IMG/VR virus record: IMGVR_UViG_3300000228_000006
Coordinates: 526-64,525 of that record
Length of the DNA: 64,000 nucleotides
Reading direction: 5' to 3' (one strand)
Origin: a virus
In this document: positions 1 through 64,000 of the stretch, in pieces
Layout of the letters: every line of letters begins with the position of its first letter
How positions within the stretch are numbered: position 1 is the first letter of the stretch
Translations under genes and position numbers: made by a program
The notes under the pieces: model-generated
Databases searched by the model: none
What the model saw: only the letters and a program-made list of their open reading frames with translations
Told to the model about the DNA's origin: nothing

Positions 1-1146
1 TGTGGAATTTTAGCTATAGAAAGATTCTTTAATAAAAATCCAGATAAACAAGTAGTAATTATAGTACCAACTGAAAATTTAAAAGTTCAGTGGATTAAAT
101 TACTTGCTGAATATGGATTAATACTAAATGTAGAAGTAAAAGTTATTAATTCAGCAGTTATGAAACGATTCACAGCTGATTTATTAATAATAGATGAAAT
201 ACACTCTGTAATCACAGCTACATTTTTTAAATTATTTGAAATGTGTACGCCAACTATGATTTTAGGGTTAACTGCAACATTTGAACGTTTAGATGGCAAA
301 CACATTCTTTTAGATAAATTATGTCCAATTTGTGACACAATAACAGTGAAAGAAGCTACAGAAGCTGGTTGGTTATCTCCTTATAAAGAATATAAAGTAA
401 TGATTGATGTAGATTTAACTGAGTATAATATAGTGAATCAGCAATTTATGGAACATTTTTCATTCTTTAATTATGACTTTGATTTAGCTATGAAATGTGT
501 AACAAATAATTCAGTTAGAATGCAATATGCAATGTATATTCAGCCAGATCCAAAATTTAGAAAACAAATAATTGAAGAAACAGCAGCTCATGCTTTTGCT
601 TGGAATAGGGCTTTAAAGGCTCGAAAAGATTTTGTGAAAAATCATCCAAAAAAACTTGAAATAGCAGAATTAATTCTTGAACATCGAAAAAATTGCAAAG
701 CAATTACCTTTAATTCTACTATTGCACAATGTGAAAAATTTAAAATTGGCAGTATTGTTCATAGTGGTAACACTAAAAAGAAGAATAGACTAACAATGGA
801 AGAATTTAATGAAGTTAAGACTGGAGTAATCCATTCTAGCAAAAGTTTGACAGAAGGAATTGATATAAAAGGGTTAAATTTAGCTATAATACTTCATAAC
901 ACTTCTAGTCCCAGAGAACGTATACAAAAAATTGGACGTGTAATCAGAAAAGAAGAAGGAAAACAAGCAGAAGTTTTCTCTTTAGTTTTAAAAGCCACCA
1001 TGGAAGACAATTGGTTTAAAAAATCATCAATTGGATTATCACACATCGAATTAAATGAAAATGAGCTAATTACTATTCTTACTGGACAACAGCTTGCTAA
1101 ATGTGAAATAGTGCAAGAAAAACAACCATTTTTATTTACATTTTAA
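1..1146 (+). CDS. Superfamily 2 (DEAD/DEAH-like) helicase, 5'-truncated by the window edge
   Basis: Frame is open from base 1. Motifs VPT (Ia), LLIIDEIH (II), GLTATF (III), LTEGIDI (V) and QKIGRVIR (VI). Confidence 0.9.
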   Translation, partial: CGILAIERFFNKNPDKQVVIIVPTENLKVQWIKLLAEYGLILNVEVKVINSAVMKRFTADLLIIDEIHSVITATFFKLFEMCTPTMILGLTATFERLDGKHILLDKLCPICDTITVKEATEAGWLSPYKEYKVMIDVDLTEYNIVNQQFMEHFSFFNYDFDLAMKCVTNNSVRMQYAMYIQPDPKFRKQIIEETAAHAFAWNRALKARKDFVKNHPKKLEIAELILEHRKNCKAITFNSTIAQCEKFKIGSIVHSGNTKKKNRLTMEEFNEVKTGVIHSSKSLTEGIDIKGLNLAIILHNTSSPRERIQKIGRVIRKEEGKQAEVFSLVLKATMEDNWFKKSSIGLSHIELNENELITILTGQQLAKCEIVQEKQPFLFTF

Positions 1147-1187
1147 TTATGTCTATATTAACTACTGATTGAAAATTATATTAAATT

Positions 1188-1397
1188 ATGGAAGACAGTA
1201 ACAATAGCCTTATAAAGATTATAGAGTATAATTGGAACGATGAAAAAAGAAATTTTGAAGAAACTTTTGAAATATCTATTTCACCCCAAGATACGTTAGA
1301 AGAATGGATAGATATATGTGAATTAAATAGTAATGTATTTATGTGTGATCATATATTTTATCATTTAATGAAGATAAAACACTTATTAAATTACTAA
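1188..1397 (+). CDS. Hypothetical protein (69 aa)
   Basis: ATG to TAA, acidic, co-oriented within the operon. Confidence 0.55.
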   Translation: MEDSNNSLIKIIEYNWNDEKRNFEETFEISISPQDTLEEWIDICELNSNVFMCDHIFYHLMKIKHLLNY

Positions 1398-1459
1398 TCA
1401 CTATAATAGTAATACAACCGTAACAGGTACAAAAATGTGGTTAAGAAAACTTAACCAAT

Positions 1460-2071
1460 TTGAAACAAATTGATTTTTCGATAGACAGAGAACTTGACTT
1501 TATGATTAAATATCAATTATTTCCAGAAGAATTAATGATAATTAAACTAATTTTCTTAGCTCAGGATAATCATCCAGAATACTTAGGTAAATATTTTAGT
1601 CAAATGCCTCTCAAAGGTGCTCCAAGAGATACACTTCTTACCTTACAGGAAAAAGGAATTATTAATAAATCCTATAAAGTACCTGAAAAAGGAGCAACAT
1701 TTAATCCACGTGATGTGGACTTTAATAAGAATTTTTTAAAATCTTATATCCAACATTCCGGAGATATGGGAATGGAATTATTTATGAATTATCCAAGTTT
1801 TGTAAATATAAGCGGTCGTCAATGTTCTTTAAAAAATATTTCTAAATTATTTAATAGTATGGATGATTTTTGCTTTGCTTATGGTAAAGTAATTAAATTT
1901 AACCCAGAAATGCATTTAAAAATTATGCAGTTATTAGAATTTGGAAAAGAAAATAACTTAATCCATTATGGTATAAGTGAATTTGTTATTTCTTTAAAAT
2001 GGCTTGAAATTGAAGAACTTCAAAATTCAGGTGGAACATTAAATGGTTACAATAATTCAGAATTACTATAA
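1460..2071 (+). CDS. Hypothetical protein, possibly replication-associated (directly precedes DnaB)
   Basis: 203-aa ORF with TTG start; TAATG overlap with the dnaB-like gene. Confidence 0.7.
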   Translation: MKQIDFSIDRELDFMIKYQLFPEELMIIKLIFLAQDNHPEYLGKYFSQMPLKGAPRDTLLTLQEKGIINKSYKVPEKGATFNPRDVDFNKNFLKSYIQHSGDMGMELFMNYPSFVNISGRQCSLKNISKLFNSMDDFCFAYGKVIKFNPEMHLKIMQLLEFGKENNLIHYGISEFVISLKWLEIEELQNSGGTLNGYNNSELL

Positions 2072-3159
2072 TGGGAGTTTCTAAATTATTAGCAAATGTA
2101 AAAAAAGGTAAATTAGGTAAAAATCAAGGCATTAGTACTGGTATTCCTAAACTTGATTCTGTTATATATGGCATTCAACGTAAGCATCTTTACACAATAG
2201 GAGCTGATACGGGTGCTGGTAAAACATCTTTTGCTTTAGATGTATTTCTTTATAATTTAATTAAAAATGCTGGCGATAAGCCAATTTCTATATTGTATTA
2301 TAGTTTTGAAATGGCATCTGACGTATTATACGCTAAATTACTTTCTTTATATATATTTGATACATTTAATGTAGTATTGACTTTTGAAGATATTTTATCT
2401 TTAACTCAGCCAATTTCTGATGAAAATGAAGCTTATGTCAATCAATCAATAACTTGGTTAAAATCTATAGAATCTAAAATTAAAATTTATGATAAATCAT
2501 TAACTCCGGCTGGAATTTATGTGACTTGTAAAGATTGGATGAAACATTTTGGATATTTTGAAGCTATTGATGAACATACCGAAAACTATATTGATCATGT
2601 AGAAGATAGATATAAAGTTGTTATTCTTGATCACGTAGGTTTATTATCTGGCCCAGGCTCTAAAAAAGAGAAGATTGATGCTGTTGCTGATATGATGATT
2701 TATTTTAGAAATAAATGTGATATCACAGGAGTATTTATTCAACAGCTAAATAGAAATGCTAAGGGCATGGACCGTAAAAATTCAGGCTATGAGCTTGTTC
2801 AACTAAATGACTTTAAAGATTCTTCTGGAACAACTGATGCTTCTGAAGTAGTAATAGCTCTATTTTATCCTTATAGAGAAAAGATTGCTAAATGTGAAGG
2901 TTACCCAATACAAAATGTTTTAAAAAAACAATTTAGATTATGTCAAATACTTAAAGGTAGGTGGGGTAATTCAGATGTTAATATTGGAGTTACTTTTCAT
3001 GGAGAGCTGGGCTTATTTAGAGAGTTGCCTAAACCAGAGGAAATTAATGATTACGAACAATATTTAGATTTATATTACAAAAAAAATTCAATAGATAATT
3101 TAATTACAAATGAAGATATGCAACAAGAAGATGAGATAGTACATCATTTTGTACTTTAA
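2071..3159 (+). CDS. dnaB: DnaB-like replicative helicase
   Basis: Walker A GADTGAGKTS, YYSFEM, VILDHVGLL, QQLNR and ILKGRWG motifs. Confidence 0.9.
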   Translation: MGVSKLLANVKKGKLGKNQGISTGIPKLDSVIYGIQRKHLYTIGADTGAGKTSFALDVFLYNLIKNAGDKPISILYYSFEMASDVLYAKLLSLYIFDTFNVVLTFEDILSLTQPISDENEAYVNQSITWLKSIESKIKIYDKSLTPAGIYVTCKDWMKHFGYFEAIDEHTENYIDHVEDRYKVVILDHVGLLSGPGSKKEKIDAVADMMIYFRNKCDITGVFIQQLNRNAKGMDRKNSGYELVQLNDFKDSSGTTDASEVVIALFYPYREKIAKCEGYPIQNVLKKQFRLCQILKGRWGNSDVNIGVTFHGELGLFRELPKPEEINDYEQYLDLYYKKNSIDNLITNEDMQQEDEIVHHFVL

Positions 3160-3178
3160 TTTATAAAATAAAACTACA

Positions 3179-3865
3179 GTGGCAGAATTAGGCGCAATAG
3201 TTGGTGAATCAGGGTCTGGTAAATCAACAAGTTTAAGAAATTTAGACCCAACAAAAACATTTATTATTAATGTAGCAAGTAAGCCATTACCAATTCCAGG
3301 TTATAAAAAGAGTTATAAACCTTTAGTTCAAATAGATGGTAAATGGTCTGGTAATTTATATAATACATCTAATGTAGATAAAATTGCTCAAGTATTACAA
3401 ATAATAGATAAGACTATGCCTCATATTGAGCAAGTTATAATGGATGACAGTCAGTATCTAATGAGCTTTGAAGCTATGGAGAGAGCACAAGAAAAGGGAT
3501 TTGAGAAATTTACTCAAATTGCCCAACATTTCTATTCTGTGTTAAAAAGTGGTATGAATATGAGAGATAATCTTAAAGTATTTATACTAACTCATTCTGA
3601 AAATATTGGTGATCTTATTAATCCTTCTCATAAGATCAAAACAATGGGTAAAATGATCGACAATATGATTACAGTTGAAGGATTATTCACTTATGTTTTA
3701 TTTACTATTAAAATAAAAGACGACGATAATAAAATTCAATATAAATTTATGACTCAAACAGATGGCACAACTACTGCTAAAACTCCTATGGGGTGTTTTT
3801 CAGAATTATATATTGATAATGATTTACAAGATGTATTTAATAAAATTGATGAATATAACGCATAA
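3179..3865 (+). CDS. P-loop NTPase (AAA_24/Sak4-like recombination ATPase)
   Basis: GESGSGKST, IMDDSQY, ILTHSE and TTAKTPMG motifs. Confidence 0.8.
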   Translation: MAELGAIVGESGSGKSTSLRNLDPTKTFIINVASKPLPIPGYKKSYKPLVQIDGKWSGNLYNTSNVDKIAQVLQIIDKTMPHIEQVIMDDSQYLMSFEAMERAQEKGFEKFTQIAQHFYSVLKSGMNMRDNLKVFILTHSENIGDLINPSHKIKTMGKMIDNMITVEGLFTYVLFTIKIKDDDNKIQYKFMTQTDGTTTAKTPMGCFSELYIDNDLQDVFNKIDEYNA

Positions 3866-4413
3866 TGGTAAAAGTACAAGTAACATTTAATTTTGATCCA
3901 ACAACAGAAACAGTAACAGATGTGTTATGTTCAGTTGGAGAGACTGTTAGTAAAACGGTAACAACAAAAAAAGCTACTATTAAAAAAGTAGGCAAAGAGT
4001 TAGAGGGGTTAATAATAGTTAGGGAAGAGGGTAAATTAGTACTTTCTCCAGAACTTATCGAATTATTAGAACCTGTAGAGGATGAAATAAGAGTATCAGT
4101 ACGATACGAACAAGTAAATTCTGTAATCTCTCCATTCTTTGGAACTGATGCAGCATTTAAAGGTAAAAATGGTAATAAAGTTACTAAAGGTGGAACAGTT
4201 GCTTATAGAGGAAAAGCTAATGAAGTTTTAGCAGAATTTGGAGAACATTTTACTTTAACAGAGTATAAACCAGGTATTTACCAAATGATTGGGGATATAG
4301 AATATGTCCCAAAAGATGTTCCAGTTAAAAAAGCAGTTGAAAAAGTTAAAGCTATTGAAGTAGCTGGTAATGAAGAGACTGTGTTAACAGAGATGACAAA
4401 TTTTACATTTTAA
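3865..4413 (+). CDS. Hypothetical protein (182 aa)
   Basis: TAATG overlap with the upstream gene. Confidence 0.7.
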   Translation: MVKVQVTFNFDPTTETVTDVLCSVGETVSKTVTTKKATIKKVGKELEGLIIVREEGKLVLSPELIELLEPVEDEIRVSVRYEQVNSVISPFFGTDAAFKGKNGNKVTKGGTVAYRGKANEVLAEFGEHFTLTEYKPGIYQMIGDIEYVPKDVPVKKAVEKVKAIEVAGNEETVLTEMTNFTF

Positions 4414-4440
4414 TAAAAAATAAATAAATAAGAATATAAT

Positions 4441-5130
4441 ATGAATTTTAATTTTGATAATACAGCGGGAGCTGCTCAATCCACAAATCTTCCAATTTTA
4501 GACGGTAATAAAATCCATGAAGTAACTTTCAAAGGAATTGAAGAAAGAGACATTCAAGGAGTTAAGGATGCATCTGCAGTTTATAAAGTTTTAGACATTA
4601 AATTTGCAAATGCTAAAGGTTATTATACTGAAACAGTTTGGGAGCCAAAAGCAGCAGATTTTGAACGTCGTAAAGGTACTAATGCTAAAACTGGAGCAGA
4701 CACAACCTCTCCATCTAATGTAGAAAATATGATGCTTTTATTTAAACATGTTATTGATGCAGTTAATCCTGAATTAGGAAAACAAATTGATGCTAAAGAA
4801 AAGAAAATTTCTGCACCAGATTGGGTTCAATTACGTAAATTAATGGTAGCTGCTACTGAAAAATTTAATGGAACTTCCATTAAAATTAAGTTAATTAGAA
4901 ATAATAAAGGAGAAGCTCGTTTCCCATATTTCTCAATGTTAACTAAAGAAGCTCCATATACAGCTATTGTAGCAGGAAACTTTATTGGAGAAAGTGTTTA
5001 CTTTAGTGCTTATGAAAAACAGCAAATTGATAAGGCAGCAGCTGCAACTCCAACAAATGTAGCTACTGTAGTTAATTTGGAAACTACTGATTCAAATATG
5101 TTAAATACTTCTTTGGACTTTCAGTTGTAA
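4441..5130 (+). CDS. Hypothetical protein, possible ssDNA-binding protein
   Basis: 229-aa ORF between the ATPase and the primase; function inferred from position only. Confidence 0.55.
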   Translation: MNFNFDNTAGAAQSTNLPILDGNKIHEVTFKGIEERDIQGVKDASAVYKVLDIKFANAKGYYTETVWEPKAADFERRKGTNAKTGADTTSPSNVENMMLLFKHVIDAVNPELGKQIDAKEKKISAPDWVQLRKLMVAATEKFNGTSIKIKLIRNNKGEARFPYFSMLTKEAPYTAIVAGNFIGESVYFSAYEKQQIDKAAAATPTNVATVVNLETTDSNMLNTSLDFQL

Positions 5131-5147
5131 AGTTAAATTTGTGATTA

Positions 5148-6188
5148 ATGTTTAATATACCAAAAAATGAGCAACAAATCACAAAAGAACTTTTATTAAA
5201 ACATAATTCAGAAGAAACTTATATGCAAACTTATCTTGGAATCCCTGTCAAAAAGGGATTGCAAGTAAGTCCATTAAGAACTGATAAAAAACCAACTGCA
5301 TCTTTTTTTAGAAATCAAAGTAACGATTTAATATTTCACGATTTTGATGGTTCTTTTTATGGTAATTTTATAAGTGTTGTAATGCATTTATATAATTGTA
5401 GTTATTATATTGCTTTAAAAATTATAGCGAATGATTTTGGCTTAGTAGAATTTAAAGGGTATGAAAAACATGTAACAGAAATTAAAGTATCTGATACAGT
5501 AATAACAGAAAAACAATCTACCAGTAATATCCAAGTCCAAATTAAAGAATTTTCTTCTAAAGAATTAGAATGGTGGAATTCATTTGGAATTAGTAAAAAG
5601 ACTTTAAAAAAATTTCATGTGTTTTCATGTGAAAATTCATTTTTAAATGGATTTTATTATCAATCTTCTTCTCCTTCTTCTCCCATGTATGGATATTATG
5701 GAGGTAAAAAGAATGAAATGGAATTATGGAGACTTTATATGCCTAGTAAAAGGACTTATAGATTTTTAAGTAATTGGAGTTCTAACTTCTTACAAGGAGC
5801 TAAACAATTGCCAGTCAAAGGAGATAATTTAATTATTACTAAATCATTAAAAGATGTAATGGCTCTATATGAATTAAATATACCAGCTATAGCTCCATGT
5901 TCTGAAAATATTATAATATCTCCCTCTCAATTCGATCGGCTACATAAAAAATTTGATAATATCATAATTCTATATGACAATGACTTGGCAGGTGTTAGAG
6001 GAGCACATAAGTATAAGAAGACATTTTCTGGTATTAAATGTGTATTTTTAAAAAGAAAATATGCAAAAGATATTAGTGATGTCCACAAAAAGAAAGGATT
6101 AAATCATTTTTTAGAGTGTGAAACAGAGCTGAATGAGATTTTTAATAATATAAAATTAACACAAACTAAACACTTTTACGTGTTTTAA
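5148..6188 (+). CDS. DNA primase (TOPRIM)
   Basis: N-terminal SPLRTDKKPT; TOPRIM-like IITKSLKDVMAL, LYDNDLAG and AKDISD. Confidence 0.85.
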   Translation: MFNIPKNEQQITKELLLKHNSEETYMQTYLGIPVKKGLQVSPLRTDKKPTASFFRNQSNDLIFHDFDGSFYGNFISVVMHLYNCSYYIALKIIANDFGLVEFKGYEKHVTEIKVSDTVITEKQSTSNIQVQIKEFSSKELEWWNSFGISKKTLKKFHVFSCENSFLNGFYYQSSSPSSPMYGYYGGKKNEMELWRLYMPSKRTYRFLSNWSSNFLQGAKQLPVKGDNLIITKSLKDVMALYELNIPAIAPCSENIIISPSQFDRLHKKFDNIIILYDNDLAGVRGAHKYKKTFSGIKCVFLKRKYAKDISDVHKKKGLNHFLECETELNEIFNNIKLTQTKHFYVF

Positions 6189-6199
6189 ATTAAAGAATT

Positions 6200-6733
6200 A
6201 TGGTATTTTCGAAAAGAAAAAAGAAAGTAGCTGAACCACAGCTGCCATTTTGAGCAAGTTCTCCAGCACAACTGGAAAAATATGTACCTCAAAAAACAAA
6301 TGGTAAAAAGAAAGTTAGGGCTATTAAATCTGAGGTAGATGGTATTAAATTTGATTCACAACTAGAAGTGTATTGTTATAATGCTTTAAATAATGCAGGA
6401 TTGCCTTTTGAATATGCACAGAAAACCTTTACAATTGTAGACGGGTTTAAATGCATTGGGGATAGTTATGAAGCTGATAAGCGTAAAGGGAAGGGTTTAT
6501 ATTTAAAATCTAAATCTTTACAATCAATTAAGTATACGCCAGATTTTATTATTAAAGGGAAATTTAATTATATAATAGAAACCAAAGGAATTGCTAATGA
6601 AACATTTGGAATGCGATGGAAACTATTTAAAAAATATTTATTTGATAATAATTTGTACTATGATTTATTTGTTCCACATAATCATGCACAAATAAATGAA
6701 TGTATAGAAACTATATTAAAAAAAGAAGCCTAA
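6200..6733 (+). CDS. PD-(D/E)XK endonuclease (DUF1064/resolvase-like), 177 aa, with one in-frame TGA
   Basis: ATG at 6200 is in frame with the track ORF; TGA at 6251-6253. The extension restores the motif VDGIKFDSQLE. Downstream motifs YTPDF and IIETKG. Confidence 0.8.
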
Positions 6734-6789
6734 TGAAAAACAATTGTGCAATTCATAAAAGAGGAAAAGAAAATTTTAATTAAAGAGTG

Positions 6790-6822
6790 AAAAGGATATT
6801 ACATTTTGTAATATCCTTTTTT
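6790..6822 (+). terminator. Rho-independent terminator-like hairpin
   Basis: AAAAGGATATTACA-ttt-TGTAATATCCTTTT followed by Ts. Confidence 0.7.
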
Positions 6823-6830
6823 AATGTAAT

Positions 6831-7055
6831 ATGAAAAAAGGAAAAATATATAAAGAAATAAATAGTACACATAATTTAGTTGTAATGTGTATACGCCCTT
6901 ATGTGGACACTTTTGAAGGTGTTATTATAGGAAGTAAACAACTTGACTTAATTGGTGTTTACTCTTCTTTATTTAATGTAAAAAAATTTACAGAGTATAT
7001 AGGGCCATTTAACATTAATAATGTTTTAATTGACTGTATAACTAATAATAATTAA
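6831..7055 (+). CDS. Hypothetical protein (74 aa)
   Basis: ATG to TAA, co-oriented. Confidence 0.6.
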   Translation: MKKGKIYKEINSTHNLVVMCIRPYVDTFEGVIIGSKQLDLIGVYSSLFNVKKFTEYIGPFNINNVLIDCITNNN

Positions 7056-7068
7056 TAATAAAAAATTA

Positions 7069-7566
7069 ATGAATAACTTACGAATTGGACTAGATATAGA
7101 TGATGTATTGGCAGGATTTTTTGATACGTATAAAAGAACATTTACAAAGCCAAAAGATATGGAAGATGTAAATATTACTAGAAATGTTGATAAATTAAAG
7201 AATAATAAACATTTTTGGACTACACTGCCAAAAATAAATAATATTGATTTTGTTCCAGCACTATATTGTACTAAACGAGTAAATAAAAAATGTTGGACAA
7301 AAGATTGGTTAGCAGCCAATCATTTTCCAGAAAGACCAGTGTACCAAATGTACTTTCAAAGAGGTAATAAAGCTACAATGATTAAAGGTAGGGTAGATGT
7401 ATTTATTGATGATTCTATAAGTAATTTTGTAAAAATGAATGCGAGTGGTGTACCATGTTTATTAATGGATGCTCCACACAATCAGGGTTTTGAAACTCCA
7501 TATCGTATTTATTCACTAACTTTAAAAGAAATTAAAGAAAAATACAATGGATTTAAGCAAATATAA
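7069..7566 (+). CDS. HAD-superfamily 5'(3')-deoxyribonucleotidase-like protein
   Basis: IGLDIDDVL (motif I) and FIDDS (motif IV). Confidence 0.8.
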   Translation: MNNLRIGLDIDDVLAGFFDTYKRTFTKPKDMEDVNITRNVDKLKNNKHFWTTLPKINNIDFVPALYCTKRVNKKCWTKDWLAANHFPERPVYQMYFQRGNKATMIKGRVDVFIDDSISNFVKMNASGVPCLLMDAPHNQGFETPYRIYSLTLKEIKEKYNGFKQI

Positions 7567-8638
7567 AATACAATTTTTAATAGAAACTGTAAGAAAAGAA
7601 GATATATCTGATGAAGTGTATTTTTCAAGTAAATATTCTACATATTCAAGTAATTCAAAACTTTCATATATAAATCCTGCACAAGAGGGTTCTCCAGAGA
7701 AATATAAAGCTGGTTTAAAGTCTGGATTTAATAGTTCTTTTGATTTAGGCAGTGCAGTTCATGCATTATTTTTACAATCAGAAAATTTTATTTTAAGTAA
7801 TTATGAAGAAAAACCAACTGCTAAACTTGGAGTATTCATTAATGAAATTTATAAAGCAAGAAAAAAGGAACATACTATTAAAGAATCTTTAGAAATCGCT
7901 TCTGATAAAGCTGATTATTATAAAGGTAAACTATCTGATAAAATTATTAAAACAGCAATTCAAAAAGGATTACCTTATTATATTGCCATGATGAATGATT
8001 TATATTTAGATGAATTTGGTAGAAATGTTATTGTTTTAAATAAAAAACAATTAGAGGAATGTAAATCTTGTATAAGTAATTTAAAAAGCAATGATAAAAT
8101 TTATCAAAACTTATTTATGCAAAATTTTTGGGATACTTGCGTCATAGCCAATGAAGAGGCCTTATTTATTGATGTATTAATTACATTGCCAGATAATCAA
8201 GAAGTAGTTATACCAATGAAGCTAAAATTAGATAATTATAGAATAGATCCTTCTGAAAAAGTAATTTATTTAAATGATTTAAAAACTAGTGGAAAAAATG
8301 TTAATTACTTTATGGGAGGCAATATCCCAGTATTCGATGAAAATCAAGAGAAAAGTGGGGAACAGTGGATTGATGGGAGCTTTCAAAAATATCACTATTA
8401 TAGACAAATTGCTTTTTATTTAGTGGTATTACAAATTTACTTACAAACTCAAGGATATGTAGGGTATACTTATAAAGCTAACATGGCTGTAGTACAAACC
8501 TTGCCAGAATACAATAGTAAATTATTTGAAGTCCCTGAAAAATATATAAAACTAGGAATGGAAGAATTCAAAGAATTGATTTGCAGAGTTGCATTTCATG
8601 AGATTAATGGATATGATGTTGAATTTACAAAAGATTAA
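7547..8638 (+). CDS. PD-(D/E)XK exonuclease (RecE/Cas4-like)
   Basis: LGSAVHAL, KLKLDNY, NDLKTS and YHYYRQIAFY motifs. Confidence 0.8.
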   Translation: MDLSKYKIQFLIETVRKEDISDEVYFSSKYSTYSSNSKLSYINPAQEGSPEKYKAGLKSGFNSSFDLGSAVHALFLQSENFILSNYEEKPTAKLGVFINEIYKARKKEHTIKESLEIASDKADYYKGKLSDKIIKTAIQKGLPYYIAMMNDLYLDEFGRNVIVLNKKQLEECKSCISNLKSNDKIYQNLFMQNFWDTCVIANEEALFIDVLITLPDNQEVVIPMKLKLDNYRIDPSEKVIYLNDLKTSGKNVNYFMGGNIPVFDENQEKSGEQWIDGSFQKYHYYRQIAFYLVVLQIYLQTQGYVGYTYKANMAVVQTLPEYNSKLFEVPEKYIKLGMEEFKELICRVAFHEINGYDVEFTKD

Positions 8639-8640
8639 AT

Positions 8641-9018
8641 ATGAACGATTATGTAAAAAAAGCAATTAATGATGCTGTATATGATGATAAACGTACTTTA
8701 TATTCATCATTTTTTTCATCTGGAACACAGACATCTGGTAAGATGAATAATAAATTAGAATTAATATCATTAATTTGCTTAGTCAGCCAAAAAATGTCTA
8801 TCGATAATAAAACTGTTACTACAAAAGATGTAATAGAAAAAATTGTTGGCCATGTATTAAATTATAATGACTCTTACGATCATTACCTAATTGGGTTAAG
8901 TATTGTTTGTGATGATATGATGGTTGGAGTTACTGAAATTGATTCATTTGGTTTAAAAACCTCTACGGAGATAATAAATAAGATAAAAAATATATTAGCC
9001 GAATGGCTTCCATTTTAA
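8641..9018 (+). CDS. Hypothetical protein (125 aa)
   Basis: ATG to TAA, tightly packed. Confidence 0.65.
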   Translation: MNDYVKKAINDAVYDDKRTLYSSFFSSGTQTSGKMNNKLELISLICLVSQKMSIDNKTVTTKDVIEKIVGHVLNYNDSYDHYLIGLSIVCDDMMVGVTEIDSFGLKTSTEIINKIKNILAEWLPF

Positions 9019-9020
9019 TT

Positions 9021-11343
9021 ATGAATAAAAATATAGTAATAATGAAAGAAGGAGATCTTGATATAAATGAATATATGTTACAAGATTTCTATGAAAATGA
9101 TGAAGAACCTATAATTAGTGAAGACTATAGTAATTGGATTGAAACAAAGGGAAACTATACTCCTGCAATCTCAATTACTGTCGTAAAAAAAATGCGAAAA
9201 GGTATTTATAAAGTAGGTATTGTAAATGATCAACTTACTTGTTTACCACAAGCTATTTCCTCTGATGGGCTGTGTCTATTACCAGATTCCACATCTCAAT
9301 TTATTTTAAATGAAACTGAAAAGTTTTGGGCAAGAGCAGAAGAGTTTAAAAAATATAATATGATTCATAAAAGAGGAATATTATTAGAGGGAAGTCCGGG
9401 GACAGGTAGACGATTATAAAGTTAAGATTGGATTAATGTTTTAAAAAAGTGCTAAATTATGGTTTTAATATAAATATTTTTTATTATCTTTGTAGATAAT
9501 AAAAAATAAAATATGGAAACATGATTAATAGAAGCAATAAGATTGCATGTAGAAAAGAGAGTATCGGTTAATAAAATAACCAAATTAGTTGGTAAAAGTC
9601 ACACCACAATCACTAAATATTTTAAAATTCATAATATTGAATTTAAAAATAATAATGAAAAAACAAGTGGAGAGTATTTAAAAGCTCTGGATTTATATAA
9701 AACAGGAGAGTTTAGTGTTACAGAACTATCAAACAAATTTAAAATTGATAGGCACGCTTTATCAAGAAGAATTAAAGCAATAGGACTGAATGTAGTAAAT
9801 AAACAAAACCTAATAAGGTTTAATGAAAATATTTTTGATGATATCGATACAGAAGAAAAGGCATATTGACTTGGTTTTCTATATGCTGATGGCTGTGTTT
9901 CCTCAATAAATAATACTATTGAGATATCTTTAAAATATTCTGATTTTAATCATTTATATAAATTTAAAAACTTTTTAAATTGCACTAATAATATAATAAT
10001 TGACACTATTAGGTGTAGATTAATGTTTAGTAGTGGTTATTTTAAAAAAAGACTAATCGAGTTAGGATGTACTCCTAGAAAATCTTTAACTTTAGAATTT
10101 CCAACAGAGGGACAAATGCCCGATCATTTAATTATACCTTTTATTAGGGGATATTTTGATGGTGATGGAACATTTACTTATTTTAGTAGGAATGGTAAAG
10201 GAACAGTGTTTACTCCTAAAATAGGATTTATAGGTACACAAGATTTTTTAAAAGGAGTACAAGATGTACTTTTAACTGATGCAAATCTACACCTAGCTAA
10301 TAAAAATGGGTCTAATAAATGCTTTGAAATTTCTTTTGGCTCTAAAAAATCTACTGAAATTTTAAAAAAGTTATATAAAGATGCTAATATTTACCTAGAC
10401 AGAAAATTTAAACGTTATACAATATTTAAAAATAATAATTTTGCCGTCCAAAGTAGTAATATTTTGGATTATGAGAAAGCAATATCGGAGGAGACTAAAG
10501 AATATTTAATTAAACAATATAAGTTAAATTTCAATGTTAACACCGAGATAAATAATGACAGTAAAAAATCATTATCATCGTAACGCATAGATACTGAACC
10601 TCTTAATTGAGAATACAATGTATCCACGAGTGCTTTCCACCCTACTGTTATTAGAGGGTGAAGATATATGCTAAGCTATCTGATGATTAAATCAGAATAT
10701 TTTATCTTGTAATTGGAAGATAAATAAGGAGGAAACTCCTAGAAGTAAAGGATAAAAAACCATTACGATAATAAAGCTGAAAAGCGTTACAATTACATTA
10801 TTAATCCAAGAACTCATTAAAAAAGACGGATTAATATTTTTAATTAATTCTGCCAGAGATTTTTCATTAATTTATGATTTCTATAAGAATACTTTAAGAA
10901 AAATTGAGCCAAACAGAAACATTATCACTGTAATAGAGGACATTGATAAACTTATTAATGATAATGTTGAGCCTGAATTTTTAGATTTTTTAGATGGTAA
11001 AATGAGTATTGACCACCATTTGGTGATTGCTACTACTAATGATTCTTCTGACCTTTCAGATGCAATTATTAGGCCCAGTAGAATGGATATGAGGGTAGTA
11101 ATTGATTATCCTACAAAAGCATCTCGTATGGAATTCTTTAAGTTTAAAGGAGTAGAAGAGTCTGATTTAGAAATGTTCGTAACTGCTTCTAAAAAATTCT
11201 CAATGTCCCAATTAAAAGAGCTTTTTATAGGAACTTATGTTTTAGGTAATGGATTTGATCAAGTTGTTGAACAAATTAAAAATCCATTAGTTAAACAACG
11301 ATATGATAGTTTTGTACACAATAAAACTATCATTGGATTTTAA
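9021..11343 (+). CDS. AAA+ ATPase split by a group I intron: join(9021..9407,10780..11343), about 316 aa
   Basis: Splicing restores Walker A GSPGTG|KS. Exon 2 has Walker B VIEDIDK, FLDG, ATTN and the Arg finger RPSRMD. Confidence 0.88.
9457..9492 (+). promoter_or_regulatory. Intron-internal promoter TTATGGTT-N20-TATCTTTG
   Basis: Bacteroidota -7 element TAnnTTTG at 9485-9492, 20 nt before the endonuclease ATG. Confidence 0.6.
9513..10583 (+). CDS. Double-motif LAGLIDADG homing endonuclease with N-terminal HTH-like region, 356 aa, two in-frame TGA
   Basis: TGA at 9522 and 9867 join two track ORFs. Motifs KAY(W)LGFLYADG and FIRGYFDGDG. Confidence 0.88.
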
Positions 11344-11413
11344 TTTACTAAAATAATACTTACACTCTATTTTATAAAAAAGTTTATTTCCTTTAAAAAT
11401 AAGTGTTAAAAAA

Positions 11414-11445
11414 TTTGGTAGATTGAAAAAAATGTTGTACCTTTG
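11414..11445 (+). promoter_or_regulatory. Bacteroidota primary-sigma promoter TTTG-N20-TACCTTTG
   Basis: Exact match to the -33/-7 consensus. Confidence 0.8.
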
Positions 11446-11551
11446 TATAACAAATGAGATAAAAATGTATTTTGTATTTTGATAATACAAAAAATATATA
11501 GATAGGAAACTACAAGATAAAAATTTATAAATAAAAAAATGTTAAGGAATT

Positions 11552-12139
11552 ATGAAAACAATTGAAGCACAAGGATTTACTAAAGCAGCCGCTTACGAAA
11601 CAACAGGATTAGATGTAGAATTTGCATTATTGAAAAATGCAACACAAAAATGGAAAAAAGAAGGTTCACCTATGAGTACCAAAGAACTAAATAAATTCAT
11701 GACTGAATATATGACTGCTAACAAAGCTGTTGGAGCGTTTATTGTAGTTGATGGATCGTCAAAAGACACTCGTCTTCGTCCATATTCTGTTATTAATGTA
11801 GTAACTGATGGTAAACGTAAATCAAAACGTGTGTATCAAATTAAAGAAGCTACATTTAAAACTAAAATTTCTACAATTCTTACAGAAGAAGGAGTAGAAG
11901 AAACAATTAAAGTTGTTGATCCAAAATCAGTAGTTTTAGGTGTTGTAGTTGGTCGTGAAGGTAAGAAAAGTGAAGCTGTTACAGCAGCTAAAAAACTTAC
12001 AACTGCTAACAAACGTGCATATGGTATTGAAATCGTGGAAGAAATCGTTGAAGGACAAAAATATGCAGCTTTTGTGGATTACACTCCATCAGAATCAGCT
12101 AAATTAGGTAAATTCATCTTTTTCAATAAAGAAGTCTAA
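11552..12139 (+). CDS. Hypothetical Lys/Thr/Val-rich protein (195 aa), apparently monocistronic
   Basis: Own promoter upstream and terminator downstream. Confidence 0.8.
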   Translation: MKTIEAQGFTKAAAYETTGLDVEFALLKNATQKWKKEGSPMSTKELNKFMTEYMTANKAVGAFIVVDGSSKDTRLRPYSVINVVTDGKRKSKRVYQIKEATFKTKISTILTEEGVEETIKVVDPKSVVLGVVVGREGKKSEAVTAAKKLTTANKRAYGIEIVEEIVEGQKYAAFVDYTPSESAKLGKFIFFNKEV

Positions 12140-12254
12140 AAATATCAAAATGAGGTTGTTTACTCCTCTTTAAATTAAACATCGAAACTCTACTAAATTT
12201 GAGTGGTATAATGAACCTAAATCATTCGTCAAATATTGACGTTAATCAAAAATT

Positions 12255-12290
12255 AAAGGTCAATAGATTAAATTCTATTGACCTTTTTTT
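12255..12290 (+). terminator. Rho-independent terminator
   Basis: AAAGGTCAATAGA-ttaaat-TCTATTGACCTTT followed by a T-tract. Confidence 0.85.
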
Positions 12291-12336
12291 ATTTAAATCC
12301 AATAATTAACGGAGTACAATCCATAAACAAAATTGA

Positions 12337-13908
12337 ATGAATAAAGAAAATAATGAAGTAACTGTAGAGGAAGTTAAAGTAGATTTAGCAAAAGTAGATC
12401 AAAGATATATTAAAAGAATTTGTAGTAATAATACTTTAACATTAGAAGATAAATTAAATATATTAGTTGAACATTTTAATCTAACAAAAGAAGTAGTTAC
12501 GGAATATGTTGAATCATTAGGGATGATTTTAACTCCTTCTCAATTTTCAGCAGCTAAATTACACACTTTAAAAAAGAAACAAAGATATATAATTACCAGT
12601 GCTCAAACAGCGTCTCCAATTAATGAAGACTTTCTTCATAATATTGAAGTTTATGCTAAACATATTGATGCAGAAATTGGTATTATAGCAACAAGATATA
12701 GAAATCCTACCTCTATTTGGGCAGAAGAAGGAGATGTCTGGGATGAAAGAACACATAAATACTTAACAGCTAACAGGCAATTATTACACAATGATTGTTT
12801 ACTTTTAGCAGATTTAAAAATACAAGCAACTAGCCCTAATCCTACCAATGGTATAGAATTATTTGGAGGACATGCATCTGTGATTGTGGGTAGTCCTAGA
12901 ATTGAAATGCGTAGTGTACCTGTGTTACCAAATCAGAAACAAAAATTCTTACATTCAACAGGGAGTGTAACTATCCCAAGTTTTACAGACTCAGTTGCTG
13001 GTGGAAAACAAGCTGAACATCATGCTTATGGATTTGTAGTAGTTGAAATAGAAAATGATGATGTAGTACATATTAGAAATGTTTCTGCTGATATATATGG
13101 TAATTTTAATGATTTAATATTCAGGGTTGATGAAAAAGGAGTTACAACTGAAACAGTAGAATGTTTAGTTTGGGGAGATTCTCATTTTGCTCAAAAAGAA
13201 GAACGTGTTACTTTAGCATTTAGAAAATTATGTTTAAATTTAGGAATTGAAATGTCTGTATTACATGATATTTGGGATTCTGAAAGTTTAAATGTACACA
13301 ATGTTAAGAATGGAGTTGTTCAACATCAATTAATGACTGCTGGTAAAGATGATTTACAAGCTGAGCTTGATCAAATGCATGGAGAATTAAAGTGGTTTGA
13401 ATCACACATGAATGAAACACTGATTATTGCTTCAAATCATGATGATATGTTAGATAGAGCTATGTGGCAAGGTGATTGGAGAGATAATTTAAAAAATGCA
13501 AAAGTATTTGTTGAAATGTTATCATTAACGTTGTCTGGTAATGCTCCATTAGGAGTAATCCCATACATTATTAATAGTACATATGATAATATTAAAGCCT
13601 TAGGAGTTAATGATTCATATATCCATCGTGATGTAGAATTAGCTCTTCATGGTCATAAAGGACCTAATGGTTCTAAAGGAAATATTAATAGCTTTTCTAA
13701 ATTATCAACTAAAACTATTATAGGACATAGTCATTCCCCACAAATAAGTGGAGGTTGTTATCAAGTTGGTATTTCTTGTCAAATGCAACATGGCTATAAT
13801 AAAGGTTTATCAGGTTGGGCATATAATGGAGTTACATTAAATAAACATGGTAAAAGACAATCAATTACTTTAAATAAAAATACATTAACTTACACAACAC
13901 TTTACTAA
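12337..13908 (+). CDS. Calcineurin-like metallophosphoesterase with N-terminal extension
   Basis: WGDSHF, LHDIWD, SNHDD, LHGH and IGHSH motifs. Confidence 0.8.
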   Translation: MNKENNEVTVEEVKVDLAKVDQRYIKRICSNNTLTLEDKLNILVEHFNLTKEVVTEYVESLGMILTPSQFSAAKLHTLKKKQRYIITSAQTASPINEDFLHNIEVYAKHIDAEIGIIATRYRNPTSIWAEEGDVWDERTHKYLTANRQLLHNDCLLLADLKIQATSPNPTNGIELFGGHASVIVGSPRIEMRSVPVLPNQKQKFLHSTGSVTIPSFTDSVAGGKQAEHHAYGFVVVEIENDDVVHIRNVSADIYGNFNDLIFRVDEKGVTTETVECLVWGDSHFAQKEERVTLAFRKLCLNLGIEMSVLHDIWDSESLNVHNVKNGVVQHQLMTAGKDDLQAELDQMHGELKWFESHMNETLIIASNHDDMLDRAMWQGDWRDNLKNAKVFVEMLSLTLSGNAPLGVIPYIINSTYDNIKALGVNDSYIHRDVELALHGHKGPNGSKGNINSFSKLSTKTIIGHSHSPQISGGCYQVGISCQMQHGYNKGLSGWAYNGVTLNKHGKRQSITLNKNTLTYTTLY

Positions 13909-13909
13909 C

Positions 13910-14278
13910 ATGTACATACGATTAGAAAAACAATATACAATTACTGTTCCCAAAATTAATAATGTCACAATTGAATTTGATTTTGAATCATATATTAAAA
14001 ATAATGGTATTAAAATTAACGATGAAAAAGATTTAAGGAAGGTAATTCAAGACTGGATTAATTATGATTGTAAAGAATTATATTATAATCAAGACGATTG
14101 GGATAATGACTTAATTAATGATGATTATGATGAAACTAATTTAATATTAAATATGGATGCCCTTGTAAAAGAACTTTTTCATTTAATACCACCAGTTAAT
14201 AATCCTCTTTGCGGTACTATAACTAAAAATAATAAATATAATTATTGCCCTACTTGTGGGGCTAAGTTAAACTATTAA
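13910..14278 (+). CDS. Hypothetical protein with C-terminal CPTCG (Zn-ribbon-like)
   Basis: C-terminal YNYCPTCGAKL. Confidence 0.65.
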   Translation: MYIRLEKQYTITVPKINNVTIEFDFESYIKNNGIKINDEKDLRKVIQDWINYDCKELYYNQDDWDNDLINDDYDETNLILNMDALVKELFHLIPPVNNPLCGTITKNNKYNYCPTCGAKLNY

Positions 14279-14288
14279 AAAACTATTA

Positions 14289-14558
14289 ATGGAATATACA
14301 TTTTTTAAAGACACACTTGGCACAATTTGGTATAGAGATTGCTTTCAAGTAGAAGCTGAAACATATGAATTAGCTTGTGAACAAGTTAAAAAAATATCTC
14401 AGAATGATGATATAGATGATATGGATGGTATAGACTTTGAATGGAGTGAGCCACTGTATGAAACTTGGAATGAAACCCCTCTCAAAGATAATGATGGATT
14501 TAGTACAGTAGAATTTCAAGATGAGGAAGGCAGACTTATATACCGTAATGGAATTTAG
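14289..14558 (+). CDS. Hypothetical acidic protein (89 aa)
   Basis: ATG to TAG. Confidence 0.65.
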   Translation: MEYTFFKDTLGTIWYRDCFQVEAETYELACEQVKKISQNDDIDDMDGIDFEWSEPLYETWNETPLKDNDGFSTVEFQDEEGRLIYRNGI

Positions 14559-14618
14559 GGAAGGATTTTTCAATTATATGAAATTAAGTAAAAATAAAGT
14601 AATACTATTAAAACAACA

Positions 14619-14843
14619 ATGAAAATAATTTTACAATTCGATACTGAAAAAGATGAAGAGGTTAATCTTCATAAAATTTATATAAAAGCTGAAGATATGT
14701 CTTTAGCTTTATGGGATATTAGACAAATGTTTCGTAATAGGTTAAAATATGGGATTGAAGAAGGATACAGTGAAATTGAAAAATTATCTGAAAATTTTTT
14801 TGAAATTCTAAATAATTATGATTTAAATACAATAATAGACTAA
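14619..14843 (+). CDS. Hypothetical protein (74 aa)
   Basis: TAATG overlap with the next gene. Confidence 0.65.
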   Translation: MKIILQFDTEKDEEVNLHKIYIKAEDMSLALWDIRQMFRNRLKYGIEEGYSEIEKLSENFFEILNNYDLNTIID

Positions 14844-15607
14844 TGGCTGATATAACTTTACAAGATTTACTTAAAGGTAAATCAACACTAATAAAAACAA
14901 AGGAATACTTTGAAACAAAAAGATATGTAGAACCGTTTATAGAACGAATGTCTGCTTTTACTAATGATTTTAGAATTAGAGTTAAAACCCCAGACCAAAT
15001 GACTACTAATGCAGGTAGTGTAGCTGATTTAGCATTTAATAGAGTATTAATTGAAGCTGTATTACCAGAAAAACATTGTATTGATAATCATGATGAGGTA
15101 ATTGGATTTTTATATGGAATTGACATTAAAAAGCCAATGGTTAAAATATACCGTTCTTACTTAAATAAGGCTTGTACTAATATGTGTGTATTTAATCCAG
15201 ATTGGATTAATATACAAGAATTAACTCCTGGAGAACCAATTAATTTTAAACCAATACAAAATTTAATGGAGTATACAAGTGATTTTGCTATTAAATTAAA
15301 AAGTTTAAAAGATACTTATTTAAGTAGAGATATGCAAACTCAGTATCTTGGTGAGTGGGTTGACTATTCATTAAGAGAACACGAAGATTATGGATACGGC
15401 AAAGTTAAAATTGCTGTATCAACCCCAGTTGATGCTTACAAAAAATTATTTGTAGATACTAGTAGTGATTATTATATACCTATGGGTATAGATCCTTCAT
15501 TATTTGATGTATATAATGCTTTTACACAAGTATTAACAGATGATTCAAAAGATTTGTTAAACAAATTTGAAAAGATAATGATTATAAATAAATTATTAAA
15601 AATTTAA
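14843..15607 (+). CDS. DUF932/DUF945-like protein
   Basis: GFLYGID...YLNKACTNMCVF pattern resembles this family. Confidence 0.55.
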   Translation: MADITLQDLLKGKSTLIKTKEYFETKRYVEPFIERMSAFTNDFRIRVKTPDQMTTNAGSVADLAFNRVLIEAVLPEKHCIDNHDEVIGFLYGIDIKKPMVKIYRSYLNKACTNMCVFNPDWINIQELTPGEPINFKPIQNLMEYTSDFAIKLKSLKDTYLSRDMQTQYLGEWVDYSLREHEDYGYGKVKIAVSTPVDAYKKLFVDTSSDYYIPMGIDPSLFDVYNAFTQVLTDDSKDLLNKFEKIMIINKLLKI

Positions 15608-15608
15608 C

Positions 15609-15947
15609 ATGAAAGTAGAAAACGTTAATCCAAAGATATTAACATTATCCGAATATCTAGGATTGGAAGAAAGTGAAATATTAGATATTAAAGAAGAATC
15701 ACCTACATATTTTAGTTATGATAGTGAGGATTATTTGATTTTAACAGAGGATGAAGTTAATTGGGAACTTGATAGTTTAGCCAACAGTGACATTTCTTAT
15801 TTTCAAGATAGAATTAATAATGAATCTTTTGAATATAGTTATTTTTATAAAGTAAATAAAGAAGCTATAAGAGACTCTATTAATTTAAGCTCTATTGGTA
15901 CTGGAGATTGGGAAGAAGTGGATGAATATTATATTTTTAAAATGTAA
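15609..15947 (+). CDS. Hypothetical acidic protein (112 aa)
   Basis: Tightly packed ORF. Confidence 0.65.
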   Translation: MKVENVNPKILTLSEYLGLEESEILDIKEESPTYFSYDSEDYLILTEDEVNWELDSLANSDISYFQDRINNESFEYSYFYKVNKEAIRDSINLSSIGTGDWEEVDEYYIFKM

Positions 15948-15949
15948 TA

Positions 15950-16273
15950 ATGAAAAAGGAAATTATTGAATTACAAGAACATGAAATTGCTGCAATTCTG
16001 TGTTGGGATTATGTAAAATATAATGATGAATACTATGATGAAGAAGATGAATTAATTAATGGTGTTTGGAATAATTTTAAATGGATCACCAATATTTCAA
16101 AACCTCTTCCATTAAAAATTGGGCCTCAAGAAATAAACATTATTGTAAAACGACCTTCTGATGGTAGGTTTTTTAGTGGATTTTATACCTTAGATTGTGG
16201 ATGTATTAAATTTAACAATTTATTTTTAACTGAGGTATTTCCAGTAGAGAAAACTATAATAAGCTATGAATAA
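15950..16273 (+). CDS. Hypothetical protein (107 aa)
   Basis: Tightly packed ORF. Confidence 0.65.
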   Translation: MKKEIIELQEHEIAAILCWDYVKYNDEYYDEEDELINGVWNNFKWITNISKPLPLKIGPQEINIIVKRPSDGRFFSGFYTLDCGCIKFNNLFLTEVFPVEKTIISYE

Positions 16274-16442
16274 TTTAAAAACAGTTATTATTACAGCTGT
16301 TTTAACAATGGATGTAGATATACCAGTAGATGCAACATCTTTATATATGGATGCTCTAGAAAGTGAGGCTTGGGATGAACTTAATAGGGCTTTAACTCAT
16401 ACTGATTTTGTTGTAGAAGAAGTTGTTATTGAAAATGTGTAA
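16266..16442 (+). CDS. Small acidic hypothetical protein (58 aa, not in the ORF track)
   Basis: MNNLKTVIITAVLTMDVDIP...EEVVIENV*, overlapping the end of the previous gene. Confidence 0.55.
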   Translation: MNNLKTVIITAVLTMDVDIPVDATSLYMDALESEAWDELNRALTHTDFVVEEVVIENV

Positions 16443-16448
16443 TTTTAA

Positions 16449-16521
16449 TTTTAAGGCATTTTAATTTTTAATAATATAAATTATTAGTTTTATATTATTA
16501 GTTAATTAGAATGTCTTAAAA
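16449..16521. repeat. Long imperfect inverted repeat (stem of about 30 bp)
   Basis: TTTTAAGGCATTTTAATT..TAATAATATAAA paired with TTTATATTATTA..AATTAGAATGTCTTAAAA. Confidence 0.7.
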
Positions 16522-16552
16522 CTATAGTCAGATGTAAAAATATAATATAAAT

Positions 16553-16813
16553 ATGAAAGAAATAATTAAAAAAATAATTGCTGGCGGACAAATATCACAA
16601 CCAGATATAGTTGAATTTATAACTAAAATAACGGATTTATTTGAAAAGCCTATACGATCCCCACAAGAACTTGAGGGAATTATACTAATGATACAAATGG
16701 GACAATTTGATATAATGTATGCAGTAAAGTTAGCTTGCATAAAATTAGATATACCATTGAGAATATTATATGATAAAAATGGCATAATTATTAAACAATA
16801 TATTCAAGAATAA
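16553..16813 (+). CDS. Hypothetical protein (86 aa)
   Basis: TAATG overlap with the next gene. Confidence 0.65.
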   Translation: MKEIIKKIIAGGQISQPDIVEFITKITDLFEKPIRSPQELEGIILMIQMGQFDIMYAVKLACIKLDIPLRILYDKNGIIIKQYIQE

Positions 16814-17106
16814 TGAGAATAATTAAATTAATATATAATAATGAGACAAAAACTGCAATAGACTTAGTAAGTAATATACCTAGAACTATTGTAGAATTGT
16901 ATAATTATGATAATTATAAAGATAAAAAGAAAGCAATTCCAATAATGACCCGACATGGGGCTAAAAAATTTCCTTTTATTGTTTTTGAAGATGAAAATCT
17001 TGAAGAATACACTGCATATTGGACAGAAAGTAAAAAAGAACTTACTTCAAAATTAATTGATGAGTTATTAAATGTTGAATTAACTACCAAGTTAATTAAG
17101 AATTAA
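16813..17106 (+). CDS. Possible thioredoxin/glutaredoxin-fold protein without CxxC
   Basis: GAKKFPFIVF resembles the cis-Pro loop; lies upstream of RNR; contains no Cys. Confidence 0.4.
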   Translation: MRIIKLIYNNETKTAIDLVSNIPRTIVELYNYDNYKDKKKAIPIMTRHGAKKFPFIVFEDENLEEYTAYWTESKKELTSKLIDELLNVELTTKLIKN

Positions 17107-17123
17107 ATGATGAATTGAAAGAT

Positions 17124-17154
17124 TTTGGTATGTTAGAATTTTTTTGTATCTTTG
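17124..17154 (+). promoter_or_regulatory. Bacteroidota primary-sigma promoter TTTG-N19-TATCTTTG
   Basis: Consensus -33/-7 elements upstream of RNR. Confidence 0.8.
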
Positions 17155-17220
17155 TATAAAATATGAAAAATTAAAATTTTATATTTTTTACAAAAATACA
17201 AAAATTATTAAAAATTAAAA

Positions 17221-20200
17221 ATGAGAGAAAGAAACGATTATTTTAAAAATGATGAACTTGCTAGACAAGTATGGGAAAGTAAGTATAAATTAGGAAATGA
17301 GACTTTATATGGATTCTTTGAACGAATTACATATGAATTTGCTAGATTAGATAACTTTTCATCAGCTGTAAACCTTGAAGAAAGTAAATTAAACGATTTA
17401 TCTAGTTATGGTAAAAGTATAATTGGAAGAGACCCTGCAGTTAAATTTAGGCAGTTATTTACCAATTTTAAATATATTATTCCAGGAGGATCAGTACTCG
17501 CTGGAGTTGGAAGTGATAAACCTGTAAGTTTATCAAATTGTTTTGTAATTAAAAATGGAGATTCAATATCTGAGATATTTGATGCAAGTAAAAATATGGC
17601 TCAAATCTATAAACGTAGAGGCGGTTGTATTGAAGAACATACTCCTGTTATTATAAAAAATAAAGGAAATATATCAATTAAAGATGTTGAAATTGGAGAT
17701 TATATTTTATCTTTTAATATAGTTACACTAAAAGATGAGTGGAAATTAATTAGGGATAAATATTACACAGAGGTGAGCTTAGAAGATCAAATAGAATTAA
17801 ATTATGTAAATGGGGTAAAATTAAAAACTTCTAAAAAACACCCAATACTTACTTTATCTAATACAGGGTATGATTTTATAAATGAAAAAAGTGGAAAATT
17901 ATTAAATACTACTAATAAATCCCCAAATTTAAGAGGATTTGAATATGAAAAAGTACACCAGTCTAATAATATTCAACTAACTGATGTAGAAATAGATTTT
18001 ATTACAAATTATAAATATTCTACTTTATTTCCTTCTACTAGTAAAGAATATCAACTATTAAAAACTAGCTCTTATGATTTAAATAAAAATAAAACGTGTG
18101 GAAAAGAGCACTTATCATTATTAAAAAATCATGGGATTATTACAGAAGAAAAGTATTTTGAAATACTGTCTAGGACAAAATTAGTTGAAATTACTGAGGA
18201 TAATTCTGAAAAATTAAATTATATTGATATATCAGTTGAAGAAAATAATAATTACTACGCTGGAACATTTGGATTTGTAAATATTCATAATTGTGGAGTT
18301 GATCTTGGAGAACTCCGTCCTGCAAGTGCAAATGTTAATAATGCAGCTAAAACAACTGGTGGTGTAGTTCCTTTTATGGAGTTATTCTCACAAGTAACTA
18401 ATACAATTGGACAAAATGGACGTAGAGGTGCATTAATGCTTTCAATTGATATTAATCATCCAGATTCTCCCGATTTTATTAATAGTAAACAAGATTTATC
18501 TAAAATTACAGGTGCTAATATATCTGTAAAATTGAATGATGAATTTATGAACGCTGTTGAAAAAAATGAAGATTATTGGTTACAATGGCCTACTAATTAT
18601 GATATTTCTGGATTTATTAATCAAGAAACTCCTTATAACCAATTGATAAATCATGAAGTTTATAATGAAGATGGATCAATAAATTTAGTTTATATTAAAA
18701 AAATTAGAGCTAAAGAATTATGGGATTCTGTTATTCAATGTGCTTGGAATACAGCAGAACCAGGGATTTTATTCTGGGATAATATCTTAGATAATGATCC
18801 GGCAAGTGTCTATCCTGAATTTAAAGCAGTATCTACAAATCCTTGTGGTGAAATACCATTATCTCCTTATGATTCATGTAGATTAATAGCAAGTAATGTA
18901 TATAATTTAGTAGAGGATAAATTTAAACCTACAGCCACTATTAATGAAGCATTGGCTTATGAAGTGTTTTATGAAGCCCAAATTATTGGAGATATTCTAG
19001 TTGATTTAGAAGCTGAGTATGTACAAAAAATTATTGATATTACTGATGGAGATGAAAAAGGACTATGGGAAAAAATTAAAGAAATTGGTTTAAAAGGTAG
19101 ACGTACTGGTGTAGGTCTTACTGGGTATGCTGATATGTGTGCTGCATTAGGAAAGAATTATGGAGATGAAAAATTAACTGATTATATTATGAAGTTAAAA
19201 ATGAGAGCTGAACTTGATGCAACTATTGACTTAGCTATTATTAATGAACCTTTTCCCTCTTATAATAGAGATTTAGAGTTTAGTAATTCTCAAGAAACAG
19301 ATGAAAACTTAATAGTGGGAAAGAATGCTTGGTATAACTTTTTAATTAAAAAATATCCAGAACAATTCCAAAAAATGTTACAATATGGGCGTCGTAATGT
19401 AAGTTTTTCTACAATTGCTCCGACTGGGACCATAAGTATGCTTGCAGCTACTTCGTCAGGTTGTGAACCAACATTCTCTTTATATTATAAACGTAGAAAA
19501 AAATGTAATCCAGGAGAGAAAGCTGATTTTACCGATCAAAATGGCGTTAATTATACCGAACATAATGTAGTTCACGGTAGTTTTAAAAAGTGGTATGAAG
19601 AATTAGGTTGGTTACTAATAAATGGAAATGCAGATATTTTAACACTTAGTACTGAGGAACTTGATAAAGCTTTTAGATTGTCCCCTTGGTTTAATAATAT
19701 AGCAAATGATATTGAGCCATCTTGCAGAGTTAAAACTCAAGCAATTATGCAACAATATATCACTCATAGTATATCAAGTACTATAAATTTACCGCCTGAT
19801 ACAACTCAAAAAGTTATTAATTTAATTTATAAAGATGCATGGGAACAAGGACTTAAAGGAGTCACTGTTTATCGTGATGGTTGTCGTAGTGGTATTTTAG
19901 TAAGTCATAAAGAAGAAGAAAAGCCAATTATTACAGAGCGTCCTTTTGAATTAGAATGCAAAGTGGTTCAATTTAAAAATGAGAAAAAAGATTGGATTGC
20001 TTTTGTAGGAATTTTAAATGGAATACCTTATGAAATATTTACAGGTCCAAAAGATTTAGATACTTTTCCAATTCCATCTTCTGTAGTTGAAGGTATTATT
20101 ATTAAAGTTAAAAATGATGATGAGCCCTCAAGGTATGATTTTAGATATGTAGATAGTTATGGTTATACTAACACTCTGGGAGGATTATCCCGTATTTTTG

Positions 20201-20472
20201 ATAAAGAGTATTGGAATTATGCTAGATTAATGTCTGCATTATTAAGAGAACAAGTATCTCCAGAAAAAATGATTACAATTATCGAAGGATTAAATTTCTC
20301 TAATAAAAGTATGACTAATTGGAAAAGTGGCGTAATACGCTCTTTTAAACCATTTGTTCAAGATGGTACTAAATCGCATGGAGAGAAATGCAGTGAGTGT
20401 GGACAAGAAACAATAGTTTATGAAGCAGGTTGTAAAATATGTAAAAATTGCGGAAATAGCCGTTGTAGCTAA
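17221..20472 (+). CDS. nrdJ: Class II (B12-dependent) ribonucleotide reductase containing an intein
   Basis: SLSNCFV, NPCGEIPL, TIAPTGTISML, KGVTVYRDG and a C-terminal Cys ribbon; no nrdB nearby. Confidence 0.88.
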   Translation: MRERNDYFKNDELARQVWESKYKLGNETLYGFFERITYEFARLDNFSSAVNLEESKLNDLSSYGKSIIGRDPAVKFRQLFTNFKYIIPGGSVLAGVGSDKPVSLSNCFVIKNGDSISEIFDASKNMAQIYKRRGGCIEEHTPVIIKNKGNISIKDVEIGDYILSFNIVTLKDEWKLIRDKYYTEVSLEDQIELNYVNGVKLKTSKKHPILTLSNTGYDFINEKSGKLLNTTNKSPNLRGFEYEKVHQSNNIQLTDVEIDFITNYKYSTLFPSTSKEYQLLKTSSYDLNKNKTCGKEHLSLLKNHGIITEEKYFEILSRTKLVEITEDNSEKLNYIDISVEENNNYYAGTFGFVNIHNCGVDLGELRPASANVNNAAKTTGGVVPFMELFSQVTNTIGQNGRRGALMLSIDINHPDSPDFINSKQDLSKITGANISVKLNDEFMNAVEKNEDYWLQWPTNYDISGFINQETPYNQLINHEVYNEDGSINLVYIKKIRAKELWDSVIQCAWNTAEPGILFWDNILDNDPASVYPEFKAVSTNPCGEIPLSPYDSCRLIASNVYNLVEDKFKPTATINEALAYEVFYEAQIIGDILVDLEAEYVQKIIDITDGDEKGLWEKIKEIGLKGRRTGVGLTGYADMCAALGKNYGDEKLTDYIMKLKMRAELDATIDLAIINEPFPSYNRDLEFSNSQETDENLIVGKNAWYNFLIKKYPEQFQKMLQYGRRNVSFSTIAPTGTISMLAATSSGCEPTFSLYYKRRKKCNPGEKADFTDQNGVNYTEHNVVHGSFKKWYEELGWLLINGNADILTLSTEELDKAFRLSPWFNNIANDIEPSCRVKTQAIMQQYITHSISSTINLPPDTTQKVINLIYKDAWEQGLKGVTVYRDGCRSGILVSHKEEEKPIITERPFELECKVVQFKNEKKDWIAFVGILNGIPYEIFTGPKDLDTFPIPSSVVEGIIIKVKNDDEPSRYDFRYVDSYGYTNTLGGLSRIFDKEYWNYARLMSALLREQVSPEKMITIIEGLNFSNKSMTNWKSGVIRSFKPFVQDGTKSHGEKCSECGQETIVYEAGCKICKNCGNSRCS
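17626..18291 (+). mobile_element. Mini-intein (222 aa) in NrdJ
   Basis: RRGG|CIEEHTPV...KTSKKHPIL...YIDISVEENNNYYA...IHN|CGVD; no LAGLIDADG motif seen. Confidence 0.88.
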
Positions 20473-20474
20473 AA

Positions 20475-21836
20475 ATGGGGGAAGTAATAAAATTAGGAAT
20501 TGAACAGGCGGAAGCTTTAAATTTAATTCTGAAGTTTATAAACTCTAAAAAAATAGCTTTTTCCTTATCTGGTTATGCTGGAACAGGAAAAAGCTTTTTA
20601 ATTAAAGCTTTAATAGATGAATTAGATAAACTTGAAAAAGGTTATACTTTATGTGCTCCAACTCATAAAGCAAAAACAGTGCTAGAAAGATTTACAGGCA
20701 AAGAAGGTATTACTGTTCATAAATTATTGTCTTTATCTCCAAATATAAATTTAATTGATTTAGATTTTAAAAATTTACAGTTCTTAACTAAAGTAACTTC
20801 AAATTTTTTTCCTTCTGATTCTATCATTATTTGTGATGAATCTTCAATGATTAATGATTTTTTATTTGGATTATTAATAGATAGGTGTAAATCTACAAAT
20901 ACTAAAATGATTTTTATAGGGGATATAAAACAAATTAAGCCAGTAAACTCTATACAAACATCTAAAGTATTTGAAATTGAAGATAACTATTTCTTAACCG
21001 AAATATTTCGTCAAAATCATAAAAGTGCTTTAAGTGATATACTCCCAATAAGCAGAGAACAATTTATACCTAAATTTGAAACTAATATATGTGAAAAAGG
21101 ATCTATATATACTTATTCTCAGCCAAGAGATTTTTTTATGAAATCTATTCCTTATTTTCAAAAAGCTATAGAAAATTTAGATATTTTAGAAAGTAAGATT
21201 TTATCGTATACAAATGATAGAGTAGCTTATTTTAATACTAAAATGGTGGAAGCATTATTTGGGTCAAAAAAAGAATATTATAAATTTCAATTTATAACAG
21301 GTTATGAAAATTTAGTATTTGATGATTATTCTTTTTGGAACTCTATGGATTATATAATAATGCAAGAGCCAGAAAATATTATGATTAATATTCCATATGT
21401 AGGATTATATCCAGGATATAAACTAATTTTATGGGATTCATCAAATAAATGTGAACAAACTGTTAATATATTAAGTCGATATATTACAGACCAAGAAATT
21501 AGAAATCTGACTTATACTATAGAAAAGACTAGACTAGAGGCGATTGAGTTAAAACAAAGAAAAAGTAGATTATCTGGATTAAAATGGAAAGCATACTATA
21601 ATATAATGAATAGTTTTACAACCCCTATTGATTTATATTTTGATAATAGATTAATAAGAAAGAAATCTTTTGATGGAGGTTACGCTACAACTATTCATAG
21701 AAGTCAGGGGAGTAGTATTAATAATACTTTTATAGATATGAAAAGTATTGATTTTTGCAGAGATGCACAAGAACAAAGACAATTGCAATATGTGGCTTTG
21801 TCTAGAAGTAAAAATAATGTATATATTTTACAATAA
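20475..21836 (+). CDS. Dda/RecD-like SF1B helicase
   Basis: GYAGTGKS, CAPTHKA, ICDESSM, GDIKQI, ATTIHRSQG and YVALSR motifs. Confidence 0.9.
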   Translation: MGEVIKLGIEQAEALNLILKFINSKKIAFSLSGYAGTGKSFLIKALIDELDKLEKGYTLCAPTHKAKTVLERFTGKEGITVHKLLSLSPNINLIDLDFKNLQFLTKVTSNFFPSDSIIICDESSMINDFLFGLLIDRCKSTNTKMIFIGDIKQIKPVNSIQTSKVFEIEDNYFLTEIFRQNHKSALSDILPISREQFIPKFETNICEKGSIYTYSQPRDFFMKSIPYFQKAIENLDILESKILSYTNDRVAYFNTKMVEALFGSKKEYYKFQFITGYENLVFDDYSFWNSMDYIIMQEPENIMINIPYVGLYPGYKLILWDSSNKCEQTVNILSRYITDQEIRNLTYTIEKTRLEAIELKQRKSRLSGLKWKAYYNIMNSFTTPIDLYFDNRLIRKKSFDGGYATTIHRSQGSSINNTFIDMKSIDFCRDAQEQRQLQYVALSRSKNNVYILQ

Positions 21837-21837
21837 A

Positions 21838-22074
21838 ATGAAGTATATTAATATAAAAGAAAAAGATATAGCTAAATTAAGTACTAGTAGACTTTTAAAT
21901 ATTTACAGAATTAATAGAAAATATTTATTTCAAGTATTAGCCTTTAATGGATTTGATACTTCTAATGGAGGTGCAAATATTAATTGGTTTGTTGTTAACG
22001 ATGACTTATGGACTTGTAAAGAATACAATGAAATAAATTTTTTAAATATTATGATAAAAAAAAAGACTAGATAG
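21838..22074 (+). CDS. Hypothetical protein (78 aa)
   Basis: ATG 1 nt after the helicase stop; ends in TAG. Confidence 0.55.
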   Translation: MKYINIKEKDIAKLSTSRLLNIYRINRKYLFQVLAFNGFDTSNGGANINWFVVNDDLWTCKEYNEINFLNIMIKKKTR

Positions 22075-22174
22075 TGAGAATAATTGAAATAATAAATACG
22101 AATTTACAAAAGTGCAATACCTTTAGCATGACGTATATTGAAAAAAAAAGAATTAATAAAAAATTAAAAAATTA

Positions 22175-22657
22175 ATGAAAATAAACGTAATAAATAAAGG
22201 AAGTAATGAACTTCCAAAGTATGCAAAACAAGGAGATTCAGGAATGGATCTTCACGCTAATTTCTCTAACGGACTTAATGAAAATTTAATGTGGGGAGCT
22301 GCACTTGATACAGATCGCAACACTCTATTAGTCTTTAGTGGTGGTAGAGTATTAATTCCTACAGGATTATACACATCATTTCCTCCTGGATATGAAATTC
22401 AAGTTAGACCTCGTAGCGGATTAGCATTAAAACAAGGAATAACTGTTTTAAATACCCCTGGCACTGTGGATTCATGCTATAGAGGTGAAATTGGAGTTAT
22501 ATTAATGAATTTATCTGATGAGGTATTTGAAATTCAACATGGAGATAAAATTGCACAAGCAGTTCTTACTAAAGTTTCCTTAATTGAATGGAATGAAGTA
22601 GAAGAATTAGATAATTCAGATAGAGGGGAAGGTGGTTTTGGATCAACAAACAAATAA
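22175..22657 (+). CDS. dut: dUTPase
   Basis: SGMDL, RPRSGLA, GTVDSCYRGEIGV and RGEGGFGST motifs. Confidence 0.95.
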   Translation: MKINVINKGSNELPKYAKQGDSGMDLHANFSNGLNENLMWGAALDTDRNTLLVFSGGRVLIPTGLYTSFPPGYEIQVRPRSGLALKQGITVLNTPGTVDSCYRGEIGVILMNLSDEVFEIQHGDKIAQAVLTKVSLIEWNEVEELDNSDRGEGGFGSTNK

Positions 22658-22660
22658 ATT

Positions 22661-22900
22661 ATGTTAAAAAAATTAACTTGTGATGTATTAGCTTCCATAG
22701 ATGTTTATATAGAAATACCTGAACATCTAATAGAAACTTTTGAGAAGTATAATGAATATATCAGTTTAGAGCCAAAATCTAACCCTGATAAAGATAATTG
22801 TGAAGAAATTTATGAATTAATAAATGATAGTATCTATAATAATATGGATGATCTTTTTTGGGAAACAATTGAAATTGTAAATGAGGAGGATATAGAATAA
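22661..22900 (+). CDS. Hypothetical acidic protein (79 aa)
   Basis: Tightly packed ORF. Confidence 0.6.
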   Translation: MLKKLTCDVLASIDVYIEIPEHLIETFEKYNEYISLEPKSNPDKDNCEEIYELINDSIYNNMDDLFWETIEIVNEEDIE

Positions 22901-22902
22901 TA

Positions 22903-24066
22903 ATGACAGAAATAATATTAGTAACACGAAACGCAAGAGATAAAGTACAAATTGTAATAACTAGTTTAGAACAAGATGGTAATACCTTTTATATAAATAG
23001 AACTACTGGACAATATGGTAATAAAATGACCCCACAAGTTAGATTATGTATTGAGAAAGGCAAGGCTAAAAGAACTGTATTACAACAAGCTGAGTTAGAA
23101 TTTAATAGTATAGTTAATAAATACCTTGATAAAGGATATAAAAAACTGGACAGTTTAACTACAAAGAAATTTGATGTCATAACATCTATGGAATTAGATG
23201 AAGTTGTACCTGTTTTAAAAACAGATAGCAATGGAAATCTTAAGCCTCAATTAGCTAAATCGTCTAATGATTGTAAAATATCAGTGCTAGAGAAAGAAAT
23301 GGCGTGTTCAAGAAAACTTGATGGAGTTCGTTGTTTGATGAAGTGGGATAATGAAGATGTAGCTAGTGTATCTCGTGGAGGTAAAGACTATGATGCTTCA
23401 ACTACCTTAATTCGAAAGGAATTATTCGATTATTTAAAAAGTAATCAAGATATGATGTTTGATGGAGAAATCTATGTTCACGGCAAACATTTACAAGAAA
23501 TTAGTGGTTTAGCACGATTAAATACTTGGGAAGATAGATGTGATGTTCTTGAATATTGGATTTATGATTTAGCTATTCCAGATATGAAATTTAGAGATCG
23601 ACTTGCTATATTAATGGAGTTGCAAGAGAAATTTAAAGGCAATTTAAAAATTAAAATTATTGACCACGTTTTTACTAATAGTTGGATGGAAATTGATAAA
23701 TTACATAATCAATGGGTTGAAGAGGGATTTGAGGGTTTAGTAGCTAGAAAACCTGATAAAAATTATTCATACGGCAAACGTAATAGTGATTGGATTAAAG
23801 TTAAATTATATCAAGATGAAGAATTTAAAATTATTGATTATAAAGATGGATTACGTCCAGAAGATTTTGCTTTTATTCTAGAAACCAAAGAAGGAAAAGT
23901 CTTTAGTGCTTGTCCAATTGGGACTAGAGAACAAAAAGCTCAATATATTTTAGATATGGATGATATTATTGATAATTATGGTACAGTTAAGTTTTTTGGA
24001 TATTCTATAGATGGGATACCAATGCAACCCCATTTTAAATCAGTAAGATATAGTGATGATATGTAA
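22903..24066 (+). CDS. lig: ATP-dependent DNA ligase with N-terminal extension
   Basis: RKLDGVR (motif I), FDGEIY, YDL, EGLVARK and WIKVK. Confidence 0.92.
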   Translation: MTEIILVTRNARDKVQIVITSLEQDGNTFYINRTTGQYGNKMTPQVRLCIEKGKAKRTVLQQAELEFNSIVNKYLDKGYKKLDSLTTKKFDVITSMELDEVVPVLKTDSNGNLKPQLAKSSNDCKISVLEKEMACSRKLDGVRCLMKWDNEDVASVSRGGKDYDASTTLIRKELFDYLKSNQDMMFDGEIYVHGKHLQEISGLARLNTWEDRCDVLEYWIYDLAIPDMKFRDRLAILMELQEKFKGNLKIKIIDHVFTNSWMEIDKLHNQWVEEGFEGLVARKPDKNYSYGKRNSDWIKVKLYQDEEFKIIDYKDGLRPEDFAFILETKEGKVFSACPIGTREQKAQYILDMDDIIDNYGTVKFFGYSIDGIPMQPHFKSVRYSDDM

Positions 24067-24075
24067 CAAACTTAG

Positions 24076-24123
24076 ATAGGGAGAAGGAAGGCTTAATTGC
24101 TTTCTTTCTCCCTATTTTTTTTT
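24076..24123 (+). terminator. Rho-independent terminator
   Basis: ATAGGGAGAAGGAAGGC-ttaatt-GCTTTCTTTCTCCCTAT followed by T8. Confidence 0.85.
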
Positions 24124-24125
24124 AT

Positions 24126-24161
24126 TTATAGTTTTTATATAAAAAATTATTTGTAATTTTG
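24126..24161 (+). promoter_or_regulatory. Promoter TTATAGTT-N20-TAATTTTG upstream of the lysin
   Basis: -7 element at 24154-24161; upstream box shared with 9457 and 58670. Confidence 0.6.
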
Positions 24162-24186
24162 CTGTATTAAAATTAACATTCAAAAT

Positions 24187-25047
24187 ATGAAAACAAATAA
24201 AGACAATTTAATAGCATTTCATCCATTTACTTCTAATATCAACCAACCTGAAAATATCATTAATTATTTCAATAATATACAATCCCAAACAGGATTAAAC
24301 CTATTAGGAGAACAATCAAATGCTTTTATGGATAAATATTTAAATGTAGAAGCTAAAAAAGAAGATATAACAACTCCTAAAAAAGATGAAGTAGTAAAAA
24401 GTTTAAATGATTGATTGAAAGGAGTTAAAAATAGTATCTCTCTTCCAACTTGAGATACTAAAACATGAAGTCCAACTGGTAATGAAGATATAGCAATATC
24501 AACAGGAAATGCATTAGTAGATAATGCTCTTAAAGCTAATATTTTGAAAGAGTCTGGAGGAATTTCTCAATCAGAAGATCTGTATTATAAAAGTGTCAGT
24601 AGAATTAGAGAAGTATTTGGAAAAAGGGTCTCTAATTTATCTAATGATATATTAGAGACATTTGTACGTAACCCCCAAAAATTAGCTAATTTTGTTTATG
24701 GTAATCAAACAGTTATTGGTAAAAGCATGGGGAATATTAACCCAGAAGATGGGTATAAATATAGAGGAAGAGGATTAATTCAATTAACTGGAAAAAATAA
24801 TTATAAATTTTACAGTAATAAACTTGGGATTGATTTAGTATCACATCCTGAATTAGCCAATAATGCAGCAGTTGCTAAAAAAATTGCAGTTGAATTTGTA
24901 AAAACAGGATTAAAAAATAAAAAAATACCAGAAACTCAAAAAGAAACAAATAGATTAGTTACTCAAATTATTGGAGGTAATGGTCTAAACCTTGATAAAG
25001 GTTATGGAGCTGAGCTTCTTGCTAAAGTAAATTCATATAATTTTTAA
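24187..25047 (+). CDS. GH19 (chitinase/lysozyme-like) peptidoglycan hydrolase, 286 aa, three in-frame TGA
   Basis: TGA at 24412, 24451 and 24466 join two track ORFs. Motifs ANILKESGG and YKYRGRGLIQLTGKNNY. Confidence 0.88.
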
Positions 25048-25050
25048 ATT

Positions 25051-25093
25051 AAAAATGCCCAACTCACTTAATTGTGGGTTGGGCATTTTTTTT
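25051..25093. terminator. Bidirectional terminator at the strand-switch point
   Basis: AAAAATGCCCAACTCAC-ttaatt-GTGGGTTGGGCATTTTT between convergent genes. Confidence 0.88.
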
Positions 25094-28000
25094 ACTCTTC
25101 TTGTCAAAATTCAAAAGCTTTTATATCTCTAGATACCATTTGTTGTATCGTTTTATCTCCTGTAAGTACTCCTTGAATATCTGAAGCTACTTTTGTACCA
25201 TAGCTTCAAAAAACAGGTTCTGTTTTTATTGCTCCTAGTGTATTTCTCCACATATTTGTTTCAGATAACACTTTTTTATTTACGTTCTGTGCAAATAATG
25301 CAGCATTACCTGCAATACCTTCTCCTCCAGTTTCTTCTATTGTAGCATCTAAAATAGCTTTAAATATACCAAGAATTATCATCATAAATAATGTATCAGC
25401 TAATCCAAACATTACTCTTCTATTTCTTTGTTCATCTGCAAAAGCTCCCTTAAAATCTCCCTGTAATAAATCTTGTGTTGTATGTAACATAGCATAAATT
25501 AATCCTTCCTGTGGTTTTCCAGTCCATTCTAATACTGGATCTCCAGTATTATCAGTAGTTTCTTCAAAATCTGTAATTCTTTCAGGATCATATTTATCTT
25601 CATATAGGGCCTTTCTTCACCACTTAATAGGATTTTTCTGTTCATCAAAAGTGACTTTCTGTTGAAATTTACCTATAGGACTTGGGTTTATTTCATTACC
25701 TTCTTTATCATGCGTTGGTTTACCAAATCACATCTTCATCTTTCCTGGCCAGAATTGCATAAATTGCATAAAAATTACTCCATACCACATTTTTGAAGCT
25801 TGTGATGAAGCATCAGTATCATAATATCCATATGACATATCTGACATAGTTTTTATACTTGCTCTTTCATTTTCGCTATATGCTTTTGATACTAAAGCTG
25901 ATTCATCCATTTTTATATAAGAAGGATCTACTAAATTTTCTTTATTTAAATCATTTACTAAATTTAAATATAAGTTTCGTTGTGTATTATATTTTTCATC
26001 TCCTTGTTTAGGAATGTAACGTCCTTTAGAATCCTTGTTATTTTCTCTTTCTTTAAAGTAATATTCAAATCTTCTATCCTTAGATGGATTATAAATTAAT
26101 TCTCCTTCTGGCGTCATAGAATGAGCATCATAAGAACCATCATGTATAGAAACTGCTAAAAATATAGCCATACGATTATAATAATCTGGAATAGTGTTAA
26201 ATACATACATATATCTGCCCAATCCCTTCATAATACCCCGCCTATCTGTCTGCATTTTTTTAGCAATAGAATTAACGTCCATATTAGCAAACCTATATAA
26301 ATTATTCATACCTTCTATTAAATTCCATTCAATAGATGTTTTTTTATCTATAGTAACTAATTTTTTATAGGCACTTAACATATCTTCAGTAGTAAATAAG
26401 TCTTTACCAAATATCTGTGTAGCAGCTAATGATATTCCTTTGAGAGTTCCAATAGTTAACTCCTTAGCTAATAATGTAGGTCTAAAAGCAAGCATACCAG
26501 CTGTAGAAACTTGCTTAGCCGCAGAAGCTACTATCACTAAAGCCTCTGCTTCTGGGTCAATAATTGGGGCATCAAATACAGATAATTTTAATTGATTTTC
26601 GACATAAGATAATTCTTTAGATATATTAGTATTAGTCTTACCTGCATGTAATTTCATCCACCATATATATGATGTAATAGCTGGTAATCTAAAATCCATT
26701 TGAGTTTTTCTAATTTTATTAAAAGCTACTCTATGTGCAATTGTATCTAAATTAAATTCATAATAACTAACACCATTTTTTGAAATCATACTATGTTTAA
26801 ATGCATCTGTTTGTTTTCCATAAACATCATACATTTCAGTATATCCTAATTGTGATTCTGATGCAATAGTACGTTCTTCGTCTGATAATTCTCTTGGGTC
26901 AAGTATATCTTTAAGTTCATTTATCCTGCCCTTAATTCTGGTTCAAACTTGCCCTAAACCTCCCTCAATTAATCCTCCATGCCTAGTTAATTCTTCCCTC
27001 CTTACTAATGGAATTTTAAAGTACTCTCCTGATGTAATAGCTTTTGCAATTACTGGAATAGACATTAAATCTTCTAATTTATTAGTACTTAATTGTCCAC
27101 TCTCAAATTTACTTATAATTTCTGGATTTAAATGTAACATAAACTTTTGAATATGAAATAACATATTTTTTAAATAAATTCTTTCACTATCATTTAAATT
27201 ATTTTTTAAATCTACAATATATGGATTTTTAGTTTTAAATTCTATATTTACTTTACCATTATCTTGTAAAAACAAGTTAGAATGCTTACTTTGAGACTCC
27301 CCAACTCAATTTTGTGCCATATTTGAATAGCCAATTTTTTTATAGTAATCTCTAGTTAAAGATGAAATCTTAGCAGATTCCTTACACATTAACTCTGCAA
27401 TTTTTGAGTTGCCTAAAGACATTATTTTATTTATAGTTCTAAGGTCTTTAGATGGTACTCAGTCAGGAGTTACAAAACTTAATCCTTGAAACAACCCCAT
27501 TATTTTACGTTCTTCTTTATCAAAGTTAACTTCTCTTCCGCTATAAATAGCTCCCACTAAACTTTTAAAATCAGAGAAACCCAATCCCATTGTGGACATA
27601 TTATGAAAATCTCCAACTGGTAAATATCCTAATTTTATGTTAATAGCCATTTGAAGCATTGCAAATAAATATTCTTCTTTATTAGCAAAGTCTGTTGTTG
27701 GAGAAAAAGTTCTATCAGTTAATTCCGGATATCTAGCTATAAACGCTTTTTGTACTAAAACTAAATGTTTATAATCTGCACTAGCCCAATCAAAATCTCC
27801 TTGTTGTTTAAATAATGACTCTACTTCATTTTTATCAGTTCCAGAATAATTATTTAAAGTAGACCTTAATAAATCCATTACAACATTATCTACTGATTTA
27901 ATATCACTAATTTTACTTAATTTATTTTTATGATTCATACTAGCCTTAATCATTCGCTGTTCATATAAATCATATGCTTTAAAGTTTAACTCCTTATGAT

Positions 28001-29720
28001 ACTTTTTAGTTTCTAAATTAAATGTAATAATTTCCCCCAATTTAAATCCTCCAGAAAGTAATTCACTCTTAAATGTATTAAGAAATAGCATACTTTTAAT
28101 TGTATCTATATTTCCATAACTTAAACCATTTAGTCCAGAGTCTCCATTTAATCTATGGATGGTTATGCTTAATAAATTTATAGTGTGAGTTTTACGATTT
28201 CTCATAGGAATAATGCCCATTGCCCTAGCTTCTGGAATATCTATTAATTCCCATTCACTATTTAAATAATCTTTTAATAAATTATTTAAAAATATTTGCT
28301 TCTCTTTAATTGGGTATTTTAAAGCTGGATTTGAAGGATCACTAAGAACTGAACCAATAGCCTCACTTACAGTCATTACATTTCTATTAACTTGTTTTTT
28401 AACATGTTCAACATAAATTTCAACTTTTTTTCTAAATTCCTCCTCTGTATTAGCAGTAAAAGGGCCTTTAGGTAACCCATCTATATTATCATAATTATTA
28501 AATTTAGTCCATTGCCCATTTGTGTAGGCTTTTGCCATGATAGCCTCAACAGAAGAATCTTCATAATTAGTTTTTATTTTATATCCAGGAATTAATTCAT
28601 TTAAATCTAGTTCTAATTGTTTTTTCCTTTCTTCATTAACTTCAACTTTAATTCTAGTAGGTATTAATCATTCTGCAACCTGTGTTATAGCCCCATCTTC
28701 CCTTAACCCAGATTTAGTTTCCATTTTTCTATTGATTATATCTGTAAAAGTTAAAGAATTTGGGTCACCAAGTCTACTAAATTGAATTGGTATAATATTT
28801 AATTGCATATTTTTAATATTAATATGCTGTGCTAAAAGCTGCCTATATAAAGCTAACTGCCAATCAACCGTTAATAATTTAGCACTATCTCAATTATTAT
28901 AATTATGTTTAGAAACTTTAATTTCATATACATGTGCATCACCTTTTTCATCAATAGCTACCAAATCAAGTTTACCACTAACTTGAGCTATAGAATTTTC
29001 ATCACTAATAAGGAGTAATTCTGTAATTATTTCATTATTAGGACTTATTCTTCTGCCTATTGTTTCTACTAATTCAGTAATAGATTTTGTTCATTCTTTT
29101 TCGGTAGATTCTCCAAGTATATCTTTATTCTCAGGGTCAATAATAAATTTATCTAATTCTTTTTTAAACTTTGAACTAACTCCTTCTTTTAATGATATAG
29201 ACAATAATTTATGTAAGAATATACCAAATTTCTTAGTTTTTTCTTCTTCTTTTATAATTTCTTCAATTTCGGATAAATATAAATTAATTACATTATCATT
29301 TATATTAGGGTTACCTTCTTGCCTTAAAAACTCCCTAGTTATTTCTAAATCTTTAGATACGAGGACTTTACTAAAATCATAACTTGGGGATTGATTTTCA
29401 AGAACTCGTTTTTTTACGTAATGGTTTTTTCTATTAATCTCTATATATTGTGGAGTTAACCTATCCCTTTCTAATCCTAACTTTACTAAAAAGTCAGTGT
29501 TAAGTTTAGACATATATTCTGTTGTAGAAATGACATCATGGCTATTAAGGTATTCATTTGCCTTCTCAGCTTCTTTCAATAAAATTTGTTTTACACTTGT
29601 CTGAATTTCTTCTTTACTGTAAATAGCTGCATTTCTAAGAATTTTTGTTTCCTTATAAAATTTATCAGCTAAGCCAATTAAATCCAACGGTGCATTATCT
29701 AATTCATATGTACATCCCAT
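25092..29720 (-). CDS. Giant virion/cargo protein A (1542 aa, 10 TGA) with a PD-(D/E)XK-like nuclease domain
   Basis: Five track ORFs share one frame; the gaps I read contain only TGA stops. Starts MGCTY. Contains GKLDLVAID...YEIKVS...WQLALY. Confidence 0.85.
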
Positions 29721-29721
29721 T

Positions 29722-32700
29722 TTAATTACAATTTATTTCTAGTTTATTTTCTAATATTTTCTCTTCAATCCACTTTCTAAACTCGGCTTCAAACATAGTT
29801 ACACTGTTATTAAACAAGTTATTACTTTCTTTAAAATCAATTGGAAGTAATGATTCAATGGTAGTGTTTAATATATCTACAGGACTCAAGTCTTTAATAG
29901 TGTCTATATCAAATTTTAATCCCATATTTTCCATATGATTCATTAATAAATCAAGGAAGTTATTAATATCTCTTGGAAAATCTTCTACTGAAATCATTGC
30001 ATTTGCTATATTTGTTACAAATTTTTCTTCAATTTCATCTAATGTATTCACAGTTAAATTCATTTCTTGTTTATAAGATAATAAAATATCTTCATAAACT
30101 TCTCTAGATTCATTTGTTGCATACTTTAAATTAATTAAGAACACATGTAAAAACTCATGTAATACATCAACTTTATCAGTATTTTTATTATTTAAATTAA
30201 TATAGATTTTACCGCCCTCAATTTTAGCATATTCGTTTGGCTTAAAATTACTACCATTTTCATCTATAATAACTTCCATCTTGTATTTAGCAAAAATATT
30301 TTGTAAATGTTCTACAAATTCTTCCATTACTACTTTTCGTGAAGTTGGCTTTTCTTTAAAATTTTCTTTTTTATACTCTTTACTAAAAGTGTCAATTTTG
30401 CTATTCCCAACAATTCAATAATATTCAAATATTGAATTATCTCCATCATTACTTAATAGTACACTTAAAGGTATAGTTTTAAACTCTGTTAATAACTCAC
30501 CATTATAAGAATAAACATTATATTCTAATATAGCATTAGTATCTGATAGATTATTAATTCTATAAATTTTCTCATTAACATTTCCATTAAGCCTTAATTT
30601 AACATAAGCTCCTTTATTTAAATACTCTAGTTTCTTTTTATAGTCTAGTTTTTTAAATCCATTAACGGTAAATAATCCCTTAGTTTGTCTAGGTATAATA
30701 CCATTTTTATCCTTTGTTACTAATATCCTTTTAATGTCCTTTCCAGTTTTTTCTTTAATTTGTTTTAAAACTAAATCAGTTATATTAGTATAATTGCTAT
30801 ATTTTTCAGTAGTACTAAAAATCTTTTCTACTACAATCCCCATATTAGGGATATTGTAATTTAAGACTTGTAAGTTATTTAACATACCTAATTTCTCATT
30901 TGGCAATAAGTATGCAACTTCCACTTTATTACTTACAATTTCTCCTTCAACTGGTTCTGCAAAGAATGATTCTTCTAATGTCCAATTATTAGTAGTAACT
31001 GTATTTAATGCGTAAGGTGATGATATTTTTCTTGTAGTATAAAATTTTAAATCTTCATTATTAAAATCTAAAATACTTGTCAATCCTACAATACCTCCAG
31101 TAGCTTCTACAACTCTTCCAGAGACCTTATCTATAATTTTATAAACATTATATTTATTACCATTTTTGATAACCGCATAATCATTATTTTGTAATAAATT
31201 TAAATCATCAAAAGATGATAAGTTATTTTCTCTTATACTATTTCCCCCTAATAATTTATTATGTATATTAACGATTTCTTCTCCTTCTGTAATATTCATT
31301 GTATTTTTATCAATGAACACAGATAATATTCTAGACCTTTTAATGCTTTCAATTTTAAGACCATCTGAATAGTTAATTAAGATATAGACGTTATCAATAT
31401 CACTATCTATAACTTTATTATATACTTTTTTATTTTTATGAGATATTTGAATAATATCTCCTATATTAGCTAATTTGCCACTACCATTTGAAATATTTTG
31501 AAAGTTTTTAAGAGTTGCAACATCTAATGGTTGAAAATCTATATCGTTAATTTTAGAGCTTCTTACTGATGTAATAGTGTTAAAATCATAAATTTTATTA
31601 TGAGTACCATTAAATTTAGTATTTAATATAATAACTCCTGGATAAACTGCTAAGACATAACCATCATATTTTGTACCTCTTGATGTAGTGTATTTTATAA
31701 AACTACCTCTTTCTATATATCTTTGAACTACCTGTTTAGATAATCCAGCTTCATTACTTACAATATTACCATTAATTTTTTCTTCTGAAGTTAAATCTGT
31801 TAAATCTGCTTCTACTATATCTTTTGCTTCAAATTTTCTATATTCAACTGATAAATTATCATTTTTAACTTTAATTGTATCAAATGCTAATTCAATATTA
31901 GATTCTCCATCTAGAGTCCTACCTACTACTTTAATCCCTCCAGCATCAGCTTCTATACTTGTTGGTATAATTCATTTGCCTTCTTTATATTTACCTTTTT
32001 CTGGCAATTTAATAATATCAACCCCTAATCTAATATTAGAATTTAAAAAATTTAAAGTTTCTAAAATTAGATCTTGTTTACCAGAAACTTCAAATTTTTC
32101 TTTTGGGTTATAATAAAAATTTCTAACTAGTGTATCATTATATACAATATGTTCTTGTACATCTAATAATTGTTTGGCTTTAAGATTTACAATATTATTT
32201 CTATCATATTCGTTAGATAATAATGTTTGCTCTGTAAAAATAGGCACTCCATACTTTTTTGGATCTAATGCTGCAAATAATTGTTTTGAAATACTTCTAA
32301 ATTCACTCCCCTGCATTCTTCCAATTCCTTGTATATCTTCAGAACCTGTTCCTACTAAACTAACTAATGTATTTAATGTTTTCCTACCTTCTATAGTATT
32401 AAATAACTTATACATTTGACCATCTTCAAATGAATCTTTTGTCATTTTTCCTAAAAAGAAATCTTTAACATCCAATCCTTCTAAATTTATGGCATTTTTA
32501 CTTACTCCCTTTAATGTTGTATTATATGCAGTAAGTACAGTGGTTAAATCTTCTAAACGAATGTGCTTTGCAAATTTTGATTTAATTGCTACTAAAAATA
32601 AAGATAATGGATTATTATTTTGATAAAATCAAAATTCTGGTTTAGGAGTTTTACCTTCTACACCTCTGACAATAATAGTATTATTTTCTTTACTTAAATG

Positions 32701-33087
32701 ATTAATAGCAACTAATGTATTAGTTAATCTCTCTTGTTTTGTATGCATTATATCTAATGCTTTTAAAACATTCAAAGGAATTATACTATCTATAGCATTA
32801 TTTTCTAATTCAGCTATTTTAGTATATAATGATTGAATTTCATTTTTAATTGAAGTTTTATTCACTATACCTAATACTCCAATATTCTTAAAATAATCTG
32901 GAGTTATTTCTACATTAACTTTATTCAAAATATTGCTTATCTGTTCTGATTTTACAGTATAATCTCGTCCTCATGCTTTTAAGGCGGTTTCGATTGAAGA
33001 CATTGAGGCTTTAGATTCATCCTCAATATCGGTGGGGATTTTTAGTTCCCCACCATCTGGTAATTTAATAATATATGTACATCCCAT
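29722..33087 (-). CDS. Giant virion/cargo protein B (1121 aa, 4 TGA) with a C-terminal zincin-like HEFLH motif
   Basis: Four track ORFs in one frame joined via TGA; MGCTY...EINCN*. Confidence 0.85.
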
Positions 33088-33092
33088 TTGTT

Positions 33093-36000
33093 TTATTTAC
33101 ATTTTATTGTTATTATTAACGCATTTTCTTTAATATATTTAATAATATTTTGTATATTAAGGTATCGTTGTTTGTCTACTGATATTGGATCTAAAGTAGT
33201 ATTTACTACATAGTCTGTATTTATAATCCTTAAAAGCTTTTTAGCTCCTGTTAATGGATCTTTTACATATAATTGTCCACCTTTATGAAAAGTATAAAAT
33301 ACAATATCATTTTTCATAGCTTGCTCAGCTTGAGTTAGTGTTTTTATCTCTTCTTTTGTCTTAATTGGTTTATTTAATACTTCTTTATTATCATCTGTAT
33401 AATCGAATAAATCAATTTCACCAGAGTCTATTTTACTAGAAAAATGTAAATAATTATTACCTACAGTATTTGGCTCTTTAATATAATCTTCAAAAATTGG
33501 TGTCAGTCTTAAATCTCCATATGATTCATTATTTACAACTAAATTATAAACATAAAATAAATCTCGTCAACTCATATCTACTCCCTGAACATTTTGTAAT
33601 TTTTTCTTATTAAGGTCTAATTCATTAAATTCACTTAATAAATTTTGAAACTTATCTAAATTTACTGGATTATTTAATTGAGACATACTAAATGCAGAAA
33701 CAATAGCACTCATTCTTGAGCCATAAGCAGTTCTTAAACTACGAATAGTTAATGATTCCATAAATTTAGGATTATAGTCAGCTTTCTTTAAGATTGGAAC
33801 AATTAACTCTTCCATTATTTTTTTAAAGTTTGCTATTCCGTGATCTGTATCTAAAGTTACTAATAAATTATTATCTCCTTTTACAGTAATAATCTCAACA
33901 CTATCCTTACTAATTTTAGAATTAGCATTATATAATACGATTTCTTCTTCTCCTGCTAATTTTAATAATTCTTTCACGTCAAAACTAATATTTGAAGGGG
34001 ATGTTTTATCATTTGAGTCTTTGGATTGTGCTCATTTACCAACTAAAAACTTATCAAAAGCTAGTAAAGCCTTTGATAAAGCTATATCATTAATTTTAAG
34101 AGGTAATGCCCTATTTCCCATTTGATGTTTTAAATTTTCATTTAAAGTTTGTAACTCATCCGTTTTTTCTCTAGCTATACTTCTAAGATAATCAAATGCA
34201 AAGTTATACTTTTTTGATAACTTATTTAGTATATTATGAGATATTTTTACTCCATCAATCATAGCTTTAAAATGTGGCACTGATTCAATTACATCAAATA
34301 CATTAACTGTATCTTTTAACAGGTTATAATAATCTGCAGTAACTTTTCTGTAAGTGTCATTCTCATCCTTAATATATTCCCTAAAATCAAATTGACCTCC
34401 TAAAATTTTATATTTTACAGCATTATTTAATACTTCAATAATCTTAGATTCACTAACAGTTTTATTATTTTTTTTAATCAGTTTTATAAACTTTTTATCT
34501 GCTTCAGAGTTATTTCCAAAATCTCTTAAATAGATTAAATCATTTCCAAAAATTGCATGTTCTCTGGCAAACATAGTTGTTTCTAAATTGGTTAAAAACT
34601 TATTTAACTCTTTAATATTTGCAGATGTTTTTTGATTTACTTTTAAAAATCCAGATAACATTCTAAATTCTTGAGCTCCACTATACATAGATTTAAATGT
34701 AGCTAAGTCTGGACTAATACCATTAGCTTTTTCATAAGTTTGTAAAATCGTCGCTACAAACACACTATCATTTCCGTCAGACTCTAAAAATAAATTAGTT
34801 TCTAAACTTTTAGCTATATCTATCGCAACTTTGGAGTTCATAAATTTAGCAATGGTATTTTTATCAATACCAAGAGATAACATATATAAATGCATTGATG
34901 CTAATTCAACAGAGGCATTCAATTTAGCCATAGCTAATTCTTTTGCATTATCAGTTGCAAGTGATGTAAATCCGGACATTGCAATAGCAGCTTGACTTTT
35001 AAATACATCTAACTTTTGCTCGCCTTTAGATATAAACTGTTCTAATTGAGTTATTTGATGTTTTCTAATTCTTACATCAGATAAAGTTGAAATATTATAA
35101 CTCGTTTCTTCCATCACAAATTGCTTATTAAACAACTTATAATCATTGTCTACCACAGTATAATCTGGATCACTATAATGGTTATTATAATATGAAGTTA
35201 ATGCAAAATAAACTTTTAGGCCATTAGCTGCAATACCTACATCATCTTTACCAACAGAGGCATCTTTTTGTTGTTGCATTATGCTTATGTGGTCTAAACT
35301 TGATAATAAAAATTGAACTCCACCCTTTGCTTTTAATCCTTCACTTGCTGCATTTTGCCAATCTTCTACCTCTACAGGTTCATTTGCAATTAAATAATTA
35401 CTTGGAGCTGATATAATATTTTTAATTCTACTAATTACTGAATTATTTATTGCACTTTTCTTGTATAAATAATCTGTTGATAAATTATAATCATTAATTA
35501 ATTTTATAAAATCTTTTGTAAATTTCGAATATAATGGATTATTTCCTAAATTTATATGTAATGATTGGGATTTATTAATTTTTAATAGTATATCTCTTAA
35601 TTTATTAATAGAATCTACTGAAAAATTTGAGTTAATTGTAAAATAAGGCACTTTTTCTCCTTTCAAATCTTGAACTATACTACCTCAAACTTCTTCCATA
35701 GAATCTATAGTGTCATTATCTACACTATCAATAAATGCTTCAAATTCATCAGATAAATCTATACTATCAGCTATACCAGCTGGAGTATATAAAGCTTTAG
35801 GAGTAATAATTTTCTGTCCTCTCGTCTTTCCTTTTGTAATTCTATTATTTGGAAATGGCAATGTTTCTATAGCATTAAGTACTTCTTTTGAATTATAATT
35901 TAAAGGTGCTCACGAATCATATTGTCCATTTTTATCAAAGCCATATCCCATTATATATGCTTTATCAATATCAAAGTCAGAACCTTGCAACCAAAGTTGT

Positions 36001-39000
36001 CATGTTGATACATAAGCATCATTACCAGAAGCACTATTGTTATTATAGCCAACATTTCTCATTTCCATAAAAGATTGCATAGATTGAGCTGGAATACGGG
36101 CAGCTACAAATTCATGTGATTTTTCCCAAGAAATTCTTTTATTTAATGCCATTTTATTAATTATATCATCCTTGATTTTATTAAAGTCATCATGCAAAGT
36201 ATCTTGTCTAAAATTAGATAAATCAATAGTAATACCACTAAATTTGGAAAATTCTTTTAATGTTATTTTATGAATACTAGAATCAATTAATCCCCTACCC
36301 AATAAATTACCTTCTTTATCAAATCTCTCAACATACTCTTTAAAAACACTATTCATTGTTGGAATAATAGCATCTATTTTTCCATTAAATGATTTAATTA
36401 GTTGTTTAATCGTATCATTTAATCCTTCTTCTATTATATGATATTCTGTAACTACTTTACTTAAATGTTTAGATGCAGCTTTTATATATAAGGTTTCTTT
36501 CCCACTATCATCAACAATGACTTTAGAATTTTCTGGCAAAATATACATTTTATTACCTAATTCATCTAATCTAATCTTTACAGTTTTTAATTCACCATCA
36601 ATCTCTTCTCTGTCAGTTATAATAGAAACTTTACTATTAGATGAAGGTAAATCCACAACATATTTTACATATATTTTCGGGTTGTTATCTCCTAATGAAA
36701 TGATGAAATCAGAATTATCATCAGTTAACTCAAATTGTTTTTGTAATTTATCTACAAAATAATTTGGGTTATTTCTAATAGTTGTAATTGAATCCATATT
36801 GGTTTCAAAATCACTTTTATAAATATTTGGCAGAATTAGTTCTGCTGGTTTAAATTTATAATTAGTTACATTAATAGTTCTGCCATTGTATAAATGTTTT
36901 GCGTCTTCAAAAATATTCTTTATTAAGGCATCCCCATTAAAATAAGTTTTAAAATCTGTATTTATATCAACAGGTATCATTATTAAATGATTATCTAATA
37001 GTTGAAGATTTCGTTGAGTTCATGCATTTAATAAATTATCTGCCTTTTTAAAAGCTTTTTGTGCTTCTTCATTTTTCTTATCTCGTACCTCTTCTATTAA
37101 TTTCAAAGGAATCTTGTTTGCCTTCATAAAGTTACGTAGTATCAGATAATCACTATCAGTTTTATCGATAGATCCCTCTTTGAATTTATTTAAAATATAT
37201 CTCAATCGAATAGAGTCAGTATCAAATATATTTTTAGCTTCATAGATTGATAAATTTGTTTCTTCATCTAATCCTGTTGTAATTTCAAAAGTAATTTCAG
37301 AAGGCTTTAAATCTCTTGGAACAGAGAATGATTTCATAACAGTTTGACCTGCAAACTCTTTTTTAAACTTATAATATTTTTCAATAGTATCAAGAGTATG
37401 TGTAGTTTTTAAATCTAATCCATCTACATTTAATACTATATCATAGCTATCACCAGGCTGTATTTCACTGGCATCTACAGGTTTAGATTGGTAAGTTTTT
37501 TCTAAATATTGTTTAATTATCTCTTCATTACTACTATTAGGGTTATACATAATAGTATTTAATTGATAATCTGCAAAAGCAGCTTTAGCTAAATCTTCTT
37601 GTTTAATAATATTTCCATTTGAATCTTCAAACAGTTTTATAATCCCATGAGAGGGGTTTAAGACTGCCCCAATTCCTCTGTAGTATCTTGTAATAAACTC
37701 ATCATTCATTCTTGATATTACATCTTTAACAAATGCCTGAAAGAAATTTTGATTACTAAATGGCACTTGTAGATCTTTTGGCAATGATTCTAATATATTC
37801 TTAGCTAAACTAACATTATCTGATTTACTCATTTTATCAATGAATTTTCTAGCCATATAGTTATATAAATCATCAGTTTTATTCCCTAAATATTTTTTAT
37901 AAGGAGCAGCAGCTTTTTTAATAGTACTAGCTAAATTTTCATAGACTTCTTGAGCTAAATGAGCAGTATTTCCATTTTGAGCTAAAGCTGAGACTACCTG
38001 AGTTACTTCTTTAATCTCAGATGCATCTGCTTCATGTCCAGCATCTAGCTGTGGCCCCATATGTCTATTTTCATAAGTAGTAAACATTAATTTATCTTTA
38101 GATTTTCACAAATCATTAGAATTTATATTTGTACCACCTGCTTTAATGGATGACTTATTAGATATGATATGAATCATTTGTTCTTTTAAATCATTATTAA
38201 CAACTATATTAAATAATTCTTCATTAGAACCTTCATTGAATTCCCCATTAACACCCATTGAATATTCTCCACCTAATGCTTCCCATACTTCATATAGAGT
38301 ATTAGCTGGTTTAACAACTTTATTTAATAAGTCATTATTATAAATTATATAAATTTTATTGTCCTTAATAAGATAAGAAGTAATTTGTTTATTAATACCA
38401 CTATCCATCACAAATAAATTGTCTGGAGTTAGTGGGGTAGTTTTAAGTCCATCTAAATTAAATGCACTAAACATTTGGTATTGTTTATTTTTATAGCTAA
38501 TTTCTGAATGATTAGAGTTTCTAATAATATCATTAGTAACTACAGTTTCTGCATCTTTTTTAACAACACAAGAGTAATCTGTAATAAAAGTACCAAATTG
38601 TTTTTTAGTTCCTTTATAGCTTTTTCCTGGATATGAATTTTCAACTAACTTACTATATACATAATTGATAGTCGAACTGCCATCATGTACTTCTTGATTG
38701 TTTTTAGTTTGTCCTGCAATATTATACATCTGAGCAGTTAAATCCTCAATTACTGCCAAATTAACATTATTCGGAGTACCATTTTTTTGATTTCTAGAAG
38801 GCAATTCAATTGTTGCAGTAAATATTACATTACGTTTAGCCATACTAGCTAATCTGCCACTCATTTCAATAGCTAAATCATCAAAATTTATAGAGGGCTT
38901 ATCTCCTCTATAGTTTAATTTAGCTTTATGTGGATGCATATATTCTCCTTTTGCAGAAATATATAAGTATTCATTTTTAAATAAATTGCTCATCCACATC

Positions 39001-41867
39001 CATTTCTTTACTAATGGATTTAAATTTCCAAATTTATCCTGTATTTCTTGTTTTTCTCCTTGTGTATTAGTTAAATTAAGGGTAGAATAGTATTCGTCAA
39101 GTTCCTTTGAGTTTAAATTTAATGAAGTTAAATTATTATTAGCATATAAATATTTAGCAATCATACTATCTTCTTGTAGTTTAATAAAAGTATTAAACTC
39201 TTTAGAAGGTTTTGAGCCTTTATATAAATTATAATTATCAACTATTAATTGATTTAATGCCAATCTTTTGTTACCATTATCTAAATAAAAACTATAATGT
39301 AATTCTTCTGTAAAATTAGCTCCAGCAAAAACAGCCTGTGCTTTTTCTTGTTGAAATAAATTTTTACCATTAACACCTACTTCATTTAAATAATTATTTA
39401 TGAATAATATTTTTTTATTATTATCTTTTAATAAATTAAAGGCTTCTCCTCTTCCATTAGTATTGAATAAGATTTTATATTGTTTAAATATGTCCTCTAA
39501 TGTATCTTCATAATAATTACGAGATTGCTCTCTAAATAATTCTATTAAATCTTCATTTGATAAATCTTTTATAATCTTACCTTTCCATTCTGTAGAAGTG
39601 TTGATAAACTTAGTTAATATTGTAGACTTATCAGAATAATTGCCAATAGTTATAGCAAATGATTTATTTTCATTTCTTTTATCTTTAGAAAATGATTTAA
39701 GAAAATCAAATATAAATGTAGTATTAAAATTTTCAATTACATTAAATTTAGAAGCAGGCTTACTCTCAGTTATTCCATCACGTACTTCAAGTTTAGTTCC
39801 TGTACCTAATATAACAGATTCAGTAGGCAATTTGTCTATATCACTTCCAAAGAAAATTGATCTATGTAATTTATCTTTGTTCTTATTATAGTTTATATAA
39901 TGGCTTTGTAATAATGAAGTGTCATTATACATTAAAGTAGCTGTTTTAAAAGTAGGAATTTTATCCCCTTTTAATGTATCTACAGTCATAATAGTTTTAG
40001 TAATATAATTATCTACAAACTGTTTGATAGCCTCTATTAATAATGGATTACTTAATATTTCCCCTAATGCCTCACTTGGTTCTACTGCCGCATCTGGTGT
40101 ATCTCCACTTAAAATTTCTTCATTTTTTACAATTGCAGGTACAACATCAGTTTTTAATAAGTCAAATAATTTCTCTAAATCATTTTTTAAACTCTTAAGA
40201 TTATATTTACCTTTATTTACTCCGCCTGACATATCCATGTTTAGAATAATATCATTAAAAGTTTGAGTATTAATATTAAATCTAAATCTTTTATACATAA
40301 ACTGTTTAAAGTTGTACTTAAATTCTCTTAATTCTCTACTATCTGCTACACTATATGTTCCATCAGGATTTTTTTCAAGTAACTTAGTATCTAAGTTAAT
40401 ATCTTTAAATAAAGTAGTTAATCCCTTTGATTTATCAAATCAACTATCAGCTTTATTTAAATTATTAGATAGGTTAGCATATATTCCATTTTGAGTTGCA
40501 ATAGTACTAGCATTATGCTTATGCATTTCTTGTATTTCGTACTTCCCATTTGTATTATAAATTTGATAACTTGCCCCAAAAGTATTATTAACAATTTGCC
40601 CTAATATAGCTAATACTGAAAAATTTTCACTATTTTTTTCTTTTTCTATTATATTATTATTTTCTATAAAAGATTGTAAAGAATAAATTAATTCCATTTT
40701 AGAAGAAAATATACTATATGGCTTATGGGCTTCTTCTGTAAAATTACTAGCTTTTGCTTCAATAATTTTTGTAAGATAATACAATAACATTCTTTTAGGA
40801 TATTCTTCAAATCTAGTCCATTCACTATCTTGCAGATATGTATTTATATTCTTAGTCTCTAATTCTTTTATTAATCCTCCTAAACTATACAAATCCTTCA
40901 TTTCTAAAAATCCACCTGTAGCTACATTCTTTTTGTTAATTTGAGGAATTGTAGCAACAATAGCCTTTGTTAGTGAGTCTTCTAGTTTTTCAATTCCTTC
41001 AGATTCGTGATCTTCTTTAGATCAGTAAACTTCTTGATTTCCTTTAATATTTAAAGAATATTTAAAACTGTTTGTAGGAGAGTCATTAAATTTATTAAAT
41101 ACTGAATAGTCAATGTTAAGCACCTTTTTAAAGTACTTATTAATGATATTATCAAAATTTATTAACATAACTGCTGCATTATAAGCATCAAATTTATTTC
41201 TATCATCTACATTTAGAATACTTCCTCTCAAGTTTGGAATTGGCCTTCCATTATAAGATTCTCTTTTTTCATCTGCTGTAAATAATTGTGATTCTAAAGT
41301 ACTAATAGCCACTTTAAATGTAGCATATGCATCACTATTAAAAGAGCCGTCACTATTATAAAGTTTTAATTTGTTGTTGGGCTGATTAACATAATTTAAT
41401 AATGTTTGAAACAACTCTTCCTTTAAATTCTTTATATTATTATTTAAATCTTCTTTGTTATTAACATAGACTCCTGTTTTACTGTTACCTATAGCTACAG
41501 CTGTCATAACTAACCCTGTTACTTTGGATTTAAAATAGTTTTCTGCTACATTCATAGTGTGAAATAAATCAGTAACCTCCGATGAAAGGAAGTTACTGTT
41601 TATTGCACTTTTAAAACCAGCAGTTGTTGTGCCTAAATTAGTTAGAAACTTACTAATATTTATTTTATAATAATCAAAAACATCTATTAAATCTTCTAAG
41701 TGGGCTTGATTATTTGTATTTTGAAGATAAGAAAAATAATCTTCTAAAGTAATTTCCATCTTTTCTTCAATAAATCTAGATAATTTATCAATATCTTTAA
41801 TTTGTTGAGCTTTACTATCTATTAAAGATATTACTTTTCTTACATTTATTAATTCACAATTTGCCAT
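33093..41867 (-). CDS. Virion-packaged two-barrel RNA polymerase (2924 aa, 9 TGA)
   Basis: Eight track ORFs in one frame. RIPAQSMQS and catalytic GSDFDIDK (35961-35984). MANC...IKCK*. Confidence 0.9.
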
Positions 41868-41891
41868 TTTATTTTCATTATTTATTTATTT

Positions 41892-44800
41892 TTAACATGG
41901 GAAAATAGTCTCTAAATCATCATCATATATTGATTTATTCTCATCTCCTGTTAATGTTTGTATTAATACATTCAATTTTGCATTTACTGTATCTATTGGT
42001 TTTTTAGCTTCTCTAACACTAGATAAATTTAAAGATGTATTAGCTAATGCTTGTACTATCCTGATTTTTATGCCATCAACGCTATTTAAATCTATCTCAA
42101 TATCTTCCTTAGATAAATTTAAAAAGTCTAATGCTATAAGTAATTCATTATATAATTTCTTATTAGTTGTTGAGTCTTTTAAATTTTCAAAGTAATTTAA
42201 AATATTAATTAATTCTTGGTAATCATTTTTATCTAGTCCTTCAAGTCATTTAGTTTGTAGTAGATTAAATGATAAATTTGTTGGCTCTTCTGAAGTTATT
42301 GCCGTATTCTGTATTTCTTCTTCTACTTGTTCAATATTTGGAACTATTGTTTCTTTCTTAGTTTTTGAATTTACAGGGGGCTTTTCAGGATTAATTAACT
42401 CTTCTTTAAATTTGTTTTCTAAATTAATTATAATTCTTGGTGGTTCTGGAACTGCGTTAATAAAGGTTTTTTTACTAATATTTATTCCATCACTGGTTTT
42501 TCTTACAGTATTATTATTATCAGTGTAAGATAAAATATTATAATATATTGGCCCTTGATTACCAATAAAAGCCATAAGTTTATCTACTGTTTCTTGCATT
42601 TCTGCAATAATTGGTTTATATTCCTCCGATGGATTTTTATAGAATCTTAGGTTAAATAAATTTATAAAAGGCATTGCCCAAGTTCCATTAGTTTTAATTA
42701 ATGGTAGAACTTTCTTTTTTAATTCTTTTGCATTTAATGTACTATTATCACTATAAGTTTTAGCTATAGTTTCTAATGTAGTTTTAAAATTAATAAAAGA
42801 ACTTCCTACTTTTTTAGTATCTCTACTTGTAAAAATATCTTCAATTAGACCTAAAATAGATGTTGGCAGTTTAAAGTTTACACTTGATTTATTAAATTCT
42901 CCTTTTTCAATATCAAATAATTTATCAAATAGACCTTTATCTTCAATAATTAATTTAGTAAGCCAATCTAATATCTGAGTTGGACTAGCTAATGCATTAA
43001 AGGCTTTTTTATCAAAGGACTTATTACCATCTGCATATATTTCTTTAGCCTCTTGTTTAACCTGTTCAATAGTCCTACTTTCTACAAACACTGGGATTAA
43101 TTTAGTTTGTATATCTTTACCAACTCCTCCCTCAAAATCATTTTTATATGACAATTTTATATAGGGTTTTCCTGCATATTTTTCATATAACTTCTTAATT
43201 TGTTCATCAGTTCTTGGTGTTCCATAATTAAATGAATTTATTAAAGATTTAAATGCCGCATAATTAGGTTCAGATGGATAAAAGAATATAGTTGGTGTAC
43301 CGCCCTCTGATTTAACTAACGTTCCTGGGAATGTATTAGTTATTTCAGTTAAGTATGTTTTACTATTAATATTTTTACCATTACTATCTTTGAATTTAAC
43401 AAGTCTAGTATTAGTAATAAGTTTAACATCAGTAAAAGTCAGTGGTTTACCTATTTCTACTATATGTACATCAGCATTTGTTTTAAAATATTTAGTTAGC
43501 TCTTTAATTTTGTCTGTATATGCTTCTCCTGTTTTTTCACCAAATTCAAAATTATCATTGCCGTTTTTAGAAATATTAGCTAAAGTTAAGTAATGACTCT
43601 TACCATCATAGGTTATTTTTAATGATAGATTGATAAAAGGATCTGCATTTGTTAAAGTTTGCCCTATATTAAATCCAAATTTATCTCCTGGCTTATTAAA
43701 TTCTTTATCATACATTGAAGCTGTTAATACATAGTCAACTTCTACTTCTCTAGACTTAATATTATCAATCCCTAAAGCTCGTTTAATAAATTCTTTATTA
43801 TTTGCATCATTAAAAAGTGCTGTTTTATGGCTTTTTATGTTATTAAAAATTGCTAATGTTTTTAAATCACTTCAAGTTTTAAATAACTCTTCTGCATCTT
43901 CGCCCTTAATTCTAGTGTCTACACCATTTAATACTTTAAAATTTAAGTCAGTATTTGTTTTTGATCCTCCAAACTCAATAAAATCTACTTTATTTGTATC
44001 CACATTTCTTCTTACAACAGCATTTCAATTATTATAAAAGCTATGAAACATTATATCAAAATTATCTTCTATAATAGTTTGCTTAGAGCCATCTGCATTT
44101 GTTTTTGTTGATGTAGGTTGTTTAAATTCATCCCCATTAATATCATCATTTCCATTTAATTCATTATTAGTTATGATGAAATCTGTGTTATAATCTACCT
44201 TCTCACTTGTTATCGAGCCTTCTGTTGTATTTTCTTCATCAAGGTTAGTAATTGTATTAGAAAAAGTAAACCCCTTTGACATAGCCTTAAAATCATTATC
44301 AAGGAGTTCTTTAATAGTTTTAATTCTAGTATCTTTATTCTTGTTAATAACCTCTTCTGTTAATGGTTCACGTATTTCAGTAAAATTATCTGATACATTT
44401 TCAATTTTTAATGACTTAGTAAAATTTAAACCAGAATCTACAATAATAGTACCATTTTTTGCTCTAGATATATAAGTATAAAATTCTTTTAATTTATGAT
44501 TTGTTTTTTCAGATTTAATTAATGATGTATCAAATATAAAGTAGTCTGATTCATTACCTTGAATATTATTTAAATTAAATATTTTCAGATTTGGATTTTC
44601 TAGGTTAATTCCAGCAGCTATTAAAGATTGTTTATAATCCTCAGATAAACCATTGTAGTCATCACTAGACTCTGTTAATATACCTACTTTTAAACCATTA
44701 TCTAAATTTATTTTCATTACTTTTAATAAGTCTTGATTTAAATCAGGTACAATTATATCTCCATTTAAAACCCCATTTTTAGTGTCTAAAAAGGAATGTA

Positions 44801-47800
44801 AAGTTGGTTTAATATTATCTAAAGTTAATAGTACATTCGATTCAGTATTATCAAAGTCTTCTGTATAAAATTTAGAAATAGTACTAATTAATCCAATCAT
44901 GGAATCATTGTTATCTCTTTTTTGATTATTAGCAGAACGAACTGTAATATTTAGAGTTGGAGTAAATATTCCATTTGCTCTATTTGCATTATATTCTATA
45001 AAGCCATTAACATCAACTTTTTTACCAATTTGATTAGTATCTCCTGCTGTATGAATTTTCATAAAGCTACCCTTTTCTTTAGTAAGTCGTGATATTTCAT
45101 TTAAGATAACTAACTCAACTGCAGAAAAGTGTGTTGTTTCATCTATTAATAGTAAATTAGGTAAATTTTCTAAAGAAACTTTATTTAATTCCTCAAAAAT
45201 AAATGGCATACCATTATCAGATTCTTTTAATTTAACTGCTGGTAAGTTTTCATAATCAGTTCCTTGTTCTATATACTTATTATTAGTATTAGTTAAAGAT
45301 GCTTCTTCTTCTTTAATAGTTTCCATTAAAGCCCCTATACCTAATTTTTCATATAAAAGTTTTTTACTAAAGTTTTCAGTATTTAGTGTGGAAGTGTTAA
45401 TTCCTTCTAAAACATCTGTCATTAATTTAGAACCCTGATCTTTATGAGGGCCAGCAAATCAAATGCTTAAATTTGGATTATCTGGCAATAATGCTTTTAC
45501 AAGCATTTTAAATACAACAGTTGTTTTACCTGTACCACCACCTCCTAAAATAAATGTTATTAAATCTGTTTTTAATAATTCCGTTTTAGTATTTTCATCC
45601 ATATTCTCAGTTATCATCTGAAATAATTCTGGACTTACTGTAGAAGCCATCATTACTTTAGCTGCTAACTCTTGAGTATAAAATGGTGCTTTATTAAAGG
45701 CTATATCTTCTAATATATTTAAATCTTTAATAAAATGATCTCTAGAATTTATAGAAAAAATAGTTGCTAAATAAATAGCTCTTTCATAATCAGTAATATC
45801 CTCAGATTTAAAATCTTTATTTATCACAGATTTATTATCAGTTATATTTAAAAATTCAAGTATTACCTTAAAAGCCTCTGCTTTATTGTCTTTATTTGCT
45901 TCATAAATTAATGTTTCAATTTTCATTAATTTTTTCTCATTAGAATCTTTTGAATTTAAAATTTCAGTTAAATCCGGTATAACAGGGTTACCTTTATACA
46001 TAGGATTTTGCTTTATTAAACTCTTAATAGTCTCTAAATTGGTTTTAGTCATAATTTCTCTTACTGCTTCTTGTTCATTGAACATTTTAGAAGAATTACT
46101 TTTAGATATATTTAAAATAAATTCTAATTTATTAATGTATCTATCTAAGTCTTTATTCATTAAAGTGGCAGTATCTGAACTAATAGTTTTTAAACTTATA
46201 GTATCAGAGGTAATCTTATTTCTTTTAACAAAATTTTGTCTTGAAGCAATGAATCCAATAGGGTCTCCATAACTTAATTCAGTCGTACTCATAGAATTAA
46301 CTACTGATTTTAACAATTTTAAAGTATTAATAGCTTGTTGTAAATCTCTATTTTTAATTCCTTCTGCTAAATAATTTGATATAGACGAAGATGAAATTAA
46401 AGACTGTTCTTCTTGTTTTAATAATTGTAAAATAGTTGATGTTCTACTTTTTGAATTATCCTCTAAAGATAATTGAAATTCTTCTAAAAAATTGTATAAT
46501 TCATTTTCAACTAAATCTAGCCCTTTAGCTTGTAATTCATATAATTTATTTAATTGTTTTAAATCACGTATAGAATTTTTGTTATCTACTAAGTTTTTTA
46601 TGGCTTTTTCTAATTGTTTATTAGTATCTTCATCTCCTAATAACTTGGTAAATTCTATAGGTAAGTTTAATTTTTCAATTGTTTCTTTTCTATAGTCTGT
46701 TCCAATAACATAAGTAATTTCATCCTCATTTTCTTCAGAAATTGCTGCTTGTTCTTTAAGAATTTGTTCAAATAAATCTTTATCATCTTCTTCATAGTAA
46801 ACATCTCCATTTTTTAAAGTTATTTTATTTATTTTATTTGTGTACTGATTTAATTGATTAGCTATTTTATCTGCATTATTTAAAATAGATAACATATCTA
46901 ATGGATTTGTAATGGTGAAATTTTTCAAATAAACATTATTTAATTCTAATAATCTATTATCCACCATTTTTTTAGCTTCCTTAAACATTTCCATGTCTGC
47001 TTTTCCAGGTTTACTTAAAGTATCTAAAAGTAATTCTAAAGCTATATTATTTATTTTTAAGAAATCTGGCTTATTTTTTGCAATAGCTGCATTTTTTTCT
47101 ACTATTCAAACTTTATTTTTATAATCTAAGTATTCTCTATATTGAGAATAAATTGAATTTTCTGAATTGTAATTTTTATAAGTATTTAATTTAGATTGTA
47201 TATCTTCTAAAAATACATCAAGGTTAGGAGTATCAGAATTTAAAATATCATTTCATTCATTACTTATTAAACTATTTATTTCTTCTGTATTTCTTATACT
47301 TTCTAATTTAAATTCATCTGTTTTAGCCCTTGAATTCAAATCAGTTAATTCTTGTATTAAGGGTTTTAATAATTCTTGAATTTGAGCTGAAAGGCCTATT
47401 CCTGACTTATCTAAAAGTTTAGTAACATCAGTTTCTCCATTAATTATTTGGTCTAATAAATCATTGCTTAAGGTTGGGTTAGCTTTTTTAAAATTATCTA
47501 ATAATCTATTACGTTTTTCAATTAAATAATTTTCAGCTATTTCATTTAAATCATAAAATTCTCCTGTAAACGGATTATCAAAATAATTATTTAACTCATC
47601 TTGTTCAGAATTTAATTCCTTTGGAAGTTTACTTTCTAATAGTTGTTCAAACTTAAAGTTAATAGCTTTAATGTTACTTAAATTAGATATATCACCTAAT
47701 CCAAAAGTAATTTTAGATTTTTCTAAATTATCAATCTCTTCTTGTATTTCTGGAGTTATTTCTTCAGATTGAAGTAATTGAGTTATTTTTAAATTTACAT

Positions 47801-50800
47801 TATTATTAAAAGCATTTACGCTATCATTAAAATGTTCTGCAAATTTTTCACCAGAAAAACTAGTTGGAGGTAATCCTTTACTTAAACTATCAATAATATA
47901 AGCAACTTTGCTTATCTTTTTTACTTCTCCTTCATCCTCAATTTCAATTTCTTCTTCTAATTGACTTTTACTCAATGGCTTAAATTCTCCATCAATATAA
48001 TTGCCAACTAAACCATTATTTATGAAATTAGAAGCTACGTCAGTTCTATATACATCTCAAGGTGCAAATTGTTTTTTAGTATACCCTTTTAGTTCATTAC
48101 TAATTTGAATGTAACTTTCTATAGCTCTTGCTTTTTCCTCTTCTGTTCCTGCAGTATTAAAGATTTCTATTGTTCTTTTTAAATCTAAAGTTTTTTTATG
48201 AATCTCTTTTCTAACTGCATCATATCCAGTTTCCACTCATTTTGCAATTGCTGGATTAGTATTTTTCTCTAACTCTAAATAAGCCTTATATTTAGTTTCT
48301 AAATCAAATTTTATATCAGCATTATCTAAGTAACCTTGAAATTCTTTATTTATTCGCTCTTTACTTAATCCTAGCCCAGTTTCTGGCAGTTTATAATAAT
48401 CAATATTGTATTTTGTTTTAGTGTATGTATTTTTATCGAGTGTTAATCAATCTTGGCTTAGTTGTTTTGATAAGTAAAAGGTAGCTTGTCCAAAATAATG
48501 TTCGGCATTTTTACCTTCTAATATATCATTTTTCTTTTGAATATATATTTTACGTTCATCCTCTAATAAAGTAATAGTAGCTTTATTATTAACTTTAGCT
48601 TCTTCTGTTGTAGTTAAACTTTGTATTTTAGTAGTTAAATCTACTATCCTATCCAAACTTCTTGTATAATCTTCTAATATTAAACCTTCAATACCAACTG
48701 CATTATCTCCTTTCGCTTTTTCTAGTTCATTAATAACAATATGATCTAATAAAGCCTTTTTAACAATTTCTTCATTAGTATGAGCTAACCCTTGAGAATT
48801 CATAATACCATCTATGGAATTAATCATCCCAATAGCTGTATCAGCAATAACATCTGCTTGAGATTTACCTTGCTCTGCTGCTACTGGATTTCCATCAACA
48901 TCTACTGGAGATATATAAGAATTACCCAAACGTTTTCTTTGTCTATTAATTTCATTAATTGCTAAGTCTTTTTGACCATTCCCAATTAATTGATATATTG
49001 ATTGTTTTACTTCCTGAGGTATTTTTCCAGTTAATCTTGGCTCAATAACTGTTGAGTTAAATTCAAACATTGGACCGCCAATCATACCGCCAACTAAATT
49101 AGCTACATAATTTTCTAGCCCAGATTTTGAGAATATAACATCTGTACCTCCAAAACTTCCCTGCTTTTCAGTAAATCCTAAATAAGACATTGTATCTATT
49201 ACGCCTTTAGTAGCATCCTGTACTAATTGCTCACTTACTTCTTCTACTCCTTCCACAACTGAATGTTTCCAAAGATTTTCCCCCAAAACAGAAGGAGACA
49301 TAAATGTATCCTCAATTGTATTTTTAAAATTTTTAAATATTCCTGCTAATTTAACCTTACCTTCAACCTTATTTGATTCTGCAAATGCACTTTTAATAGG
49401 TTCAAAGTACCCTGAAATACTTTTTTTCATTAGGGCTTTATTAGTCTCAATAGAATATCCAGTTGATTTATCTAAAAATCAATCTCCCATCCTATTATTC
49501 ATCATAACCCCATATTGACCAGCAGCTACTGCTAATGTAGCAAATCCAGCTGTACGTTTATCATAGCCTCCTTCAATAGCTGCTCCATAGGTATCAGCAG
49601 ATGTAGTTAATGCCATATACCCTAAATTTAAAGCTTTTGACATAGCAGACTGTTTTTTAAGAAATTCAGCCATTTCTGGTATTTTAGACATAGCTGATTG
49701 TTTTAACATCCCTATATCTTTCATATCTATCTTTCCACTAATAACTCCTTGTAATAATTCATTATCAATTCCTTTAGCAATCTTCTCTCCTTCGTCAGAT
49801 AATTTTAAAGCTGAATTATTAGTAAATACTTTAGCTAAACTAGCTGCAGCTCTTTGTTCGTATATTTGAGAGAATACACTTGTAACCATTTGGCCCATTT
49901 GTTCATAATTAAACATTGAGCCCTGAGCCTCATCTGAAAAAGACTGTGCTTTAAATTTAGTCATGTAACCCTCTGCTGCAGTTGCAGCGTCAGTTAATCC
50001 GCTTTTATTTTCTCCTAGTAATAACCCTTCAAATGATTTATAAAATGTTGGTAAAACTGATGATAATCCAATAGCAGCACTTACTCTCCCATAATGAATA
50101 TTAAATCCTGGTATTAAATATGGAGCTATTTGTGCAGCTAATTTAAATGTTGTTCCACTTATAGATTTCTCTCTACTATCAGAATCCATAAAATCAAGCT
50201 TATTAAATATACTGCCATCAGTAGTTAATACATCTGTTGGGTTTAATACTTGTTTTCCATAAACTTCTCTATCTCCAAGTGTTTCCATAAAGAGATTACC
50301 ACTTGCATCAGCTTTTCAATCCCCCTTTTTATGTTTAACTTGTACTCCATATTCTGGATCTAGATGTACTCCTTCTTCATCCCATTGTGCATAAACTAAA
50401 GTTTCCCCAAAAAAATTATTTAATAATCCCCTATCATTAGCAGAGTCTTTACTCCATTCTCCTGTTTTAGTATCAAATATTTTTCCAGATTGTGCTATTT
50501 CTCTTAAAGATAGTGGATTTGCATCAATACTTCCTACTCCTGTCCAACCTTTTAATGATTTAAATGGATCTATATCTTGACTATATTCTACATCTACTTT
50601 ATAAGTTTTTGCAAATTTTGGACGTGTAATATCAAAAGGACTATACTCAATAGTATCTAACCCTTTTAAATATTCTTCATTAGTGATTTCTGCATATTTA
50701 GTTGAGGCTACTGCATAAGCATCGTTAAATGCTAAATCATCAAACTTGCCATTTTCATCTTTAAACTTTTCTTGTATAAAAGTAGATTGTTTATATTTAT

Positions 50801-50918
50801 CTTTACTAAATAATGAAGTATTATTTCCATTTATATTTGAGCTAAGTAGGTCATATGAACTTGCAGTAGGGTTATCCAATACTGCCACCATCATATCATT
50901 TGCTTTAGTTATTTCCAT
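41892..50918 (-). CDS. Giant virion/cargo protein D (3008 aa, 11 TGA) with N-terminal hydrophobic segments and an internal SF1 helicase-like domain
   Basis: Seven track ORFs in one frame. GGGGTGKTT, LLIDETTH, AGDTNQ, IQGNESDY and YTYISRA. Ends IFPC*. Confidence 0.85.
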
Positions 50919-50919
50919 A

Positions 50920-52797
50920 TTATTCTATTAATTTTTTTGCATTTGCACTTACTGGTTTATTTCCAGTCATATTTGGGTCTTCTTGTAAATTTCTTTGAAT
51001 GTCTGCAATACCTGCAGCTGGCCCATATAAATGTGAGTTAATTGCAGCTATTTGTGCTGAAGCATCTGGTCTATATGCTATATATGTCATTCCAGCTAGT
51101 GGTCTTTCTAATGATAAAGTTCCTTTTGGAATTACTTTTTTAATAATTGGTTTAGCTGTAGTTCCTGAAGTAAATGTCCAGGCTTGTTCCATTAAATTTG
51201 TAGCTATATCTGCATTATCTCCAATTAATCTAACTAAATTTTTATTATCTGCAAATTCTGTAGCTGAGTTAGTTAATGTAGGAATTGCTAAAAATGGTTT
51301 AACATATTTATTATCTCTAATAACTTTAGTAATTTTACCATCTTTGCCAGGGATAGCATCTATATAAATATTAAAACCAGCGTCATGGAATCTTTTTTCT
51401 GCTACTTTAATGGACTCTTTATCTTTATTTGCTTCATAAACTGCCATTAAATCCTTAAATTCTTGCATACTTTCAAAATCAGGTAAACCTCCATCTTTAA
51501 CTGGTAAAAGTACCTGTGCTACATCCTGTCCATTGTAGACTAAATTTTGTAATTGAATTGGATTAATTTTTATATCCCCTAAATAGGCTTTATTAATATC
51601 TAATAAAATACCCAAACCACCTTGAGTTAAAGCATTAGCCACTGTAGAAACTCCAATTTGTTCATTATTTTTTAAATTTAGCAATGGCCCAATAGACGAA
51701 GCATGAATTGACATTTTTGTTCCTTTATTATTATTAATGTCATAGTTATTGCCAGTTATGTTTAATTTACCTGAATGGAATAATTCTGTAGGGGATAAAG
51801 CTATATTTTTAACTGCCTCTCCATTTTTTCCAGTTCTATTTCCATCAGTATCTTTAACTTCTGAAATACTTACATCTGATTCTGGAGCATAACTTGCAGT
51901 TAATAATTCTTTAATAATGGTTTTTGAATCTTCTTTGCCTTCCATTATTGTTATGAGTTCTAATTTTCTTTGGGCAGACTCTCCTAATGTAGACCATATA
52001 TAATTTAATGCAGTAGTTAAGTCTTTTTGTTTACTGCTAGATGTAATTTTATAAGAGCCATCAGCAGTTATACTAGATAATGCATCTAATTCTTTTTGAG
52101 TTGGCTTTCTACTTCCTGTAATTTTAGCTATTTCACTTGACATGTCCTTAGTTGCATAAAAATCTGTACTATCAGATGCTAACTTAACCATTGATACAAT
52201 AGATTGCACATGGTCACTAATTTTATTCATGCCAATAGAAGTGTTAGCTACTTCAAAAACTCCATTCTGTCCTGTTAATTGTGCTTCAAAATTCCTAGCA
52301 TTTAAAAGTTCAGATACAGTTAATAATTTAACCTTACCTTTATTTTCTTTATAAGTATTTAAACTAATAGCTTGTATTTGCCCATCTCCTCTACGAGTGT
52401 AAACCTCATTATTAGTACCAATTGCAGTTTCTCCATATCCACCTGTTTTTTCTGAAGTTGCAACAGCAGAATCCCAAGCTTTCTTATTTTCCATTAATTG
52501 ATTTACTTTAGCAATTTGTTGTAAATAATTAATCATTGGCTTAGCCCCAAATGTATTTGAAGCTCCAAAATAATCTTGTTGTAATGTAGTCATTTTAGTA
52601 GCAAAATCATTTACGTCATTTACTAATCCAGCTCCCATTAATTTTTCATAAATTTTATCATTCATAACACCCTCTTCACCAGATTTCTCTGATGAAGATG
52701 CTTGTGTTGATGTTGATGTTGATTGTTGTGGTGCTGGATTAATATAAGGAGTAAAAGTTATTCCTCCACCTCCTGCCAATTTTAATGTATATTTCAT
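50920..52797 (-). CDS. Putative virion cargo protein E (625 aa, no TGA)
   Basis: Intact ORF; stop 1 nt before gene D; starts MKYTLKLAGGGG. Confidence 0.8.
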   Translation of the reverse strand: MKYTLKLAGGGGITFTPYINPAPQQSTSTSTQASSSEKSGEEGVMNDKIYEKLMGAGLVNDVNDFATKMTTLQQDYFGASNTFGAKPMINYLQQIAKVNQLMENKKAWDSAVATSEKTGGYGETAIGTNNEVYTRRGDGQIQAISLNTYKENKGKVKLLTVSELLNARNFEAQLTGQNGVFEVANTSIGMNKISDHVQSIVSMVKLASDSTDFYATKDMSSEIAKITGSRKPTQKELDALSSITADGSYKITSSSKQKDLTTALNYIWSTLGESAQRKLELITIMEGKEDSKTIIKELLTASYAPESDVSISEVKDTDGNRTGKNGEAVKNIALSPTELFHSGKLNITGNNYDINNNKGTKMSIHASSIGPLLNLKNNEQIGVSTVANALTQGGLGILLDINKAYLGDIKINPIQLQNLVYNGQDVAQVLLPVKDGGLPDFESMQEFKDLMAVYEANKDKESIKVAEKRFHDAGFNIYIDAIPGKDGKITKVIRDNKYVKPFLAIPTLTNSATEFADNKNLVRLIGDNADIATNLMEQAWTFTSGTTAKPIIKKVIPKGTLSLERPLAGMTYIAYRPDASAQIAAINSHLYGPAAGIADIQRNLQEDPNMTGNKPVSANAKKLIE

Positions 52798-52800
52798 ATT

Positions 52801-55800
52801 TTATTTAAATACTTTTATTAAAGAATCTTGCATTAATTTATGATTAGCTAAGATCGTTTTATATAATAATCTTACTTCTTCAATACTTTTTTTATTTTCA
52901 TTTTTAATATTCTCAATATCTATCTTATCTTGTTTAGATAAACTGCCTCCTTTTTTGTTATAAGTTGGTTGATTATACATTAACTTCATTTTTACAATAT
53001 TAAGTCTATCAGTTCAATCTTCTATACTTTTAGTATAGGCTGTTCTAGCATTTGTCAAATCGAGGTATCTTTGAGATTGATTTCAAGGTTTCATTGTATT
53101 ACTGCCTTGTACTTTTAAAGCCTCTGCATTATAGTCAGTTTCAGCTTTTGCAAATGCAGCATCATCATACAGTTTAGATTTATCTCTTAATGCTTTATAT
53201 TCATCCCCAGTTTGCATTGCAATTAACTCAGAATAATCTTTTTCACGTTTTCTATTTGTAAGATTTTTTAAATATGATAATCCAAGATCATTTTTAATTT
53301 GGTATCTTTGAGCTATCCTATTAGCTTCAATTAAATTAGCTTTATTTGCTCCTTCTTTAATAGATGCATTATTCCAATCAGCAATTGCAGTATTTCCAAC
53401 AAGTGTTTTATAATCAGCATTAGCTTGTGCTTGAATACCTTTATTATATAATTCAGTTCCTCTCTCTCTATAACCTGCTGCAGCTTCTTCTCCTTTAGTA
53501 AACATTTGTAACTTTGCAGCCATTTGTTTATTTCCGTCAGAATAGGCATTTCCTGTGCTATTGCCAACTGTATTAGCCTCTGTTTTTACATTTTGAGCCA
53601 TTCTATCATAAGGATTATACATAATAATCCTTTGATTAGGTTGCATAGTTTTAGTTGCTACATTAGTTACTGCTTGAATTTGTTTAGCAGCACTTTGATC
53701 AACAGCGTCTAATCCTTTTAAAGCTAAAGTAGTGTTAACTATATCTGTAGGGTCTATTTTAATTTTACCTCAATTTATAGGCTTAGATTCAGCTTTATAT
53801 GCAGTTCCTGTTTTATCATTTACAATAATAGGAGTTTCTACTATTGGTTTTTCAGAAATAACAGCAGGAGTAGGAGTTGGTGCTTGTTCCGTTTTTACAG
53901 GTAAAGTTGCTTGGTATTTTTTCATTACAAAATTTTGTATTGGGCCAAAATAATTATCTGTAACAAGCCTGGTGAATTTATTATAATCTTCTGGAGTTAA
54001 TCGAACCGAGCTTTTAGTAGCAGTAATGTGCTTATTTAAGTCTGGCAAATACTCTAAAAATTGTTGTTGAGAAATATTATGTCTAAAAGTGTCCCACTCT
54101 GGTGTCTTTTGAAATTCGGTAGGTTTTCCATAAGGAATGTAATGCTTTAAATTCTTTGGAATTTTTGCATAATCCACTAAAACTTCATTTCTAACAATTC
54201 CAGGATCAGCTGGGATTTGATGTTTTACAATTCCACCTTGTTGTCTTTTCAAAATTCTTTGTACCTCAGCTCTATATTGATTAAATTTTTCTTGTGTTTT
54301 AGCATAGGACTTTTGAGTTGATTCATTGTCTTTTGTTTTAAGCTTTATTTTAAGTTTATTAACTTTTGCACCTAAATCCCTATTTTTAACTTTATTGTTC
54401 ATTTTTTCCTGCAAAGCTTTAATTTCTTTCATTTTTGCAGCACGTTTTGCAACTTCTTCTGGGCTTCTAGTTACTTTTGGAATAGTTCCTTGATAATCAT
54501 TAAGGTATTTTTTAGCTAATTCATAATCTCTAGTATCAATAGATCTATCACCATTTGGAGTTACTTTTGGGCCTTTACCTAAAATACGTAAATCACCTTT
54601 AACTTCATGAATAGCACTAACATTAGATAATTTTAAATCTTTTAAAGTTTTCATTTCAGCCTCTGTAATCTTACCCTCAGCTTTTAATGTAGCTATTAAT
54701 TCATCTTTCAATTTATTATCAATCTCCTCATTTTTAAGAGCAATTTTTTCTTTATTTTGAAATGGAAGTTTATCTTTATTTAATCCTAATACTTTACTAT
54801 CTTTTGGCCTTTCAATTGTTTTATCAACTGAAAATTCTTTATCACCTAATTTAAAAGTAGTTTCACCTTTAGTTTTAGTTCCAACAGTTGTTTGTCTTTT
54901 GATTGCTCTTATACCTTCAAAATCTTTATACCAAGTTTTACCAATACTACCTGCAATAGCCATAGCTTTAAAATCTTCTGGTCTAGTATATTCTATACCA
55001 TCATTAGATATAGTTGAAACCACTCCTGGAGCAGCCATTAGTCCTGGAGTCATTCCAGCAATTCTTGCACTATTTCTTACAAATTTATTTTTTGTTAATT
55101 TAGTCAATAATTCTGATGAATTTGGTATACTTTTCCAAACAGCTTGTGTAGCAGCTCCTAAAGTAGTACTGCCAAGTAATGGAATTGAAGCATTTTGCAC
55201 AACTTCTAAAGCCTCCATACCTTCCTTAATAACTTTATCAGCTAACACTTTTTTAGAAGCATCTAATTTAACTACTTTTTTAAGTAATTCTTGCGTAGTT
55301 TTAGTGCCATGTATTTTATTTAAAGTTGCTATTTCTTGTAATGCAGTTTTTTCAGAGGAAGTTAACACTTTACCAAGCTTTTCAGATTTTGTTATTACTT
55401 TTGCAATATCAAACCCCTTGTCAACTGTTTTACCTAATTTAAGTAAAGTTTTAACTCCACCTAAACCAATTAGTGATAATCCAATAAACCCGAAATTTAG
55501 TATATGTGTCCCTAAATCATCTACTTTACCATCTAATAAATCTTTAGTTAAATCTGCGCCTGTTGTTACAGTTGCTCCAATTGCACCAGCTACTGGAATA
55601 AATGAAGCCACTGTTCCCGCGGTTGACAATACATCTAACCCATTCTCTCTCCAATCTTGCCCCTTCCATGTACCTGTTATATCTTTTGCTCCTCTTGTTG
55701 TTTTTTCTGTTTTTTCTGTTGAGGCAGTTGTAGAGTTTAATTTATCTTGGTAGGCTTTAAAATCAATACCTTTTTGAGCTTTAATAATTCCTCCAACTTT

Positions 55801-57498
55801 ATGTTTCATTATACTAGTTCCTCCTAAATGCTTATTATATGTATCCAAGGCTGCCATAATTCTTTTCTTTAACTTTTCATCATTTTTTACAACTGGGTCC
55901 TTACCTAAACTTCATTTTAAGGCTATTGCTTTGTCTGTTAAATGACTGCCAGTTTCTCCTTCTCCTTGATTTTCTAAGTTAGCTTTTTCAATAGCATTTA
56001 AGTCATCTGTATAATCATATACTTCTCCTGTTGTTTCCGCTTTTGGAATTTTATCAAACGCTACATCATAGTTTATTGCCATATTAATTTCACTGCCATA
56101 CCCTTTTAATGTAAATTCTTGGCCATTAACTGAATATTTTCCATTTACTGGACTTACATCAAATGTTTTTCCACCATAAGTAACTTTTAATTGCTTAGAA
56201 TAACTCCTTCTGCCTAAAATGTCTGTGTTGTACTTACCATCTTTATCATCTGACCACCCCACAACTTTATACCCTTGTGGTAAATCAGTTAAAATTTCTC
56301 TACCTACATTACCTCAAGTCTTTTCAGGATTTTCAGCTAATAATGCTTTATATTGATCAGATGTATTATTTTTTGTATAAATAAAGCCGTGATTAGGATC
56401 ATTATACCAAGCTGTCCCATATTTAGGATCAAATTGATTTGATACATTAATACCTTGAAAATCATTCCCATTTTCATCAATTACTCTACGTTTACCTGAA
56501 GTAGTATGAATTAATACTTTAGCTCCTTTATTACGAATTAAAGTATTAATATCTTCATTTTGAAATTTATAATTTGGATTATATTCATACCCAGCCTTAG
56601 CTAATTCTTGTGCTTTTTCTGGTGAAGTTATCTGTGTTAATCCAGTATATGCATTATTAAGTTTTATAGTTAAATCTTCTGCTTTTTTAGTGTCTGCTTC
56701 TAATTTTAATTGTTCTGTAGTTTTAAGAAAATTTTCAGTACTAATCCCTAATTTATCAAAAATTCCTTGATAATCTGCTAATTTTGTAGCTCCAGTCGAT
56801 GCTTTAGTATTGAAATCATTCAAAGATTGCACTGCTAAATTATATTCTTTTTCATCATATTTATCAACTCCTTTATTAGCTTTATTAGTTTCATAATTAG
56901 TTTTATATGTTGTAAGTAAATTTTTTAAGTTATTTACATAGAATATATTTTTTTCTTCTTCTGTCATTCTATTAATAGCTTCACTTGTAACTTTTACATC
57001 ATTATTATATTGTGAAGTAAGAAAATCAGTGTATTTTGGCATAACTCTTTCATAGCCAGCAGGTGTAGTAGTTGGTGTAGTAGTTGGTGCAGTAGATATA
57101 ATACCCCTTAAATCAGCCATTGCAGATGATAATCCCCTATCTTGTCTCTCTGCTTTATTCTGTTCTTTAGTTCCAAATAAACTACCATGTGTATATCCTT
57201 GTAATCCAAGGAATCCTTTATCTAAAGATACTCCTTGATGTCCGCTTCAATCTTGCGATTTTAAATTTTCTGGTAATGCAGCCACATTAACAGTATATGT
57301 TCTATCTGGATTAAATTTAACAGCTTCCTCAAAATTTGGTAAATCTAATAAACTCTCGACTTGTTTATATTGATCATGGGATTTACGTTGGTCTTTTGAA
57401 GATAGTGTGTAAAATTTATCTCATAATTGTTTTTTTAATTCAGTTTTATCAGGAGTTGGGGTTGTACCTCCTTGTTGTAATTTTTTTATTTGAGACAT
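52801..57498 (-). CDS. Putative virion cargo protein F (1565 aa, 7 TGA) with Gly/Ala-rich hydrophobic segments
   Basis: Five track ORFs in one frame. ATG at 57498 (MSQIKKLQQGG). TM-like VASFIPVAGAIGA and FGFIGLSLIGLGG. Confidence 0.82.
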
Positions 57499-57529
57499 GT
57501 TATTATATTATATATTATAATGTAAACTC

Positions 57530-57661
57530 TTATATTTGTTTTAAAAATTCTCCACATATACTTTTAACTATAGCTTTAGACAGATTTAAATAATCAGGTG
57601 TCATTCTTTTAAATAATTTTTCTTTTGAATTTGTTATTTTGTATATTAGGTTATTATCCAT
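57530..57661 (-). CDS. Possible small protein (43 aa)
   Basis: MDNNLIYKIT...ICGEFLKQI* fills the intergenic gap. Confidence 0.35.
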   Translation of the reverse strand: MDNNLIYKITNSKEKLFKRMTPDYLNLSKAIVKSICGEFLKQI

Positions 57662-57675
57662 ACTATAAATACAAT

Positions 57676-57709
57676 TAAAGGAGGATTAAGTTTACCTATC
57701 CTCCTTTAA
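57676..57709 (-). terminator. Terminator-like hairpin
   Basis: TTAAAGGAGGAT...ATCCTCCTTTAA just downstream of the 57718-57993 gene. Confidence 0.6.
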
Positions 57710-57717
57710 TAATTTAG

Positions 57718-57993
57718 TTATTTTCTTCCTATCAAGATTAATCCTTTTCCTCCCATTTTACCACCACGTTTGTATACTGGAGGTCCTTGTGGTTGTACTG
57801 CTCCTACTTGTTGCGCTGCTCCTTCAAGCATTTGCATAATCATTTGTGCTAACATTGCAGCTCCTTCTGGACCTACTTGTTGAATAATCTGTTGTGCCAT
57901 TTGTGCAATTTGTTCTTCTGCACCACCACCTTGAGGCTGTCCTTGCTCTACTTGACCACCCTCTTGAAACTTTTTAATAAAATTTACTGTCAT
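57718..57993 (-). CDS. Small Gln/Gly/Met-rich putative capsid-interior cargo protein (91 aa)
   Basis: KKFQEGG at the N-terminus and YKRGGK at the C-terminus flank an amphipathic Q/M-rich core. Confidence 0.75.
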   Translation of the reverse strand: MTVNFIKKFQEGGQVEQGQPQGGGAEEQIAQMAQQIIQQVGPEGAAMLAQMIMQMLEGAAQQVGAVQPQGPPVYKRGGKMGGKGLILIGRK

Positions 57994-58050
57994 TTTTTGT
58001 TTTTGTTTAATTAATTAATATATGTATGTCCTCATATGCATTTAATCATC

Positions 58051-58626
58051 TTATTTCTTAGTTACGTATTCTGGGTCATTACTTTCTTGAGTGTCAAGAA
58101 ATTTAAAAACTCTTTTACCTAAATTTATATAATCATTATCTTTATCTGTAGCAGCTGCTTTTTTAGCAAACTTAATTAGTGTTTTTGAATTTGGTCTTGA
58201 GAATATTCTTTCACCACCTTCTAATTCCATTTGTGTTCCACCATCACTACCTAATATCTTCATTTTATTCTTAACTGTATGATTAGTTGAGAATTCTAAT
58301 TCATCCCCTGGCTTAATCCCAGAGGGTGTATTAACTTCTAAAACAAATGCAACATCAGTTTCTGTAATTGGTGTTTCATCTTGTGGAATTCCTTGCTTAA
58401 CCGATATAACCTCCATTTCTTCATTTATAAAAATGATGTCTAATGGTATTAAAGTACCCTTCATTCAAAATGAGCTTTCAGATTGTATTTCATTATAAAT
58501 AAATAACATTCCTCCATCATCTTTAAGTGATTCAACATTCATCAATCCATTTTCATGTTCTGTGTCTGTTTCTGCAACTTTAACTTTATATTCTTTATCA
58601 GCAATCTTTATATTTAGTTCTTTCAT
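58051..58626 (-). CDS. DUF192-family protein (191 aa, 1 TGA)
   Basis: GMLFIY...SF(W)MKGTLIPLDIIFI...VLEVN; the family Trp is the TGA at 58465. Confidence 0.85.
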
Positions 58627-58641
58627 TCTTATTATTTTATA

Positions 58642-58677
58642 CAAAGATAATAAAATTATTTTAATTAATAACTATAA
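58642..58677 (-). promoter_or_regulatory. Promoter TTATAGTT-N20-TATCTTTG (minus strand)
   Basis: AACTATAA at 58670-58677 and CAAAGATA at 58642-58649 on the + strand; 15 nt before the DUF192 ATG. Confidence 0.6.
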
Positions 58678-58723
58678 AAAATTAAAAAATTAAAATAACT
58701 TTATTATGATGAGTTTAAATGAG

Positions 58724-59281
58724 TTAGTTTACAAATTGTTTTAGTATATCTGTGATATCGTAATTTATAGAATCCCCTCGTTGTTTTTTAGTTAAAAAGG
58801 AAGATTTATTATTCTCATTTAACAATGGATTTTTAACACTGTTTAAATCATTGTAAGATCCAACTTTTCTAGGAGTTTCTAGCTTATTTACTAATGAATA
58901 AAATGCTGTAGTACTGTCATTATTATTTCTCATTAACTCATTATCAAAATCAGTTTTATGAATATCTATAAATTGCTTTGCTGGCACAGTTTGAGTACCT
59001 AATCTTTGAGTTGAGTACTTAATTAAATGCTTTGGCAAAGAAGTTGTAGATTCTTGTATTTTACGAATACTGTTATGTATTTCCCCAACTTTACTATCAA
59101 ATGCTAAATTAACAAAAGAGTCTTTGGTTATAGGATTTAGTTTAGTAATCTTATTAAATAAGACATCGTTAGATACAATAGCATTAACTGCGTTCTTATA
59201 CTCTGGAGTATATTGGCCTTTATTCAATCCTCAGAAATCTGTAGAAGCCCCCGTTTGGGCTTTTAAAATATATTTTTCCAT
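58724..59281 (-). CDS. Hypothetical putative virion protein (185 aa, 1 TGA)
   Basis: ATG at 59281 (MEKYILKAQTG); TGA at 59231. Confidence 0.7.
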
Positions 59282-59284
59282 AAT

Positions 59285-60523
59285 TTATATTGTTTGAATT
59301 AGTCCTGTATTATCAATTGTGTTTTCTAAAATTTCAAACACTAAAAGTTTACCTGCTTCTAATGCAGCTGTGTTATCTCCCTCTTTATACCTTTGATTTA
59401 AAGCCTCTAATTCTTTACTAACTTCTAAATGGAAAGTAATCTCATTTCTTTCAATTTCAGCATGTTGTTCAATTTTACCTCCCTCTTCAACTGTAATTAC
59501 AGGAATTCCTGTTGTAGTAATATCCTCAACTCCTTCAATATTATGTTTATGAGCATGTAAAGCACCTTCTGGTATCAAATTAAATTGACCACCACTAGCA
59601 AATAACGTTACATCATCACTAATAGTTTCTCCAGTATTTTCATCTAGAAGTATGAGGTTTTTGATGTGGTTAGCTTTAGCTTTAATATTCTTAAGTTGAA
59701 GTTTAGTACCTTTTTTAGCTAATAAACCCTTAGTTGGATCAAATCCTCCTAATTTATTTATATTAGAAATACTTTTTTGCTGTGCTAAATCTAAAGCTCC
59801 CATTTTTAACTGATCTTGTTGTTTACTAACTGCCTTAGCTAACCCTGCTTGCTGTATTACATTATTTTTAGCTGCTGCAAAATCCTTCATCTTCTTACTA
59901 TCAGTTCAGCCAAAGGCCTTGCCCATGACAGCATCACTTCCAGTTACTCCTCCATAACCACTTCCAATACCATCTAAATTAACTTGTCGTGTAGTTCCAG
60001 CTTTTTTACTCAATGCTCCTCCAACAATATTATTTACAGCTCCAAATGTTTCTAATGCTATTTGTATACCTTGACCTCAAGGCCCAAAATTACCTGCAAT
60101 ACTGCCTAAAGCAGAAGCTGCATTACTAGCAGTTGAGTCAGCAACAGTACCTCCTGAAGAAGATATAGCAGATTGAATTCCTTGAGATATTGCTGGAGAA
60201 AGAGCTGCAGCTATGTTTAAACCATTTGGTGCTTTAGCATCCGGATTTTCTGTTTTTGTAGCAGTTCCAGTAGCATCTGTCCCTTTCTTTCCTTTAGTAT
60301 AGTTCTTAGAATTACTTCCTAATAAAGAGTAATCAAATTTTATGGACTTGTAATCAAATCCCTGTGAATTATTCCCAAATCCCTGTGAATTGTAATCAAA
60401 TCCCTGTGAATTATTCCCAAATCCCTGTGAATTGTAATCAAGCTTCTGTGGATTGTAATCAAATCCTTGTGTATATGGAACAAGTTCTGTTTTTCTTGTT
60501 AATTCATTAAATTTTCATGGCAT
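59285..60523 (-). CDS. Putative cargo/pilot-like protein (412 aa, 3 TGA) with heptapeptide repeats and a Gly/Ala-rich segment
   Basis: ATG at 60523; TGA at 60515, 60077 and 59906; continuous with the track ORF. Confidence 0.75.
60331..60470 (-). repeat. 21-bp tandem repeat encoding alternating DYNSQGF/GNNSQGF
   Basis: Four exact alternating units plus degenerate flanking units. Confidence 0.9.
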
Positions 60524-60561
60524 AATTGTGAAAAGATTTTAATTTTTTATATTTCATGTTT

Positions 60562-63500
60562 TTAACTATAACTAATAGTAAATGTTGTTTTAATTCCTTG
60601 CACTATTGCAAGGTCTGTTCCAGAGTATTTAACTCTTACTTTAATGTATTTATCTCTAATTCTTGCCTCTTTTCCAGTAGTGAAACTTAAGATTCCATTA
60701 CTTAAATAAGCATACTTAAAGTTAATAGGCTTAATTTCAATATCTCAAGAATCTTCTAAATACTGCATATTACCTCTCATTCTACCATATTTTTTCAAAT
60801 CATTTCCAATTTGTTGAGTATGTACTTTATCTTCACTTAAAAGATTATCTGTTATAAGTTTAGTGTTTGCTGTATTCCATTCATAATTATTTTTTCCTAT
60901 TACATTCAAATCAGCAGGGCTTATATACCGCTCTCTTGGTAAGTATGGTAACTTTGGTATTTTATAAGAATCACTTACATTAAATAATTTTGGAAAATCT
61001 GAATAAGTACTCTTTAAATAGGCATATGTATTAGCTAAAACTGTTGTATATCCAGTGTCAATACTATTAAATGTATCATCCTTATGCTTATCACTAATTC
61101 AAACTATAATATCTTTATAATTAAATCAATCATAGCCTTCCCCAACTACTTCAAATTCAAATGAATTAGGTGCAGCTTTATTAGATATTAATTTAAGATT
61201 GTTATAAATTTTTTGAACTGCTGGATTTTCAGCTACAACAAATTCAAATTCAAATGGGTGTAAATCACCATATCAATTTGTTGGAAGAATCTTTCCTTGA
61301 TTTGAATATATACCAGATTGACCATGTTTTCATATTTTATTCCCAATTTTTTTATTAAAACTAAAAAATACATTGTTTATATTAGCAGAATAACTTGGTA
61401 GCCAAGAATAAAGTGTAATAAACTTTTTAAGGTTTTCATTATAACATAAATTCCATTCTTTATCCCCATTATAAAATGTAAACATAATATCTCCTTTAGA
61501 GGCATTATAATGTGTTTTTACATTTCTAGTACCAATTATTGGTAATTTATCTGATTCTTTTAAATCTATATTTTCATTTAAAAATCTTTGTACTTTTAAG
61601 TCAGATATAGTAACTAATGTTTGACCATCAGACATTCATATTTTTTTAGCTACAGTATCTACTCCGTATATACCAGTTTTAGTCTTAATAACTGATTCTT
61701 GTCAAGTACTCCCATATAAATCAGAAATTACCTTAGGATTTTCTGGGAGAACATTACTAGTATTAATATATATACTGCCACCAGCACCTTCTCCTGCTAT
61801 CGCTCTCTCATTAACTGGAATTAATAAACAACCATGTTCCATTGTGACGAAAAGATTGCCATATCATTCTTTCATGTCTACAATTGCTCCATATGTTTTT
61901 GTATAATCTCTATAATGTCCTGCATTAAATACCCTATATCCATTTTTAAATGCATCTGTGGGTGCTAAATCTGAATATAATATTCTATTGCCAAAGTAAT
62001 TTTTAATAAATGGAATGTCTGGAGTAATAAAATTAGAACGTTTAGATAAAGTTACATTAGCTGCACCATTAATTATATTGGAATCTGGCAGTTTTAAATC
62101 ATCTGACATTTTATTACCATATGGATAAAACTCTCTTTTATGTCCATGTATAGCTTCTTCTGTAGGATCAGAACTACCTAGATCTCTCATAGCTATATTA
62201 ATACTAGACATAACTTTAAATGTAACTCAATGTCCTAATGGAACAGCATTTACATCAGCTCTATTAATTTTATCACATCCTCTAACTGTATATGTTGTTG
62301 AGCCAAAAATATTCCCCAAACCTGTTCCAGCAGTATCATATCCAGCATCAGATGGCTCTATTATTTCATCAGTGCCATTTTTTTGTTTATATGTGATTAA
62401 TTGTCTATTATTTCCTGGTGCATCAGAATAGACTGCATAATTATTTTTCCATGTGTTTCGGTCAATTATTTTTGTATTTGTTGGTAAATCAGGATCAATA
62501 AAATTTCTATTCATTCTATGAGTAAAATTATTAATATAACAATCTCCTCTGTATGCAGTTACTATATTATCTATAGCAAGAATAGAATTAAAAGACATTC
62601 TATCAGTAATTGCCATGTAAGGCTCTGATGAATTCATCCTAATATCAAACATATTAGTACTATATATATCTGTTATATCAAAATCTTCTCCTCTTACATT
62701 AAATACAGTATTGAATGGCAATTCTACATTTAATCCTACATATGTGCCAAACTCTCCTCTTACTTGATACACGCTATTTTTTAAAACAGGGTGCATCCCT
62801 GATGCAACAGCATAATTTCATGGTGTTTTAACATTTACAGTCTCCCAAGCTTGTTCTGCATTTCCAGCCTTAGCTGAAAAATAATCACTTCCATTAGTAG
62901 TTAATGTTAAACCATCATTTACAAGAGTTAATAATGATTCTATTATTTCATTATTATTTAATGTTGAATATCTATCTATAATATAATGATCTGAGTTTTC
63001 TATCTTTTTAAATCCACTATTACTAACAGGCTGTTCAAATGCTTTAGTTAATTTATATTTAGTAGAGGTAAATAATTGATTAAATAATGAAGTTCTTAAT
63101 GACGCTTCCGGAATTATACTTGCTTTATTTTCCAAGTTTTCTAAATCATGTCCTTCTAATATCTTTGTTGTTTTCTTTAAATACCTACTGTCATCTAAAA
63201 AGTGTTGTGATACTCCTTTATCATAAGCTTTGATTATAGGTATATTACCATAATCATTTTTTGTTTTAGCAATACTTATACCTTGTGCATATATTGTTGG
63301 TATGCGTTCTTGTCGTACAATAAAAAACCCTTTTGTATATTTCTTTAATTCGGTTAATGTAGAGTCATCTTGGATTTTAAATTTTATGCCTAATGGCTTC
63401 ACACCATTATTAAAAATCACCTGACGTTTGTTTATTTTAATTACTCCTAGTGCATTTTCAAATGAATTAACTCCATTTGCTATATAACCCTCTTCTGTTG

Positions 63501-64000
63501 TGTTTATATAATTTCTATTAGTTGAGCCATTGGAAAAAACGGGTTGATTACTATATGCATCCGATTTATCAAAATTTAATCCTCGAATATTAAAGACAGA
63601 AGATAGTGTATAATCATTTAATATATAAACAATACCTAATCTATAGTACTCTTCTGGCCAATATCCCAATTTATAGTAAATATTAGTTGGATTATAATAT
63701 TCATATGACTTCCTGCCTGATTTATCTTCATATGTTCCATCTAAATTTCCAATAATATCTTCAGAAGATGTAATTTCTGGAATAAATCTTAATGATAAAT
63801 CTTTTAATTCAGTATATGGTATATTTGTTTTATTTACATTTCCAAAAAATAACATATCCTGACATTGAGTTTGAGCTTTCACTTTATCTACAACTTCATA
63901 ATTTAAATTTATTTCAGTTAAGTCAATGTGGGTATGATTCTCAAATCCATTAATAGTTATATTTATACTTGTATTATTAATAGGATACTTTTCTTCTATA
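60562..64000 (-). CDS. Large tail protein (crAss-type stabilization/muzzle-like), 5'-truncated, >1145 aa, 10 TGA
   Basis: One frame. PTN(W)YGDLHPFEFEFVV, I(W)KHG and RDKYIKVRVKYSG resemble crAss-like tail stabilization proteins (from memory, not searched). Confidence 0.7.

Follow-up and report, generated by a model that had tools for sequence, protein, structure and literature searches.

Why does a homing endonuclease gene, carried by an intron of a phage replication gene, contain two in-frame TGA codons, when the exons around it have none? In the window (the whole 64,000-nt stretch of DNA analysed here), a LAGLIDADG endonuclease gene lies within an AAA ATPase gene. An earlier note, made from the sequence alone, proposed that the recoded tryptophan codons keep the nuclease silent on early transcripts and that the gene has a late-type promoter. 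We therefore examined the code use of the phage, the limits and class of the intron, the two TGA codons, the leader of the gene and the recurrence of such codons in related elements.

Results

Genome setting and use of TGA

The window belongs to one viral contig of 75,878 bp, whose GC content is 27.8%. The phage is a gut phage, and codon counts indicate that it reads TGA as tryptophan in its late genes. The plus-strand block, up to about position 22,900, consists of replication genes (helicases, Sak4, primase, exonuclease, ribonucleotide reductase and ligase). From 25092 on, the minus-strand block resolves into a series of very long genes, with many TGAs in frame, when TGA is read as tryptophan. 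TGA and TGG occur 0 and 73 times in the 24 replication genes, versus 68 and 50 times (58% TGA) in the late genes of this genome. The late genes have in-frame TGA at conserved tryptophan sites, and the replication genes are TGA-free; the same split between replication and late genes was found in the sister genome G001. In the primase and ligase genes, TGAs that appear to be in frame precede the true ATG; they result from assumed TTG starts and were removed from the counts. Besides the endonuclease gene, real TGAs on the plus strand were found only in the gene for a DUF1064 resolvase-like nuclease (codon 18, kept in G001) and in the lysin gene (3 TGA, 0 TGG). Resolvase and lysin are late functions.

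No tRNA gene, suppressor included, was found in the contig or in G001, both of which are partial (CheckV completeness 43-45%). Since the contig represents about 43% of the genome by CheckV, a suppressor tRNA may sit off the contig; no terminase gene was found on it either. Among TGA-recoded genomes, just 35% have been found to carry suppressor tRNAs (Borges et al., bioRxiv 10.1101/2021.08.26.457843). In the complete 173-kb genome G002, an ARAGORN scan of 16 tRNA loci, covering nearly all of the 24 Rfam tRNA matches, gave no tRNA with a UCA anticodon. Most late proteins had no match in PHROGs. We assign the phage to no clade because its giant late protein has no match in G002, cr6_1 or MT835492. 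TAnnTTTG boxes, together with the best matches of the A1-like protein, suggest that the host is a member of the Bacteroidota with the standard code.

Limits of the intron

G001, an IMG/VR contig of 78,398 bp, belongs to a relative with about 85% identity in which the ATPase gene is uninterrupted. The interrupted gene is organized as follows.

9003..9407, plus strand: exon 1 of the AAA ATPase gene, ending ...GSPGTG (GGT); aligns with the uninterrupted G001 gene up to 9407/9408; 0 TGA, 2 TGG
9408..10779, plus strand: intron of 1372 nt, preceded by U and ending in G, precisely missing in G001
10780..11343, plus strand: exon 2 of the AAA ATPase gene, beginning KSVTI; Pfam AAA match (E = 1.8e-7), 92% identity to G001

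Positions 6784-8644 of L011 (G001) align with 7546-9408 of the window, and 8644-11770 with 10780-13912. The intron limits are therefore set at 9408-10779, where the alignment with the intronless gene jumps from 9407/9408 to 10780. The intronless junction of G001 reads ggtacaggt|aaaagt, and the intron interrupts the Walker A motif between its glycine and lysine codons (GGT|AAA). This junction, at 8610-8680 of L011, is a candidate homing target in the relative. The precise insertion in a gene, the U at the end of the 5' exon and the G at the end of the intron are features of group I introns. Neither exon contains TGA, as the earlier note had stated.

Ribozyme core

No match to the group I model RF00028 of Rfam was obtained, either in the whole window at the gathering score or in 9300-10900 at E values up to 10, so a structure was built from related introns. 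The same model matches another intron of G001 with 118 bits. Alignment A2 comprises the 3' part of seven introns, namely this one, three close relatives, cr6_1, MT835539 and Lak-A1. Covariation in A2, analysed with RNAalifold, defined the following elements, all on the plus strand.

10475..10779: ribozyme core
10475-80/10632-37: P3
10485-88/10543-46: P4-like helix
10547-59/10568-79: P6
10585-89/10667-71: P7, forming a pseudoknot with P3
10590-94/10620-24: extra hairpin
10638-42/10656-60: P8
10676-78/10740-42: base of P9
10745-51/10760-66: last hairpin
10779: terminal G, the intron end

The structure has 49 pairs, with 99.1% of the alignment cells paired and compensatory changes in 27 pairs. 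None of 500 shuffles was as good, and slid controls were 34-43% paired. The helices follow the group I order P3, P4-P6, P7, P3', P8 and P7', with the P3/P7 pseudoknot. By this modelled core topology the intron is of group I type. Inspection by eye for the guide sequence of P1 gave a weak 4-bp candidate only (GUUU with ...AGGU), which is not convincing. The final 36 codons of the endonuclease frame contain P3-P6 (10475-10579), and P7 begins two bases past the stop codon.

The endonuclease gene and its two TGAs

The features of the gene are as follows.

9513..10583, plus strand: LAGLIDADG homing endonuclease gene (P0001), from ATG at 9513 to TAA at 10583; 356 codons with TGA read as tryptophan
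9522..9524, plus strand: TGA at codon 4 (Trp), TGG in L006, L007, L008 and L009
9867..9869, plus strand: TGA at codon 119 (the Trp of AYW-LGFLYADG), all other homologues examined, as well as 19 viral contigs, have TGG here
9870..9893, plus strand: LAGLIDADG motif 1, LGFLYADG, residues 120-127 of the translation
10140..10169, plus strand: LAGLIDADG motif 2, FIRGYFDGDG, residues 210-219 of the translation; a Pfam match covers residues 210-254

The predicted protein is composed of N-terminal helix-turn-helix repeats and a two-motif nuclease core. It matches Pfam LAGLIDADG_3 (PF14528, E = 3e-9) and PHROG 4645 'endonuclease' (E = 8e-57). Both motifs are in one chain, each with its terminal acidic residue, as in two-motif monomeric LAGLIDADG enzymes.

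The frame 9513-10583 is open only when TGA is read through, and it has no internal TAA or TAG and no frameshift in 356 codons. In the standard code it gives Met-Glu-Thr-stop. Thus the earlier note was right, to the base, in placing TGAs at codon 4 (9522) and directly before motif 1 (9867), and right in predicting a three-residue peptide. Since an independent assembly (L010) repeats both TGAs, they are not a sequencing error.

Relatives of the endonuclease were obtained by a protein search and by a DNA pattern; the search of viral contigs for loci related to it gave no match. The 19-contig read-through survey, which over-counts stops outside true frames, was used only for the motif-1 codon and for picking L045. 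The N-terminus METWLIEAIRLH is kept in relatives with 80-81% protein identity from other metagenomes, and the start is therefore placed at the ATG at 9513. These relatives have TGG at both tryptophan sites. The dN/dS ratio against them is 0.23-0.25 at a dS of about 0.4. From the TGG at both sites in relatives and this ratio, we infer that the gene is functional and that its TGAs are read as tryptophan. Both TGAs are thus changes from TGG at conserved tryptophan sites of an apparently functional gene, as the earlier note's interpretation requires. The phages with the TGG version are represented by contigs of at most 5 kb, which carry replication-side genes only.

The endonuclease gene has 2 TGA and 0 TGG, a count of only two tryptophan codons on which the recoding argument for this gene rests, and it differs from the replication genes (Fisher p = 3.6e-4) and not from the late genes (p = 0.51). 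Its choice of tryptophan codon is late-like, and the pattern is not due to chance.

Promoter-like element and leader hairpin

Two features on the plus strand precede the gene.

9457..9492: promoter-like element found by pattern search, TTATGGTT (9457-9464), 20 nt, and a Bacteroidota-type -7 box TATCTTTG (9485-9492)
9475..9508: leader hairpin of 15 bp, 9475-9489 with 9494-9508, containing the -7 box and ending 4 nt before the ATG

The -7 box (TAnnTTTG) lies 21 nt upstream of the endonuclease ATG. Similar boxes were found upstream of the genes for the first helicase, the reductase and the lysin, of the gene at 11552 and of one virion-block gene. The full pattern TTATRGTT-N20-TAnnTTTG has three matches in the window against 0.11 expected, a count to be read with the fact that the pattern was defined from these same three sites; they precede the endonuclease gene, the lysin gene and a 197-codon gene at 58051. 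The upstream half is altered in G001 (TCATAGTT and TTATACAT). It is also altered in the relatives of the endonuclease (TTATGTTT), in which the -7 box is kept, and in the related L045 intron a canonical TTTG, at 20 nt, takes its place. Because the -7 box is kept in relatives with TGG, it is older than the TGAs. What stands of the 'late-type promoter' of the earlier note is a promoter-like element at 9457-9492; the designation 'late-type' is not supported, since it depends on three self-defining sites and an upstream half that is not conserved.

The region 9470-9530 is predicted to fold at -13.6 kcal/mol (z = -4.5), better than all 200 shuffles. A related hairpin occurs in the close relatives L006 and L007 (z of about -3), and in cr6_1 the start codon of the endonuclease is folded into a stem (z = -2.9). 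The leaders of L045, MT835539 and Lak-A1 fold no better than shuffles. Transcripts that read through from upstream would be able to form the leader hairpin, and transcripts starting a few bases past the box would lack its 5' arm.

Recurrence and mobility

Stop-codon use differs among the endonuclease genes of this genome and of other recoded phages.

G002 (L045), complete 173-kb genome: endonuclease homologue with 38% identity, 9 TGA and 1 TGG; neighbouring genes 0 and 15 (p = 5e-6)
Lak-A1, in which TAG is read as Gln: member of the endonuclease family, 6 TAG and 1 CAA/CAG
G001: GIY-YIG gene in the Rfam-confirmed group I intron of Sak4, 2 TGA and 0 TGG
cr6_1: orthologous endonuclease at the same insertion site, 0 TAG among 9 Gln codons; TAG makes up 33% of the Gln codons in cr6_1 late genes
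G001: LAGLIDADG gene in the reductase (RNR) intron, 0 TGA and 3 TGG
G001: LAGLIDADG gene within a giant late gene, 0 TGA and 1 TGG
This genome, outside the window: GIY-YIG gene, 0 TGA and 4 TGG

The L045 intron, of the same ribozyme family, splits GSG|K in the Walker A motif of another ATPase. Endonuclease genes are frequently recoded, some of them to an extreme degree, without recoding being obligatory. Three of the five endonuclease genes in this genome and its sister are TGA-free, and the cr6_1 orthologue has no TAG, so restriction by the code does not hold as a general rule. Because unrecoded endonuclease genes sit in the same situation, code gating is not a requirement. To judge from the sequences of the close TGG relatives, the intron family works without recoding.

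Between phages whose flanking genes share only 66-70% identity, the intron and its endonuclease gene share 82-85%, and a second intron of the same ribozyme family lies in the exonuclease gene of one such relative phage. These comparisons indicate that the element moves between lineages and that its TGAs are recent. The 'long co-adaptation' of element and phage, which the earlier note had drawn from the TGAs, is contradicted by this mobility and by the TGG codons of relatives with 80-81% identity.

Discussion

The interpretation we favour, with a probability of roughly 0.6, is that a mobile group I-type intron entered the ATPase gene, that both tryptophan codons of its endonuclease gene changed from TGG to TGA after entry, and that full-length nuclease would be made only once UGA is decoded. 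While the host cell terminates at UGA, ribosomes would halt after three codons of the endonuclease frame. The full nuclease would appear after UGA comes to be decoded as tryptophan, alongside the lysin, the resolvase and the virion proteins. Such a dependence of endonuclease translation on the code switch is plausible. By analogy with I-TevI, early termination would keep ribosomes off P3-P6 so that the ATPase mRNA can splice; it probably shields the ribozyme from ribosomes.

The hairpin before the ATG may form a second, T4-like layer of delay. If the internal promoter starts transcription inside the 3' arm of the hairpin, the transcript would lack the hairpin and the block would be released. 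A more elaborate form of the proposal stacks three controls: a promoter whose non-canonical upstream box recurs only before the lysin gene and one virion-block gene, a hairpin masking the translation start of read-through RNA, and two UGAs, of which the one at codon 4 was selected so that ribosomes spare P3-P6. We consider this elaborate form unlikely.

It is possible, and less probable than the interpretation we favour, that the two TGAs are a neutral by-product. In an AT-rich phage with late UGA decoding, TGG would drift to TGA in any gene that is not early, with no regulation of consequence. A-ending codons make up 81-88% of the twofold purine codons genome-wide, as such drift would lead one to expect, and close relatives keep TGG. 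The patchy, all-or-none use of TGA in the endonuclease genes of the two sister genomes (2/0, 2/0, 0/4, 0/3 and 0/1, TGA/TGG) points the same way, as does the unrecoded orthologue in the TAG-recoded cr6_1. However, on the branch leading to this gene TGG changed to TGA at 2 of 2 sites, while comparable G-ending twofold codons became A-ending at 1 of 11 (hypergeometric p of about 0.04 from those branch counts). The endonuclease genes of L045 (9/10) and Lak-A1 (6/7) are also above the late-gene averages measured, 58% TGA in this genome and 33% TAG in cr6_1, and the family is significantly biased to TGA in Agate phages (Borges et al.). Even if the origin of the TGAs were neutral, the full-length protein would still be lacking until the switch.

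A host that itself reads TGA as tryptophan (code 4) would leave no switch, and the endonuclease would be translated whenever it is transcribed. The very low GC content and the lack of a suppressor tRNA in the contig would fit such a host, but the contig is under half a genome. If TGA were always readable, its use at none of the 73 tryptophan codons of the 24 replication genes and at 58% of those in late genes would be difficult to account for. The boxes are of the type seen in Bacteroidota, a phylum with the standard code, and several genes have their nearest relatives in phages of that phylum. We regard a code-4 host as very improbable and reject it. Homing endonuclease genes are known to degenerate after fixation, and in the standard code this frame is broken at codon 4, but a decaying pseudogene with two nonsense mutations is the least credible explanation and is also rejected, as both stops are TGA at conserved tryptophan sites in a genome whose late genes contain 68 such codons, the 356 codons have neither TAA, TAG nor frameshift in DNA of 28% GC, dN/dS is 0.24 and all motifs are intact.

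The favoured interpretation, a recently recoded endonuclease gene in a mobile intron, has a direct precedent. Among Agate phages that recode TGA, an endonuclease borne by a group I intron within an early gene favours TGA (p = 1.3e-3), and the in-frame stops should block production of the endonuclease until late infection (Borges et al., bioRxiv 10.1101/2021.08.26.457843). As in those phages, an intron-borne endonuclease here uses TGA over TGG inside a standard-code early gene. Unlike there, only two codons are involved and they changed recently; membership of the Agate phages rests on the terminase, which is off this contig. The promoter-like box, the leader hairpin and the overlap of frame and ribozyme are described here in addition. 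The central idea is thus already published (Borges et al. 2021), and the present case adds anatomy and no new kind of mechanism.

The T4 td intron with its endonuclease I-TevI offers a second parallel. There, splicing is efficient only if translation of I-TevI is delayed (Gibb and Edgell 2010, in PMC3073962 ref. B59; review PMC2988022), and the rationale given is that translation of the frame disturbs folding of the ribozyme (PMC3073962; review PMC2988022). That system has an intron-internal promoter and a start-site hairpin that forms only on read-through transcripts; here a promoter-like element and a predicted hairpin that would form on such transcripts resemble them. The earlier note had likened the late restriction of this gene to that of I-TevI; with a promoter-like box within a hairpin that abuts the start codon, the likeness appears closer than it had claimed. 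There are also differences. I-TevI is a GIY-YIG enzyme expressed from T4 late promoters, whereas a LAGLIDADG enzyme and a Bacteroidota-type -7 box are present here, and the T4 hairpin covers the Shine-Dalgarno site, whereas this one ends 4 nt before the ATG. The phage studied here adds a putative stop-codon lock to a system described from sequence.

Introns of this kind have been described in crAss-like phages. Group I introns interrupt the ATPase gene ATP_43b in the Delta group (Yutin et al. 2021, PMC7886860), and intron frames with TGA codons are known in the Zeta group (Yutin et al., PMC7886860). One example is cr6_1 (NC_055894 gp44-gp43-gp42), in which an intron of the same ribozyme family with a homologous endonuclease (42% identity) is inserted at GTG|K of Walker A. 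It differs in that cr6_1 recodes TAG and not TGA, in that its endonuclease uses none of the recoded codons, and in that its ATPase is only distantly similar to that of this phage. One intron family has thus colonised the Walker A codons of phage ATPase genes repeatedly, across phages that recode TGA or TAG.

In conclusion, this locus provides a clean, well-delimited case for the idea that recoded stops time phage gene expression, with an intronless allele, relatives carrying TGG and a mapped ribozyme. The occurrence of recoded and unrecoded endonuclease genes side by side in sister genomes offers a system for asking whether such codons are selected or tolerated. The overlap of the frame with the ribozyme offers a system for asking whether recoding protects splicing. 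If the more elaborate proposal is true, recoding would protect the splicing of an essential replication gene besides timing the nuclease.

Use of TGA in the genome of the window

The DUF1064 resolvase-like gene (6200-6733) is the only member of the helicase-primase run with a genuine in-frame TGA. This TGA, at codon 18, is kept in the sister genome (G001, about 85% identical), whose copy of the gene has a second TGA at codon 121. TGAs called in the primase and ligase genes (5139-5147 and 22858-22902) were rejected because they lie upstream of the real ATG; they came from the ORF caller, which accepted TTG starts, and both genes are TGA-free. TGA-free or TGA-poor minus-strand genes were also found in or beside the recoded block, at 50920-52797 of the window and 69752-75645 of its full contig (G000), and none of these had a PHROG match.

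Endonuclease genes in the window's genome and its sister

Features of the full contig (G000, locus L017) and of the sister genome (G001, locus L011)
L017:9015-10112 (G000 73015-74112), minus strand: GIY-YIG-type homing endonuclease gene beyond the window (PHROG 314, E=1e-21)
L011:1249-2095: Sak4 gene and group I intron (Rfam RF00028)
L011:1266-1871: GIY-YIG endonuclease gene inside the Sak4 intron
L011:15517-16121 and 16578-17777: insertions in the ribonucleotide reductase gene

A group I intron, recognized by an Rfam match to RF00028 of 118 bits (L011:1818-2043), interrupts the Sak4 gene of the sister genome; the window does not have this intron at the corresponding point (3463/3467). Both Trp codons (2/2) of the GIY-YIG gene in this intron are TGA. 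The GIY-YIG-type gene of the window's own genome, located inside the minus-strand block, has 0 TGA and 4 TGG.

The ribonucleotide reductase gene is unbroken in the window (17221-20472) and carries two insertions in the sister genome, the second of which contains a LAGLIDADG gene (L011:16645-17646) with 0 TGA and 3 TGG. The late gene of 2924 codons (window 33093-41867) is also interrupted in the sister genome, by an insertion (L015:1363-2154) that holds a TGA-free LAGLIDADG endonuclease gene.

Just 5' of the window's reductase gene is a long AU-rich hairpin (17141-17204; -19.7 kcal/mol, z=-4.2), in which two -7 boxes point apart, at 17147 (+) and 17198 (-).

The ATPase intron family in other genomes

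In a more distant relative, the counterpart of the window's exonuclease gene (7547-8638) is split by another intron (L024:640-1950), which carries a DUF723 frame. The 3' ribozyme core of that intron and the core of the ATPase intron are members of one family.

The family is also present in G002, a complete genome of 173 kb with terminal repeats, where another AAA ATPase gene carries it in the Walker A codons, at GSG|K (L045:872-2171). Rfam gave 24 tRNA matches in this genome, and no UCA anticodon was found among the 16 tRNA loci scanned with ARAGORN. One tRNA-like gene of G002 (L067:1500-1571) has an abnormal anticodon loop.

In cr6_1 (NC_055894; L002:4613-6572), a single ATPase gene has been recorded as two, gp44 ('non-ATPase regulatory subunit') and gp42 ('ATPase'), which are its two exons. 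The annotated start of exon 2 differs from the splice junction; the gene is split at GTG|K by an intron that carries gp43.

Follow-up and report, generated by a model that had tools for sequence, protein, structure and literature searches.

Facing termini of giant Crassvirales cargo proteins carry paired cysteines, which suggests an end-to-end link between the proteins

The giant RNA-polymerase-associated proteins that Crassvirales carry as virion cargo have one cysteine on each side of the junctions at which their termini face each other, and the recurrence of this rule across the order suggests that the proteins are tied end to end. In the human gut, no other phages are as abundant as Crassvirales. 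Their cargo amounts to ~700-950 kDa and includes the polymerase that starts infection; in cryo-EM maps of crAss001 it is reportedly invisible. The authors of the earlier note on this DNA knew of no description of chaining through terminal cysteines, and the literature that we found contains none: neither the rule nor an end-to-end link is described in it, and the phi14:2 and crAss001 papers among it are silent on the cysteines.

The window, the whole stretch of 64,000 nucleotides that was analyzed, corresponds to positions 526 to 64,525 of IMG/VR record IMGVR_UViG_3300000228_000006, and its open reading frames were translated with table 4 (TGA = Trp). The four candidate cargo genes are consecutive on the minus strand, in the order D, C, B, and A, and lie in the late operon downstream of a crassvirus muzzle gene, where the cargo block of this order is located:

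60562-63855, minus strand: crassvirus muzzle protein gene (PF25731 crAss_MUZ, E value 1.9e-23), upstream of D in the same late operon
41892-50918, minus strand: gene D, 3008 aa, MEITK...IFPC, Cys3008 only; first member of the proposed chain
33093-41867, minus strand: gene C, 2924 aa, MANC...IKCK, Cys4, Cys1100, and Cys2923; putative catalytic subunit of the virion RNA polymerase
35964-35978, minus strand: DFDID catalytic motif of a two-barrel RNA polymerase, C residues 1964-1968
29722-33087, minus strand: gene B, 1121 aa, MGCTY...INCN, Cys3 and Cys1120
29725-30381, minus strand: zincin-like domain of B, residues ~903-1121, HExxH at 977-981, ending in a family-invariant cysteine
25092-29720, minus strand: gene A, 1542 aa, MGCTY...FWQEE, Cys3 and Cys779, no C-terminal cysteine; last member of the proposed chain
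28815-29276, minus strand: PD-(D/E)XK nuclease-superfamily domain of A, residues 149-302 (PF12705, E value 1.9e-8, above the curated cutoff)

The gaps between the cargo genes are 1, 5, and 24 nt, all four genes stop at TAA, and together they hold 34 in-frame TGA codons. In alignments, these TGA positions stand mainly opposite tryptophan in homologs from phages that use TGA as a stop, and residue 1986 of C, encoded by TGA, is opposite tryptophan in 30 of 30 homologs. The match of the predicted muzzle protein places the window in Crassvirales.

C is a giant protein with the DFDxD loop that characterizes the virion RNA polymerase (vRNAP) cargo block of Crassvirales. Its catalytic loop region, with which 80 relatives were recovered from IMG/VR, aligns locally with crAss001 gp50-type proteins (BLASTP E value, 5e-5), and outside this loop no similarity in sequence to the reference phages phi14:2 and crAss001 was detected. 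A PDB sequence search returned no match for C, PHROGs returned none for A, B, or C, and jackhmmer searches seeded with the window proteins retrieved neither the crAss001 nor the phi14:2 proteins. B provides the zincin-like HExxH neighbor of the phi14:2 gp65 type; zincin-like proteins of 280-360 aa in relatives match the ~60 aa at its N-terminus and the ~220 aa at its C-terminus, and ~850 aa are inserted between these two ends. HExxH and an EE pair are invariant in a 15-sequence alignment of the C-terminal domain, a profile of which retrieves 2113 proteins, and wherever this module occurs in the relatives' loci, it forms the end of the protein encoded before the A-like one. The domain matched no Pfam model, direct homology between B and phi14:2 gp65 was not detected, and direct searches of the phage collection and IMG/VR found no relatives of B. 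Residues 1787-1964 of D give a weak P-loop/AAA_19 match, and D has homologs in relatives (L1_2967 and L2_1540+L2_1555). Gene position and topology, rather than sequence similarity, are the grounds on which D is suggested to be the ortholog of gp47/gp67 and A that of gp49/gp65. Packaging in the virion has been demonstrated by proteomics for phi14:2 and crAss001 only (PMC10172136 for crAss001).

The table 4 count that had been proposed as a check proved exact, and it upheld the lengths and order of D, C, B, and A given in the earlier note, as well as its cysteine census. There are 8 cysteines in 8595 residues, all encoded by TGT; 6 of the 8 lie at the three pairs of facing termini, and the two outer ends, the N-terminus of D and the C-terminus of A, have none. 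The junction codons are as follows:

41895-41897, minus strand: TGT codon of D Cys3008 (...IFPC, last codon before the stop), upstream half of junction D-C
41856-41858, minus strand: TGT codon of C Cys4 (MANC...), downstream half of junction D-C
33099-33101, minus strand: TGT codon of C Cys2923 (...IKCK before the stop), upstream half of junction C-B
33079-33081, minus strand: TGT codon of B Cys3 (MGC...), downstream half of junction C-B
29728-29730, minus strand: TGT codon of B Cys1120 (...INCN before the stop), upstream half of junction B-A
29712-29714, minus strand: TGT codon of A Cys3 (MGC...), downstream half of junction B-A

If 8 cysteines were placed at random, the probability of at least 6 falling in the 18 terminal positions actually used would be ~2e-15, and it would be ~3e-12 for a generous terminal window of 60 positions. 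In monomer AlphaFold models, both cysteines of junction B-A lie in tails with a pLDDT below 50. The cargo had also been described as poor in cysteine. The low count stands, but the scarcity of internal cysteine is not specific to the cargo, as the late proteins of the phage generally lack the residue: five other late proteins (50920-60523) contain none. The plus-strand early genes of the window have ~1.3% cysteine, and some relatives keep the terminal-cysteine rule despite up to 0.6% internal cysteine.

Conservation across crAss-like vRNAP loci was a further check that had been proposed: both sides carry a cysteine in 100 of 110 tight junctions, drawn from 38 nonredundant IMG/VR clusters with three genetic codes. 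The rule is found in 120 gp50 homologs and in distant relatives that use the standard code or a TAG = Q code, at protein identities below 30%. In phi14:2, gp67-gp66-gp65 contain 4 cysteines in 5398 aa, all of them terminal, and gp47-gp50-gp49 of crAss001 follow the rule with gp47 encoded on the opposite strand. The facing cysteines are gp67 Cys1797 and gp66 Cys3, and gp66 Cys2179 and gp65 Cys3, in phi14:2, and gp47 Cys2339 and gp50 Cys5, and gp50 Cys2404 and gp49 Cys5, in crAss001. Within the clusters, the N-terminal cysteine occupies position 3-6 and the C-terminal one is mostly the last or second-last residue, the upstream-side cysteine generally lying 0-10 residues from the C-terminus. Exceptions are the upstream cysteines of loci L078 and L048, 15-18 residues from the end, a B-like protein of L048 that extends 100 residues past the conserved cysteine, and an 884-aa member in L020 without a C-terminal cysteine. 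Cysteine is absent from all 25 complete A-like C-termini and from the 5 D-like N-termini seen. Among 94 control ORFs, an N-terminal cysteine occurred in 2, a C-terminal one in 7, and cysteines at both ends in none. The cysteine is the sole invariant column among 33 aligned A-like N-termini; in B-like domains its conservation equals that of the invariant HExxH residues, and 143 of 150 representatives (at most 50% identity) keep it at the C-terminus. Short motifs surround it, MxCxY at A-like N-termini and LxExC followed by an acidic residue at B-like C-termini.

Relatives in which cargo genes have split or fused show how the two cysteines of a junction behave. D is split in the L002/L057 group, and cysteines have been gained on both sides of the split (new ends ...ACKVIA and MQSNC...); unsplit D proteins have none at the corresponding site. 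The L008/L015 group has an extra 333-aa chain member with a cysteine at both ends. In a natural C-B fusion of 3111 aa (L046), the only cysteines are Cys5 and Cys3110, and the fused joint has none. Two natural B-A fusions (P0217 and P0268) have lost both junction cysteines while the flanking motifs still align, and both retain the upstream-facing Cys4. At the level of sequence, these cases show that the two cysteines of one junction change together and depend on each other. A 4513-aa ORF in locus L084 was considered as a D-C fusion and rejected; this ORF encodes a polymerase that carries a ~1700-aa insertion, and it runs off the end of the locus.

Collectively, the conservation of the cysteines, the new pairs at new junctions, the paired loss at fusions, and the free outer ends strongly support tail-to-head pairing between neighbors in gene order, in line with the arrangement put forward in the earlier note. 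The explanation that we favor, and which as a whole we hold to be probable with moderate confidence, is that the window comes from a divergent, TGA-recoded crAss-like phage, that A to D are its RNA-polymerase-associated cargo proteins, and that these form a linear, disulfide-chained cargo, D-C-B-A, which is threaded and then released by reduction. Each junction pair would form an inter-protein disulfide inside the virion, where thiols are not kept reduced, and separately translated proteins would thereby become one nearly linear covalent chain, the functional counterpart of the polyprotein that is made as one piece in some relatives. With the cysteines at extreme, flexible ends, the joints would leave stubs of only a few residues, which would allow the chain to be packaged with a 1:1 stoichiometry and to thread through portal and tail channel. 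The reducing cytoplasm of the host would then cleave the joints and free the polymerase and its partners. From the arrangement of the cysteines, we infer that the link is a disulfide, that ejection is ordered, and that reduction brings about release. More tentatively, at somewhat less than an even chance in our estimate, terminal disulfides may make the cargo of Crassvirales in general one megadalton-scale, redox-cleavable pseudo-polyprotein that is packaged as a unit, passes in order, and is cut in the cytoplasm; on this reading, the reductive cut could be the activation step of the auto-inhibited polymerase.

The host cytoplasm is reducing, which would restrict disulfide formation to the time after assembly or lysis and counts against the chain; the gut is anoxic as well. 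Neither an Erv1/ALR sulfhydryl oxidase nor a thioredoxin was matched in the phage record, but this negative carries no weight, as the record is a fragment estimated to be 43% complete and the Erv1 control matched nowhere. In crAss001, disulfides between virion proteins are documented experimentally, in a study whose methods include an untreated virion sample ('NR'), and the cargo is considered to need partial unfolding for passage through the tail (PMC10172136). Some phages fuse the three cargo proteins into one polyprotein (10.1101/2020.03.07.982082). When gp66 of phi14:2 is purified by itself in reducing conditions, it has polymerase activity (10.1101/2020.03.07.982082), and the link is therefore unnecessary for catalysis.

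Disulfides at the junctions might instead staple a folded multisubunit RNA polymerase complex, with no linear thread for ordered ejection. The virion of crAss001 does stabilize folded assemblies by intersubunit disulfides (PMC10172136), and the three cargo proteins are termed RNA-polymerase-associated and may act together (PMC10172136; 10.1101/2020.03.07.982082). However, a structural staple could occupy any interface position, whereas these cysteines always lie in tails of predicted flexibility, a few residues from a terminus, and follow a strict head-to-tail order that leaves the outer ends free; in natural fusions, moreover, a plain peptide linker substitutes for the pair. We consider the stapled complex unlikely. 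The cysteines could also be independent features of each end, serving as modification, packaging, or processing signals in unbonded neighbors, and the short family-conserved motifs (MxCxY; LxExC plus an acidic residue) could be recognition sites. This is a quite improbable reading given that junction cysteines are lost jointly on fusion and gained jointly on fission, that none is ever present at the N-terminus of the first or the C-terminus of the last protein, and that N-terminal and C-terminal cysteines are equal in number in chains of 3, 4, or 5 members.

A metal ion (Zn, Fe, or Cu) bridging the facing cysteines in place of a disulfide could draw extra ligands from the acidic residues that often flank the C-terminal cysteine (ExC followed by D/E in B-like proteins). 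Shared metal sites are nevertheless unlikely, because each side has one cysteine and no conserved histidine or second cysteine lies near any terminus in the terminal alignments; the offsets of the cysteines from the ends vary, a site made of two thiolates would be both uncommon and labile, and the two or more ligands per partner (CxxC or Cys/His) of zinc-hook-type sites were not found at the cargo termini. We accordingly give a metal bridge little weight. As B and C have one cysteine per end, the counts alone would permit each middle protein to close on itself, N- to C-terminal cysteine, with D pairing with A. But the B-A fusions drop the C-terminal cysteine of B yet keep Cys4, which would then be unpaired, and the first half of the split D has a C-terminal cysteine only, which leaves self-closure very improbable. 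The pattern could also be accidental, or nucleotide signals that couple translation at packed boundaries could have produced it as a side effect, which the tight packing of the genes would suit; but this reading is effectively refuted by crAss001, where gp47 and gp50 keep the pair though encoded on opposite strands, and by the control junctions, which lack the pattern. With a chance probability of ~1e-12 or lower, and a pattern that spans three genetic codes and identities below 30%, it deserves almost no credence. Split inteins or trans-splicing were rejected, as A to D have no intein or Hint Pfam match and the cysteines, at 0-5 residues from the ends, are too near them for intein halves; intein-like or asparaginyl-ligase chemistry through an Asn-Cys motif was rejected because the motif is far from universal and no Hint domain is present.

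Under the favored tail-to-head linkage, the rule of one cysteine per facing terminus offers a concrete hypothesis for stoichiometric packaging, ejection order, and release, and it would predict chain order even where, as in crAss001, collinearity of the genes is lost. The rule may also serve annotation, since it marks real protein boundaries in giant recoded genes. Cysteine-free ends would flag interruptions, which may be introns, as distinct from true boundaries; Rfam returned no intron family in the relatives' interrupted polymerases or in the window.

Like the window, phi14:2 (gp67-gp66-gp65) and crAss001 (gp47-gp50-gp49) encode giant virion proteins after the tail and muzzle genes, and their blocks share with it a DFDxD loop protein, a zincin-like HExxH module, and the terminal-cysteine topology. 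The window differs from both in having four chain members rather than three, in its separate zincin module with the ~850-aa insert, and in reading TGA as Trp. A comparable use of disulfides is known from AB toxins such as diphtheria toxin (A-B) and the clostridial neurotoxins (light and heavy chains), in which an interchain disulfide joins the cargo chain to another chain while the membrane is crossed; reduction of this bond in the cytosol of the target cell releases the active enzyme. The resemblance to the proposed cargo chain would be a mechanistic analogy only, not homology or membership, and AB toxins, unlike the cargo, derive from one nicked precursor with one bond and no head-to-tail series. 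Within the crassviruses, the gp57 dimer and the tail hub and ring proteins of crAss001 have intersubunit disulfides between separately encoded proteins (PMC10172136); in contrast to the junction cysteines, these staple folded symmetric assemblies and involve neither chain termini nor cargo. The single-polyprotein cargo of some crAss-like phages (10.1101/2020.03.07.982082) has the window's modules in the same order, with the backbone supplying the covalent continuity, whereas the window encodes each module as a protein of its own. In the published view, such polyproteins are probably cleaved into parts (10.1101/2020.03.07.982082), a direction of processing that is the reverse of the joining proposed here for the window phage.

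The record from which the window was taken is a 75.9-kb IMG/VR fragment with a completeness estimate of 43%. Read with the bacterial code, the region 25092-50918 contains about 20 minus-strand ORFs; once TGA is read as Trp, these become four. The four cargo genes are listed here in gene order, preceded by the muzzle gene, which lies upstream of D on the same strand.

60562-63855, minus strand: crassvirus muzzle protein (PF25731, E 1.9e-23)
41892-50918, minus strand: D, 3008 aa
33093-41867, minus strand: C, 2924 aa, with the DFDID loop of crAss-type virion RNA polymerase
29722-33087, minus strand: B, 1121 aa, with a zincin-like HExxH domain at its end
25092-29720, minus strand: A, 1542 aa, with a PD-(D/E)XK domain

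All four cargo genes stop at TAA and are separated by 24, 5, and 1 nt, and C aligns locally with crAss001 gp50-type proteins. Reading TGA as a sense codon is justified because, at the 34 in-frame TGA codons of A to D, homologs from phages in which TGA is a stop mainly have Trp, followed by Tyr and Phe; at residue 1986 of C, the aligned residue is W in 30/30 homologs. Sense TGA is almost confined to the late virion genes, with further codons in 52801-63855, and the early plus-strand genes (160-24066) are nearly free of it compared with the late region (24187-63855). This agrees with the early/late pattern of stop-codon-recoded crAss-like phages. A 286-aa ORF convergent with A (24187-25047, plus strand) matches glycoside hydrolase family 19 (endolysin-type) and contains three in-frame TGA codons. 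Relatives have short zincin-like proteins of 280-360 aa, and B resembles one of these with ~850 residues inserted; similarity to the short proteins covers ~60 residues at its start and ~220 at its end, for example, with the 282-aa homolog from the relative L016.

The earlier note had placed one cysteine near each facing end of neighboring cargo proteins and none at the outer ends. Translation with TGA as Trp, followed by counting of cysteines, bore out every one of its statements on D, C, B, and A. D ends in its single Cys. In C, cysteines occupy positions 4, 1100, and 2923, and in B positions 3 and 1120, the highest-numbered Cys being the penultimate residue of either protein. A has Cys 3 and 779, and neither the D N-terminus nor the A C-terminus carries any. 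If cysteines were placed at random in the 8595 residues, the probability of at least six of the eight being terminal would range from about 2e-15 with a narrow definition of protein ends to 3e-12 with a generous one. Early genes of the window have ~1.3% Cys, and the five other late proteins, encoded in the interval that separates the muzzle gene from D (50920-60523, minus strand; 625, 1565, 191, 185, and 412 aa), have none. Scarcity of internal Cys is therefore shared by every virion protein of the phage: Cys avoidance belongs to the whole virion, not to the cargo alone, and the cargo-specific feature is the terminal Cys.

Conservation in homologs, a check named beforehand, was found in GenBank relatives, phi14:2, crAss001, and IMG/VR loci. 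The two nearest GenBank relatives (~25-27% identity), which differ in genetic code (standard in one, TAG=Q in the other), have the terminal-Cys pattern at every junction. The phi14:2 chain has four cysteines in 5398 residues, all terminal: the last residue of gp67, positions 3 and 2179 of the polymerase gp66, and position 3 of gp65. The crAss001 chain proteins have Cys 2339 of 2341 only (gp47), Cys 5, 1334, and 2404 of 2412 (the polymerase gp50), and Cys 5 only (gp49). Both terminal cysteines are present in 120/120 close gp50 homologs, in which the residues preceding the N-terminal Cys differ between sequences. A profile from the N-terminal region of window A, including PD-(D/E)XK, matches an internal part of gp47 (residues ~1730-1892), the first chain member in crAss001, which suggests that domains have shifted from one chain member to another in different lineages.

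Querying IMG/VR with the polymerase catalytic region yielded 80 loci in 38 non-redundant clusters (codes 11, 4, and 15). Among 110 tight junctions between ORFs of at least 250 aa, Cys was present on both sides in 100, on one side in 8, and on neither in 2; several one-sided cases were due to mis-set start codons or to a Cys lying 15-18 residues inside the terminus. The N-terminal Cys was at position 3 (48 cases), 4 (41), 5 (9), or 6 (7), and the C-terminal Cys was the last (25), second last (52), or third last (13) residue. The last 20 residues lacked Cys in 25/25 complete counterparts of A. Among 94 control ORFs from the rest of the window, crAss001, and phi14:2, an N-terminal Cys occurred in 2, a C-terminal Cys in 7, and both in none. 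Across 33 aligned A-like N-termini (19% mean column identity), Cys was the sole invariant column, and in zincin domains the C-terminal Cys was as invariant as HExxH. A zincin-domain profile search over 1.84 billion representatives identified 2113 members of the family. Cys lay within the last 12 residues in 143 of the best 150; of the remaining seven, four are truncated fragments, two are fusions, and one is an odd case. An exceptional B-like protein (L048:15939-17876) runs 100 residues past its conserved Cys (residue 545, the end of the zincin domain). At L020, an 884-aa chain member without C-terminal Cys lies before a 631-aa ORF (L020:16208-18103) that has a CxxC pair and zero TGA within a TGA-recoded cargo operon; possibly, this ORF is a mobile insertion whose arrival disrupted the chain.

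Junction cysteines also came and went together. Chains in relatives have three to five members, each internal member with both cysteines. Two separate proteins make up D in the L002/L057 lineage, and their new ends are ...ACKVIA-stop and MQSNC...; the second half begins at a site homologous to residue ~1650 of window D, where unsplit D proteins have zero Cys. The L008/L015 lineage has an added 333-aa member with Cys at either end. Chains of three members have the zincin domain joined to the polymerase C-terminus, and one such C-B fusion (L046, 3111 aa) has Cys 5 and Cys 3110 only. The natural B-A fusions P0217 (2006 aa, with PD-(D/E)XK after the zincin) and P0268 (1931 aa), both from the zincin search, align across the joint with unfused pairs and preserve the flanking motifs; both Cys columns are replaced there, and the stop and Met are absent. 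Both keep Cys4 on the side facing the polymerase, and the polymerase upstream of P0217 ends ...IICSA-stop. Such paired gain on fission and loss on fusion is as predicted by pairing between neighbors and supports the proposed tail-to-head topology in gene order. New with this window are a chain of four members that includes a separate, insert-bearing zincin protein, the near-total absence of internal Cys, and the above cases of fission and fusion.

The polymerase ORF is broken in several relatives (L069, L087, L064, L065, L068, L008, L082, and L001). One break is made by an endonuclease-like ORF (LAGLIDADG; L087:5104-6276), and such ORFs lie in other breaks too. At L069:10816-11174, a 359-nt structured insert (RNA fold z = -3.3) replaces 22 nt of the 96-98% identical L073, and at L001:15942-17003 the ORF is interrupted by a gap. 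Rfam found no intron families at the interrupted polymerases. The breaks are probably self-splicing introns that would restore a continuous protein; the ORF ends at the breaks lack Cys, which fits introns and lends indirect support to Cys marking true boundaries. Elsewhere, the L084 polymerase ORF (L084:2-13543, >4513 aa) has a ~1700-residue insertion relative to its relatives, between matches to residues ~1660 and ~1700 of the L070 polymerase. Collectively, these comparisons demonstrate, at the level of sequence, a conserved, co-varying Cys pair at every true cargo-chain boundary, with the outer ends free.

AlphaFold models were built for 209 aa at the N-terminus of window A, from an alignment of 33 sequences, and for 230 aa at the C-terminus of B, from 15 sequences. 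Both B-A junction cysteines lie in tails with pLDDT <50, namely, A residues 1-14 and, past a long terminal helix, the final four residues of B. The models fit cysteines at exposed, flexible ends that are neither buried nor catalytic.

We consider it somewhat probable that D-C-B-A form a disulfide-linked, near-linear cargo chain. Each facing pair would form a disulfide inside the particle, and the resulting chain would stand in for the polyprotein encoded by some relatives, allow stoichiometric packaging and ordered threading, and be cut by reduction in the host. Inter-protein disulfides have been seen experimentally in crAss001 virions, whose cargo (gp45, gp46, gp47, gp49, and gp50) has to unfold in part to get through constrictions of less than 50 A in the tail (PMC10172136). 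The phi14:2 study reported polyprotein fusions and an auto-inhibited polymerase whose activation is unexplained (10.1101/2020.03.07.982082).

The cysteines could instead staple a folded complex through disulfides, which we regard as unlikely, and we give a slightly smaller chance to facing cysteines bridging a metal than to terminal cysteines serving as independent end signals, itself a doubtful reading that is contradicted by the gain and loss of junction cysteines as pairs. Self-closure, in which the N-terminal Cys of each protein would bond with its own C-terminal Cys, is contradicted by the paired fission/fusion pattern and appears improbable. Chance or translational coupling has a negligible likelihood; coupling or another local nucleotide signal cannot explain the crAss001 pair, because gp47 is encoded on the strand opposite to gp50 and gp49.

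The earlier note knew of no description of a linked cargo chain, and neither cargo cysteines nor such a chain came up in full-text literature searches or in the crAss001 and phi14:2 studies. The cargo proteins are of a known kind, and their proposed concatenation through terminal Cys would be a previously undescribed way of organizing that cargo, as a variant of the known one.

Follow-up and report, generated by a model that had tools for sequence, protein, structure and literature searches.

TGA is read as tryptophan in the virion genes of a probable Zeta-type crAss-like phage and is absent from thirty of its replication genes

Introduction

The known hosts of crAss-like phages are Bacteroidota that use the standard genetic code. 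The phage Lera, a crAss-like phage of the Zeta group (PV725988; 179,624 bp), has a forward block of genes for nucleic-acid metabolism and tRNAs and a reverse block of virion genes; TGA encodes Trp in 41 of its ORFs, most of them structural and including the muzzle, two ring proteins and most lysins, and the genome contains homing endonucleases as well as a tRNA-SUP-TCA and a tRNA-SUP-CTA (PMC12386605). In a survey of circular genomes from the human gut, reading of TGA as Trp or of TAG as Gln was found in 243 genomes and mostly in late genes, and the large genomes, of 145–192 kb, had abundant introns and inteins (Yutin et al. 2021, PMC7886860). Suppressor tRNAs were often, but not always, found there, and ORFs within introns also carried TGA (PMC7886860). 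Low GC and a dominance of TAA stops characterize the TGA-recoded Agate and Jade phages, for which a role of recoding in lysis timing has been hypothesized, and only about 35% of the genomes using code 4 had a detectable suppressor tRNA (Borges et al., bioRxiv 10.1101/2021.08.26.457843). Here we describe a viral genome fragment in which the same recoding separates most late genes from the replication genes.

Results

The window studied is a stretch of 64,000 nt, positions 526–64,525 of the 75,878-bp contig IMGVR_UViG_3300000228_000006, which has an estimated completeness of ~43% (CheckV) and a G+C content of 27%. The signature virion proteins of Crassvirales (major capsid, muzzle and ring proteins 1 and 2) were all recovered, with Crass_capsid (3.1e-14) and crAss_MUZ (Table 1) above the Pfam cut-offs and CrAss_Ring_2 (1.3e-05) and CrAss_Ring_1 (0.0044) below them. 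The genes for the crAss-type TerL and portal are located past the contig end. Capsid identity to the nearest phage records in GenBank is only 46%, a megablast search of GenBank phages with 24 kb of the window gave no match, and synteny with the complete relative G004 is confined to 106–179.5 kb of that genome. The window is probably derived from a large crAss-like phage genome of the Zeta-group type, about 43% of which is represented; the Zeta assignment is based on traits of the relatives, namely 178–205 kb genomes, 25–27 tRNAs, TCA and CTA suppressors and homing endonucleases. Upstream of genes, the Bacteroidetes-type -7 motif TAYCTTTGTA occurred four times, compared with an expectation of 0.94.

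Table 1. Features of the window and their tryptophan codons (window coordinates; minus-strand genes read with table 4)
Feature	Coordinates	Strand	Trp codons	Remarks
Replication/nucleotide-metabolism block (helicases, DnaB, primase, RNR, dUTPase, ligase)	1..24066	+	30 TGA-free ORFs	
DUF1064 (resolvase-like) gene	6200..6733	+	1 TGA (codon 18)	11 nt past primase stop
Split AAA-like gene, two halves	9003-9419 and 11002-11343			
LAGLIDADG homing-endonuclease ORF	9513..10583	+	TGA at codons 4 and 119	source of AY(W)LGFL
GH19-type lysin	24187..25047	+	3 TGA (codons 76, 89, 94), 0 TGG	end of plus block
1542-aa virion-block protein	25092..29720	-	10 TGA, 12 TGG	N-terminal PD-(D/E)XK nuclease domain
1121-aa protein	29722..33087	-	4 TGA, 2 TGG	no known family
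2924-aa giant protein	33093..41867	-	9 TGA, 8 TGG	
3008-aa giant protein	41892..50918	-	11 TGA, 6 TGG	weak AAA_19/SF1-like match
625-aa late-block protein	50920..52797	-	0 TGA, 3 TGG	
1565-aa protein	52801..57498	-	7 TGA, 8 TGG	
DUF192 protein	58051..58644	-	single Trp = TGA	Pfam E = 1.7e-22; W60 of 197-aa reading
185-aa protein	58724..59281	-	1 TGA, 0 TGG	
412-aa protein	59285..60523	-	3 TGA, 0 TGG	
Crassvirus muzzle protein	60562..64000	-	10 TGA, 6 TGG	Pfam crAss_MUZ E = 2.3e-33; continues to window coordinate about 64700

When read with table 4, the minus strand of 25092–64000 contains 11 ORFs, nine of which have in-frame TGA codons. These sum to 56 (10+4+9+11+7+1+1+3+10) alongside 45 TGG codons, exactly matching the approximate figure given in a preliminary description of the window; the minus strand of the whole contig has 20 genes with 70 TGA and 64 TGG. 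The preliminary description had proposed a comparison of coding densities, and this clearly separates the two codes: the fraction of the late strand covered by same-strand ORFs of at least 300 aa rises from 0.50 under table 11 to 0.95 under table 4, and that covered by ORFs of at least 100 aa from 0.77 to 0.98. The table 4 ORFs tile tightly, with gaps of 1–40 nt, and reach 3008 aa. Searches with the late proteins were largely uninformative, as nine of the ten had no match in PHROGs, and a PDB sequence search with the 2924-aa protein and the muzzle protein gave none. The contig has 52 TAA stops, one TAG and no TGA; the claim that no gene ends in TGA thus holds. As TAG is also nearly absent, the lack of TGA stops is partly explained by a preference for TAA.

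The 30 ORFs of the plus-strand replication block use TGG for all 79 Trp codons and end in TAA, with one exception ending in TAG; being TGA-free, they are readable by an unmodified host ribosome. This agrees with the roughly 30 TGA-avoiding replication genes described earlier, except that three other genes on the same strand do carry TGA. Over all 33 plus-strand ORFs we counted 6 TGA and 80 TGG, against 70 and 64 in the 20 late genes (p = 5e-13, Fisher test), the "late" class being assigned by function and position. Within the late genes, TGA makes up 0.52 of the Trp codons, compared with 0.81–0.93 for the A-ending codons of K, E, Q, L and R. The TGA codons are spread uniformly along the genes (mean relative position 0.54, KS P = 0.27), and the nucleotide at +4 showed no bias after TGA in comparison with TGG. 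Five genes of the late block lack TGA, and the capsid gene has one TGA against six TGG.

To identify the encoded residue we aligned the TGA columns with homologs, a check suggested in the preliminary description. The TGA of the DUF192 gene, within the motif SSF(W)MKGT as originally reported, aligns with W in 79/79 relatives, 77 of which use TGG, and the position is W in the solved structures PDB 3m7a and 3pjy. In the muzzle protein, the TGAs at aa 825, 1000, 1022 and 1319 correspond to W in 75–79 of 75–80 relatives; these four sites and aa 139 of the major capsid protein are at least 95% W in TGA-free relatives and mostly encoded by TGG there. W1986 of the 2924-aa protein is W in 20/20 relatives, and W1505 of the 1542-aa protein aligns with W in 19/20. 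The orthologs of these two proteins in G004 have 2984 aa, open under table 4, and 1556 aa, respectively, and that of the 3008-aa protein has 2815 aa. In TGA-free relatives, 11 TGA columns had W as the majority residue and 10 had Y/F, and none had G, C or R. Over all aligned cells the columns contained 42% W, 23% F/Y and 7% L, with G and C outside the ten commonest states, a profile that mirrors that of TGG columns. Several TGA columns have nonaromatic residues in distant relatives, but these sites are poorly conserved and such variation is expected, making them uninformative about the residue. None of the gene ends in relatives coincided with a TGA. Some "short orthologs" of the giant proteins, of 960–1,200 aa in TGA-free relatives, initially resembled gene ends close to a TGA but turned out to be ORFs truncated where the retrieved loci ended. 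The codon is exchanged freely with TGG: of 57 Trp columns shared with the closest relative, 21 were TGA–TGA, 8 TGA–TGG, 16 TGG–TGA and 12 TGG–TGG, giving 24 flips. TGA and TGG are equivalent sense codons in the virion block, and the same is true for the lysin, the intron endonuclease and the DUF1064 nuclease.

The last three genes belong to the plus-strand block, and the TGA split therefore follows expression class and not strand. The closest relative shares the N terminus of the DUF1064 gene, including its TGA at codon 18, and has a second TGA inside the domain. The LAGLIDADG ORF, whose AY(W)LGFL motif had been listed among the minus-strand examples, is in fact on the plus strand within the replication block. 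It is placed between the halves of a split AAA-like gene, both of which match a single 315-aa gene in G004, and is thus inside an intron; a scan of viral contigs with the LAGLIDADG protein found no relatives. Homologs of the GH19 lysin (L156 and L157) align from aa 88–90, across W94, and no start codon is present between the TGAs and the conserved sequence.

No tRNA of any kind was found on the 75.9-kb contig, inside or outside the window, and neither RF1 nor TrpRS is encoded in the contig or in the complete relatives, extending the earlier observation that the window has no tRNA-Trp(UCA) or release factor. Locus L003, which overlaps the contig at 99.98% identity and extends 9.7 kb past its end, contained no suppressor tRNA according to Aragorn. 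Allowing introns and lowering the threshold, Aragorn made 119 scattered calls on the contig, two of them "tca" inside coding sequence, and we treated these as noise. When the contig was searched by short-word BLAST with the suppressor tRNAs of the relatives, only chance 10–14-mers were returned. On the other hand, the complete relatives G002 (178,140 bp, 27 tRNAs, both TCA and CTA suppressors) and G004 (about 205 kb) each have a tRNA(UCA) beside a tRNA-Trp(CCA). The tRNA(UCA) occupies the same syntenic slot in both, close to the start of the leftward block, in a stretch of TGA-poor nonstructural genes, and directly downstream of one orthologous small gene; PhoH follows next in G002 but is further downstream in G004, beyond HNH and RNR-like genes. 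The predicted tRNAs differ, that of G004 having 74 nt and being closest to its own tRNA-Gln, and that of G002 having 96 nt with a long variable arm and being closest to its own tRNA-Trp. The 754-aa RNR-like protein from this slot, used as a probe, was widespread in unrelated phages and recovered no contig from the window's own samples. The lack of a tRNA(UCA) on the contig is best explained by the contig representing ~43% of the genome, given that both complete relatives have one.

Discussion

We consider it very likely that this large crAss-like phage, probably of Zeta type, makes an opal suppressor tRNA(UCA), and that UGA codons are read as Trp in those genes that are translated once this tRNA has accumulated. 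As none is present on the contig, the suppressor of this phage is inferred from the relatives; its gene would reside in the portion of the genome that the contig does not cover, in the position it occupies in the relatives, about 4–6 kb into the head of the leftward block. With no RF1 or TrpRS encoded, the tRNA would be charged by the host TrpRS and compete with the host RF2. The avoidance of TGA in early genes and the Bacteroidetes-type promoter motifs point to a standard-code Bacteroidota host, in which TGA-bearing genes could not be completed before the suppressor is present.

Three other readings of the TGA codons can be weighed against this. If TGA were a true stop and the giant ORFs were runs of separate genes, pseudogenes or products of leaky read-through, the pieces seen under table 11 would indeed each be ORFs of 100–730 aa. 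However, up to eleven successive pieces share one frame and tile without gaps, each ortholog in G004 is one ORF of matching length whose TGAs are placed elsewhere, homology continues across the TGAs with no TGA at a gene end in relatives, and leakage through 9–11 stops would yield no product; this reading is virtually untenable. It is extremely improbable that TGA encodes some other residue, such as Gly (as in table 25), Cys or selenocysteine: table-25 phages were found by Borges et al. (bioRxiv 10.1101/2021.08.26.457843), and the tRNA(UCA) of the relatives is labeled "SeC" by Aragorn and has a long variable arm in the G002 copy, but no TGA column has a majority of G, C or R, the residue profile mirrors that of TGG columns and the invariant Trp of DUF192 is TGA. 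A host that itself reads UGA as Trp (table 4), with the phage sharing its code and no switch taking place, would fit both the G+C content, as in many table-4 organisms, and the lack of a suppressor tRNA on the contig. Such a host would impose no avoidance of TGA, whereas the 30 early ORFs use TGG for 79/79 Trp even though other A/G pairs are 82–93% A-ending; the tRNA(UCA) beside tRNA-Trp(CCA) in complete relatives, the Bacteroidetes-type promoter-like motifs and the standard code of known crAss-like hosts likewise speak against it, and we regard it as very unlikely.

A separate question is whether TGA has been selected in late, lysis and nuclease genes as a timer that blocks their translation until the code switches. 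In favor of such an adaptive gate, all three Trp codons of the GH19 lysin are TGA and lie within 19 codons ahead of the catalytic domain, the DUF1064 codon-18 TGA is conserved in the closest relative in an otherwise TGA-free operon, the intron endonuclease encodes Trp as TGA only, and lysis genes are preferentially recoded according to Borges et al. (bioRxiv 10.1101/2021.08.26.457843). On the other side, the low TGA share of Trp in late genes, the uniform positions, the free flips between close relatives, and the five late-block genes without TGA and the TGA-poor capsid gene all fit drift in any gene translated once the suppressor is present. These sequence features are thus as compatible with a passive constraint as with a gate, and we lean somewhat against selection for timing. 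We also consider, as a speculative and rather unlikely refinement, that the code switches gene by gene at translation, independently of transcription units: a conserved suppressor slot at the start of the leftward block, where the leader genes are TGA-free, would then time the virion genes as well as single genes in early operons (DUF1064, the intron endonuclease and the lysin with its three clustered TGAs). If true, a single codon would delay a nuclease that is required only for debranching prior to packaging.

Recoding of UGA by a tRNA(UCA) is also seen in the cellular table 4 code of Mycoplasma and Spiroplasma, which have AT-rich genomes. There the change is genome-wide, RF2 has been lost and TGA is the dominant Trp codon; here it concerns only part of the genome (0% of Trp as TGA in the 30 early ORFs and 52% in late genes), and UGA decoding would have to compete with the host RF2. 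Among phages, Lera resembles, by description, our relative G002 in having the same tRNA-SUP-TCA and tRNA-SUP-CTA pair. In Lera, however, TerL, RNAP and a helicase also carry TGA (PMC12386605), whereas the helicases of the window are TGA-free and its TerL is off the contig. A relative of about 205 kb places the lineage of the window slightly above the 145–192 kb range of the gut survey (PMC7886860). Agate and Jade are other phage lineages with Firmicutes hosts, and Jade phages additionally have RF1 and TrpRS (bioRxiv 10.1101/2021.08.26.457843), neither of which is encoded by this contig or its complete relatives.

The statement that late-gene recoding is already established for crAss-like phages is borne out, as the same architecture is present in Yutin 2021, Borges 2021 and Lera 2025. 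The bias of TGA toward virion and late genes holds as well, but the clean split is one of expression class and not of strand, given the three TGA-bearing genes in the plus block. The pattern is real and clean, yet well documented, and the window adds one more clean example. The recoding must nevertheless be recognized for correct annotation, as table 11 breaks the virion block up into ~40 spurious short genes and conceals proteins of 1,100–3,000 aa. Two leads emerge: the conserved genomic slot for an opal suppressor in complete relatives, and the three TGA-bearing genes in a replication block that otherwise has no TGA, with which the timing of translation by recoding could be tested.

Results

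Under the standard code (table 11), the minus strand of the window breaks into many open reading frames (ORFs) of 100-730 aa each. Under table 4, which reads TGA as Trp, it forms a tight tiling of ORFs of 1542, 1121, 2924, 3008, 625, 1565, 197, 185, 412, and ~1379 aa, containing 10, 4, 9, 11, 0, 7, 1, 1, 3, and 10 in-frame TGA codons, respectively. The preliminary description had estimated about 56 TGA in nine minus-strand genes, and the exact count is 56 in nine, alongside 45 TGG; the 20 late genes of the whole contig hold 70 TGA and 64 TGG. ORFs of at least 300 aa take up 0.50 of the late strand with table 11 and 0.95 with table 4, in agreement with the recoding proposed there. Among the plus-strand genes, 30 ORFs use TGG 79 times and TGA never, and the late genes differ strongly from all 33 plus-strand ORFs (6 TGA and 80 TGG; P = 5e-13, Fisher test). 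Since TGA is frequent out of frame in the plus-strand genes (97 in frame 2 and 471 in frame 3), its absence in frame is not compositional. The claim that replication genes lack TGA stands for these 30 ORFs; three other plus-strand genes carry TGA. As also claimed, no gene ends in TGA, the stops being 52 TAA and 1 TAG; because TAG is nearly as scarce as TGA, a general preference for TAA accounts for part of the missing TGA stops.

We translated 112 related IMG/VR loci under table 4 and tallied the residue opposite each TGA of the window. The TGA column of DUF192 had W in all 79 relatives, encoded by TGG in 77, and corresponds to the W conserved in the solved structures 3m7a and 3pjy of bacterial DUF192 proteins. 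The columns of the muzzle protein at aa 825, 1000, 1022, and 1319 had W in 75-79 of 75-80 relatives, and that of the capsid protein at aa 139 in 29 of 30. Across all TGA columns, W made up 42% and F/Y 23% of the aligned cells, resembling the TGG columns (61% W), and none had a majority of G, C, or R among the relatives themselves without TGA. The closest relative is G001 (78 kb), whose proteins are 75-93% identical; the Trp columns shared with it were TGA-TGA in 21 cases, TGA-TGG in 8, TGG-TGA in 16, and TGG-TGG in 12, an exchange that is the behavior of synonymous codons. In G004, a complete relative, the giant proteins have orthologs encoded by single ORFs, 2984 and 2815 aa long, in which the TGAs are placed elsewhere. 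One TGA that seemed to fall where a gene ends in distant relatives proved to be an artefact of locus truncation. The reading of TGA as Trp is thus borne out by the homologs, with no real gene end found at a TGA.

The phage is crAss-like, as its Crassvirus major capsid and muzzle proteins gave Pfam matches above the cut-off, those of two tail ring proteins falling below it. The best capsid identity in GenBank phage records was 46%, and the lineage is sparsely represented among those records. The window covers bases 526-64525 of a single virus contig of 75,878 bp, which CheckV estimates to be 43% complete; no terminal repeat is present, and the G+C content is 27-31%. The plus-strand genes up to 25047 serve replication and nucleotide metabolism, their products including SNF2 and DnaB-type helicases, a primase, a class II RNR, an SF1 helicase, a dUTPase, and a DNA ligase. 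From 25092 to the contig end only minus-strand genes are found, and these form the virion block. The blocks run towards each other and meet at ~25.07 kb, where the GC skew switches sign. Gene-for-gene synteny with G004 is confined to 106-179.5 kb of the latter. A 14-kb IMG/VR contig from IMG sample 3300000228 (L003), which shares 4.3 kb with ours at 99.98% identity, runs 9.7 kb past the contig end with further minus-strand genes. Our contig (end at ~75350 in window coordinates) and that of G001 both stop no more than ~1.3 kb from where the capsid gene starts. Homologs of the crAss001 type span only 79% of the class II RNR, in two pieces, and an insertion or additional N-terminal domain is possible.

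Because three plus-strand genes carry TGA, the split follows expression class and not strictly strand. The LAGLIDADG motif AY(W)LGFL, previously placed in a minus-strand gene, is in fact at codon 119 of a plus-strand ORF within an AAA-like gene split by ~1.6 kb. Both halves of that gene match one uninterrupted 315-aa gene of G004, and we therefore take the ORF to be an intron-borne homing endonuclease. The insert itself is consistent with being an intron; Rfam detected no group I intron there at E <= 1. The DUF1064 gene retains its upstream peptide and first TGA in G001, where a second TGA lies within the domain. Homologs of the GH19 lysin align from residue 88-90, through W94, and no start codon separates its TGAs from the conserved sequence. 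Beyond the window, the capsid gene is separated from the next virion gene by a NUMOD1-type homing endonuclease. All 4 of its Trp codons are TGG and none is TGA, the reverse of the codon choice in the early-block LAGLIDADG endonuclease.

Neither Aragorn nor Rfam (E <= 1) detected a tRNA on the contig, which also encodes no RF1 and no class Ib tRNA synthetase; the reported lack of a tRNA-Trp(UCA) in the window extends to the whole contig. Aragorn also found no tRNA in L003, including the 9.7 kb past the contig end. Among complete relatives, G002 is a 178,140-bp circle, and the 213,486-bp record of G004 overlaps itself at the ends, positions 1300 and 206183 repeating each other and implying a circle of ~204.9 kb, which exceeds the 145-192 kb of the largest crAss-like group (PMC7886860). 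Each shows 81% capsid identity to the window and has TGA in frame in the genes that have it here. Each also carries 24-26 tRNAs in a plus-strand array and, apart from these, a single tRNA(UCA) on the minus strand. In both, this tRNA is directly 3' of a small gene that is orthologous between the two and lies at 30117-30545 in G004; PhoH follows in G002, and an HNH and an RNR-like gene intervene before PhoH in G004. Within the leftward block, the slot lies 4-6 kb in from the head and is surrounded by non-structural genes poor in TGA (HTH regulator, HNH endonuclease, PhoH, PD-(D/E)XK nuclease, and GroEL-like chaperonin), and the TGA-rich structural genes begin further downstream. Although syntenic, the two opal suppressors look unrelated, which suggests replacement or independent origin. 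Neither relative encodes RF1 or TrpRS. Judging from these relatives, the window phage would have a suppressor in the same slot, tens of kb past the contig end, which would depend on host TrpRS and compete with host RF2.

G002 also carries an amber suppressor, and its virion genes contain TGA with no sign of in-frame TAG seen; one of its ORFs, of 4301 aa, has 39 TGA. Several tRNAs of these relatives have unusually long variable regions.

Coordinates of features in the window (unless another record is named)
Feature	Position	Strand	Remarks
DUF1064 gene	6200-6733	+	TGA at codon 18
AAA-like gene, halves	9003-9419, 11002-11343	+	
Insert in AAA-like gene	9420-11001	+	
LAGLIDADG ORF	9513-10583	+	between the AAA-like halves
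Class II RNR	17221-20472	+	1083 aa; Pfam barrel domain begins at residue 359
GH19 lysin	24187-25047	+	TGA at codons 76, 89, 94; 0 TGG
1542-aa protein	25092-29720	-	PD-(D/E)XK nuclease domain, residues 149-302
3008-aa protein	41892-50918	-	weak AAA_19/SF1-helicase-like match, residues 1787-1964
NUMOD1-type endonuclease	L001:13015-14112 (~72490-73587)	-	outside the window; window coordinates in brackets
TAYCTTTGTA	9485, 11438, 17147	+	
TAYCTTTGTA	58640	-	
tRNA(UCA)	G004:30014-30087	-	regular 74-nt cloverleaf, A1-U72, G73; closest to own phage's tRNA-Gln(UUG)
tRNA(UCA)	G002:161242-161337	-	96 nt, long variable arm; closest to own phage's long-armed tRNA-Trp(CCA)
tRNA(CUA)	G002:24197-24271	+	amber suppressor
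tRNA array segment	G004:82862-83123 (= L116:1590-1851)	+	adjoins tRNA-Trp(CCA); 82-nt tRNA with two-base 'anticodon' (tc) and 90-nt tRNA-Tyr(ata) (Aragorn)

Discussion

The distribution of TGA guarantees that the TGA-bearing proteins would not be completable until suppression is available; that the recoding might be a selected gate between early and late genes, as the preliminary description proposed, is unproven. In the late genes, TGA makes up 52% of Trp codons, compared with the 81-93% A-ending codons given by the mutational bias of the genome. Its position along genes is uniform (KS P = 0.27), late genes differ from one another only weakly in their use of it (permutation P = 0.046), the capsid gene is poor in it (1 of 7 Trp codons), and five late-block genes have no TGA. 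These features fit drift that is tolerated, though not free of cost, in whichever genes are translated once the suppressor has appeared. The best signs of selection are hints, namely the lysin with its clustered TGAs and the conserved TGA of DUF1064, which recall the lysis-gene bias of Borges et al. (bioRxiv 10.1101/2021.08.26.457843).

Three lines of evidence point to a standard-code Bacteroidota host. The early genes shun TGA altogether, while A-ending codons make up 82-93% of other A/G pairs; the relatives carry their own suppressor; and a Bacteroidetes-type -7 element (TAnnTTTG) is present. In the form TAYCTTTGTA it has four matches versus 0.94 expected by chance, all of them correctly oriented in front of a gene, and precedes both TGA-free genes (RNR and the 11552 ORF) and TGA-bearing ones (LAGLIDADG and DUF192).

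The initial observation holds with small corrections, the identity of TGA and its late bias being confirmed. The bias was rightly described as established: Yutin et al. 2021 reported TGA as Trp or TAG as Gln, mainly in late genes, in 243 crAss-like genomes, with suppressor tRNAs sometimes undetected and intron ORFs containing TGA (PMC7886860), and Borges et al. proposed that recoding regulates late and lysis genes and found a suppressor tRNA in just ~35% of code-4 phages (bioRxiv 10.1101/2021.08.26.457843). G002 agrees nearly point for point with the published Zeta-group phage Lera (2025; PV725988), which has 179,624 bp, 26 tRNAs including SUP-TCA and SUP-CTA, and thus the same pairing of opal and amber suppressors, 41 TGA-bearing ORFs including muzzle, ring proteins, and lysins, and a forward replication/tRNA and reverse virion block (PMC12386605). 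The recoding pattern is therefore one already documented for crAss-like phages, to which this window adds a further instance.
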